64,000 nucleotides of DNA. It comes from Lingula anatina (lineage: Eukaryota; Animalia; Brachiopoda). The DNA lies in the NCBI GenBank assembly GCA_051362555.1, contig CM120640.1, forward strand, positions 71,526,788 through 71,590,787. Direction: 5' to 3'. The notes beneath the pieces are model-generated. The model made no database searches. It was not told where the DNA came from and saw only the letters and a program-made list of their open reading frames with translations. The position numbers and the translations under genes were made by a program. Positions 1 to 64,000 of this stretch are shown piece after piece (positions within the stretch are counted from its first letter, which is position 1; every line of letters begins with the position of its first letter).

Positions 1-474
1 TATCCTAATTATTTTTCCATTTCCATACATACTGCTACTAGTTGAATTGAGTTCTTGTGAACCTAGATGCGTCATGAGTAGCTGCTTGTACAGCAAATAT
101 ATCCAGAGATTTCCACCTCTGTGTAAGTGGACTGTCCACTCTACTTACAACACATCTTGTGTGATAATGTTGAGTAACATGGTATAGTTGTATTTAATAC
201 AATAATGTATGCTGCAGTGACATCCCTGTATCCAGACTGTCAGTTGTTGATCCTATGGGCAGCTGAGTGGAATCCACTGCACTGACAACCTTCTCCATAT
301 CCCATGACTACCTAGTGACAGGACAATACACAGCTGTTCACAGCAGGAACTAAAACTGAACTTTATCTATTGCCATTAAGTATGTTTGTCCTGGATCTGG
401 ATGCTATACACATCTTCCATATCACTGAGGCTGTGAGTGACTATAATGCACTGAATTCCTGTCCTTTAAATTTG

Positions 475-3400
475 TCAATCACTTTCACTTTCACTATCAT
501 CAAATCCGTCCAAGTCGATCTCTCCCAATACGCCTTCGCGCTGTGCATGTTCCAGTAATGCCAGATGACAGAACACGTACTGGTCTGGCATCTGTATACT
601 GAAAGCACGTTGTGACCGTATTCTTTGCACTGTAGACTCCACATCCACCTTACAGTCATCTGCCAGCCACTTAGTACAGATGTCCATGGTAATGAAGGTT
701 CCTAAAAGCATTCAAATAGCAGTCAGTTATAACAGGGACAAGATCTAGGGGGTTGATTACAGGGAGTTGGTTACAGAGAACCAGTTACAAGAAGGCAGTT
801 ACAAGGAGCCAGTTACAAGAAGGCAGTTACATATGGAGCCAGTTACAGGAAGGCAGTTACATATGGAGCCAGTTACAGGGAGTCAGTTACAAGAAGGCAG
901 TTACAGGGAGTCAGTTACAAGAAGGCAGTTACAGGGATGGGAAAAAATGAAGAGTTACCAATCAAAGTTATATAAGAGAATTACTTAAAATTAAAATTGA
1001 AGCTATCAAGGAATTCTATTTATCCCAATGCCAATAGTACAGCTTATATCCCAGTTAATGACCCTTCCAGCTGATATAACCCAAGTCAGAGGTAATATAC
1101 CCATACTAACCTGTTCTCCCTATTCCAGCACTGCAGTGTATAATTATGGGGGGCCCCAGGGGGTGGCCTTTCCAGCTGCCACCAAGCTCTGACACTCTTT
1201 GCTCTTGGTGTCGACGTACCCGGAACATGAAGTCAAGGAATCCTGAGGCCGAGTGGGGGACGCCATAGTCTGGCCAGCTGGTGAACTGAAAGTGGGTCAC
1301 TGTCCTGTGCTCCTCTGTCTGAAAGTTTACAGATTGTTTTATTTTACCTTTGTTATAACCCTCCTAGTGCCTCACAATTCTAGAATTCGCATTTCTTTAA
1401 GGGGCATGGTCCTTTTTTACAACTATAACTTTAATCTCAAAATGCACACTCATTCTGTTTTTTATTATTGATATTTATCATAATGGTGAAAAGAAAAAAA
1501 CCTCCCCCTACCTTAGGGTTCTGTATTACTAGTGTAGAGACTGTGTAATCTTTGTTCAGTTCTATTTTGGTGTTGATAACAATTAAGTCTCCATATTGTT
1601 CATAGGTGTCTTCCTCATTAGGCCAGTACTGCCCACACTTCACACGGTTCCTCTCCACAGCTCTGAAATAGTTACATATCACAGCATGTGGTCACAGTGC
1701 ACAGAATAATTGCTTCTATTTCATTTTTATTGGCAGTTTAAGTTTTCAAATTATAAATTTAACTCTAGACTATGACATATATGATAATTTTTCTCTCAGT
1801 TCAACTAAGTCTATTTGATAAAGGTGTATAGTTCAAATAATCAACTGTTCACAAGTGAAAGCTGCCTGATACAAACTGCACATGCACATTGTTATTTAAT
1901 GCACCTGACAAACTATATTTCTAGAGAGAAGAATAAAACACCAATTGGTTGCCCTGACAATGACCAGCACTTTGTTGTCATGATGATCATCACCATTTAT
2001 TTCATCAAAACTCACTTTGTTGTCATGACTATGATCAGTGCCTGCTGCTCCCAGACCATTCTCCAGAAATCATCAAAAGACTTTGGAAGTGGCCCTGAAA
2101 AGGACATAATACTTTATTTTACATAAAATCTTCTTTGTGATCAAAGGATAAAAACAGGCCTGTAACTGTCATCTAACACTTCAACTTATGAATGAAAAAA
2201 AAGTTCTTTCCATGGGTATAATTTATATAGAAATAATAACTTAAAAATACAAACATTCAAAATATACAGAGGCTTACATACTGTAACAAAGGTGATATAC
2301 AAATAATGAATTTTACTGGTCAACAATGATCTCAGAGAAGAGCAATTATAATAAGTTTTTATAAACCTATACTTGAACAATTCCACTGGGAGTGCAACAG
2401 CAGCATTAATCTTTGAAGGGATGGGGGGCGTTTATTCGTCACAGAAGTTAAAGCAATAAGAGATGATACAAATGCAATGTTTCAACTAACCAATCCTAGG
2501 TAAAGAATTATGATAAAATTCTAATGAAAAGAATATCAGCATTTTTCACCAACCATCAAAATGGTGAAATCAAAGTCATTGACCAAGTTAGTTTTTCACC
2601 CAGTTCTTAACAATCATGAAGAAGTTCTTGCTTTTAAGACTGAAGGAGAATCAGATTTCAAGACAAACTGACTACTGTTCCTTCTCCATCAATATAAATG
2701 GATGAACATATAATTAGCCCTTGGAAACAGAAAGTGGAAAAACCAATAGAGAGCTGACTCTAGGTGTAACAGGTAATTGGACTTGTCAATCATGAATCTG
2801 TTGTCTCAAAGTACTGCAGGAGGCTGTTCTAATGGCTGGCTGGATTCAACAAGCAGTGTTTATAAGAAGTATGTGTTTAGATGTAGATATTCTGGTTCAG
2901 TTCACCACTCTGTGGTTTGTTTACATTGGTGCCACACCTCGCCAGAACTGTGCTGATGTCATAAGCAGGAGTCATGAGAACTTGGCAGCACAGGCAAAGG
3001 AGGATAAACTTAAAATAGGAAAACTGGTGGATACTGCTTTCTTTATTAAGCAATCCAGTCGGTTTTTAAGGAACATTTTTGGCTGAAGGAATAATTTTGG
3101 GTTTTCATGAGCTATGACATCTTTTTAAATTGTTAAGCACACTGCATGGAATTCTGAATGCCAAACATAAGCTGGAGGGCATCTGAGTGTATTAGACTTG
3201 AGACAAGCTGGAACATGACGTTTTTCAATATGGAGATGTATACATACGTGCACTTCCCCCTTTCTCAGCTTATACTGAAGGAGTAAAATATTAAAACTTC
3301 AATGACATATGCGTGTGCAGCAAGGCTTTGCCCAGCAAACCATTCAGTGGTCATTTAGACTGCGGCCACTATCACTGAACGGCCTATATTTTCAAAGACA

Positions 3401-3594
3401 GCTGGACAGCTTATTATTTTTTGAAAAATAATGGCTTGGACTCCCTGAAATTTTGTGGGAAATTACAGGTGATACTTTTGGACAGCCTGTACCCCAAATC
3501 CTGGGAAAAGCCCTGGAGAACAGGAATAACACTGAAGATGAAGCAAATTTTATATCTCTCCCCCCCCCTTCTCTCTCTCTCTCTCAAACACACA

Positions 3595-3652
<58 letters not shown>

Positions 3653-6600
3653 TGCTCCCTTACCCTGTGTGGATATATAAGCATTTCTCTGCTTGTACCC
3701 GTCCACAAAGTTAGCATTGATGTAGTCAGTGGTGGGGTCCCCATCAATACATTCTAGTCTCACTCTACTGTGGTCCAAACACAGGACATCAGTGTAACGG
3801 TTCTTGGGGAGATTGTGCCGAGCTCTGAAATACACAGCTGCCATTATCCTTATCTCTAAGATGAAGAAACTAATGTGTAATTACTTCAGTTCATGTACAA
3901 TATATGTTTAGATCACCAGTCTGCCTTGAAGTTTACTTAAAGAAATATTAGATTTTTTGTCAGATCCTATAATGCAAACACTTACTTTGAATCATTGAAT
4001 GTGCCTTTTGGTGCCTCTGCCTTCAGGAAAGCATACTCTTTGTACAGTCCCTGCTTCCCCTTGGCCTTCACCATCTTAGCAAACTCCTCTATAGACATGC
4101 CCTGGTTCTGTGAGGTATGAATGGAACCATCATCAAAGTCTGCATCTGCCGGACGCTTCTTCCTGGGCAGTTGTGGCTGGAGCTGACCAGACACTGGGCT
4201 TAGGTCAGGGGAGGACTCCACGGCCCTCTTACAGGGGGGTGAGCCCACTTCACTGGACTCATCACTGTTACTTAATGTGTAAACCTCGGCCTGGCCGTTC
4301 ATGTCTCTGGAGGCCTCATTCCCAGGTTTCTCCTCCTCTACTTCTTTCTCTCTCTCCTCATGGTTATGTTTCTCACTGACAGTCTCCTTGGAGCCCTGGG
4401 AGTCCAGGTCCTCACTGACAGGAGACACGGGACTATTGTCAGAGGTGCCTTTCACACTGTTTGCTACTACTATATTAGAATCATTCCTTGCTGCTTTGAG
4501 AAAGCTTTCAAACATCTTGTCATCCACTTTCATTGCACCATGTTTGAGACAATGTTTGAGCCATGCCTGATGGTCCACCTCTAGTGTTCCCCCTAGTTGT
4601 TTGGGAAGAGACTCCACAGGGATGTGATCTGTCAACTGGGGGCTGTTCACAGTGAATACCTGCAATAGAAAACCAGCCATGTACATCGTGGTGTGCTTTT
4701 CTTACCTCAGCTCTCCCTGGCTGTTTGCCACTGACAATAATAAGAAGGAATAATTCTAAAGGCACAGTTAAAACAGGACAAATCATACTACAAGAGTGCA
4801 CACTGATTTCAGACATGGCCGTAGTCTCACTCTAGTGCTACAGTAATTGTAGCAATTCATAACAGTCAGTACTTTATTGACTTGTAACAAATGAGCAGAT
4901 CCACCACTCTGAGCCCAGAGCCAGACTTACCCGGTCTCGAAGTTTTTGTCGTACAAATAATCTGAGTATTTTGAAGGGAGCTTTGAACCACAAGGGTGCT
5001 GTAACAACCAGGACTTTCTTTAACCTGGCAGGAAAACCACCCTGGAATGACAGAAGTCTTTTTATACAAAAGAAATATCAGTAAGGAAAACACAACATGC
5101 TACTATGTTAGTCTTCTGCAGATATTAGAAATAAAAATCTGAGACAGTTAATTTAATTGACATCACAAAATAAGTCTTGCATCAAATTTTAATATTTTTG
5201 GTATTGACATCAACTGTTTATTTTGTTTTTTTTAAATAATGCAAATGTTGTCCTAACTCCAACCCTTTTAACCAGTCAATAACAATGTTCCTTACCTTTA
5301 GCAAGTCCAATATCTTAATACTTAGGTCATAGTCAAAATTGCTGTATTTTGATCCAGTCATGTCATAAATAAATACTAGTCCATTCCTTTGAGTTTCAGT
5401 GCTGAAAAATAGAAGGAAGTTGAAGATGTATGCTTTTTCAGATATGCATGTACTATGTGATGAGGGAATTCATCTGTTTTTTTCCCGTTTTCTGAAGCAT
5501 TTGCTAATAAGTCATGACACATAATGAATTGTTTTCTGAAGCATTTGCTAATTAGTCATGACACATAATGTATAATGCTACTTACTTTGGTAAAATATAA
5601 CAAAGAATTCCCTATATTATCCAGTAGTGTAGTTGTGTAGGTTACACCAGATAACTTAAAGAATTCCCTATATTATCCAGTAGTGTAGCTGTGTAGGTTA
5701 CACCAGATAACTTAAAGAATTCCCTATATTATCCAGCAGTGTAGCTGTGTAGGTTACACCAGATAACTTAAAGAATTCCCTATATTATCCAGTAGTGTAG
5801 TTGTGTAGGTTACACCAGATAACTTAAAGAATTCCCTATATTATCCAGTAGTGTAGCTGTGCAGGTAACACCATATAACCTATAGAATTCCCTATATTAT
5901 CCAGTAGTGTAGTTGTGTAGGTTACACCAGATAACTTAAAGAATTCCCTATATTATCCAGTAGTGTAGCTGTGCAGGTAACACCATATAACCTAAAGAAT
6001 TCCCTATATTATGCAGTAGTGTAGCTGTGTAGGTTACACCAGATAACTTAAAGAATTCCCTATATTATCCAGTAGTGTAGCTGTGCAGGTAACACCATAT
6101 AACCTAAAGAATTCCCTATATTATTCAGTAGTGTAGTTGTGTACACCAGATAACTTAAAGAATTCCCTATATTATCCAGTAGTGTAGTTGTGTAGGTTAC
6201 ACCAGATAACTTAAAGAATTCCCTATATTATCCAGTAGTGTAGTTGTGTAGGTTACACCAGATAACTTAAAGAATTCCCTATATTATCCAGTAGTGTAGT
6301 TGTGTAGGTTACACCAGATAACTTAAAGAATTCCCTATATTATCCAGTAGTGTAGTTGTGTAGGTTACACCAGATAACTTAAAGAATTCCCTATATTATC
6401 CAGTAGTGTAGTTGTGTAGGTTACACCAGATAACTTAAAGAATTCCCTATATTATCCAGTAGTGTAGTTGTGTAGGTTACACCAGATAACTTAAAGAATT
6501 CCCTATATTATCCAGTAGTGTAGCTGTGTAGGTTACACCAGATAACTTAAAGAATTCCCTATATTATCCAGTAGTGTAGTTGTGTAGGTTACACCAGATA

Positions 6601-9600
6601 ACTTAAAGAATTCCCTATATTATCCAGTAGTGTAGTTGTGTAGGTTACACCAGATAACTTAAAGAATTCCCTATATTATCCAGTAGTGTAGCTGTGTAGG
6701 TTACACCAGATAACTTAAAGAATTCCCTATATTATCCAGTAGTGTAGTTGTGTAGGTTACACCAGATAACTTAAAGAATTCCCTATATTATCCAGTAGTG
6801 TAGTTGTGTAGGTTACACCAGATAACTTAAAGAATTCCCTATATTATCCAGTAGTGTAGTTGTGTAGGTTACACCAGATAACTTAAAGAATTCCCTATAT
6901 TATCCAGTAGTGTAGTTGTTACCTTTCAAGAGCAGAGTCCAGCTGGAACATCAAGGCTTTCAACACGGCCTGGTGTGAGGTGCTGGCGGGGTTGTGGTAA
7001 CGTGCAGTAAACAGGGCTATGGCTGCCCCACTGCTGTCCCTGGCAGGCTGCAATAGTGAACACAAGCTGCTGGTTTGTTGTCATATACTACAACGATTGA
7101 AGGGACTTACAACTAGAGGATCAGAGAGGCGATACCGCCTCCAGATATTGTACCACCAGCTGGAGTAAGCGCATTCGTATGGACCCCCCCCCCCTCCTAA
7201 AAGGGACACCATCACCAGTCTGGTGTTTGACAAGCTCTATAAGATGCAATCAACAAGAGTTCTCAAAATATGCAAAAAATATAACTAAAAATGATACAAT
7301 CAAGCAGATTTTCAAATTGACTTGCATTTTCCTACCCTTGCTCACTACTGTATTCTCTAGACAAAAGGCCTATTGGTTTTCCTTGAAATGTGTTGTCAAT
7401 GGTGCATATATGCTGACAAAAGAGAAAACCTAGGGGAAACAATGGGCACATCTCTGCTAGATTTAAAGATATGAGAGGCAAGAAAATATGCAAAGCTCAG
7501 TTCATGGTGAAAAAGTAGGTCAAAGGTCAATTTCAATATCATAGTATATGAATTTCTATTCAAGTTCAATAGCAACCATGGACATTTCTTTGCCAATTTT
7601 GCAGATTTAAAGGCCAGAAAACATGCAAAAAGCAGTTCATCATAAAAAGTAGGTCAAAGGTCAATTTCAAGGTCACAGATTGCTAGTGTATTACTTCCTA
7701 TTCAAGTTCAATAGTAACTATGGACCTATCTGTCAGTTTTGAAGATAAAGGTGAACGAAAATTTGCTAAGTTCAGTTCATAGTAAAAGGAAGGTCAAAGG
7801 TCAATTTAAAGGTCACAGTAAATTGCCAGTTCATGACTTCCTATTTAAGTTCAATAGTAACTATGGACCTATCTCTGCCAGTTTTGGAGATTAAAGGGAA
7901 CAAAAATTGGCAAAGTTCAATTCATGGTGAAAAGTAGGTCAAAGGTCAATTTTAAGGTCACTGATTAATTGCCAGTATGTGACTTCCTATTCAAGTTTAA
8001 TAGTGACTATGGACCTATCTCTGCCAGTTTTGGAGATTAAAGGGAACAAAAATTGGCAAAGTTCAATTCATGTTGAAAAGTAGGTCAAAGGTCAATTTTA
8101 AGGTCACTGTTAAATTGCCAGTATGTGACTTCCTATTCAAGTTCAATAGTAACTATTGACCTATCTCTGCCAGTTTTGGAGATAAAAGGGAACAAAAATT
8201 TGCAAAGTTCAGTTCATGGTGAAAAGTAGGTCAAAGGTCAATTTCAAGCTCACATCTAGATTGCAAGTAAATGACTTCCTATTCAACTTAAATAATAACT
8301 ATTGACCTATCTCTGCCAGTTTTGGAGATATAAGGGACTAAATGTTACAATTCTGAGTTACAAAAATGTGCCACCACAAAGTACTTTTTAATACAGCATA
8401 ACACGAAAACCGTATGAAATACAAAAAAACGGAGACCACTCTCAGTGTTGGGCTTTACATGCTCTACAAAATGCAAAAAAGAACGGGTCGCTAGCATTAA
8501 CGGTTCCCGAATTAGAGACAGTTTTCATTTTCGGTATTTTATGGCCGCTACTCCTGTGAAAATGCACCGATTGACCCCAAATTCACAGAGATGAAAGATG
8601 ACCCAAAGGGTAACACTTTCCAATATAATTATTGGTTAAGTCTGTGTAGTGTCTGAATAACAGTGCAAATAATATTTTTTTTCGTAAAAAATTTCATTTT
8701 TTTGAAAATTTTGGCCCGTTTGACCTTGAAATAAAGGTCAAAGGTCAAATCCAAGGGCATATTTGAAATCTACACATATGACTTTTGGAAAGCCGTCTGT
8801 AGAAAATTTTCCCATAATTCCTTCCGTAGGGTAGATAATTGGCATTGAATTTTCAAAAATTTTGACAAGGGTGCATTTCAAGGAGCGTCACGCCCAGGTC
8901 AATGTACCGACTGAGACAAAAAAACCTGGGGGTTCAAGTTGAGGTTATATGTGACCTAAATCCAAGAGATGGGGACAGGGGTCCTTGCGGTCTAGGAGGA
9001 GAAGCGGTAACGGTGACTTGTATCCGGCGCCAGTACGCGGAGCCGGCGGAGCTTACGGAGCCGGCGGAGCCGGCGGAGCCAACGGAGCCGGCGGAGCCGG
9101 CAGAGCCGGCGGAGCCGGACGAGACGGGTCGGGACTAAAACCATGAGTACCGCCAGCGTACACGCTGGTGGTACTAATGAATAGTTGTTAGGTTGGAGAA
9201 ACTACCACACAAAGATAAGAGAGACAGCTGTATGAAATATCATCACTTACTGTTTTCAGTTCAATACTTACCAGGATTGTAAATTTTAAAGACAGCAATT
9301 CCACTTGCACTGATTTGTCTAGGGGGTAAAGGTTAATCAAGCCTTCTCTTTGTCTGATTAGCTGAAATGTATAAGTCATTTACAGTAATCTACACACTGA
9401 CAAGGTTTTTACAAAATTAGTGAAAATTTTTGGCAATGTTAGCTTGGGTTTCTCACAGTGGATGGTCTTTTTCCAGTATGTTATCATCACTGAAGACACA
9501 CATTTCAAGATTATTCTTTATTCATGCAGCTTGCTCATTTTACTGTCTTTAATGTATCAATGAAAAAATACCAACAAATAACTATATTTGACAGAATTTT

Positions 9601-10802
9601 TGTTGGTATACCTTTAATATAAGGTAGTATTTACACCAACACCTAACATCTACTATGTCTTATCAAAGGGATAACTCAACTGGCAATATTGAAAAAGACA
9701 AGAAGCTTATCAAATTGTTCAATAATACTGATAAAAGAGTGAAACAATCTAATCTTACCCTGTGGTTTCTATAAAGGTCCAGTGCACGAGGAAGTTCAAA
9801 TTTTCTAGCCATTAAGAACTTGACAGCCTCTTCCCAGGTGACTGTGGGGGCAGTCTGTCCATTGGTCTGGGGCTGGTTCACCTCCTTTAAGAAGGCCACT
9901 GCTGCCTGAGAGACCAAGGAAAACTTACAGTTACTTATTACTACATAATTTTATAGTCTGCAAACAATGGAATATCTTGGAAATATCTGTTTTCTGTACA
10001 CCAGTAAAAAACTCTCCGCTTTACACACACACACACACATGCACACACAAACAGTCACAAACACAAAACATTGAGGTTTAAATAACATCATAATGAACTG
10101 AAAGTCCTTAAAAGTTTGAGCCTAAAAAGTTAAAATGTTGTGTTATTCAAATATTTACCTCATTTTTCACAAAATCTAAAGTGCCCTTCATGTTATCCAG
10201 GGATGTATAAATAAGATCGACTTAGAGAAAACTGAGGTCAATTCACAAGATATTGAAGGAGTGTACAACTGACTAACTAATGGAGCAGGCTTTACAAAGT
10301 CCACATCCTAATCATCCATATATAGAAATACTAAAAAGATTTCACCATAACTTCCGGTAAATAAAGCCGGAAGTGATGGTCATGTCCGAATTGAATCTAA
10401 GTAAATGATCCTTTCATATTAAAATAAATCATTTCCACCGCCGTCTTGCATTTTATGATACCACGGTTTTTAAAAAGGAAACAGAAAGATAAATTAATGA
10501 AAACATAGATATAATGCACCGAGTTTTCCCTACAGATCGCTTTCAGCGACTATCCCAGACAGTCACGGAAGGTGCGAAGATCTCAACTCAATCTTGATTC
10601 CAAATCTTTAAGGCAAAACCAATTAACCACTTACAGCATGGCGACAAACTATTTTCTCGTTGATATATGCGTGCTAGCTTACAAAGGAAAACAAAATATA
10701 AGATATTACAAAATATTTCAAAAATTTCCGATCGATCTCTTTGAAATCCATTAATTAAATTCGACAAACCTGCTCTTCTTCCGGACATAGCGAAGCAGCC
10801 AT
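475..10802 (-). CDS. PTPN9: Tyrosine-protein phosphatase non-receptor type 9 (PTP-MEG2; Sec14/CRAL-TRIO + PTP domain), 12 exons, ~703 aa
   Basis: GT-AG exons (minus): 10770-10802, 9759-9905, 9272-9361, 6923-7047, 5296-5401, 4931-5041, 3986-4659, 3664-3824, 2016-2094, 1512-1662, 1111-1318, 475-701; total 2112 nt, in frame. N-terminus [19 protein letters not shown], Sec14-like motifs ([28 protein letters not shown]) and PTP motifs [42 protein letters not shown]. Confidence 0.95.
718..940. repeat. Short-unit tandem repeat (CAGTTACA core) just upstream of the last PTPN9 acceptor
   Basis: Alternating AGCCAGTTACAAGAAGGCAGTTACA units. Confidence 0.85.
3571..3650. repeat. (CT)n(CA)n microsatellite
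   Basis: Direct reading; ends ~13 nt from the PTPN9 donor at 3663. Confidence 0.95.
5602..6919. repeat. 56-bp minisatellite, ~23 copies, abutting the PTPN9 exon 4 donor
   Basis: Unit AAGAATTCCCTATATTATCCAGTAGTGTAGTTGTGTAGGTTACACCAGATAACTTA. Confidence 0.95.
7111..9178 (+). mobile_element. Helentron/HINE-like non-autonomous element (pearl/CvA-like layout) with internal ~146-bp tandem repeats
   Basis: Starts AACTAGAG. Subterminal GTACCACCAGC (~7150) is complementary to the right arm of the terminal hairpin AGTACCGCCAGCGT-ACGCTGGTGGTACT (9146-9175). About 6 core repeats (7440-8340, aaggtcaaaggtca-rich) and a (GCCGGCGGA)n microsatellite (9040-9120) precede the hairpin. No ORF. Confidence 0.7.
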
Positions 10803-11133
10803 ATTGCAATGAATAACATGGATTAATGGACCCACTTCAGATTGTCGTTCACGTAGATGTTGACGTTTGAGCTAATAAATAGCAAAATCTTAGGATAAAT
10901 AATGAAAGAAAAATATATAGATTTATTCATTTATCTTAAGTGTGAAAAAAAAAGTTGATTATACTATTTACATCTCTGATTTTACTTCCGTCTTGTTTCA
11001 ACGTGACGTAATAAAGAGCTGCCATATTGGGTATCGGAGAACAACAAGAGAGGAAGAAAAACATTAGCTTTCCCTGCAGTTGATTTATTTCAACGTATTT
11101 TTTACTTTTTGTTGTCGGGATCATTGAGCCCGA
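10803..11133. promoter_or_regulatory. Putative bidirectional promoter PTPN9/UBE2R2
   Basis: Divergent ATGs 331 bp apart. Locally CpG-richer; ETS-like ACTTCCGT (~10984), CRE-like TGACGTAA (~11004), YY1-like GCCATATT (~11020). Confidence 0.7.
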
Positions 11134-14100
11134 ATGGCACAGAGTCCTACTAGCGGTGCTGTGCGCGCTCTTCAATTAGAACTGAAGAAAATTCAAGAAG
11201 AACCAGTTGAAGGGTTCCGTGTACATTTGAGCAATGACGACAATCTTTTCGAATGGGAAGTGGCAATTTTTGGTCCTCCGGGCACGCTGTACGAAGCTGG
11301 TTATTTTAAGGTCTGTATATTATGCCCCACATTTTTCTATTTATAAGATTGAAAAGCTTATTAAAGCCTTCCCAACTTGCCCATTTCTAGGTAGTAACTT
11401 AACCTCGTATGCCAGGTCACGAGGGCCAGCTGTCATATATATCCATTGAAAACACAAAGAGATTTTTAATTGACTTGGAAAATGTTTTGATGTAGACAGC
11501 ACAAAACAAAAGCAGCACTAGTAAAATAGAAAGCCAATTTGGACATGATCAATTAATAAAGTAAATGTGGTTTTATTGTTTTCAAAATTACTCACAATTT
11601 CCTTAGTCATTGTTTGCACTCTGTATGTGTGGAATGGACTTGGAAGGAAAACAATATTTAGATATTTCTATTGTTTTTATTTATTTATTTATTTAATTAA
11701 TTGTTTTGTTTTTGTTATTCGAGATCCCAATTTTTTGTCCAGTTTTTATCTTCATGACAGCAGTAAATGTGAGGAGATTGATTTGCTTTGTATGAACCAG
11801 GATTATAATTATGATGGATGGTTGAATGATAGTAGAGCAGGATGTTGGCCACACTCACTGACCTGGTATAATCTTTGGAACAAAGGAAATCATAGAATCA
11901 CTGTATTCCTGTAGGAATCATTATACAATATTTCTAGTGAATAGCTGCAAAGATAGAGTTCAAATTCCAGTAGTTCCTGAGTATGATTAGTGTTTTTTAC
12001 AAGAATATATGTTCTTCATATGTCAGCTTGATGAGTCTTCTTAGGACACATCATTTAGTATAATTTACACTGTGGTAGCAGTCATTTCCTCTTTGAATAA
12101 AAACCTGTAATTGTAGCTGATAACAAATTTTACCTTGACTTGGAATGACATTTTCCTAACGAATGTGGTTAGGTTACTTTTGCAGATTTAGGTCATAGAC
12201 AAAATTTTCACTTGATACCTGTTCTTAATTTCCATATTTATGTGTCTTTCCATTTGTAAGTAACCTCATTGGAATACATCCATTGAACTAATACTCTTCT
12301 AGAACTATTTCATTGTCACAGCAACATGTAGGAAAGTTTGTTTTCCAAATTGTGTTGATGACGGATCCCAGAGTGTTCCATGTTTGTTATTTAGGCTGTC
12401 AGTACAGTTGTCTTGATTTGGCAAATGTTATTTGCTTACCTAAGTATTTTGATATCTCAGGTTCAGCAAGGTCAAGTTGAAGTTTATTTATTTAAAGCCA
12501 ATCTTATCCTTAACAACCCTTTTATAATTGAATCAGTATGAGTAAGAATATTACTGGAATAGAACATTATTGGATTGACACAACAGCATTTATTTTAAAA
12601 GTTAAAATTATGAATGTTCATAAAAGATCAATAACAAATATTTCTTTATGTAAAAAGATAACACCAGACCATGAAGCATAAGTTATTAAAATCATGACAG
12701 AAAAGGGTGTATTTGTGAAGTAGATCTCCAGTCAAGAGAATGATAAAAGGGAGTTTTTTTTAAAACAGTACCCAAGCAATACAATAGATTTGGTCAATAT
12801 GTAAACTGGATAATAACTGAGATTCATATTTCACAATAAATACCTTGTAAACAACTCATACAAATTTAATAAATTTCATTTTACCACCAAAATGACTGTC
12901 ATGGCAATTATTCTGGAATCTGTGCTTGCCATAAGACCACCTGACCTTTATCTATAGATGGCTTTACTTTGTAAATGATCTCTTGGGAGGTTATAACAAA
13001 AAAAAAAATGATTTAGGAAAAAAATTGACTAAATTTGAATGTTGGAATGAATTCATTACCATTGGTAAATATGGGAAATCACTGATTACCCCAGGTAAAT
13101 ATCTTTTTTTTTTTTTTTTTTTGGCAAAACTAACAGCTGTTATCCCCTTAAATAGATAATAGCCCCATTCACACCTACATGGTTAATCGAGATTTAGGGA
13201 ATCACGATTCTAACGCGCTTAGCTAAATTCACTTTTTTGCGTTCACACATGTAAAAAACGAAATCGCGATTTACCTTGCTAGATCTGGTAATTGCAACTG
13301 CGCTCGCTAGGGAGTCACGGTATATCCTGTTGATCATGCGCAGTAGCTGCCTTCAAGACCATGCTTTCGGTGTGTACGGTGTTCTTTTCTGTTTAATACT
13401 CTCATCGCCCCAAATATTTAGTTATGCTGCCACTGAGTTTTCATACCAGTACGTCCTCTTGGCCATTTTGCTGACTGCGAAGAAACTTGAAATTGCGTGG
13501 ACAGTTTGTTTTCTTTCACTTTCCAGTCGGCGAATAGCTGTATTTAGCCAATGTTTCGTTTCAATTTATACCTGACATGAAATAAAATTTATTGTACTGT
13601 ATTGTATTGTACTTTCAATAGAAACTGTGCATGCGACATAAGTCCTCAACTTCCGGTGTTAACATCGATCCCGTTCTCACTAGGAAATTTTATATCGCGA
13701 TTTAAGTTTACATCGATAGAATCCACCTCTCAAGTAGGATTAATTTGAATCGCGATTTGGCGTCTCTACTGCGTTCACACTAGAAGCTTTACATCGATAG
13801 AATCGCGATTTGGCACTAATCGCGATTGAAAGTGTCTCGTGTGAATGGGGTTACTGAATAAAGTTGCAAGCATTTTGTATATCTGGTCTTTGTATTAGTT
13901 TAGTTAGGCAAGTCAAGTATGGTGAAGGTACTTTAATTTTTAAATTAATTGTGAAATTTTGATGAACTTCAAACAACAATTAAGGATAAAGTGGAAGCAT
14001 TCATTTTCTTTGTTTTATGATTGCTATTTTTGCCCCATTTCAGGCTCATATGAAGTTTCCTTCAGACTACCCGTACTCTCCACCCTCAGTCAAATTCCTC

Positions 14101-15856
14101 ACCAAGATGTGGCATCCAAATGTTTATGAAGTAAGCTGGGTATAACTTGTTAAAGAATTCTGTAATTTTTCCCATACATTTGTTTTTTGTTGTCACATCT
14201 ATAATAATGTCAGATCTAACATACCAGGCATATCTACAGTGTAGTTGTGTGAGGCAGTGCTATGGATTGCTACATTCTTTTGTTTGTTTTAGAATGGTGA
14301 TGTATGTATTTCCATACTGCATCCTCCTGTCGATGATCCCCACAGTGGTGAGCTGCCTTGTGAGAGATGGAACCCTACACAAAATGTTCGGTAAGGAATT
14401 CTGACCAATGAAAACTGCTAGACAAGTCATTAAAGAAGCTAATAAGTACTAAGGGAGAAGGGGATGACTGGTGTCTTAGGGAGTGCTAGGAGAGAAGGGG
14501 CAACTGCTGTCTTAGACTGCATTCCCACAGATTTTTAGATTGATCTATCCCCATGAGAAGTCTCACTAGATTGCTGTCAGCTTAGCAGGCTCAAATGTCT
14601 GTCCGGCCTACTAAAAGCTATAAGGGGGTAATTAACTTTAGTGCGCTCGACTGAACCCCCAGGGAAATAGGTCGATCCAGATGGATCGATCTAAATCTGT
14701 GGGAACCCAGTCTTAGTGAGTGCTAGGGGAGAAGGGTATGCACTTGTTAATGTGGGGTCAAGGGTCACAGAATGTACTGAGCAGCAAATTCAAAAACAAA
14801 AAATAAACGCTGAATGGAAAACCATCTTGTATGAAAAAAAAAAACTACTCAGGTAGCATTGTTTTCAAATCAGCCAACACCTGTTCTCTCATCAAAAGGT
14901 GTTGTAGAGCAGCAAAGTTAAAGTCATTGCTGTTCATTATGATTATTGATGTTAAGTTCACACCTACAGTGTAAGTCTAGACTTGCAAATGCATCTTGGG
15001 GTGCATTCCCAGAGATTTAGATCGATCCAGAGATTAAGATTTAGATCGACCTGGGGGTTTCACGCTAAATTGCAGTCAGCAGAGTGCGCACCATAGTTAA
15101 TTACCCCCTTACAGCTTTTATTAGGCAGGACAGACCGTTATGCCGGCTAAGCTGACAGTTATCTAGTGAGACTCCCCACAGGGATAGATCGATCTAAAAT
15201 CTATGGGAATGGGGTCTTGATGTTCACAATGCATCAAGTCATATGTGTCTTTTCTTTTTATTTTCAGCACAGTTTTATTGAGCATTATCTCCCTGTTAAA
15301 TGAACCTAACACATTTTCACCAGCCAATGTGGATGCATCAGTTATGTATAGAAAATGGAGAGAATCCAAAGGAAGAGATAAAGAATATGAAAATATAATT
15401 AGGTGGGTGCCACATTTGCTGTTTTATTTAAGCAGCTGGAGTTATTTAAAGACCTTTACAATTAATTTTGTTATGCTTGGATGAACAGAATCATTAGTTT
15501 TAAAAAGATGTCGAGTTTATAATTGGACTATTTGCAACATTTAGCAACATATCAACTGTGGCATTTAAATGCCCTTTCCTGTTGTGAGTGGGTTGAAATC
15601 ATTTGTTTTAAGAATATTTAATCTGTATTTCAGAAAACAAGTTCAAGCTACAAAGCAAGAAGCTGAAAAAGATGGAGTTGTTGTCCCCACCACATTAGAA
15701 GACTACTGTGTATCCACAAATCCCAAACCTTCAGACAGCTCTATGGATGCTGCAGACTTTTATGATGATGACTACGGAGATGATATTGATGACGATGATG
15801 ATGATGACAATGTTTATGAGGAAGATGATGATGATTCTGGAAATGAAATGTCATGA
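11134..15856 (+). CDS. UBE2R2: Ubiquitin-conjugating enzyme E2 R (CDC34/UBE2R2), 5 exons, ~239 aa
   Basis: Exons 11134-11310, 14044-14130, 14293-14390, 15268-15402, 15634-15856 (720 nt). UBC fold with [16 protein letters not shown] active site, CDC34-type acidic loop ([22 protein letters not shown]) and D/E-rich tail. Confidence 0.95.
13161..13852. mobile_element. MITE family A (~690 bp, PIF/Harbinger-like), copy 1
   Basis: TIR (A)GCCCCATTCACAC...GTGTGAATGGGG, internal AATCGCGATT palindromes, highly similar copy at 60137-60828. Confidence 0.85.
14515..14712 (+). mobile_element. MITE family B (~200-215 bp), copy 1
   Basis: TIR GACTGCATTCCCACAGATTT...AAATCTGTGGGAACCCAGTC flanked by TTA/TTA; four copies in window. 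Confidence 0.8.
14998..15218 (-). mobile_element. MITE family B, copy 2 (inverted relative to copy 1)
   Basis: Reverse complement of the internal sequence of 14515-14712. Confidence 0.78.
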
Positions 15857-16746
15857 TGCAAGCTCTTTTCTTCAAATCTGTTCAAAACATCTCCTTCTCC
15901 TGAATCACCTAACTTTAAAAATCACAGAAAATGAATAAAGTATAAGAATGCTATATTTAGAGGATATGTGTAAATTGTGCATTATCACTTGTTAAGTTCA
16001 GGACAAATTGTTGTCATTTAAGTGTCGTATATTTTAGTAGTTGGCTTGTACAGCAAAGGCTGAAATTCACCCATATCCCATTTTCCCCTCATTTTCCAAA
16101 AAGAGTTGAGAAAACTATTCTTATCAATTTTTTTCTTTTTTAGTAAATAAAGTAAAACATGTCATTTTGTGAAATGTCATAGCAGAAACATGTTATGAAA
16201 ACATTTGTCCTGATCTTTATATTTTTACTCAGTTTTAGAAAACATTTGATTTGTTCAACTTAAAAGTGGTTTTATGAATGTGGATTGATTGATCTTATTT
16301 TTCAAATTCAACGTGAAAGTCTTTAATAATTGCTGTAATACTGTGAAGTCATGGGGGTTATTATAGGTATACCATGTAATAGTTAAATAGATATTTAATT
16401 ATCAAATTGCTTTTTATTTCAATATCACGTCCTTTTGTTAATAAAACTATTTAAAAAGATGTTGTAATTTTCAGTTTTCAGGTTACGATAAATGGTTTGC
16501 CCTGACTGAAATGGGAATTATTATTGCAAATTGTTCTTAAAGGCACAATAGCCATCTCATTTTACCAAATTTCAAGCACCGAGAAGAATTAAAGAAACAA
16601 TATATTGTAGGGCTCATCCCCCATGCAACTGAAGTTCTATGCTGATTGATCTAATTCTGTGGAAACTTGCTGAAGGCAATCAAATGAAAATATTTATAAA
16701 CCTCTTTCTGGCATTGAGTAGACAACAGAAAAGCTGGTAATTATAC

Positions 16747-16856
16747 GAGTATGTCAGATTGCATTCAGTGATAGTCCCCTCAGAGTATGTCAGATTGCAT
16801 TCAGTGATAGTCCCCTCAGAGTATGTCAGATTGCATTCAGTGACAGTCCCTTCAGA
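16747..16856. repeat. 36-bp tandem repeat x3
   Basis: GAGTATGTCAGATTGCATTCAGTGATAGTCCCCTCA. Confidence 0.9.
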
Positions 16857-17820
16857 GTTGGATTGATCTTTTTAGAACCATAGTTTTATTGGGAATTGGC
16901 CCTTGGTAAGCCGGAGAGAAATCTAGCAGAAGTGAAAGTTTAGGAGGCTCAGTAGCTGGTACAGGTGTGTTCATTAGGGATTCCTATGTCAAAGGCTACA
17001 GTTTGCACTAATAGGCTTATTTTTGGAGTTTGAAACCTTGTAGGCCAAATCCTTATTCACCTATAAATATCAGACATGGGGCCTTAGTCACTGCACCAAG
17101 TTAAGAAAGCCTGTGTTAAACTGAACACATAAAATTAACCTTTGTTGATTGAGTCTATTTCTTTCTTAAAAGAATTTAATTTTCCAAAAGGTTGTGTTAA
17201 CAATGCATGTCATTCGTAGAATTTGTCCAGCAGGCCACTGATACAGTTATAACCAGCAGACATGGTAGATACAAAGAATCCACTTTTATCACAATCATTT
17301 TTTTATAATCAACATTTTACAACCAATATGGAACATCTTTGGTACATAAAGTCCATCAGTTTGGTAATGAAATGATCAGTTATACATGGGATTATTAAAG
17401 AAACCTGGCACTATAGCATTAGGTCACTGTTCACACTAGAGGGCGACACATGGCAAGATACTCTTTGCACCTCAGTGAACAAACAATTTAGTTCTCAACA
17501 TCCACTTGACACTTGCGCACATACTGGTTCAAAACAACCAAATATTCACAAGGCATGCTTTGATATATAACTTGAAATTCCATCTAATTAAGAAAATTCT
17601 TCCATCTTGGAAGGACACGTGAAAGCACAAGTTACCAATAGGATTGCATGTGTTAATATAACTTGAAATGAGAGCTTCAAAGACAAGTTCTGCACTCTGG
17701 TATCATTTATAGTCGAAATAAATATTTGGAATATGCAATCTGGTGAAAACATGAGTTTTAGAACCTTCAAGCTTTTCTTTTCATTTATTAAAGCAGAGAT
17801 GTAATATAGCGGTCCGAGGG

Positions 17821-17911
17821 CCCTAATGAAAAAGTCCTATAGGAGCCTATAGGAAATTGGCCCAATTTCCTATAGAATTGTATAGGATCTTATAGGCCTT
17901 TTTCGTAAGGG
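17821..17911. repeat. ~90-bp palindromic mini-element/hairpin
   Basis: CCCTAATGAAAAAGTCCTATAG...CTTATAGGCCTTTTTCGTAAGGG with inner CTATAGGAAATTGG-CCAATTTCCTATAG. Confidence 0.65.
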
Positions 17912-18636
17912 AGCAGAACTCTGGTCACATAGTAGAGTGGTCATCTAGGCAGTGACCACCAATAAACTGACACATTCAATTAGGATCAAAGATATTCGTG
18001 TCTGTCTTGAAAAATATCAAGAGTTAAAGCTGTTCCACCACAGCATTCAGATATAGTACTAATAAATTTGGAGATACAATCATTCCAAGTTGATTACCAC
18101 AAACAACTTTACAATTATATTAAAATGCCAATATAAAAAGTATGTTCTATTCAAGTGACGTGATATTAGTGCCATGGATGTTAGAAAACAATCTTCTTAG
18201 AACCTGTAGCTCAATTCTCCCAGTCTGAGTTAAATAACAGAAATGAGGAGTTGATCTCAGCAGGAAATCAGTTGGGTATAGAACTGGGTCTAGATGAATA
18301 AATAATTAACTTAAAATATCTCCATCTTAGCAACATAAAACTGACTGTGATCACAACACTGTTCCTGTCCACAATGCTGTATGGCACTACCAGGAGAGAG
18401 GGGGCCATAGTTGTACCTCTGGTCTCTGGTCAACACTGCCAGGACAGCAGGCTATTTCACCATTTTTCTGGTGTCCCCTGGTCTCTGGTCAACACAACAT
18501 GGCACAGGTGGTGCTGTTCACTCCTTCCCCAGGTGTGGATGTGATCAACATGAACATCACCAGGACTTGGTGCACCTAGAATTCATTATATCTAGGATAC
18601 TGTGGGTGCAGCTCAAATTCCTAGTCCCACACATCA

Positions 18637-21600
18637 CTAAGAATGTGGGGGTGGTTCACGCTCCTTCTTATTGTTATCAGAGTGTTTCAAGTTCTTGTGA
18701 GAGTTCTGCTTTGAGAGCAGGTGCTTGTCCTCTCCATCAGCTATGCTGATGTTTAAGGCATGAGCCTGGCCATCACATGAAGCTTGCTCATCTTTAAGAT
18801 GAAGCTGGTCAGTTAGAGTGGATAATAGCAGTTCCTGGACAAATAAGCTGCGGTCAGCGCGCTCACTCTCGGCTGTCTGCTGCTCCAGCTCAGATAGGGG
18901 GGCCTCCTGGCATCTGGAAACAACAGAAGAATTGTAGTGGTGAGTTTGTACAGATCTGTGTATAGAAATATACTGTAACTGATCAGCATTAAGTGATGGT
19001 GTGACAGGTTCATACTTCACTGATTATACTCCACCCTACCTCACTCTCTCTCCTCCTCACTTCCAAGAATTCAGTATAGCAGTAACAGCCAAGCCTGCTG
19101 AAACTTGACTTAAACAACAGCAATATGATGATCTCAGGACAAGGATGGTTTAAACCACTAGACATAACATAAACAATTCAATAAAAATCCACTGAAACTG
19201 AGGCTGTCTGCTGGTCTTACCTAGCTAAAAGAAACTGGGAATTTGCATTTGCACTTGTGGCGCTGGTGGCACTGGGAAGGTCTATGTTAGCATTCAGCGC
19301 CCCTGACTGGGTCCTGGACGCCAGGGAGTCCGCGGGCCGTCGGTTAGGAAGTCTTTCTAATTGTTGTCTGAAACACAAAAGGTTGAAGATGACGACCATT
19401 ATGGGAAAAATTATAAGCTTAGGCATCACACTGAGGATAACAGAACTGATATTCATCAGACTGAGGATAACAAATTGATTACTCCTCAAAGGATAACTGA
19501 ACTGATAGTCCTCAAAGGATTACTGAACTGAGGAAAACAGAACTGACATTCCTCTCACTGAGGATAACAGGACCGCTATTCCTCAAAGAATAATAGAACT
19601 GATACCCCTCAAAGGATAACAGAACTGATACTCCTCAAAGGATAAGAGAACTGATACCCCTCAAAGGATAACAGAACTGATATTCCTCAAAGGATAAGAG
19701 AACTGATATCCCTCAAAGGATAACAGACCTGATATCCCTCAAAGGATAACAGAACTGATATTCCTCAATAGATAAGAGAACTGATACTCCTCAAAGGATA
19801 ACAGAACTGATATCCCTCAAAGGATAACAGAACTGATATTCCTCAAAGGACAACTGGACATACATATATCTTGTCAGAGAACAAAAGCGGGTTTCATTCA
19901 AAGAATTGGGTATCAATTACAGACTTGGATACTGGACTATTCCGTATTAAAGGCATTCACATTACACCCTGATATGACAAACATTCAATGCTTTCAATAA
20001 CTTTAAATCCATTTATGCCAATTATCCACCTTATTCATCTTTTAAAAGAGAATGCCTGGGGTAAGGGAGAAGCTGGAATGATAACCTTGCTACACATATA
20101 CTTTACCATATCCCATATAAGGGCACATTTAGATTCACACATTGTTCTAGCTGGGTCAGTTCACACAGAACTAGAACATTTGGTGGCACTGCCGTGTTAT
20201 TGATGTACAATCCATAACACACAATCTCCCTGTAGAAGCTGACTCTATAGACTGTGCTGGCACCAGTTAGACCATACTGTATAGACTGTGCTGGCACCAG
20301 TTAGACCATACTGTATAGACTGTGCTGGCACCAGTTAGACCATACCGTATAGACCGTGCTGGCACCAGTTAGACCATACCGTATAGACTGTGCTGGCACC
20401 AGTTAGACCATACTGTATAGACTGTGCTGGCACCAGTTAGACCATACCGTATAGACCGTGCTGGCACCAGTTAGACCATACTGTATAGACCGTGCTGGCA
20501 CCAGTTAGACCATACTGTATAGACCGTGCTGGCACCAGTTAGACCATACTGTATAGACCGTGCTGGCACCAGTTAGACCATACTGTATAGACCGTGCTGG
20601 CACCAGTTAGACCATACTGTATAGACCGTGCTGGCACCAGTTAGACCATACTGTATAGACTGTGCTGGCACCAGTTAGACCATACTGTATAGACCGTGCT
20701 GGCACCAGTTAGACCATACCGTATAGACCGTGCTGGCACCAGTTAGACCATACTGTATAGACTATGCTAACACCAGTTAGACCATACTGTATAGACTGTA
20801 CTAACTCCAGTTAGACCATACTGTATAGACTGTGCTAGCTCCAGTAAGACCATGCTCCATATTTACCGCATTGCCAAAGCCTGCTGCCTTTCATATTGCA
20901 ACTGCCTCTGTAACTCGTGCAACTGCTGCGGCACCCCAGTAATCACTGTCCTACGAGCCCCGGACAGCTGTGACAGTAACTCTGCAAAAACACAAGGTGC
21001 CACACATCAAAACACACCCAACACCCCCTGCCTGGGCAGGTGTCTACAGGGGGGGGCTAGCCCACCTGGACAGGTGTTCAGCTCACCTGGTGGTCTGCAG
21101 CTGCATCTCCAACTGCTGCAGCTGAGAGGAAACACTCTGCGCCGCAGCTGCTCGGCTTCGCACACTTGACAACTGTGAGAGAAGCTCTGAAACAAAAGGC
21201 AAGGACCAAGTTGTTGGCATCACTTGCAGCACAGATGATATGGTCTGACAAGTTTTGCTCTATCTTTGAAATATTTAGCAAAATGATTCCTCTGTGTCTT
21301 GTGTCAGTTTCAGCATATCTGATCTGTAAGTTTTTTTTTGGATTAAGAAAAGAAGAATAGTTGTTCATCTATCAAAATTCTAATTGGCTTAAAGAACCCG
21401 TATAGGACAACATTACATGAAAAACTAGAGAGCAAACAAAAAAGACAACATAGCCAAAATATTAAAAACTGTAAACAATGTTTAATCATTATAGATATTT
21501 CGCTTTTTTTCTTCAATCCACTTCTATTAATTTCCATAAAGTCCAAAAGCACATAATAACCCATTTTTTTTCCAGAAATTCAAAACATAAACTATAATGT

Positions 21601-24046
21601 GTTTCTGCAATACAATACAAATACTTTCTTAGGAGAGATTTCATAAAAGAAATAAGTAGAGGAAGGGAGGCTAGCTCTCTAATATAGAGGGGAAGGGGGG
21701 GGGGCTAACTCTATTATAAAGGGGAGGGAGGGCTACATCTCTAATATTGAGGGGAAGGGGGGGCTAACTCTAGTATAGAGGAAGGGGGGTTTTCTCTTTA
21801 ATATTTAAGGCAGGGGAAGCAAACTATAATATAGAGAGGTCTAGAGGAAACAATGGAAAGAATCAAGAGTCTAAAATGAAACAACCCTTTGTCAAAGAAG
21901 ATGAATCAAGAATATCTACATATCTTACCTGCTATTGGATCCATGGCCTCTCTGCCACTAGGGGTCATCCCAGTCAAGGAGCCAGATGATGATCCAAAAT
22001 GCATATTAGTTCTCCTTGCCCTGGTGCTGCCCACGCCCCTCCCAGGGTGGGCTATTCTACGCACATGCCGTATGCCCGTGGGCTCATCGTAAGGTCCAGT
22101 CAAGGAAAAAGACAAGAGTGGTGGAAAGATGGCTTACAAGAGGGGATGAAATAGTTGTAAAATTCTTATAGCACTGTTCCTATTGTAGCAAAATTTAGAC
22201 CACACCTTGGATAAGAGATTCATTTATCCCTACGGCCTTTAACTACCATATAAGTATTTCTCTACAAATGCCTTTGATATTTCCCAATACAATAACTTGA
22301 AATGCTATAACACATGACTGACACCAGTGGTCCCAAGGATATAAATTCTCTAGGAGCTCTGTGCTCCAGAGTGAGGTGAGCAGCAAAGTCATCAGTGACA
22401 TGGTTTGGGTCACCTCCAGGTAGCGCTGCACACACAGGACAAACCTGTAACATAACATGTCAAAGTCTGAACACTAGCAATTACTGCATAGTTCAGAATA
22501 TACACATTCACTTTCACCATGTAACCAGCATTTATTACAATCCTTTAACTACACTAAATATATGATGACTTTTAAAATTTTTTATCCAACTGCAACTTAG
22601 TTATATTATTTGAATAGATGATCTTAAACCTTTTTCTTTTCAGCCAGTCTTATTTTATTTCTTTCTTTCTTGTTTTTTTTTTTTTTTTTTTTTGAAGCCT
22701 GAATTGGCAATTATATGATTTCTGTTTCCTGTATATATTTATAATATAAATATAAAAAGGCTCAATAAACCTTAATGATTATTTATTTATTTACCATTAT
22801 TATGTAATATCAATCCTATATAAATCTTACCACTTCTGTGGAGACATCTGCATGTTCTGTGGTAACATGTTCTTGGAGGGAGGACTCTGTGAACCCCATC
22901 TTACCACAGTAAGGACAGGTAAAGGACTGAGGAGCCTCTGCACTCAGGGCTTCACCTCCATAGTATAAATCTGGAAAACAACAGGTGTTTTCTACCTTAT
23001 TGTGTTTGATTTTAATTAGAAGATCAAAATTAACATGAACTATTAATAAGCCAGCTAAGCTGACCAATGAACAAACCTGGGGTTGACTGTCTGAACATAT
23101 TGACAGCACTTTACATATACATAGACATCTCAATAGAAAACCTACCAAAATCAGCTCTAGTGAGGATGCACTGCATTGGGTGATCAGTCGTATGCCTGGT
23201 TGTGGTGGCTCCCGACTCATAGCACGCAGCACAAAGATCGTAGTCGTAGCAAATCAAACACTTGTAACGCCGGCCTGTAAAGTTTCCCTTCAAACAAGAA
23301 TCACAGCTAACCCCTAGGGAAATAAATGTACAAATATAACTGACCAACAAAACACTTTTATATTACTTACATAACCATTATAAAGAATATAACATCAAAG
23401 ACATTTGGCCCTGATTCAGCTAATTTTAGTGATCAACAAAGGCTCACCATATTGGGGCATTAGTAAGGTCAGCACCTGTGCTATACTTTATGGGCACATT
23501 TAGGACAAAAAAGCCAAGGTAAGTATTTACTTGGTTCATGTATCATTTTAAGTCTACTCTGTGTGAAAGAGACACAATGTCAGGGATATCAGTGAACTCA
23601 AGGTACTTTCATCTTGGGAGTTCAATCAACCTCTAATATCACCATTACTGCAAAGGAGATAAGGTCCGTCTCAACATCACAACTATTAAAATCAACAACC
23701 AAGTTTCTATCAGTTGCAGATTTTGTAGTAAAACTTTATAGGTTCTTGGTGAAATTAGGAAAAAACTGTCCCTTGAATGCGATGTCATACCCCCCCCCCC
23801 CCCCCTTTACATCCTGCTTGCGTTGTAGTTGGCCACTTGCGTTGTTCCCACTTCATTTAGTAAACGTTCGGACGTCAGACGATGATGCAATCTCAAGAGT
23901 TAGTCTATGTTATGACAGAGTGTAAAACCAACATATAGTTCTCTACATGTAAGGAAACACCCAGGAAATGAACAATGAACGACTCACATGCCGACAGCCA
24001 TTTTTTCCTTCATTTCAAGCAGACACCTACCTTCATGGCGAGACAT
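18637..24046 (-). CDS. KCMF1: E3 ubiquitin ligase KCMF1 (ZZ zinc finger + Di19-type C2H2), ~369/374 aa depending on exon 6 choice
   Basis: Exons (minus): 24031-24046, 23146-23313, 22831-22970, 22343-22444, 21929-22088, [21087-21186 or 20867-20981], 19221-19367, 18637-18913. [85 protein letters not shown]. Confidence 0.95.
19430..19853. repeat. ~26-bp minisatellite, ~16 copies, in a KCMF1 intron near the acceptor
   Basis: GGATAACAGAACTGATATTCCTCAAA. Confidence 0.9.
20243..20853. repeat. 34-bp minisatellite, ~18 copies, starting ~13 nt after the KCMF1 exon 6b donor
   Basis: CTGTATAGACYGTGCTGGCACCAGTTAGACCATA. Confidence 0.95.
20867..20981 (-). CDS. KCMF1: KCMF1 alternative exon 6b (ELLSQLSGARRTVITGVPQQLHELQRQLQYERQQALAMR)
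   Basis: ttgcag acceptor, gtaaat donor, 115 nt, phase 1 to phase 2, open frame. Confidence 0.85.
21087..21186 (-). CDS. KCMF1: KCMF1 alternative exon 6a (ELLSQLSSVRSRAAAAQSVSSQLQQLEMQLQTTR)
   Basis: tttcag acceptor, gtgagc donor, 100 nt, phase 1 to phase 2, open frame, homologous to exon 6b. Confidence 0.85.
22089..22342 (-). other. U12-type (minor spliceosome) AT-AC intron in KCMF1
   Basis: Minus strand 5' end ATATCCTTG, branch site TTCCTTGAC about 10 nt before the terminal AC. Removal joins ...HRAPREF to DEPTGIRHVRR in frame. Confidence 0.92.
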
Positions 24047-24399
24047 TCTAAGGCCTCGACGATATCACAAACCTCTTAAGGCTATCGGATACTCCTTCGT
24101 GTTGATTGAATAACACCATGGATAATAAATATCACGAACCAATCGACATGATTTGCAAAATTAATAAATAATTATTTTCACTTTTCCTCAGTCACTCTGA
24201 ATGATGTCACGCTTGCCAGTCTCGAGCTAACGAGATTAAGAGAAGCAGATATTATCTGAGTACAATATTACATATTTTCAATAAAACAACACTTTTGTAT
24301 GGGCATTTATTGAAAATATGTGAAAAAAGAGAAAATGAGAGCCTTTGCAAATTAGAAATTCTTCCACTGATGCGCAAAATTTGCATTTGCATCTCCAAG
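24047..24399. promoter_or_regulatory. Putative bidirectional promoter KCMF1/QDPR
   Basis: Divergent ATGs 353 bp apart. TGATGTCA CRE-like site (~24202), overlapping ATTTGCAT octamers (~24379-24392), YY1-like CAAGATGGC over the QDPR ATG. Confidence 0.7.
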
Positions 24400-27083
24400 A
24401 TGGCAGCGCCCAGTGCTCGTGTACTCGTTTACGGTGGAAAAGGTGCACTTGGATCGGCGTGCGTTACTTATTTCAAAGCCAGACAATATGTACGTAACAT
24501 GATTCCAATTAAATTGCTGAATCTGTTTCAGTTTGCTTGTTTTTCTTGTTTGCTGATGCGTCGTTTGTTTTAACAGTTAAAATATTAAAATAAAAGGCTT
24601 TAAGATAGCCTTGGGGCAATCACACAACTTGTTAAGTTGTTTTCAGGAAACAACAATTAAAAAATACTTCAGCACTTTCACTAGTTATTACAACATAAGG
24701 TCAAGGCCTCATAACACCCTGTGTTAAAAACTCCTGTCACTTACAAATGACATGCGTAAGAGCTAATGCTATTGCATGCCTGGAATAAAAAGAGTAAAAA
24801 TTAAGTAATCAAACTGTTTAGTGTAGCGATGCAAAATGACTTTTAAGTTTAAAATTAGCAAATTATATAATTCAAAGTGTGGCAAATGTCTTATAATTTT
24901 CACTGACTAGATCCCCTGCCCCTTCCCAAAAGTGTAAAGCATGCACACTGTGTCCCAAGGAAATAAGTTTCATGTATTCAGCATTGCAGAATATCTCCAG
25001 GGGTAGGACGATTATTGCACACCTTCTCAATATCTTAGCGACTTAGTTCTGACAATTATATTTGATCATATTTATGCAGGTTTGTTGTTGTTGAAGTGTT
25101 CATTTTATTTTGTTGTTTCAGTGGGTGGGTTCTATCGATTTGGTTGGAAATGAAGATGCAGATGCTAACATCTTGGTGAAGCCTGGAGAGAGATGGGTGG
25201 AGCAGGAACAGCAGGTATCTGCGGCAGTGGACGACAGTCTGGGTGGAGAGAAGGTGGACGCCATTATCTGTGTAGCTGGAGGATGGGCTGGGGGAAATGC
25301 TGCTTCTAAAGGTAATAGCATGTGTTCCTCTAGCATTAATCTTTCATTTGTACTACAGAAACTTCATCATGAGCACCTTTTTTTACAGCAATGTTGAATG
25401 GATATTTTAAAAAGTTTTTGTTATTGCTAAAAAGGTTTAATATGTCAGTTAATAAAGATGGTAGGTGTTGAAGACCAAACAGATTCTTTATCAGTAGTTA
25501 TCCAGTACATCCCAGTTGTACAAGTGCTCTGTTTTCTCATGCAACAACTTTTCATCTGTTGTGACATGGGTTGTAACTTGTGTTAACAAAAGGAAAAAAG
25601 ATGAATTATTTCATCAATATATTACCTATTTGTTACCACAAGTCAAATGTGTAACAGAAAAGGTTAGGTTTTCACTATCTCTTCTCAATTCATCTTTGTA
25701 GATTTGGTCAAGAATTGTGACTTGATGTGGAAGCAGAGCGTATGGACCTCCATCATCTCCTCTCATCTGGCTGCCAAACATCTCAAAGAGGGTGGTGTCC
25801 TGGCTTTGACAGGTGCTCAGCCAGCTCTCCAGGGGACGGCAGGTAAACATTATCTTGTCTAAACATCTCAAAGATTACTGCCAGTTTTTCTTCTACAAGA
25901 CGGGTTTTTATATATTTTATATATATAAGTTTTCTTAAATTTTTAGGTATGATAGGGTATGGTATGGGTAAGGCAAGGCTGTGTGTATATATTTATATAT
26001 GAAGGGTTTCTCAATGTCCTAGGTATGATATGGTATGGTATGGCTAAGGCAAGGGTGTGTGTATATATTTTATGTATGAAGGTTTTCTCAATGTTCTAGG
26101 TATGATCGGGTATAATATGGCTTAGGCAAGTGTTTATATATATTTATATATGAAGGTTTTCTCAATGTTCTAGGTATGATAGGGTATAGTATGGCTAAAG
26201 CAAGGGTGTGTGTATATATTTGTATATGAAGGTTTTCTCAATGTTCTAGGTATGATCGGGGTATAGTATGGCTAAAGCAAGGGTGTGTATATCTATTTAT
26301 GTATGAAGGTTTTCTCAATGTTCTAGGTATGATAGGATATGGTATGGCTAAAGCTGCAGTTCACCAGCTGGTGGCTAGTCTAGCTGCTCCTAACAGTGGT
26401 CTTCCTGCCAAATCTCTGGTGGCTGCAATACTGCCGTAAGTAACGCATGGAGTTACTGTTCATTGCTGTGGACAGTCTTTGTACAACATACTTTACATGG
26501 ATAAATGTGGCCTTGGTTCACTTTCCACTTGAGTTTTACAATGTGGAGAACTATAGGTTTAGATATAGGACAACCACGTAAATAAAATTGTAGATTTACT
26601 ATTTTAATTGTTTATTTCATTATTTAAAATGTATAAAGATTTTGTCTTCAGAGTCACCCTGGACACCCCCATGAACAGGAAGTGGATGCCAGATGCTGAC
26701 CAGACGACTTGGACACCACTCAACTTTGTGGCAGAGTAAGTACTGCTTGGAGACCCCCCCCCCTCGGAGGTTGGAGGGAGAGGGGAGTGACAGATCATTG
26801 TTGGCAGTTATTTGTCAACAAGACTTTCAAAAAAGAAAAAAAATTGGCAGACTTACTAAGCTTGTTTGCATGTATACATTCTTATTGCAAGAAATAAAAA
26901 TGCAGATTTTATCAACTGTTCCTGACAATTTGTATTCGTTGTTTAATTTTTTGTAACAGAATTTTGATTCATTTTGGTTGCAGGCTGTTTGAGAAATGGA
27001 CCACCAACCAAGAGCGTCCAGCCAGTGGTAGTCTGGTCCAGCTACTGACCAAGGAAGGGAAAACTGACCTGGTCGTTGTTTGA
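24400..27083 (+). CDS. QDPR: Dihydropteridine reductase (SDR family), 6 exons, ~237 aa
   Basis: Exons 24400-24489, 25122-25311, 25702-25842, 26327-26435, 26652-26735, 26984-27083 (714 nt). [15 protein letters not shown] Rossmann motif, [14 protein letters not shown] catalytic Yxxx[14 protein letters not shown]. Confidence 0.96.
25900..26354 (+). repeat. ~76-bp tandem repeat x6 spanning the QDPR intron 3/exon 4 junction
   Basis: Each unit ...TTTCTCAATGTTCTAG|GTATGATAGGGTATGGTATGGCTAAAGC...; AG at 25945, 26021, 26098, 26172, 26248 and 26325 (true). Confidence 0.95.
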
Positions 27084-29120
27084 ATACTGAGGAGAAATTT
27101 TCCTTGTAAACTGTCTCGTTAGATGTGTGTGTGATTAGTTCTGTGTATTTAATAAGTTATATGAGTTAAAGGAAAGGTGACTGAAGTGACGCCAGGATGA
27201 CTTTGAGGCAGATTACAATATGGAGGTGGAGCTCTAGTTATAAGTATCTAATAGAGTATTTAGTTGTATGTTTTAGTTACTGAACCTATTGGTAGAAAAT
27301 GCCAAATGTTGTCAAGTGTTGTCATATTGTTTCATGTTTGTTAAAATAACAGGGCCTTTAAAACGGCTCATAATCATGCAATGTGGAGGAAGTTACTGTA
27401 GTGCCAGTGCCCATACTTGAGGTTGTTTTGAGTAGTATATTGATATCATCACCACCAGTGCTGCCAAGAGATCAGCATGGGGCCTTCATTTTACCCCAAC
27501 TATACCAAGACTTGGTGTTATTCTTAAGACATTGTTTCACATTGTGAATTGCTTTTATTCATATGCTACTTATTTACCAATATGATTAAAGCACAAAACA
27601 TCAGTATTCAACCTTTTATGGTATTGTTAATACAGAGAGATAAAATAAAATATCAGCTTTTTTTGTACTATTGTTATAATTATATTAAGACGACTGTATT
27701 TACACAAAGGGATTGAATGCAGTCCAACATCTAAAGCCCCCAGGATGGATTTGTGAGGAGTGTCCCTCAAACAAACCTTAGGTCAAGATTGGTGGCTAAA
27801 TTGTAAGCCCTCCTGTGAAAGTTAGTCAAGAGAAAAGATCATGATCACTTATTTAATATTGCACTTTGTTAAAGGCTTTAACAGTATATGTATTGTTTTG
27901 TTTTTTTGCCTTATAGTTCAGAGTATGTATTCATATTTTAGATCAATTTGTTGATATACAAGTATAACCAATGTTAATATTTTTTGTTAAATCTAGTTAT
28001 AAACCGATATTGACAACTGCTGGACTCCATTCCAATTGTGGAACTGATTGAAACTAATGCTGCTGGTTGCCATGGTGATTTCTTTCTCAAATATGAGGTC
28101 AGCTCAAGGTCACAAAGGTCATTTATGATGTACAAGGTCACATTCTTTAAAGCAATATAGATCAACAGAGAACATTTAAAGAACAAGGTGAAGTAGTAAG
28201 AAAGGGACACAGCAGTGGATGAATAGTCATTGTTTTTAAACCAAGCCACTGTGTGCACAGATATCACATCTTCAGTTTGAGATCATTTTGGAAATAGAAG
28301 CCAGCACTAACATTTCTGACTTATTATAAAATAGGAAGGCAATGGTTACTAATTATGCCACATATTGAGTTATTTGAGGTATTTGGTTTGAACATTCCAG
28401 CATATTAACACATCTTCATGGTTTATAAAACCTGGAGTAAATTTTTCTCAATAATTGAAAGATTTTACATCAGAAGCATTATGGCAGCTATTATTTTATT
28501 AATGAAGTGCAAATTAAGGTCTTTTGTAACAAAGTCAAATCATTCTAATCACTGCCAAGGAACCTTGCAGGCAGATAATCAAAAATTTCTCTGCAATTTT
28601 TGTATCACATTTTTCTTGGTATACTCTTCTACAAGAATACCAGTGATTTTATACATGTTATACTAATTTTATGTATGTGTTGTTGCATACTAACAGTGTT
28701 AATTAGGTGCTTGAATAGACTGTGTCAAGTTGTGATGTTCCAGTATCCAGTAAATTTTGTGTATTGGCCCAAACAGCAGGCTCCTATTGTGGCTCTGGGT
28801 AATGGCAGGGGAGAAGTTCGACCAGGCTGTCATCTTAGAGATAAGTTCAATTAACCCATGTAATACTACATGTGCCTTATGGAATAAAATACAATTGACA
28901 CAAGTTTATCTTTGTTTTTAATGAAATTCAGAGGGTGTTTGCTGGTTGAGTGGAGAAACGTCCAGGGCAGAGCACCTGACATGTTATACAGTATGTTATC
29001 TTGTAGAACAAACCCAAGTATTCAAAATGCGTGCCTGCATTGTCGCTTTATGGATGTGAAAGGTGTTCAAGTAATACAACCTACCCAGGCACATTTTTGT
29101 TTAAACCGACAAGCTTTTAA

Positions 29121-29337
29121 GACTGCATTCCCACAGATTTTTAGATCGATCTATCCCCGTGGGGAGTCTCACTAGATTGCTATCAGCTTAGCCAGCTTAA
29201 ATGTCTGTCCCGCCTACTAAAAGCTGTAACAGGGCAATCAACTTTCGCGCACGCTCAGCTGTCAACAATTTAGCATGAACCCCCAGGGAGTTGGGTCGAT
29301 CCAGATGGATCAATCTAAATCTGTGGGAACCCAGTCC
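29121..29337 (+). mobile_element. MITE family B, copy 3
   Basis: Same TIRs and interior as copy 1. Confidence 0.8.
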
Positions 29338-30800
29338 AAGACTACAATTAGAATTTGTTTCTTGGTTAGTATTTGACAGAACAAAAAAGTTTTGAACACC
29401 ATGCTAGTGAGCATGCTGTCACTAGCCTTTTATTTTCTTTGTACAGCTTAGAAAAGAATGATTTAAATACTAACTCCATCAATCTGTTGAATGAGTTGTT
29501 TGACCTTTCCAAATTAGGAATAGTTTACATACATGGGATATACAGAGCCATATGAACACACAAAAACATGATATGAATTTAAAAAAAAACTTTAAAAACA
29601 TGATATCAAGAAAATGTACTTTCAGCTGTACACAAACAAAAAAGTTTGTTTTAAAAATCTTCATTTGATCGATGGATCAAGTAAAAAGAAAGTAAAGGTG
29701 ACAACCTACAACTGTAGCTCCTAGGGACAATAAGAATTCTACACTGCTAGTCTAGCACTATCTACTGCATACATACATGTTGTCCTGCTCCACCAAGACA
29801 CAACACTCCTGATGGAGCTGAACATTTTGATTATCAATGAGAGATTTATCTCCAATACACAGGAAGGGGGTCAGTTTTGACTGGACCCTTGGTTTCATGT
29901 GACACCTGTCTTCATAGCAACAAGGCCCTGTAAACATTGCACACCTATGTTAATGTGGACATCCCAACTATCAGGAGTTCAATGTGTGGGACCCTGCTTT
30001 CCTCACGACACATTAAACATGATTGTCACATGCACTTTGCTACCTGAGACTTCTACATTGTCTTCTTCACACCACAGCACCAAATAAAGTCATTTCTTAT
30101 TATAAATAGTCTGCCAGTTATGTTACCTTTATAAAATGGTAAATTATAAATATACCGCCTGTTCTCTGCTCTTTACCCTACCTTATTAAAATATAACAGT
30201 AAGGAATAAAACGGATAAAAACCGTGTAAGGGAAGAGCTAGTAATGCTTACAACTTTACAGTCATGCAATTATCTATTCCACAAAAAGCATGTCTCTACA
30301 ATAAATAATTACATCATTTGTTCAGAAATTAAAGCCATCTTCATATTAGAATTTATTTTTCCAGGCCAAATTTCTTTATACCCAAAGCTCTGTCCACTGT
30401 TACAGTGGGGCTCCCAAAGTTCAATCTCCATTACTTTCACTTTATATATATATAGACATATATACAGCAGGTGGGTGGACATCTTGTAAGTATCAAAATT
30501 CAAATTAAAACAAAATTTTCATTTAAGCAATTATAAAAGTAAATAAACATATAACACTCTGTACAAAAAATGACTAGAAAACATTTTTGAAAATGTTCAA
30601 CTTTTTTTTGCCATTTTGCCTGAGCTACCTACAGTTAAAGTTGCTGAGTTAGCAAACCAGAGGAAGCATCCATGGTTTATAGACACATGATTAGTGACCT
30701 GTAACAAATAATACGTGGAATATGTAAAACATCATTCTACTTAGTGTTCCCCTTTTCATTATTCACTCTTCAAGTGATTTGAAAGTGTACAAAATGGCTC

Positions 30801-33800
30801 CTATACACTTGTTTCTTTGTTCAAACTTTTTCTCCTGTTCTCTTTCCGCAGGACCCAAATGTTGTTTTCCCCATCACTTTGTGCTGAACTGGAAGAATCA
30901 TCATCTCCATGTGGAACCATTTGATCATAGGCACTAGCTGAGCGTGGAAACCACCCTCCGCGCTCATTGTGCCTTCTGTGTCCACTGTCACTACTGTCCT
31001 GCTTGGTACTGGACTTTTCATCAAATGTTTTATTCACAAACACATAGGGCACTACCCGCGGCCTGTCCCGGAACTCTTCCTCCCAGTTCAGAGATTTGGG
31101 TTTAGATATTGGTCGCTTATGTTTCCCATGTGATCTGCGTCTCCGCCTTCTATGGCTGCCCTCAGAGTGGTCTGAGTCATGTGACCTGTGCCGCGTCTTG
31201 GGACCAGGTAGAGCACCGTTTGACCTGGAATTGTTCCGAAGATGTGGCCTCGCCTGGGAGTCCGACTGAACATCTGACTCCAGCAGCGCCAGTCTATATC
31301 TGTCTGATGGACTGTCAGAGTGCGTGGACAACAAATTGTTCCGAGAAATACTGGAATAAGAATCAGACCTAGCTGGAGAAATTGCTCTGTTATACTTGGG
31401 GATTCTTTGTTCTAGTTCATCTATAAAGTTATCTCCCTGTTTGTACCTCCTAGTTCTGCTATGAGAGTCAATGGAGGTCCTTGAGGTACTGAAGGAATCA
31501 TGAGATTTGTAAGGGGTATGGAACTGGTCAAACTCTCCTGGCGTCAGAGGTGACCGCCGTAGAGAAGCAGGCAATAATGGCGGTGCTGGGGGTTTGAACG
31601 CCTCCACCCCCTGCAAGTCTGCGTACTCGGGCAGAACTGCTGTATCCGTGGCAACAGAGGCTGGTCTCGTGTCCTGACTGACTGAGCTCTGACCGTCAAA
31701 ATCTCTCAGTCTTGGCTGAGCTGGGCAGATACCCATGTGAACTCCACCATTGACTTCACTGCTATGACCAGCATGAAGGTTACACCTGGGTTTGGGCAGA
31801 GTGCTGTCCCCCAGGCCCACAGGAACCGTACAGTACCCCACAGGAGGGGGAGGTAAGGGTGGGGCTATGTTCACAGACTCCCTGGGGGACCTGTGCCCCC
31901 CCACTATAGGCTCCAACTGATTCCTGTCCATTGAAGGTGGAGGGGACGACACACCGTGTGGAGTTGGACTTCTGGATAAAGAACGGTTTGCTGGGTTACG
32001 GGTTAAACTGTTATATGTGGGTGGGGGGTCAGTGTAAGGGGACGCCGTGCGCGGTCGACTCTGTACCTGGATTTCAATGCTGAGGTGCGTGTTGGCATCA
32101 CTGTTGGAGGCCTGACTCAATCTATTGCTACGATTACTACTTGGTAGTTCACCAAATGCTACCACATTGGTCCTCTCCTGGCCAGAGCTGTACCCATTGT
32201 ATTTCTCTGTGTTCAGTTCCTTATTCAACAGCTTCAGCTGCTGTCTCCTGCGATTCTTCTCCCAGTATTTCTTGGCCACTCCATTCTGTCTGGGGTTATA
32301 GAAGGCAGGTTGGTTCTCATGGATACTGTGCATGGAGGTGTCTGTCCCTGCCCCCCCTGGGGCCAGGCCACCCCCGGGGATTAGGGCACCCCCTGGGACT
32401 AAGTTCAGATTGGAAGTCTTTGGCAAGTTTATATTCCTGGAGTGGTTTGTGTGATTGGTGTTTGCAGATTTCAGCGTAAGTGCAGAGTCGAGACTGGTCA
32501 TTGACTGCTGGACTGCTGTCTGGATCACATGACCATTAGCAGCTGGCACGTGATTGGTTGTATGATTGGTAAGGGCACTATTAATGTTTGTCATTGGCCC
32601 ATTACCATTACTGATTGTGTCTGGGTTTGAGTTTACATTAACTTCATATGGAGGCGTCTTCACACAGCAGAAAAACCTCCACCAGCACAAACGAACATCT
32701 TTTCTTGAAAACACATAAAAAACCAAGATGAATATTCCCAGTCCTGAGCTGCTGACCAGGTACAGGTAACTAAACAATGTCTTCTGATATGGCAATGACT
32801 CTGCAAATGGCCGAGCAGCAGCAAAAGCACCACATATCCACATGAATATAAACACACAGAGAACAATGACCAGCGCCCTCAGCTGGCTGATAGTGCGATG
32901 TTCCACGTCCACCACCGTGGATGATTTGGACATACAGGTAGCGTTGGTCTGGCCCCCCGTAGAGCCCCTCTCTGTGGTGATCAACTCTATCTCATTCTCT
33001 GCTATTTCCTCTGTCTCCTCAGAATCATTGAAGTCCTTGCTGTCCCCACTCAGCTGGCAGGCAGTGCAGATAAAAAAGATACAGGTGAGGAGGAGAAGGA
33101 ACCCTGTGGGACCAAGGAACGCCAGGAAGGCCAGACTCGGCTCCCATGCCAGGAAACAACTGAAACAAGAACAGAATGGCCTGGAGAGTGGGAAATAATG
33201 ACCACTTTTAAAATGCACTTACTTATTCTGGCATTATTTTATTTCAGTTTCTTTTATCTGAATATTTCTGCTATATTTTCTTTCTTTTAAAGTTTATACA
33301 ATTACACTATTTCTATTTGAATTACTTTTTTTACACTTTATATAATTATTTTAACTTGCATGGGCAAGGTAATGTTGACCTACATTCCCTTACATCACAT
33401 ACCATAGACTGCCCAGTAGCATGTTTTAAGTAAGTATGAAAAAAGATGAAAGGCACAGTGATAATTGTCCCCTAGCACTTACTACTCCTGTCCCATATAA
33501 AAGTCCAGGCTGACTGCCCCAGTGATACCACAGATAATAACAGCCACACCCCAGCCCAGCAGGTAGAACCTCAGCATGGGTTTAGGGGGCAGGGGGCCCA
33601 TCAGGTCTGAGGGTGGGGGCTCTGGAGGTTTACGAGACTTCACTAGTCTTTTGTACATATTGCTGAAAGTAGAAAATAATACAGTACATAAAACCTTATG
33701 ACGTTAATGACTTTTTTGCAATAATTCTTTAATTTTTAGTGATAAAACAAGGCTATGGACTGAAACAGTCACATATAACAGCACACAGTGAAAAACCCAC

Positions 33801-36800
33801 ATCACAATTACAGTCACAGAGCCTATAGCCTTAGAGAAGAGAGCAGGTGTTCTCTGTTTCTCACCTGGCTGCTATGGCAATCCAGAAGAAGGTGGTCATG
33901 GAGAAGTAGTGGACAGCTATACCAATGGCCTGGCAGGCTCTCCTGCTCTCGTAGTGCTTCACTCCTAGTGTAAATACCAGGATGAGGAAGACCAGACTGA
34001 CGCACATGTTAACCAATGTGTGCTTGGCTTTCTTTGGAATGCGGATAAATCTGAAAATCATTTTTAAGTCAATTCACTATTTGCTAAAAAGTTTGAATTC
34101 ATGTAAATGGAATAGATAATCACAGTTCACAATCAAATAGTTCCTTACTTGTGACATGTGCAGTAAGTAATGATGGTAGTAGCCAAGCAGACGACACAGA
34201 TACCACTCCCCACATACACCACTGGGTCCAGCATTATCAGCCAATCAAAGATCTGCCACCAGTCACGCTGCGGGACTACTGGCTCAAGTTTTTCCTGTAA
34301 TAAAAACAGTTATAACATTTTGAACAGAACAGTTGCACTATTTTATCAAAACATGCCCTGTATATCTCTTTAATCCTTTGCTGTACTATTACACTTCATG
34401 TACTTCTCTACCTGCCCTATGTCACAATACAAAGCAGTCCATATGTCCAGCTTGGGGCAAAAACTCAATACAAGGTTGTTGACCTGGTTCACTGTACAAT
34501 ATCCATAATATTCCTTATAAATATAAATAACTTGAAGTACAGCTCTGACTGGAGGCAGTGGCTCAGTGACTCAGGTTCATCAGGTTAAGTAGCCTGTATT
34601 CTACATTCCTTATAAAAGCAGTTTTCTGGTTTACTAAGCAAGCCCAAATTCAGTAAATGAGCCCTGGATAATATTAAACAGTAGATATGTGTATAGAGGT
34701 TAAAACGTAGGACCAGCCAAAGATACGAGAGAAGCAAACCTGTGTGTATTAATGCAGCTGTTATCAAATCAACAAAGAGGTATTTTTCAAAATGCCCTGG
34801 TTTTTTTCTGCCTTTTTTCCATGAATAAAAGCACTTTAAAAGCATTCTTTATTTGTTAGAAAACTACTTTTCCCACCTTTAATGGATGACATGATCACCC
34901 TGGTATACATTAACTTGCTTGGTTAGACCAATTCTTACAATTCACTCTTTTTTTTAAACTTTTCCATGTTGTATTTACCCAAAGACCACCACAAGACTTC
35001 TCCAAGTATCACTTTCCTCCTAACAAACATATCAGTGAATTGCACGCCTAAGTTCCTCACAAAATGTACTGAATACAATGTAAGCAATCCACTATGCTGT
35101 CATAATATATAATAAATCAATTAACCATGCTCTATCATACTCTCCCATTATGATGCTGTTCTTTCCCTCAGAACCAGAAGCTATATTGTATCTCAAAGAT
35201 AGAAGAAATCTCCATGACCAGACCACCCTGCATAAGAGACATTTACAGGATGCCAAACAATGTGATTATTTTTACTCTATTGACCTTTCAGGGTGAACTG
35301 ATATACTGATAGTTTTTAGTTGCCACAGAGCCTGATGGTCTTTTCATGCATTAAAGTACTCCTGAACTACCCACAGTGCTCCTGAACTACCCAAAATATT
35401 CTTTAACTACCCATAGTACCTCTAAACTACCCAAAGTATCCCTTAACTACCCACAGTGCTCCTGAACTACCCACAGTATCCCTGAACTACCCACAGTACC
35501 CCTGAACTACCCACAGTACTCCTGAACTACCCACAGTATCCCTAAACTACCCACAGTATCCCTGAACTACCTACCTGAACTACCCACAGTATCCCTGAAC
35601 TACCCACAGTACTCCTGAACTACCCACAGTACCCCTGAACTACCCACAGTACTCCTGAACTACCCACAGTATCCCTGAACTACCCACAGTATCCTTGAAC
35701 TACCCACAGTATCCCTGAACTACCCACAGTATCCTTGAACTACCCACAGTATCCCTGAACCACCCACAGTACTCCTGAACTACCCACAGTATCCCTGAAC
35801 TACCCACAGTACTCCTGAACTACCCACAGTACTCCTGAACTACCCACAGTATCCTTGAACTACCTACAGTACTCCTGAACTACCCACAGTCCCCAAGAAC
35901 TATCCTCATCACTCCTTATCTACCCACAATATCCCTGAATTATCTACACTACTCACTGTGTCTGTCATGCTTTTCAGCACTTCTGTATTCACATTGTACC
36001 CCTGACACATTGCAATATTTTTCAGTCCTACACAAATACACTACTACTAATAGATTTCACTGTGCTGCATTGATGCCACGCTTTTTCAATACATTATCAA
36101 TTATTCTCAGCCAGATTATCACTACACAGCTGACCTCTGCTGGGATTCACCAGCGAAATAGTGTCATTTTACCTTGCTATCTGTCTGTATACAGTCAAGC
36201 CAAATACTTAACCACCAATGAAGGAAATATATTAAATGCCTATTCTCATAATGAAAATTCATGCAGCAATAGGAAACATGGCAAAACGTCTTCCAGGCTA
36301 TCCTAATGCATTCAGGCCAGTGACTTTTATGTGGACATGACTCTGGACAAATGGGCATGCAACATCAGGCATCAACCATTTGTGGGGCACTGTTACTTAT
36401 TTTGGTGCCCTAAGCATGGATATGTATGAGTGCCAGATGCTGGAGATAATTGCAGTCACCTGTACTCAGGCAAAGTAGAGTTAACTTCAAAGAAAACCAG
36501 ACTGCAGTGTAAACAAACCAGAACATCTTGAACTGCTTGCTTTCCTCTCTATCTAGAGGTGTAGTGAGGGGGGGGGGGGGGGGGGGGGGAGACACCAAAA
36601 TCAACTTCATATGAATATCATCTAATTGGGTTCAAGTGAAACATTTCCTTCTACTATACCTTACAACTTATAATAAAATTCATCCAATTTTTTTGAAAAA
36701 ATTATAGCCTAGCTTAATTAGTTCTCATGATTGTGACAAACATTCCCTTACCTCCTCTTAAGAATGCTCTGTATTCATATCAAAGTCTGGATCCATCCAC

Positions 36801-39800
36801 ACTGTTATCACTGGTTTCTACCTAACCCATGTCAGTTACTGGATCAGTTCCTCTCTCAAGTACAATTCTGGGCAGTAAACCTAAATTCTCACTTGCTGAA
36901 CAGACTGATGCTTCTTTATAGATCTAAGATTGTTGCTTCCTTATAGACCTACATACTGCAAAATGTGTATCCCTGTCCTTATGTCCATGTAATATCTGTG
37001 TCCATGTTATATAAGCCCATGTGTCCAGTGGTGTCATGTAGTGACTGATGTCATAGTACACATATTAAGATGGTATTGACCTCCTATTACAAGTTATAGT
37101 AGACACTTGTTCCTCTCTAGCCTGACTCTATGTCATGTAACACCCCCTTCACTGAGGGGCTATTACCCTGAACCTCAATGCAGCCCAATACAACCCCTAT
37201 TCACTTGGACTAATGTCAAGCTCTTAACTAAATCTTTCAAGTATTTAACTTTCCCTTGTGCAAACATGTTTTATGCTGCCACTATTGCACTACTGTGTAT
37301 GCCCTGTGGCTGAATAACTCCTTATTTACTATAAGTCCAATCTCTATACACATACCACTTATTTTGTTTTAACTATAGGGCCATTACTGAGGATATACAA
37401 TATCCAGTTATAATCATCCAGGTATCAAATCTAACTATTCCAAACAGGGTCTTGCTTGTGCCTAATCTAATGCCTCCTCAGGGTTGAAAGTTTTCCCTCC
37501 CATTCTTTTGAATGCTTGTTTACATAAGAACAGTTAAAAGCATAAACAATCCAGACTGCAAACAAGTTCACTGTATAGAGGCCGGACACATCCAACTGGA
37601 AGAACAGAATACGTATACTGATTTGAGTTGTGAAGACCTAAAGAAGCAAATAATTGTTATGCAACCTGATCACTGTCCTAGTCTCTGATAATCTACAAGC
37701 ACCTGTTCACATACAACCTGATCACTGTCCCAGTCTCTGATAATCTACAGACACCTGTTCACATACAACCTGATCACTGTCCCAGTCTCTGATAATCTAC
37801 AGACACCTGTTCACATACAACCTGATCACTGTCCCAGTCTCTGATAATCTACAGACACCTGTTCACATACAACCTGATCACTGTCCCAGTCTCTGATAAT
37901 CTACAGACACCTGTTCACATACAACCTGATCACTGTCCCAGTCTCTGATAATCTACAAACACCTGTTCACATACAACCTGATCACTGTCCCAGTCTCTGA
38001 TAATCTACAAACACCTGTTCACATACAACCTGATCACTGTCCCAGTCTCTGATAATCTACAAACACCTGTTCACATACAACCTGATCACTGTCCCGGTCT
38101 CTGATAATCTATAGACACCTGTTCACATACAACCTGATCACTGTCCCGGTCTCTGATAATCTATAGACACCTGTTCACATACAACCTGATCACTGTCCCA
38201 GTCTCTGATAATCTACAGACACCAGTTAGTTTAGCATACAACGCTGTTTTGCAGTTGTCCCTAATTAATTAGCTTTACTTTTCTCCTTTGTATAAAAAAC
38301 CCTATAAAAGTTTAAAACTTGAATTTTCAGTCTTACTCTATTATCAAAAATTATGTTTTCACCATTCAAAATTGCCTTAGCCACTTTTTTTAGCTCATTT
38401 TTTAAACATGGCCTAAGATAAAACCTGTTGTTATGCTGTCAGCTCTGTTCTTTTCTGTGCCTAGATGTCACCAAATTCAGACGGGCAGGAAGGTCCACTC
38501 CTTACTGTGATATCCAAATAGAAACTAGCTATGCCATTTAGCTAGCTATTCCATGTAGCTCCACAGTATCTTCAGTCCTAATTGAACACATAGGCTAACC
38601 TTTACCACTGCAATCTGGCCTGGAGTACTGCCTGCCCACCACTGACTTCACTTCTATCACTAATATTGGCATTTCTTCAAGTCAGTCTAAAGACATCAGC
38701 AGATACAAACAACACTTGGACTAACCCCAATGCTGTTATTTCTCCTGTACAGTCAATTTCTTAGACACATAACAAATGGTTTGTCCAGAAAAAATGATAA
38801 GACTTGTTAAAAGGGGAGAGGGTCATTACATACTAAATTATAAGTTGGGCAATTAATAAGCTTCAAATGCACTTTCTTCAAGTTAAAGCATTAGTTGGCG
38901 TAAATCACTTGATATAAATACAAGGTTTAATTCCATCTGAGAGGCAAGACCAATTCCCTGGTGTCAATGGACATTTTATGCTTCACCTTATCTATACCAA
39001 GGTCTGTGTTATTTTCTAAATATTTATATACAAAATATTCTTTGATGGATATATAAATGTGATTAAAGCATGCAAAAGATAACCAAAACGTATCTACTTT
39101 TTCCACATTTATTGTAGAAATCTAAATAGCCCATATTTCTACTCACCATGAGAAGAGCAAAGTTAGTGAGGTGAAAGCAGGCCATGGTTGTGATGTTGCC
39201 TTCTGTTCTAACAAGTTGACAGCCTCTACTCTCCCAGCCACCACGCCCCTCTGGAACAGTTGACAAATAAGGAGTTGATTTCTCACCATTTTGACTTTTA
39301 TTATGAGCTATTTTCTTAGGCAGAGCAGTTGCATGATGTGTTCAAGTCTAAGCTTAACGCAATCATTTTAGTTCTCAATATTAAGCTTTAATGTAACATT
39401 TGCTAATAAAAGCAGGTTCCCACTATGAAAATATCCAAAATATCAGTTCTAGTCAGAGTGTAAATATGGGGTTGAAAGTTGAGGAAAATCTAATGAACTG
39501 TCACTAGGATTGTGCAGATTCTCGTCTTCCACACTCACCTTACCATTAGCAGATATCACAAGGATTATGCAGGCGTCTTCACTACCACAATCAACTTACC
39601 AGTAGCAGAAATCACCATGACTGTACTGATGTCTTTATACTACAATCTATCTATCTATCATCAGCAGAGGTAACAAAGATTGTGCAGATGTCTTCTCTAC
39701 CACATACAACTTACCATTAGCAGTGAAATCCCAGAAAACAGGAACAAGCTGGCTGTTCTGGTCTGAGGGGACTGGTGCTGACACCTGGATCATCACAGGG

Positions 39801-42800
39801 TCTGTCAGATTCTCTACCTGGATGCCAGCTGAAATAACAGGTTTTATTTTGATCAGTTCTTCCCAAAAGTTATTTCCACAGTAGCAGCTTCTTATTTCTA
39901 TTTCAGTTATCATGTAAATGCAATCTAAAATCACATTTTTCAATATCTAAGACAAATAATTTCAATAAAGAGCTTTACTAAAGACTTTTAGATCAACACA
40001 CAGCAATAACAAAGAAAAAAAGGGACCTGTACTTAAAGTAATTTTTAATCTCATTGTTAAAGCAACTTTAACAAGAAGATTCCTTTTCTGTTTTTTGCCT
40101 AACATCAGTGAGATAGTTGTTGTTTAAATATGCCACATGTAGTCTGACTGGGAGCTAGGAACCCAGAACACTGACCTATTTTACTGGAAATAACACCAGA
40201 ATGGACGCGAGTAGAGGTGATCCCTGTGCTGTTACGTGACCCAGTCACAGGGAAAAGTTTGGCATTCCTGTAGGCAATAACCTGTAGCCTATAGAGGGGG
40301 CCACTGATGCCATACAGGCTACGTGTGTTCCTGAACAGAGAGGCGGGCAGGTGGATGGAACTGTTGATATTCTGAAATGGCAGGCATTGTTTAACCTCAA
40401 TTCTAAATATGTGTTATTAAATTAAATAAATTCCTAATTAACTGCTGTGTGATTTACTTCTCTACAAACTGATGTGAGCTACAGGTTATCATGTACCAGT
40501 GTCTAGATTATTTTCATCAGTTTTGTAGATGAAAGAAATTAAATCTCTTTGTCACAGACTAAAATAATAAAAAAAGAAAGTCTCTTTGTCACTAACTATA
40601 AATAAAGAAGTCAGGCATTTGAAATATAGGACAACTGTGTGATCCTTAGAGTTTGCACACAAATATGTGAGCTTTTACTTATTTTGTAACAAAAGAGCTT
40701 TCGATCTCATAAAAGATCCACCACCAACTCAGTAGCAGTGCCATTTCTAAGGTCTAAGATGTAACCAGGAGTGTAGCAGCCTACCTTAGAAATGGCTGGA
40801 GTGCCACTGGGCCCAGTATCCATGGAGGAACTGCAGATAAAGTTCTCCTTGGAGTAGCCATGTTTGTTTGCCTGCCCAGCCCTAGTGGGGCGTGTGTAAC
40901 ATGTCAGTCCTTGAAACACGTCTGCTTTGACTTGAAACCCCTCCACCGCGATATTCTCTGAATACAGACTCATGTGACTGCTGTCACTCAACAATTTGCT
41001 GGGGAGTTTCTCCAACACCTTTACTACACTGTGATCAATAAAAATCAGAAGGGTAAAATTCTGAGCATAATTCCTATGTAAACTGTTCTAAGTTTATTTA
41101 CTAAAATATAATGTCAAGACTCTAAAAACCTCTATCTTTAGGATCTGTGACAGTCCACACCGAATGTCATGCAATCAATAGTGACAAAAGTGACTTAGAA
41201 AGATGGTTACACTTTACAAAACTCTGTAAAACAATACTTCAACAGATGTTCCAATGCATTATGATATGTTAACATGTATTAAAATGTGATACTGTAAGTC
41301 GTGTTTTTATCCACTATTTCAGAAGCAGTGTGGTTCTACCCACCTACTACAAGCACCATACTCCTCCTGACTGGCCCGCAATATGGAATCATCAACTGTG
41401 GTTAAATTACTGATAATATTCACTATATTTTCTGCAATCTGAAAGAGAGAAAGACAATTTGAAAATGGGCAATTTCTGTCAGTTCTGAAATGGAAAATAA
41501 GCGGTAAAATAATTTGTTTCTGGCTTATCAAAATAATTTTAAATTTTGCCTCATATTTCATTTAAGCTATACAGTGCATTTTACCTCTGCATGATTTTCC
41601 ATATAATTGGAGAAGGTTTCCAGCACCCGGGATATGAAGACAATGTCCATCTTGGTCAGAGCTTTAGGATAGGAGATATAGGTGTTCAGTCGTGATGCCA
41701 TGGCAACCACATTACTGGAGTTGATGGACTGCTACAAGATAAAAATGACTTGCATCATATATCAGCACAAACATTGACTGAAGTGCAGTATGTCTTCAAC
41801 TTAAAGGATAAATTGGTACTGACTCCAGATGATGTTATTGTGTTGTTCTTTTACAATGAGATGGAAAGCCAATCACAAGGAATGGAAAGATAAAAACTCA
41901 CCACACTCAGGGCACATTCAGATTCATACATTGCACAAGCTAGGTCGGTCCAACTGGGTGATTCTCATTAAAGTGCAATCAGTGAAATCAGTTTAATCAG
42001 AACACAATAGTTAACTACCCCTAGCTGCTCAAAGATGCATGTCAGGCAATTAAGCTGATTGCACTGATTGTACTTAAGCAAGAATTCTCCTCAAAGTAGA
42101 ACCAACCCAGCAAGTATGACGTGTGCATCTGAATGCAGTCTAAAGCTTAAACTACAGCCCTCTGTAGTATTCAGGGCTTTGTCATTACATAAGCTTGGCT
42201 GTAAATATGTATTCTACAAAACTTTTATGTAACCAACTCTGTTTTTTACATTCACTAGAAGATATGTCTACAAGAACAATATCCAGAAGCAAAAAAACAA
42301 GGACTAGGACAGCATGCACAGATAAGAAGGTTGAAAAAATGTCATGAGTTTGGCCCGTCTCCTTCCATATTATTTATTTTTACACCCAAGTTCTGCCCGC
42401 TATCAAATTGAAAAGGGTGCCATCTTGTTTCATTCTGAAGGTATTTTACTGTTCTTTTATATATTCAATATTTTTCATTACTGCTAAAACTTCTAGCTTT
42501 TGAAGCATTAATGCAACAATATTGTAAGCAAGCTTAATTTGGTCTCGTCATGACTATCAACTCCCTTTATCTACCAGTGCACAGACCTGGTGGCCGAGAG
42601 CGCCTCCCATTGCTGCTAGCAGTTCTTCACAGCAGTGCTCTAAGGTGGCGCTAGTTGGAGTGGTGCTGGAAAGCTGAAATAGTAGACAAGCAGTGTGCAG
42701 ACAGACACCAGCAGTGCTCTCCATAGCAAGGAAAGAGAAAGCTTTACACAGTGATCATTTCAGAAAAGGTTGTGCATCAGTTTGAACCTTGATAAGCATG

Positions 42801-45800
42801 GAAATTTGCTAGAAAAATCAGCATTTACAGAATATTTTAGATTTCTCTGTATTGTTTTCATGCTTTCAAAAATAGAAAACTCTTATTGTATTCAGTCATA
42901 TTTTGTGTTATAAATGTAGATTGTAGAAAGTAATTTCTTCTTTCAAAAATAGTTTGTTTTTTTTTATTTTCTATATTTCCAAACTTCTTTCTATAAAGCA
43001 ATGTAGACTTTAGACAGTGCACATTGTTGGACAGAAGAACACATCACAAGGCCAAACATCAGCTTCCAGGAAATAACATATCACTGCAGAAGGCAACAAA
43101 ACCATAAGCAAAGTCTGTCAACCAATAAGCAAGCCTCCTTTTCCACACTGTCCTTAAGATATAACACAGCGATTATATTTGGACAAGGCAACAAGCTTTA
43201 TGAAAGGAGTTTCGTTCAAGCTTAAAGCAAAAGCATTCATTGCGACCTTGCAACTTCCCCCAATATCAATGTTATCTAATTGACACTGGGACCCAAATCT
43301 TACCTGTGTGTACTGCTCTAGGACCCAAATCTTACCTGTGTGTACTGCTCTAGGACCCAAATCTTACCTGTGTGTACTGCTCAAAGACCCAAATCTTACC
43401 TGTGCGTACTGCTCAAGGACCCAAATCTTACCAGTGCGTACTGCTCTAGGACCCAAATCTTACCTGTGTGCACTGCTCTAGGACCCAAATCTTACCTGTG
43501 TGTACTGCTCTAGGACCCAAATCTTACCTGCGTGTACTGCTCTAGGACCCAAATCTTACCTGTGTGTACTGCTCTAGGACCCAAATCTTACCTGTGTGTA
43601 CTGCTCTAGGACCAAATCTTACCTGCGTGTACTGCTCTAGGACCCAAATCTTACCTGTGTGTACTGCTCTAGGACCCAAATCTTACCTGTGTGTACTGCT
43701 CTAGGACCCAAATCTTACCTGTGTGTACTGCTCTAGGACCCAAATCTTACCTGTGTGTACTGCTCTAGGACCCAAATCTTACCTGTGTGTACTGCTCTAG
43801 CACCCAAATCTTACCTGTGTGTACTGCTCTAGGACCCAAATCTTACCTGTGTGTACTGCTCTAGGACCCAAATCTTACCTGTGTGTACTGCTCTAGCACC
43901 CAAATCTTACCTGTGTGTACTGCTCTAGGACCCTTGTCCTCTCGTTGATAAACTGGCACTGGGACACGTCCAGCTGCTCCCAATGACCTTTGTTATTGCA
44001 CTTATACTTGGCACGTGACTGACTGCGGGACTGGCCACGAGAGCGACCAGGACCTCCAGAGAAGGCACAAGGCTGCTCCTTGGGTATCCCTGCCACTGTC
44101 TTCTCCCATGTGTAGTCTCCTTTGTTAGTGGACACGGTGGTCTCTGGGCAGTACAACTCCTCACTGGACACAACCAGAATGTTCACTGACCGTGACACAT
44201 TGCCGTACTCAGTGACCACACTACAGTCCCAGGCCCCAGAGTTTTGTACTGTTAGGTGTTCCAGAACCAAACTATGGGTCATCACTGTCTGGTCAGGAGA
44301 CAGTGCTGTGTGGACATAGACACCTGCTGACTTGTTAGTGGACACTAACTGACCACCACGCAGCCACATCATCCGTGTGGTCTGGTCCAGTACAGAGGCA
44401 CGACACTCAAATGGCAGCTTATCGCCTTGGAATACAATCTGACTGGCTGACGGTGTCAACTCAAACAGAGGCAACTCCACTTCCCAGCCTAGAATATAAG
44501 TAAACATTGTGAGATATAGCAGTGCACAATGCAGCTAACCATGACCAGATAGTTATATAGTTTGTGATAAAGTAAAAAATATGCCTATTTTTTCATAATT
44601 TCCACCAAGATGGCAAAATGAAGTTACCACATAAAAATCTGTAAGTCTGGCTGTTTTCATTCTGATAGTGGAGGTCTTTGAGTGTGGTAGATGTGGCTGT
44701 GTTAGGTGTGACTGTTTTATGCAATAGTTCAGTATATTAACTATCATGAGCAGTATGCAGCCTGTGTGTCAATTTTTTCTATCTAATGCATAAGATTTTT
44801 AATGTCAATCTAAAACATAAGACATAATCACAGACTTACAGTGATGACTGGAACAAAGAAAAGAATCCATACAAGTACCAATGTGATCAGTGGGTACAAC
44901 AGATTACTATCTGGATAATGAATTATTATAATAAAACAAATACCTTAAAACACACAACATAATCTACAAATCAATAGGATAACTCTGAACAAAGCCCAGC
45001 ATGACACCTTGTGCTAATCCAGTAATAACTTAGCACACAAGATGGTGCAGTTAATCTTGTATGTCCTTTGTTCTAGAATTGATCTGATATTTGTAACCCC
45101 GAGGGTACTGTGTTCCAGTCACTAGCTGTACTTGGCTGGGATCTTCCATACCATGCCAGCCAGTCACTGCAGGGTTATCTCTCTTGTCACACAATTAATG
45201 AGCTTCATTACAACAGAAACAGCATCTGGTTATCTTTAGAAATGTATGTGATATTATGAAGTGGGAATTGAACAAGACAAGCATTGGGACAGGCTTCAAA
45301 AATACTTATACTCGTCTCCCAGAATAATGACACCCATCTTCCAGACTACAAATATTCATCTCTAAGACTACTGCCCTCCCCCCCTCCCAATAATGACCAC
45401 GTGCAGCAAGCTATTTGTCATTAATCTAACACCAAAACATCTAGTCTAAAAATGCATGTCTATAAGATTACCAAACACACTCTTACTTCTGTTTACCAGT
45501 CTGGAGCACAGATCACATCCTATAATGCCCTCAGTGGTCAAATTAACATCTCAAAGCAGCAGGAGTAGCAGAGCACTCAACTGGGAGAACTACTGGAATA
45601 GTCTCTGGGTACAGACAGAGTAACAGAGCACTCAACTGGGAGAACTAACTGGAACAGTGTTTGGGTATCAACAGAGAAGGATGACAGTCTCTAGGTTCAA
45701 CATTATCCACTCTTGCCATCTCACCACCTAGACTGATTACTGAACATATTGATGAACTTTTGCCATTCATAACTTATAGATTAGTTACACTGATTTGTCT

Positions 45801-46128
45801 GGAGAGGAAAGGACCATGCTGTCTTCTCTGGTCTTATCTGATATGCTGAGTTCCTATTCTAAAGCTTCTTTAGATAAGATACAATTTTGCATGGATATGA
45901 CATTTTCCTTTCTTTAATACATTTTCAACCCCATTTCCCTTTATCACATTTCTGGCTAGAAAAGAAAATGCATCAATTTTGACAGAATCAATTCCAATAA
46001 CAGTAGAATAGTGGCATTTTATTACTTTCAATTTGCTTGCTATTCTTCCCAAGGATCTCTGTATAACCTTTTATACAGACTGGTTTTACTGTGACAGATC
46101 TTGAAAGACGTCACACACTCCATCCCCT

Positions 46129-46222
<94 letters not shown>

Positions 46223-49200
46223 CACACACACATGTACAGTTTATCTCCCCCCAGACACCCCCCCCCCCCCATTACTGTTACACACACTTTTTCTCCCCTG
46301 CATTACATGCCAGTTAATTAAGCAATTCCACAAGTGGCAATTGAATGACAGGTTGGCATATATGGTGGATTTGTTCTTAACTCAAAATCGCCTCCATGTA
46401 AACAAGAGTGCTGGCTGGCAGACAGTGGTATACAGTGATATACTGTGAACTAAATAATACACTGATTTGTAAGCAGCCAATTACTGACAGCCACCGCGCC
46501 AGGCCACTAACAGTATTAATAACACTCTGTAACAACCCTCTAAACTTATCAGGATGGCTAAAAGCTTGTAAAATATAAACCAGACAAATTCAGCAGGAAA
46601 ACAGAAAATTATTTGATGACATTTCAGATAGGTCAAGTCTGGCACTGTCAGGTTATATTCAAACTTTTAAAGCTGTTCAATATCACCATTTACAGACTAA
46701 GTGAGAAAACCATATCTGTCACATTGGTATAACAAATGGGAATTAACTATCCCTTTTAAGTTTTTTCACCACTCCCTACTTTTCTTTTATCAATGGTGTT
46801 TTAAACTCTGGGGTAATAACTGTCAATGTGGGACACAGCACAAAATACCACAACAATGGCAGCTAACAATAGCTGTCAGTGAACAAAGAAGCCAGTCACA
46901 ATATCTTTTTATTCTCAGCTTTATTTCAGGTTGGTGTGAGAGGGTGTTTTTCACACACCACTAACTGCCCCACATCCCTCCTCAGACTACAGCCACTTCA
47001 AATGTCACACCTGACAATCTTGTCTACTTCAGGTGACATAACGAGCCCCCATGTCCTAGGGTGCTGTCACTGTGCAGGGACCAGCAGAAAGGAGGGAAAT
47101 AACATGAAACATTAACTTTAAACTGACAAATGGGATATAGGCTGAGAGGGAGAAAAACTCACTACTCACATATCTACTTGTACATCTGCTGTTCTCCAGA
47201 TAGTCTGAATCTAACATAATCTTAACAGTTGAGTCAAATAATTGAGCAAGTTTTTAAAGCCATTTTCTTATATTTCTTTCTGATTTACCATCACTTGCCA
47301 CCTGCATAAGTTTTGTATTGTAATTTTTAACAAATGGAAATTAAAGGTTTGAAATACACCAGATTTAACCAAGGAGTTATAACAGAAGGAGATTACACGC
47401 AAGCCTCTCTATTGTCCGATGTCTGTTACGGTGGGCGGAGCTAGCTACGGGGGGCCTCCTGTCTCAAGGTTTCGTCTGCGTCGCTCTCCTCAGCTTGGAG
47501 ATAAATTTCATATGCGTTATTTCGCGTTAGAATTCGAGATCAGTAATGTCAAAGCGCCGCTGTATGCTGACGATTTTTTTCACAGGTAATTATTTGGACG
47601 ATGTGCTGGAAGGGAACGATATCATAGAAAGCGATTATAAGGTGGTGACTGAGGATGGTCGCCATGAGCTTTTTTTAGTCGGTGATAGATGGCTTTTTTA
47701 TGGCACAACCCGGTGAAAAATCACCAAGGAGAAGTCAAAAGAAAACGTCCCAACTGTGGTTTGTGAAAATGACGTTCAAGTGAACGTCTGTCCTCACTGC
47801 CAAAGGACATAATATTAATACATTAACGTTTGGACCCTCCTGCCCTTGGGTCCCATAAACATATACATTGTGACAGTGCCTACGCTTTGTGTCTGGTTTT
47901 AAATTTCTTAAAGTATTTTTTCTCTCACTCGGTATAATTTTAATATTATAATGCATTTAATTAAAATTTTAATCCAAGGTTGAGGCAATGCCACGACACG
48001 TCAGTTTACTGAATACTCGTTATAAATTTCTTTATCTTGGAAATTTCCCTTTTTTTCAGGATTATTTGACACGTACTAACACTGTTCATATTTGTCGGTA
48101 AACAAGTGCACAGTGCTATACATTAAGAATAATTTTTATTCATTCAGAAATATATTTATGTACAAAATATATCAGAAATTTTAGTATTCACTGAGCTCTT
48201 TAAAGTGAAACAAATAAAGATGAGAATATTGAATTTCAAACTATTATTTACTATATTAACTTAAAATATCTTTTAAGTCAACTCTATACTCAAGCACTCT
48301 ATACTCATGAAAGTAGCATCTGTGAGTAAAACCATTTTATTATATCAATAGGAGAACAAAAACAAAAATTTTACACATAAGCAGTAATAAATGAAGTCAT
48401 AAGAATGATTAAGTTGCTACAGTTTTCCAGTTTTATGCAGTCTATGATGGCATTTTTTTCAACCGTGCAAATAGAAATAATTATATTCTTTTTTATCTGA
48501 CTTGCTGATACCAGTCTGTGCCAGATACTATTCCACTTACAGGCCAGCAAGGTCTGAGAATCTAATGGGCCGAATGAAAAATAAAATCCTAGAAGATAAA
48601 GTGGTTAATTCTTACAAATAGGATGAAAAACATGGGATTTTCAAAAGGTTATTATAGATCAAGACAACACTTAGTAAGAACATTTATAAAATGTAACAGC
48701 TGAAAAAATTAACTGGTAAGTAAGCAGTAAGTGACTGCTTTAAAGAAATTTCACTGAAACAGAAATTTCACTGGCAATCAACAATTTATATATAGGTTTT
48801 GAATTTTTTTCCACGTAACAGTAACATAAAATTTATGTCCACTTTTGCAATGTATAGAGTCAGTTAGGTGACTGAAAATATTTTAAAATGTCATAAAGGA
48901 GCACTATTAATTTAATGCAATCTCTGTTGGCCAGTCTTATCCAGTTTCTTCTCCAAAAAGGACAACTCAAGTGAGAATTTCTTCAGGGCCTTTTCTTCTG
49001 CCTTGCTAATGCCATGCCACTCAGAAAAGAGAGAAACCTGTAGGTTAGAAAAAAAAACATAATAATAGCATTATGAACTACTAGTATCCATGTAGACATT
49101 ATGGAATTATGCAGTGAAGTTTAATGTGTCTTGTTATGACTTGACTGAAATAATGTTCACCACATAAATGAACAATTTACAACTAAATTCATATAGAACA

Positions 49201-52200
49201 TCAAGATTCATGATCACAAGCTAATAACCCCAAGAAATTGAAAGAAATTGTACTTATTACAAGAAATTATTTAAATCCGCCCTGATCCCTACTCTTCTGA
49301 CAGGACAAAAAGGGGATTTCAGAGAGGCTGGTTGCTAAAAGGAAAATGCCCAAGGTTGTTGTATTTTGAAAAAAAAAATTAAAAAGTGTACTGTTGTTAG
49401 TGAATGTTTAATGCATCTTAGGCATTATGACAAAAGTAACTTACCCCAGACACACTGACCTCCTTTTTTCATTGACATATTTTAATTTTTTCCAGCCTGA
49501 CCATAATTCATATATTCAATGCAGCCTTCTCCCATATCTATAATAGAAAAAAAAACTTGAGTAGTGTTAAGATATGCATGTCAAATTCATTATCAATTTT
49601 GAGAGAATTTCTGTTTCAACACTACAAGATGAAATATTTAATTTCAAGTAATGAATAAACCTTAATAGAGTTCTATTCTTTTGTAACCACCAAGGCAAAG
49701 CTTCTTTCTTAAAATGAACTGAAACATCCAAGCTTGCCACCTAACATGCCAAAGTAGTGAAGTATAATTTAAGTAGAGAAGCAAGTACCCCTTAATTATA
49801 GAGGTGTCTTACACAATAAAGTGTGTCTTACACACCTCGACTCAAAGAGAGATGTGTAGTGAGATAACAGGTAAAGTAATTGGTGGAGCCTAGGTGAACT
49901 TAAAACCTTAAGACTTTAAATTAAGAAGCACCAGGATTCATGTGTGTTCTTTTTTCAAAGGTTTAATATGAATTAAAACATATATATGTAAAAAGAAGAC
50001 TAAATAAGTTAAAAATAACTATACCAAAGACACTGTGAAGTCAAACTTCCTGTTAGGCCGCCATGATGGAAAATGCTGGGTGGAGGCAAAATTTTCCAGT
50101 CAAAAAAACTGAGCACTTTACTTTAACAACAAAGTTACCACTCCAAAGCCACCCACCATGGTGAGAAGAAAAATGATGACCAACTGTCATGATAAGTCTT
50201 TTTAGATTTAGACATGAAAAAGGTAAAGGCCAAAATGGTACATTTACCCATAACACTAGAGTAAAAAATTGGTATTCTGAACAAATCGGGTTATTTTTTT
50301 CAAGAAATATTGGAGCAGTATCCATGCAATATATACCACGCCACGACCAAGATGTTCAAGAATCTAAACACACCAAATTTTTTTATAATCTTGCATTTGA
50401 AAAGTACAAAAAGCGGTAAGGCTTTTGGCCATAACAAGCGTAACACTTTTTGATCGGAACTCATGAAAATTGTCAATTGTCGTATCCAAGCTAGACCACA
50501 TGTAAAATCGCAAAAAAAAAACAATACTGCTCAAGCAAGTGTGTTGCACACATAACAATTAGTTAAATTTTATGACTGTCATGTGACACAAGTTTCAAAA
50601 AGTAGGAGGAAAATGTCTTTTGGAGTAATTTTTTTTTCGAAATATTAACAAGATGGCGGCTTAAGCATCTGCTTGTTATTCGGCTACTGAAAGTGCACCT
50701 AAGTTTTATTCTTTGCTATTGCCACAAATTACTTAACAATTGCAACTGTATAAAGACCAAACTTTCTTCATCTGATACTATATTTATAGGCACTTGTTAT
50801 GAGTGGGAAATATTTTTCGTGCAATATTTATTCTCCACACACCACCTCGCGAGATCAACGTGAAGCTGGACACTTACACAGTGAGACCCTACGACATAAA
50901 AGTTGCAATTTATCTTCATATTTCGTGTAGTTATGCATTTAAAAGCACTTACCTGTTTTTTGAAAACCTTGTCCAACGTAATATCATATAAATTCTGTAT
51001 TTCTCTCATTTTTTAGAAACTTGGAACTCCGTTTCTGTTTCTGTCCTCAAAAATCAACAGACGAAGGCACAGATACTAACAAACGAGATTTCAACGAGAG
51101 TAGCAATTAAGCGTAACAGAGATAGGCATCCATTGTTCTCTGGGTTCTATTCATTCCGACCAATGAGAGACCGTAATACGGGCTCCGCCCCCACGCGTGT
51201 AATCTCCTTCTGTTATAACTCCTTGATTTAACCAAGTACAAAATTTGCTGTTTTGACACAAATTAGTTCCCCCTGTCTCTAAGAAATTAATCTGCACTAT
51301 ACAGATTCCTTCATTTAATCTGCTGTATATTTACTCCTTTATTACCTATAGAAGACTAAACTAGTTCTAAGCCGCCCACAATATGGAAATGTCTTGCTTA
51401 TTGGTTTTTTCTTTTTCTCTATCTCTTTCCCTACCTACTAGCAGCTTCTCCTTACAATTTCATAAGTCAAACATGCTAGCTTTTTTCCAAACAAAATAAG
51501 TGATGTCAGATATTCTTTTCAAAAAGTTAAGACAACTTACGACAGTGTAGTTGTTTTTTCTTCAACGTTTTGACTGCTCTTCCCTTCATTCCTTGGGGCA
51601 CAGCACATCTGGTGTTGTTGGCGATCCCGACACGTTGGTTCTTGGACCAGCGAACTATCCACTGGAGGTGACAGTCACACATTAAGTAGGCCGATTGGAA
51701 GTCACTGAAAATGTGTTGTCATTACAGAATGGTTAGTGATTGTTGTAAGTGGAAATATGACATCAATTATATATCATGACATGTAGTGGTTAGTATCATA
51801 TACTTGTTTTCAAGACTTTTTTCCAATTTTTAATAAATCATACACATTTGCATTGTATGTCTGACATATAAGAAGTGACAAAAACTGAATAAACTAATGT
51901 TCTTAGATATTGGTTGTTATTAGACACCTACAGTTTTCTGAGTGCAGTCAAATCCTTGAATGTTCCTTCCTTTATAGTCTTTAGCTGGTTATTGGACAAG
52001 GAGCTGGAAAAAAGAGTCATACAGTCTATATTGATAGTCTTCAGCTGGTTATTGGACAAGGAGCTAGAAGAGAGAGTCATTCAGTTCAATTCTATACTTC
52101 CCCTTGTAACCATTTCCTGGATATATGGTTTACATTACATTTGATAAATCAACCGTAAAAAAAGAGAACTTATTTTACCAACTCACATTTTTTATCTGTT

Positions 52201-55200
52201 CCAAAGTCATTCAAAAGCCAGACAAAGTTCTGTAGTATGAATAATTACATTTCACACATAGGACAATTAATAGTGTTGTTTCCAGATCATTAGTCACAAT
52301 GGGCAGTGGTTATGCAGTCTACCTGCAGATCATAAACACGTCCAAGTCTGTACCTCTCTTGTTATAGACCCCAGCCACTGAGTGGCAAGGAGAGATTTAT
52401 AGATTTATGCCAACCGTTATCCTGTACTTGTAAGCCACCAATCAGATGCAAATTTATTTCAGAAACTGAAAACACATGAAGCAAAGTAGTGCAATCAGTA
52501 GATTCAGTTAAAAACCAGTTTTCTCCACAAAGCCCTGTATTGTGTGACACACTGGTGTTGTCAAGGCTGATCATATCCACCAGGCTGGATGGTGGGTTGA
52601 GCTGGATGGAGGTGTGAATTTAAGGTAGTAATTAACAGTAAAACAGTAAAATTTGGGTGTTTTTCTGAATTTGTCAGTATTAGATAGATGAAATATCAAC
52701 TACATATCAGCCTATCTTAACATAATGGAAGTTTACACATAAACCCGTAATTTTAGCCTAATTGGTGATTTACCCCTGTGGTAGCGTGTCTGAGTTTTAA
52801 AGTAGGTCACACTTGTCCATATATGTGTTTGATTGGCAGCTCCACTGTGCAGCTGTATATTTCCCGTACTAGATTGCTGCTAAGCCTTTCACATTCTGTG
52901 AGTAACGTCCCGCTTTCACTTGCCAAACAATACTTTTCATTTTGAATTTATCAGTGAACTTAATTCTGATGATCTATTAAAGCTTTAAAAAGCATACATA
53001 TAGATGAGACGTATATGGGCAAAGGCACTCCCCCTAGGTGTCACGTGGTGAAGAAGGCTGACGTCACGACTAACATGGTGGCTGCTGTCAATGCATGGAG
53101 GGGGCCTCCGGTTGAAAATGTTCAATAATATGTTGAAAATGGATGAAAGACATAGTGACAGTTACATAGGCAGTGAGTAGAGGGCTGAACCAGTATAAAT
53201 AACTAAATTTCTCAGCTTGCCAATGCAGCTCACTGATTATATAACGTTGGAATCTCCGGGGAGCACTAAAAGGCTGATTTCTCAGCTTCAGTTTATGGCT
53301 TCAAGAGAACCATTTAGACCAGTGTCAAAATTAATTAGAACTCTCAACCGATGAAAACTGGCATTCATTCGTTAGATCTAAGGTTTGTCTGAAATCATGT
53401 GTCTGGGATTTCATAACATCAGCTCCGTTTTCAACTTACGCGTGCTTTAGTTAGGCTAGGGGGTCTCGTTGAACTGGAAACCAGGTTTATTTTGATATCT
53501 CTTCTAATTTAACACATATCGCTAATTTGAGGCGCATTCTTGTTGATCCCAATGAGGGCTCACGAGTCAAGCTGTCTACACATGTCCATTTGTAGTGGAC
53601 TTCTAGTTTTTAAGGTGTAAAGATCATGATAAGCACCCCTATTAAGCATTATATCTCATTACGTAACGATTACATAATAAAATAAGGATATGAAATGAAA
53701 AGCTGTTGAAATAAGCTTTCTATTGATATGTAGCATGTTGGTATATCTTGGTCGGTTTAGAAGATAGCTACCCCTGTTATCTACATCCTTAAACAACCAT
53801 GTTCATAAATCATATGTCCTAGTAACACTTCTGCTGGTTTGAGCTGTTCTCTCTGTACTTTATTATTTTTAAGGATGAGATTCCATTAGTTTCTATACTA
53901 ATGAGTGTTGACAGAGTACAAGTCCATTTGAATAAAACAGTTAATCTGAAGCTGGTTATTTGTTACTAATGTGAGGCAGTACTGGTATGTTTATACAGGT
54001 AAAGAATGCTCACTACTTTCATTCCGCAAAAATAAATAAATAAATAAATAAATAATAATTCAAAAAATAATTAAAGGATTTAAACTGAAAGGTGGTCTTT
54101 ATTTTTTAGTATAGTTTTAGTATAACTTAAGTAGTCAAGTTAAATAAAACCAATACTAGTATCACAGTACTTACAGTCTTCCCAGCTGATTTAGTCCTTC
54201 CAGCATGCTGCTGTTGATACTGCCTAGTCTGTTACCAGAAAGGTCCCTAGGACAGAAAAATAATATTAACACAAACCTGAAAATCTTTCGGCCATTTTTG
54301 CCAAAATAAACAAAGCATGTATTTTTTTCAGTTACATTAATAACATATCGTATAGTCATTTTGCCTTACTAAGGCTTCGTTCACATGGAAAGTCTATTTT
54401 CTAAAAATCTATTTTCTGTTCGCGGTATATCTTGTGATCACGGTCTGTGCCCTGAATATCCCGCAGCGTAATTACTGGCAGCGCAAGCCAGTTGCTTCCA
54501 AAGCTGTAATTAATTCTTGGCTGTGCTCAGAGGAGATTCTGATACCTTGACGCATCCGCAGTAGGAAGTTAGAAAGTTAATGGCAGTCGCGGTTGCTTTG
54601 AAAAATGTGTTTGTCAATTTTGTGGAACAACAAGACGAAGAAGATGAAGAAGCTATACACACGACAGATACGAGTGCAACCGTCATGATCCGATGGCAAG
54701 CGATGCGGCAACGGAGGATGAGATTTTATAGAATGCGAGCACAGCCGAGAATTAATTACAGCTTTGTATAAGTAACTGGCTCATGCTGCCAGTAATTACG
54801 CCGCGGTATATTCAGGGCACAGACCGTGATCATAAGATACCGCGAATAGAAAATAGATTTTTAGAAAATAGACTCTCCATGTGAACGAAGCCTTAGTAAT
54901 CAAACATGGACCAGTAAAATCTTAATTTTTTAAGAGCCACAAGGATGAAGCCATTCCAGGACAAATAGGTTAAGACCTAAAGCCCCTCAACACTACAGTG
55001 TATTTGTATATATCCAACTTTCCTGTACATTACATATATTTGGTGGCATGTGTCCATCACTTTGTTTATAACAACTAGCACTAGAGGAATCTACACCTCA
55101 CATACATATAAAATACATAGGACAGGGTTGTTCTTTCTGTGTGCAGGACTTCAACTACTCTGATAACTGTATTAGTACAGACTAGTATATGTATATTTCT

Positions 55201-56527
55201 CTGCTGTAAAGATCCCATTCTTTAGTAGATAACTGTGCTAGAGAGCTTTCCAGTCTCTCTCAGCCGGCCCATTACAGGGAAGATTCAATTAACATCTCAG
55301 AGAACTTGACATTTCCTTCAAGTATGTTTTGAGTGCTGCTATATATAGCTCCACTCTTGTCCCAGTATCAGAGTGTGGTAGTCAGGAACCTCTCAGAGCT
55401 TATATTGTTTACATCTCACTCAGGACCTGGGCAGCTGAGAACTCCAGGCTTTGAACATACTACTATCTCATATCAAATGTTACCATATCTGTCATCTTTT
55501 TTTTTTCCAAAAAAAAAAGATCAAAAGACTTCATTAATTAATGACATTCTGAGAGTTGCAACACTGAAACTTTCAAAACTTATTTGCTGATAAATAAAGA
55601 AAACAAATATAATTCTACAAGCAAAAAAAAGTTCAAGTTCTACATGTATATAAAAAACAGCTGTTTGTTTGGGCCCCCCAGTTGTTATCTGTACTGACCT
55701 ATTCCCTCTACCTTGGTTAACCCAAGTTGCCATGGTTACACCACGGGTGAGAAATACAACCATGAGTAATTCAAACCTAAACTTTGCTCCAAGTTTAGAT
55801 AAGGAAGGATGTGAGGGCAAAATATGACCACACTGGAGATGTCAGTGAGTTCTAGCCTGGATGTACTATAGACACTACATGACAATGGACACACACTGGA
55901 GATGTCAGTGAGTTCTAGCCTGGATATACTATAGAAGCTACATAACAATGGACACACACTGGAGATGTCAGTGAGTTCTAGCCTGGATATACTATAGAAG
56001 CTACATAACAATGGACACACACTGGAGATGTCAGTGAGTTCTAGCCTGGCTGTACTATAGACTACATGACAATGGACACACACTGGAGATGTCAGTGAGT
56101 TCTAGCCTAGCTGTACTATAGACTACATGACAATGGACTCACACTGAAGATGTCAGTGAGTTCTAGTCTAGCTGTACTATAGACTACATGACAATGGACA
56201 CACACTGGAGATGTCAGTGAGTTCTAGTCTGGCTGTACTATAGACACTACATGACAATGGACACACACTGGAGATGTCAGTGAGTTCTAGCCTAGCTGTA
56301 CTATAGACTACATGACAATGGACACACACTGGAGATGTCAGTGAGTTCTAGCCTGGATGTACTATAGACACTACATGACAATGGACACATTGGCAAAGAG
56401 ATGTTTATAGGATGCATAGCTAAAACACCATTTTTTCCATGTATATAATACTTACAGTCTCTTCAGCTGTCTTAGACCCTGGAATGCTCCTTGTTCTATC
56501 ACACTGATCTGGTTGTTTTGAAGGTCT
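30801..56527 (-). CDS. ADGRA3: Adhesion GPCR A-family (ADGRA3/GPR125-like): LRRs, LRRCT, Ig, HormR, GAIN/GPS, 7TM, long tail ending in PDZ-binding ETSV; 5' exons not found in window
   Basis: Exons (minus): 56456-56527, 54175-54246, 51932-52003 (72-nt LRR exons), 51541-51704 (CDCHLQW LRRCT), 43911-44488 (Ig + HormR), 41585-41731, 41344-41438, 40785-41028, 40176-40371, 39715-39828, 39147-39250 (GPS: CFHLTNFALLM), 34149-34294, 33865-34050, 33483-33662, 30801-33159. All phases are consistent. May be co-orthologous to vertebrate ADGRA1/2/3. Confidence 0.9.
35356..35945. repeat. 20-bp minisatellite, ~29 copies
   Basis: CTGAACTACCCACAGTAYYC. Confidence 0.95.
37662..38223. repeat. 52-bp minisatellite, ~11 copies
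   Basis: ACAACCTGATCACTGTCCCAGTCTCTGATAATCTACAGACACCTGTTCACAT. Confidence 0.95.
39500..39730 (-). repeat. Degenerate ~57-bp tandem repeat x4 spanning an ADGRA3 donor
   Basis: CTTACCA(T/G)TAGCAG recurs at ~39539, 39594, 39656 (decayed) and 39710 (true), separated by GATTRTGCAG...GTCTTC. Confidence 0.7.
41909..42142. mobile_element. Degenerate short MITE
   Basis: Imperfect TIRs GCACATTCAGATTCATAC / GTGTGCATCTGAATGCAGTC with internal inverted ATCAGTG...TAATCAG segments. Confidence 0.45.
43289..43934 (-). repeat. 32-bp tandem repeat x~20 spanning an ADGRA3 exon/donor junction
   Basis: Minus-strand unit TAGAGCAGTACACACAG|GTAAGATTTGGGTCC, i.e. the exon end plus the intron start. Confidence 0.95.
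46133..46232. repeat. (CT)n(CA)n microsatellite
   Basis: Direct reading. Confidence 0.95.
47370..51225. mobile_element. P-superfamily-like non-autonomous DNA transposon, 3856 bp
   Basis: Perfect 31-bp TIRs CAAGGAGTTATAACAGAAGGAGATTACACGC (47370-47400 / 51195-51225), 7-bp direct repeat ATTTAAC on both sides, CANRG terminus, no long ORF. Confidence 0.85.
51971..52090 (-). repeat. 60-bp duplication spanning an ADGRA3 LRR-exon acceptor
   Basis: ATAGTCTTYAGCTGGTTATTGGACAAGGAGCTRGAARARAGAGTCAT twice, 60 bp apart. Confidence 0.9.
52624..53788. mobile_element. Possible Kolobok-like non-autonomous element
   Basis: TTAA on both sides, imperfect TIRs GGTAGTAATTAACAG / CTGTTATCTACATCC, CpG-richer core. 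Confidence 0.45.
54370..54895. mobile_element. Foldback MITE with ~160-bp inverted arms
   Basis: TAAGGCTTCGTTCACATGGA...TCCATGTGAACGAAGCCTTA. Arms 54370-54528 and 54737-54895 are near-complementary; the spacer has a short acidic ORF start. Confidence 0.85.
55829..56389. repeat. ~62-64-bp minisatellite x~9 near an ADGRA3 donor
   Basis: CACACTGGAGATGTCAGTGAGTTCTAGCCTGGATGTACTATAGAC(AC)TACATGACAATGGACA. Confidence 0.93.
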
Positions 56528-57007
56528 CTGAAATATAAGAAACAAAATTATTATCAAAATTCAAAATTACTGTCATATGCATACAAAACAAAAAATTCTT
56601 TAAAAAAATGCCATTCTTACTATAGAATAAAAAAAAAAAGATTGTTGTTGGTAGTTTTTAACTGAACCGTACTGTAAGGGGAATAAATGGTACTGAACCT
56701 TGCAGTAAGGCGCAGTTGTAGTAAATAACTTGGAGGTTGTGGCCTTTGTGTTAGTGGGAGTTACTCATGGAGTCAGCTGTAGATAAAAAGCCAACCACTT
56801 CATTAAGGTAAATCTTTCAACAATTTTATCACTTCCTCACAACCCAAAGGTTAAACCCACAGCAAAACAAAGTGCTTGATGATAATTACATTAATTTCTA
56901 GACACAATTTTTTTTGCTCTTTGAAAATCGTGTATAATATGAAACACTAGAGAATGTGAAAACTGCAATCAAGAACACCCATACACATCAGCACTGGATA
57001 CAAATTA

Positions 57008-57560
57008 TACCCCATTCACACTACAGTTGCAAAAATGCGCATTTCTATAATCCGAATTTTTCGTAAGGAATTCGATTCGGTATTGCGTTCACACACGCTA
57101 AGCGAATCCGAATTACACGTTGAAAATTTCAGGTTTAACTTCCTGTTTTGAACACTCGCGCATGCGCCGCACAGGAAATCTTAAAATACCAACAAAAATT
57201 TGTGACGACAAATGCAACTCTAAAGACATTCCAGCATTCTTGAGAAGTATAAGATGGCAAAATAAGTTTGTTTCCTCATGTTGTAGTGAGTGGTGACCTC
57301 CAAATACGTTTGGTGCAATCGCTAAAGTAATAAACAAGCGTTCATAGATACCCGCACTTATCTGCACACATGCGCAGTTAGATCTGTACAGGTGTCGATT
57401 CCGGTAAGTTATCCGGATCGCGCTTAGAAATCCACCTCGCTTGCAGGATTTTGAAAATGCGCATTACAAAAATCCTCTTGCGTTCACACTACTGCATTTA
57501 TTCGAATTGTGACCTAATTCGCAATTTATCCGGATAACTGAGCATAGTGTGAACGGGGTA
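57008..57560. mobile_element. PIF/Harbinger-like MITE related to family A
   Basis: TIR TACCCCATTCACACTA...TAGTGTGAACGGGGTA flanked by TTA on both sides. Shares GCGTTCACAC and AATCCACCTC subterminal motifs with family A. Confidence 0.8.
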
Positions 57561-57925
57561 TTAGTCATCAGAGGGGCTACAACAGACACTGTTTCCCTTC
57601 CAAAAGGCTGCAGTGTTCTTATTGCTATCATTAATAGTGGATTCTGATATTATTACAGCAACATAAAATCTAATTTCAGTTGTTCAAATAGAATGGTTCT
57701 CAGGGAAAAAAGATCAGTGTTCTAGGTTGAGCGGAATAAAAAGTCTGCCAGTGCAGTCACAACCCTTGTATTGACATAATGTGTTACAAATCCCCACATG
57801 TGACAGCCAGGGTCCCAATCTTCTACCTTCAGCATGGAATCCTAAACTCCACAAATATTTATATTTCTAGTGTCGACTTTGACAAGGAGGACAAAAGTGT
57901 AACTGTGGGCACATACTAACAGGGC

Positions 57926-58768
57926 ATTCTGAAAGGTTTCTGGGGATAATCTCTGTATACTGGGGGAATCATATCACCTCTGAGGGTACACATAGGATTC
58001 TGAAAGGTTTCTGGAGATAATCTCTGTATACTGGGGGAATCATATCACCTCTGAGAGTACACATAGGATTCTGAAAGGTTTCTGGGGATAATCTCTGTAT
58101 ACTGGGGAAATCATATCACCTCTGAGAGTACACATAGGATTCTGAAAGGTTTCTGGGGATAATCTCTGTATACTGGGGAATTAGATACCACCTCTGAGAG
58201 TACACATGGGATTCTGAAAGGTTTCTGGGATAATCTCTGTATACTGGGGGAATCATATCACCTCTGAGGGTACACATAGGATTCTGAAAGGTTTCTGGGG
58301 ATAATCTCTGTATACTGGGGGAATCATATCACCTCTGAGAGTACACATAGGATTCTGAAAGGTTTCTGGGGATAATCTCTGTATACTGGGGGAATCATAT
58401 CACCTCTGAGAGTACACATGGGATTCTGAAAGGTTTCTGGGGATAATCTCTGTATACTGGGGGAATCATATCACCTCTGAGAGTACACATAGGATTCTGA
58501 AAGGTTTCTGGGGATAATCTCTGTATACTGGGGGAATCATATCACCTCTGAGAGTACACATGGGATTCTGAAAGGTTTCTGGGATAATCTCTGTATACTG
58601 GGGGAATCATATCACCTCTGAGGGTACACATAGGATTCTGAAAGGTTTCTGGGGATAATCTCTGTATACTGGGGGAATCATATCACCTCTGAGGGTACAC
58701 ATGGGATTCTGAAAGGTTTCTGGGGATAATCTCTGTATACTGGGGGAATCATATCACCTCTGAGAGTC
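57926..58768. repeat. ~71-bp minisatellite x~12
   Basis: ATTCTGAAAGGTTTCTGGGGATAATCTCTGTATACTGGGGGAATCATATCACCTCTGAGRGTACACATRGG. Confidence 0.95.
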
Positions 58769-58877
58769 TTCACAGGGACAGGTGTTAGAACAGACTTACT
58801 TTGGGAGGTGACAATACTGAGGTTAAAGGTGACACTGACATTATATCAATCAGACTCAATGATAATGTTTGGAGGTG

Positions 58878-59125
58878 AGGACTTGTTAACCCTTGCTATT
58901 TCTTCATCAAACCAATATTTAAATCACAACAGACAGTCTACAGAGGACCTGTTAACCCTTTCTATTTCTTGGTTAAGCCAATATTTCAGTCACCACAGAC
59001 TGTCTGTAGAGGGCTTGTTAACCCTTTCTATTCCTTTCTTAAGCCAATGCTTCAGTCACCATAGACTGTTAACCCTTTCTATTTCTTCATATTTAGCAAA
59101 CATTTCAGTCACCACAATATCTGTA
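58878..59125. repeat. Degenerate tandem repeat x4 (~50-65 bp units)
   Basis: TGTTAACCCTTTCTATTTCTT...CCAATATTTCAGTCACCAC recurring. Confidence 0.7.
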
Positions 59126-60136
59126 GATCTTTTCCATCACAATTGAGATTCTTCTAGGATTTAAAAAATAGATGCCAATTTTAGTCCAACATCAAGTGTT
59201 TACTAAAATGGAAACCATAATATCAGTCTTGTGCATGCTTTTAGATGTGTGGACTATTTGTGGATGTTTCTTACAAAAATACTTTAGTTTCTAGGAAATA
59301 ATCATCAATATTTTAGACCAGAATAACCCTGAACATCTGCCACCCTATCTTTCCTAAATATTCCTTCAATCAAATCTGACAGCATCTCTTCCTGGAAGTC
59401 ATTTCCTGTCTGGGAAACTTCTCAATAGAAGTGAATAGGAGACCTTCCTCTCAGAGCCAGTGCTGGTTGGGCTCTAGGAAATTACTGCAAGTGTACTAGA
59501 AGAAAGAATATACAGCTTTCATCAGCCACTTTTATCAGCAGAATTGATCCTGTCTACGGCTCAGCTAAACCCATTCATTTGACATGGAAAACACAGCAAT
59601 GGGGAAGTCCCTTGAGGAAAGAAAACCTTTCACACATCTGAATTTCCTTACTGCTGGGTTGCTCTTGTACACTCACCACAGTCAATAGTTTTGTTAAAGG
59701 CTTAAGTGTTCAGGGAGTGGGAAAACTACAAGATTATCTGAATATCTGTGTTACTTCTCTCTCTGCCAGGCTGTCAGAAAAAGAGTTATCTTTACTGAGA
59801 ATGTGTACTTTGTCTCCTTCAGCTGGGGTCACTCCCACCCACAGTGGCTAACTCTTAAGTAATCTCTCTCTCTGAAGTGTTTTAGGTGTTAGGTCACTGA
59901 GTCACAAATCCTGCTGGCTACCAACTCCAGGAAATCGTGACGATTTAAAAAAGTATTTTTTCTCTATTGTGGGATTTTGGCATGATGAATATCAAAATAC
60001 AAACTTTCTTGATTGGTCAGTATAGGAGTTGAAAGTACAGGAAAACTGAGGGTTCAGTTAAATCTGTGACTTTCCTGCATTAAAGAGCTATTTCTTGAAG
60101 CTTGGCACTTCAATCAATTAGAAGTTAGGCGACTGT

Positions 60137-60828
60137 AGCCCCATTCACACCTACATGGTTAATCGAGATTAAGGGAATCGCGATTCTAACGCGCTTAGCT
60201 AAATTCACTTTTTTGCGTTCACACATGTAAAAACAAAATCGCGATTTACCTAGCTAGATCTGGTAATTGCAACTGCGCTCGCTAGGGGAGTCACGGTATA
60301 TCCTGTTGATCATGCGCAGTAGCTGCCTTCAAGACCATGCTTTCGGTTTGTACGTTGTTATTTTCCATTTAATACTTTCATCGGCCCAAATATTTAGTTA
60401 TGCTGCCACTGAGTTTTCAGACCAGAACGTCCTCTTGGCCATTTTGCTGACTGCGAAGAAACTTGAAATTGCGTGGACAGTTTGTTTTCTTTCACTTTCC
60501 AGTCGGCGAATAGCTGTATTTAGCTAATGTTTCGTTTCAATTTATACCCGACATGAAATAAAATTTATTGTATTGTATTATATTGTACTTTCGATAGAAA
60601 CTGTGCACGCCTCTTAAGAACTCAACTTCCGGTGCTAACATCGATCCCGTTCTCACTAGGAAATTTTATATCGCGATTTAAGTTTACATCGATAGAATCC
60701 ACCTCTCGAGTAGGATTAATTTGAATCGCGATTTGACGTCTCTACTGCGTTCACACTAGAAGCTTTACATCGATAGAATCGCGATTTGGCACTAATCGCG
60801 ATTGAAAGTGTCTCGTGTGAATGGGGCT
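60137..60828. mobile_element. MITE family A, copy 2
   Basis: Same sequence and TIRs as 13161-13852, same orientation. Confidence 0.85.
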
Positions 60829-61122
60829 TGTGTAAGCAAATAAACCAGCTAAGAAAATATGCACCCATTTGAAAGGCCAAGGTTTCCTGGATCCTCCTGC
60901 CATTCATTGAACATCAACTTGACCTACAACTCCACATATACACATTCTCCAATCCAGACTGACAGGAGAAAACACGGTGGAACGGCCTACATCACCAAAC
61001 TTCTCAACATTTTATACTATACAATACTTCAATTAACTCATCTGTAACAATAGTTGATGTCAGGAGTATCTATAGTGAGCTGTTGACAATGCATTCCTGT
61101 ACTGCAGGTAAACTGCTGACTA

Positions 61123-61337
61123 ACACCCCATTTCCATAGATTAGATCGACCTACTTTGGATCGACCTAACTCCCTGAGGGTTCGCGCTGAATAGCTGTCA
61201 GCCGGGCGGACACGAAAGTTAATTGCCCCTTACGGCTTGTAGTGGGCGGGGATGGACACTTAAAGGGGATTATCTGACAGTAGTCTGGTGAGACTCCCCG
61301 CGGTGATAGATCGATCTAAAGTTGTGGGAATAGACCC
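61123..61337 (-). mobile_element. MITE family B, copy 4 (diverged, inverted)
   Basis: CCATAGATTAGATCGACC...GATCGATCTAAAGTTGTGGGAA; interior resembles copy 2. Confidence 0.7.
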
Positions 61338-62496
61338 TAAGACACAGCTGCTCTCTAACTGTGAGCTCATATAAAACATATATCTTAATTAAATTTTATA
61401 TGCTTTCCTCATTGCAATATCTCAAGGTATTCGTCTACAGAGGCCAATCTGGGTATTACTTACATTCTCTGGAGTTTGGAGTGGCCCTGGAAAGCATTGC
61501 GTGGAATGGTGGTGAGGGCATTCCCACTCAGGTCTCTGGAAGAGATAAGACGACACATTGGAGTATTTAACAGCTCGTCACTTTAATGTGAAATTTCATA
61601 CTTTAATATAAAAGACCTGTGATGAATAATATTTATTGTGAATGTATATTTAACATATTGTACTAGTAGATCTATACACAGAAGTTTTACTTTCTCCATT
61701 ATTGCTCCATGGATTTATGAATCACAAATTGCAAACACAATACAACCTTCAGTCACATTTTGCACAATTTTTACAAAAGCCAACTAAGTTTGTTTTGCGA
61801 AAAAGATTGAATTATGCAGTCTCATTTGCATCCACAGAATCAAATGCACTTCATTTCCGTGTTAGAGTACACATAATCTACATCTTCTCTCTGTTAGCTG
61901 TCTATGCACATAATATACTAATAGAAATCTGCTGAAACTGTCAATTATCAAAAGAAAAAAAATGTGGCTGAAATAGTGCTTCTCTCATGCACATGTTCAA
62001 TTTGCACTAACTGATGGGCCAATTTATGTTACAGGATTTATCTTCTAGGATGGAAAAAGGCATATTGATCCAGTGGTTAAAGGCCAACACTGCTAATTAG
62101 CTGGGTACATAAAGATGAATGGAAGTACCTCTGCAACCAAGTGGAAAATCTCATTGCGCCTGGTTCATGCTTCCACTACATACTCGTGACATTTACCGAA
62201 GATTTCACACTAAGATTTCAGAAATCCTAACTCTGTAAGCTAACAATCCTCTCAGCAAATCTTCCCCCACACGCCATCTTGTAGCAAGTCAGAACAATTA
62301 ATATCCCCCCAAGTATACAGCTCAGCAGAAAGCAATAGCATTATCTCTGATACTTGAAAGATTTTGCTGATATATTCTGTTTACTGAAATTTATAAACCT
62401 ACTGTATCATGTTTAATAATCATAAATTATTGATCAATTGTTAAGTCATATAGAAGTCACACAAATCTATGCATATTCACTGAACAGCTACAAATA

Positions 62497-62850
62497 GGTG
62501 TCACTGGGGCAGTCACTGGGTTAGGGTGGGTGTCACTGGGGCAGTCACTGGGTTAGGGTGAGTGTCACTTGGGCAGTCACTGGGGCAGTCACTGGGTTAG
62601 AGTGAGTGTCACTTGGGCAGTCACTGGGTTAGAGTGAGTGTCACTTGGGCAGTCACTGGGTTAGAGTGAGTGTCACTGGGGCAGTCACTGGGTTAGGGTG
62701 GGTGTCACTGGGGCAGTCACTGGGTTAGGGTGGGTGTCACTGGGGCAGTCTCTAGGTTAGGATGGGTGTCACTGGGTTAGGGTGGGTTTCCCTGAGGTAT
62801 TTACTGGGTTAGGGTGGGTGTCACTAGGGCAGTATCTGAGATAGGGTGCA
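62497..62850. repeat. G-rich ~32-bp tandem repeat containing GGGTTAGGG
   Basis: GTCACTGGGGCAGTCACTGGGTTAGGGTGGGT units. Confidence 0.85.
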
Positions 62851-63128
62851 TGTCACATTCATACAACAGGTATCAGAAAAACACGATGAGCTTTAATTTT
62901 ACCTCATAAAACTGCCTTGCTTAGCATTTCTGTGCACTTCCATATGAATATATTGACCAAAACTAAACTTGTATGAACTTGTACTTAATTCTCAGAAGTT
63001 ACTACAATACAGTGTTTGCTGGCATGATTCCCCCGCAGCCCAGTCCCTCTAATCTGTTGACGTCTTGATTAGCTTTACTCCTCCTTTCTACACCATGGCA
63101 TGTGCCGGTTATTAACACTGCCTTTATA

Positions 63129-63164
63129 GTGTGTGTGTGTGTGTGTGTGCGTGCGTGTGTGTGT
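63129..63164. repeat. (TG)n microsatellite
   Basis: Direct reading. Confidence 0.9.
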
Positions 63165-64000
63165 CAGATATTCTTTTCAAAAAGCCATGACAACTTACGG
63201 CAGTGTTTTAAATTGCTTTTTTCTCCCAAGTTAAATTCACATTGGTGGATAAATCCTGTATAATACACCTCTAATAAAAAAAGGCCAACAGCATGCATTA
63301 AAATACTTTCAAAACCACATTCTTCTAACAAAAATCAAACTTGACTTGTTTAACATGTCTACCCAGTGAGTGTACTGTACAGTACAGCCCTGGGGTAAGC
63401 TGTAGAGGATCAGTGCTGGGAGTTGAGTAGCCCCATGTGAGGCTGTGGTTCACAGTTAATAAGCTGTCTTGTTAACAATCTACATCCTACAAGCTAGCTT
63501 ACATCACCCTACCTCTCACCATGGGTCAGATCTTCCCTATCACTGTTATCAAATACCTGACCAGTTTCTCATTAAACCCATATTTGGACCTAGGTCTACT
63601 GGCTGAACAAGGCAGAATTACCTTGAATTTGTCATTTCTCATTTACATTCTAATGTTCTGTAGTTAAAATGCTCAGTCCATGCCACAATCTACTTCCACT
63701 GATCTACTGTCACAATTCTTATATTAGGAAAATATACTCTGTGTGGAATAAAGACCAGAGAGTTCAAAAGAAGATATCTATGCATTTCATCTCCACATAA
63801 ACTCTTAGATATCATACAAGTCAATTCATTATCCCTTCATCAGGCTCCTGTTTCCCTGTATAGCTACAACAAATATGGCTTATGAAAAAAACAAAACACC
63901 ATCCCAAAGAGCATGATCTGAACCTTGAGCAGCACGCACCACATAAAGAGCATTTCCAGTGAAATTAGATTGATGCCAATATTAATGCAATTTTATCCCA

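What the first reader, a model, noticed from the sequence alone, without database searches (positions are those of the whole stretch)
1966..52090. Recurring splice-junction-anchored tandem repeats that create decoy splice-site arrays in unrelated genes
Seen: at least five unrelated repeat units each copy an exon-intron boundary: PTPN9 donor (1966-2037, x2), QDPR acceptor (25900-26354, x6), ADGRA3 donors (39500-39730, x4; 43289-43934, x~20) and an ADGRA3 acceptor (51971-52090, x2). Five further arrays begin within ~5-65 nt of a splice site (718-940, 5602-6919, 19430-19853, 20243-20853, 55829-56389). Units are locus-specific, the extra copies always lie in the intron, and divergence ranges from near-identical to decayed. 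Inference: either a mutational process focused on splice junctions (for example co-transcriptional breaks or R-loops repaired by iterative slippage), or selection leaving such arrays, plus splicing able to pick the one productive site among many. Known precedent is limited to the tandem-duplication (AGGT proto-splice site) model of intron gain; I cannot confirm whether this density has been described.
Basis: partly seen in the sequence, partly recalled or inferred. Interest (0 to 1): 0.85.

Follow-up and report, generated by a model that had tools for sequence, protein, structure and literature searches.

The report
Splice-junction "mirage" minisatellites in a brachiopod
In three genes of a lamp shell (brachiopod), short pieces spanning exon borders have been copied head to tail into the neighbouring introns, leaving rows of spare splice signals that the sampled RNA skips at the three sites checked; this repeat type is already known from lancelets and a few human genes and is likely tolerated clutter rather than a control device.

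Summary
Four arrays clearly copy an exon-intron junction: QDPR acceptor (77 nt x6), ADGRA3 donors (32 nt x20; 56 nt x4, decayed) and an ADGRA3 acceptor (60 nt x2). The PTPN9 donor copy is real but partial and below threshold. The best-matching protein (99%) is labelled Lingula anatina.

The claim of little precedent fails. These are "mirage" minisatellites, described in amphioxus (Adh3, globins, TnC, PGBD5); donor-side cases are known in human F7, CBS and ABCA7. This scan has reported the same pattern on other DNA (annelid, urchin, shark, clam, octopod).

RNA at three arrays lists only the exon-proximal site (17, 8 and 7 reads, plus contigs). Depth is low, some rows are hidden, and 27 of 28 decoys with GT/AG would give a stop, so decay could mask their use.

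Against an array-collapsed null, 4 of 19 intronic arrays span a junction versus 1.4-1.9 expected (P 0.04-0.12), in a window chosen for this pattern. Ten of 19 lie 85-1571 nt from any splice site.

Likely ordinary tandem duplication filtered by positional splice-site choice; a junction-focused mutational bias is neither shown nor excluded.

The parts
25909..26354 (+). QDPR intron-3 acceptor mirage: about 6 units of 76-77 nt (about 45-50 nt intron end, AG, 27-32 nt exon start). Real acceptor 26327 is the last copy; decoys at 25947, 26023, 26100, 26174, 26250. Each junction reads AG|GTATGA.
   Evidence: RNA uses 26327
43289..43933 (-). ADGRA3 donor mirage: 20 units of 32 nt (20 nt exon end, 12 nt intron). 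Real donor 43910 is the first copy; 19 decoys keep GT and 18 have an identical 9-mer. A 6-nt microhomology lies in register at the two ends.
   Evidence: RNA loose ends carry real-exon letters
39501..39723 (-). ADGRA3 decayed donor mirage: about 4 units of 56 nt. Real donor 39714; copies at 39658 (GT lost), 39599 and 39543.
   Evidence: joint 39250-39715 in RNA, and a genomic contig spans the array
51974..52085 (-). ADGRA3 acceptor duplication, 60 nt x about 1.9. Real acceptor 52003; decoy 52063, whose use would add 20 codons in frame without a stop.
   Evidence: reference protein P0001 lacks the insertion; no RNA laid here
1960..2036 (-). PTPN9 partial donor duplication at 45 nt offset. Real donor 2015; copy at 1970 is weak (-2.5 bits).
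   Evidence: below the thresholds
5602..6919 (-). PTPN9 intronic minisatellite, 56 nt x 23.6, starting 3 nt after donor 6922. Its unit resembles the donor's first bases, but the 22 copies score 0.6 bits or less, so they are not usable decoys.
20242..20853 (-). KCMF1 intronic minisatellite, 34 nt x 18, 13 nt from donor 20866; no junction in the unit.
19429..19854 (-). KCMF1 intronic minisatellite, 26 nt unit, 61 nt from acceptor 19367; no junction in the unit.
757..937 (-). PTPN9 intronic 14/28-nt minisatellite, 55 nt from acceptor 701, in a 409-nt intron.
55829..56389 (-). ADGRA3 intronic minisatellite, 62-63 nt x 9, 66 nt from donor 56455.
475..9905 (-). PTPN9-like host gene (CRAL-TRIO plus tyrosine phosphatase), 11 modelled coding exons; first exon not resolved.
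24400..27084 (+). QDPR (dihydropteridine reductase) host gene, 6 exons, 237 aa.
   Evidence: the last two joints and the 26327 acceptor seen in RNA
30774..61535 (-). ADGRA3 host gene, 17 modelled exons including an 87-nt cassette exon; first exon not located.

Best explanation
These are 'mirage' minisatellites: tandem repeats whose units include an exon-intron junction, likely made by ordinary local duplication and likely tolerated because splicing uses the copy nearest the exon body, as the RNA shows at three of the five sites. Steps: (1) shown: the window is rich in locus-specific minisatellites (20 arrays, 13% of its bases) and has short introns (median about 390 nt), so 1.4-1.9 junction-spanning arrays are expected by chance. 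(2) Inferred: a unit is seeded by slippage or microhomology-mediated repair and grows by unequal exchange; the 32-mer has a 6-nt microhomology in register at its ends. (3) Shown: the decoys are not weakened by mutation, so choice must be positional. (4) Inferred from F7: the first donor and last acceptor win through oriented scanning or exon definition, since decoys carry only 12-32 nt of exon. (5) Inferred: rare errors hit a stop and are degraded. (6) Inferred: the 2-3-fold excess reflects choice of this window plus better survival beside exons, where large deletions are purged.
For: Array density and intron sizes. Expected 1.41-1.93 spanning versus 4 of 19 observed. Ten of 19 arrays lie 85-1571 nt from a splice site. 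Decoy scores: 18 of 19 32-mer donors equal the real one at 11.0 bits; 3 of 5 QDPR decoys equal the real acceptor and one exceeds it. RNA: QDPR exon-3 letters join at 26327 in 17 listed reads (X15 3, X18 14) and one contig; stranded runs X12 and X15 have zero depth on 26191-26310. Eight X19 reads and the X2 contig carry real-exon letters for donor 43910; 7 reads and a contig show joint 39250-39715. 27 of the 28 decoys that keep GT or AG would give a stop. Precedent of undisturbed splicing: PMC3087553, PMC3902484, PMC1557585.
Against: The excess at junctions is in the same direction in every variant tried (1.9-3.5-fold), and the threshold-free distance test gives P 0.008-0.024. Run X18 has about 4-6 reads' depth over the array part of QDPR intron 3 and none over introns 4 and 5; this could be retention, upstream-decoy use or reads from several units piled onto two. 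The listed reads bound decoy share only below 16%, 31% and 35%. One loose-end row and 36 loose-end plus 116 piece rows were not shown. In human 6-16, CBS and ABCA7 the nearest decoys are used. The survival step (6) was not tested.
Confidence: 0.66

Rival explanations
1. Duplications arise preferentially at exon-intron borders (breaks or slippage focused by chromatin edges, R-loops or recombination), so mirages mark a junction-biased mutational process.
For: 4 of 19 span a junction and 9 of 19 lie within 66 nt versus 4.1-4.5 expected (P 0.01-0.02). Two arrays start 3 and 13 nt from a donor without carrying a usable site. One earlier unchecked note reports enrichment in another genome (e1-8148234).
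Against: The 66-nt cut-off was set after seeing the data and the window was chosen for the pattern. The 15 purely intronic arrays give P 0.08. Spanning P is 0.12-0.21 under the any-span null in 3 of 4 sets. Another unchecked note found chance levels in a wider sample (e1-9992352). Nothing here points to R-loops or breaks.
Confidence: 0.2
2. The decoy arrays are functional: copy number tunes gene output by diverting some transcripts to unproductive splicing and decay.
For: Decoys keep full-strength signals and almost all lead to stops. ABCA7 VNTR length affects splicing (PMC5954066). X18 has reads over the QDPR array.
Against: No decoy joint or loose end is listed in 8 run-lays. One array is decayed with a GT lost and the PTPN9 copy is dead. 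Intact signals are expected from young, homogenised repeats; in the 32-mer, 10 substitutions lie in the 20 exon-like columns and none in the 12 intron columns, but they collapse to about 7 independent events against 1 deletion, too few to infer constraint.
Confidence: 0.08
3. The arrays are assembly artefacts.
For: No long reads were seen. The 20-copy array and the first four QDPR units were not covered by either lay.
Against: Units carry private and shared substitutions. A genomic contig of run X1 spans the whole 39501-39723 array with 3 substitutions and one 2-nt gap (X1 may be related to the source sample). Run X2 holds a contig of a QDPR unit at depth 15.4 against 4.1 for a plain intron piece, and X18 reads carry unit variants.
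Confidence: 0.03

Closest known systems
Amphioxus 'mirage' minisatellites (Adh3, globins BflGb6/BflGb9, troponin C, PGBD5). Seen: passages of PMC3087553 and PMC3902484. The original Adh3 paper (Canestro et al. 2002) was not held.
   Same: Locus-specific tandem units spanning an intron-exon boundary, on both 5' and 3' sides, 10-160 bp, many keeping AG/GT, 81-100% identical, with normal splicing reported; described as possibly general in lancelets.
   Different: Host is a brachiopod. Four to five cases lie in three genes within 52 kb (4-5 of 88 modelled junction ends). Allelic and somatic length instability was not tested here.
Human F7 intron-7 37-bp VNTR, with 6-16 (IFI6), CBS intron 13, LMNB2 and PDGF cited there. 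Seen: abstract, introduction and discussion of PMC1557585.
   Same: First unit spans the exon-intron boundary, identical pseudo-donors follow, and the most upstream donor is used. This matches the ADGRA3 32-mer.
   Different: All are donor-side. F7 decoys were shown to be functional by mutagenesis, which cannot be tested here. In 6-16 and CBS the nearest decoys are also used.
Human ABCA7 intron-18 25-bp VNTR. Seen: passages of PMC5954066.
   Same: Array starts at the donor GT; using the next unit's donor gives a frameshift and premature stop.
   Different: There, length alters splicing and disease risk. No such effect is shown here.
Tandem array of dual-specific AG|GT splice sites in human UBC (abstract of PMC10809524), and AGGT proto-splice-site intron gain (as discussed in PMC3087553).
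   Same: The QDPR units repeat an AG|GT junction that could act as acceptor and, once joined to exon 3, as a donor (7.6 bits).
   Different: UBC units are whole coding monomers spliced stochastically. Here the copies are removed together as intron and no new intron or exon is seen.

Membership tests
Mirage minisatellite | Tandem unit spans an exon-intron boundary | tested here: met
   4 clear arrays plus 1 partial copy, against exon models that translate cleanly
Mirage minisatellite | Locus-specific unit of tens to about 160 bp | tested here: met
   Units of 32, 45, 56, 60 and 77 nt, each copied from its own junction
Mirage minisatellite | Many copies keep AG/GT signals | tested here: met
   28 of 29 extra copies keep the dinucleotide; most score like real sites
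Mirage minisatellite | Regular splicing is not disturbed | tested here: met
   Only the productive site is listed at 3 of 5 sites; low depth, steady-state RNA, hidden rows. Two sites had no RNA laid.
Mirage minisatellite | Length instability between haplotypes or in soma | not testable with these tools
   No long reads or second assembly held; unit variants in X2 and X18 do not give lengths
Mirage minisatellite | Concerted evolution with diverged boundary units | tested here: inconclusive
   QDPR outermost unit is 78-83% identical to the others versus 86-95% among the rest; the 32-mer's far-end unit matches consensus
F7-type donor VNTR with oriented scanning | Most upstream of identical donors is used | tested here: met
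   8 X19 reads (agreement 1) and the X2 contig carry real-exon letters for donor 43910
F7-type donor VNTR with oriented scanning | Next decoy takes over when the authentic donor is mutated | not testable with these tools
   Needs a minigene
Intron gain by tandem duplication at AGGT | A new intron is spliced between duplicated AGGT sites, with a copy kept as exon | tested here: not met
   QDPR exon 3 joins 26327 directly; no listed RNA keeps a copy as exon
Dual-specific or recursive splice-site array | The same AG|GT is used as acceptor and then as donor | tested here: inconclusive
   Motif present and regenerated donor scores 7.6 bits versus 6.7 for the intron's own donor; poly(A) RNA at this depth cannot show intermediates

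The most novel reading that the evidence does not exclude
Tandem duplications in this genome are born preferentially at exon borders, making mirages a genome-wide product of a junction-focused mutational process in marine invertebrates; and acceptor mirages with AG|GT junctions, such as QDPR's, are self-correcting ratchets, because splicing to a decoy regenerates a donor that re-splices to the real acceptor.
Probability: 0.15. Interest if true: 0.7.

Novelty: new member of a known kind. Interest (0 to 1): 0.3.

Why it matters
As it stands it extends a little-known repeat class to a brachiopod and supplies natural tests of splice-site choice: 20 near-identical donors in ADGRA3 and 6 similar acceptors in QDPR, where only position separates the used site from the unused ones. 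PMC3087553 calls the origin of mirages unclear. If a genome-wide count showed excess at birth rather than survival, it would reveal a mutational bias tied to gene structure and a steady source of new splice sites. One selected 64-kb window cannot decide that.

Tried and rejected
No whole genome was held, so no genome-wide test was run. No earlier notes exist for this genome or look-alike stretches. The run index listed no RNA holder; raw RNA runs of the same species label were laid instead. My first exon model left out exon 42673-42587; RNA and P0001 showed it is a real cassette exon and the model was corrected before the statistics. Rows dropped before the count of 19: of the 24 loci, two microsatellites (3588, 46133), one non-tandem pair (14473/14710) and two loci outside modelled introns (16747, 18419). 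Variants with a lower threshold (23 loci), without the 146-mer and 9-mer (17), with 3 or more copies (16) and with the PTPN9 copy added (21) are all reported. Selective silencing of decoys by mutation: rejected. The 56-mer at PTPN9 as a decoy-donor array: rejected, copies score 0.6 bits or less. A crude microhomology scan of 9 arrays was readable only for the 32-mer. Pfam gave nothing for the QDPR and LRRCT exons; PDB identified QDPR. Eight literature searches listed no genome-wide test of mirage enrichment and no brachiopod case, judged from titles and abstract starts; subscription papers and supplements were not seen, so absence from print is not established. Also seen: passages of review PMC13196383, nothing specific to junction-spanning units.
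Full report
Setting. The window is animal DNA of about 38% GC with five genes: PTPN9-like, a UBE2R-type E2, KCMF1, QDPR and ADGRA3. An ADGRA3 exon matches a protein labelled Lingula anatina at 99% over its whole length; the next hits are 47-56%. That protein aligns to all 17 modelled ADGRA3 exons. All exon models translate to a terminal stop. The 42 introns first modelled have a median of 388 nt; 43 after adding a cassette exon seen in RNA. No genome was held.

Observation. TRF and an unbiased near-tandem finder (24 loci, 0 in 3 shuffles) recover the arrays. Twenty minisatellite arrays cover 8,448 bases, 13% of the window. Four span a junction: the QDPR acceptor 26327 (six copies, real one last), ADGRA3 donor 43910 (twenty, real one first), donor 39714 (four, decayed) and acceptor 52003 (two). 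The PTPN9 donor copy is visible but partial and below every threshold used.

Is it more than chance? I collapsed each array to one unit and placed it uniformly over intronic and junction-spanning positions. For 19 arrays, 4 span against 1.41 expected if only viable spans count (P 0.044) or 1.93 if any span counts (P 0.117). Nine lie within 66 nt against 4.1-4.5 (P 0.010-0.019, cut-off chosen after the fact). A threshold-free distance test gives P 0.008-0.024; the 15 purely intronic arrays alone give 0.08. Across eight variants the fold excess is 1.9-3.5 and P 0.02-0.21. The direction is consistent but the window was picked for this pattern, so this is suggestive only.

Are the decoys real signals? 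With matrices built from this window's introns, 18 of 19 decoy donors in the 32-mer score the same 11.0 bits as the real donor. QDPR decoys score 9.5, 4.4, 8.4, 8.4 and 8.4 against 8.4 for the real acceptor. The 56-mer copies score -1.2, 10.6 and 9.3; the 52063 acceptor 3.5 against 6.9; the PTPN9 copy -2.5. So sequence does not mark the productive site. Of 28 copies that keep GT or AG, 27 would introduce a stop; 52063 would add 20 codons in frame, which the reference protein lacks.

What the RNA shows. On 26191-27090, which holds the real QDPR acceptor and the last decoy, exon-3 letters join at the real acceptor in 3 reads of X15, 14 of X18 and one X2 contig; X12 (19 reads laid) lists none. 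No row is listed at the decoy; one row was hidden. Stranded runs X12 and X15 have zero depth on 26191-26310. X18 has depth 4-6 there, with 5-12 differences per read, and zero over the next two introns; this is unexplained and may be retention, upstream-decoy use or pile-up of several units. On 38240-43280, joint 39250-39715 is seen in 1 read of X16, 6 of X19 and the X2 contig, with no joint to the decayed copies listed. Eight X19 reads and the X2 contig continue into letters that belong to the real exon before donor 43910, not to a decoy; 36 loose-end and 116 piece rows were hidden. Upper 95% bounds on decoy share are 16%, 31% and 35%, and steady-state RNA hides degraded products. X2 is labelled 'DNA?' but its contigs are spliced. 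A genomic X1 contig spans the four-unit array.

Mechanism. Most likely, ordinary duplication seeds a unit; the 32-mer has a 6-nt microhomology in register at its ends. A unit that includes a junction survives if the site nearest the exon body keeps being used. F7 experiments support an oriented choice of the most upstream donor (PMC1557585: abstract, introduction, discussion). For acceptors, the last copy winning fits exon definition, since decoys carry only about 30 nt of exon (inference; own knowledge). Errors would meet stops. Better survival beside exons, where large deletions are purged, could give a mild excess without any mutational bias (inference, untested). One twist is specific to QDPR: its exon starts GTATGA, so splicing to a decoy would regenerate a donor of 7.6 bits, above the intron's own 6.7; only 3 of 43 exons here start with GT. 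Re-splicing could then reach the real acceptor. This is a prediction, not an observation; AG|GT arrays used both ways are known in UBC (abstract of PMC10809524).

Comparison with what is known. Earlier notes of this scan gave me the term 'mirage', which I checked in print. PMC3087553 (passages) describes tandem repeats spanning 5' or 3' boundaries in amphioxus Adh3 and globins, with units of 10-160 bp, kept AG/GT signals, undisturbed splicing and an unclear origin. PMC3902484 (passage) adds troponin C and PGBD5. ABCA7 is a human case where the next donor is used (PMC5954066, passages). The arrays here meet four mirage features; length instability could not be tested and boundary divergence is inconclusive. 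They fail the test for AGGT intron gain. The scan's unchecked notes report the pattern in annelids, urchins, sharks, a clam and an octopod, and disagree on enrichment; none of those listed names a brachiopod.

Verdict. Real, a dense and clean example of a known class, apparently new for this taxon within what I could search. Interest 0.3.

Noticed in passing
window 22089-22342 (-): KCMF1 intron 4 is an AT-AC intron with ATATCCTT donor and a TCCTTGAC branch-like motif, i.e. minor-spliceosome type (consensus recalled); the model translates through it.
   Followed up: partly
window 21186-21087 and 20981-20867 (-): Two paralogous KCMF1 exons of 100 and 115 nt, same phases, both starting ELLSQLS; either alone gives a full reading frame and both together a stop, so likely mutually exclusive. 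No RNA laid.
   Followed up: partly
window 42673-42587 (-): 87-nt ADGRA3 cassette exon directly downstream of the 20-donor intron: included in the X2 contig and P0001, skipped in 8 X19 reads.
   Followed up: yes
window 26191-27090 and 38240-43280: Runs X18 and X19 (study P7) carry many near-fixed exon differences from the window (most reads 90-99% alike) under the same species label: a diverged population or cryptic species.
   Followed up: no
window 13160-13855 and 60135-60830: Two near-identical elements of about 700 nt with terminal inverted repeats, MITE-like; a similar-ended element at about 57008-57560. Seen by eye.
   Followed up: no
window 14515-14712, 14990-15215, 29120-29340, 61130-61340, 41950-42140: Short interspersed elements of about 200 nt that look related, by eye; the 41958-42126 bin has summed contig depth 4041 against about 90 nearby in X1.
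   Followed up: no
window 7510-8337 and 9037-9118: 146-nt satellite (5.5 units) and a GC-rich 9-nt repeat in PTPN9 intron 2, possibly parts of one inserted element.
   Followed up: no
window 24046-24400 and about 10639-11134: Two head-to-head gene pairs with short spacers: KCMF1/QDPR start codons 354 nt apart; PTPN9/UBE2R about 500 nt, with the PTPN9 start unresolved.
   Followed up: no
window 3588-3650: (AC)31 microsatellite begins 13 nt from PTPN9 donor 3663; left out of the minisatellite count.
   Followed up: no
window 41731/41728 (-): NAGNAG acceptor in ADGRA3; the X2 contig and P0001 use 41731.
   Followed up: partly
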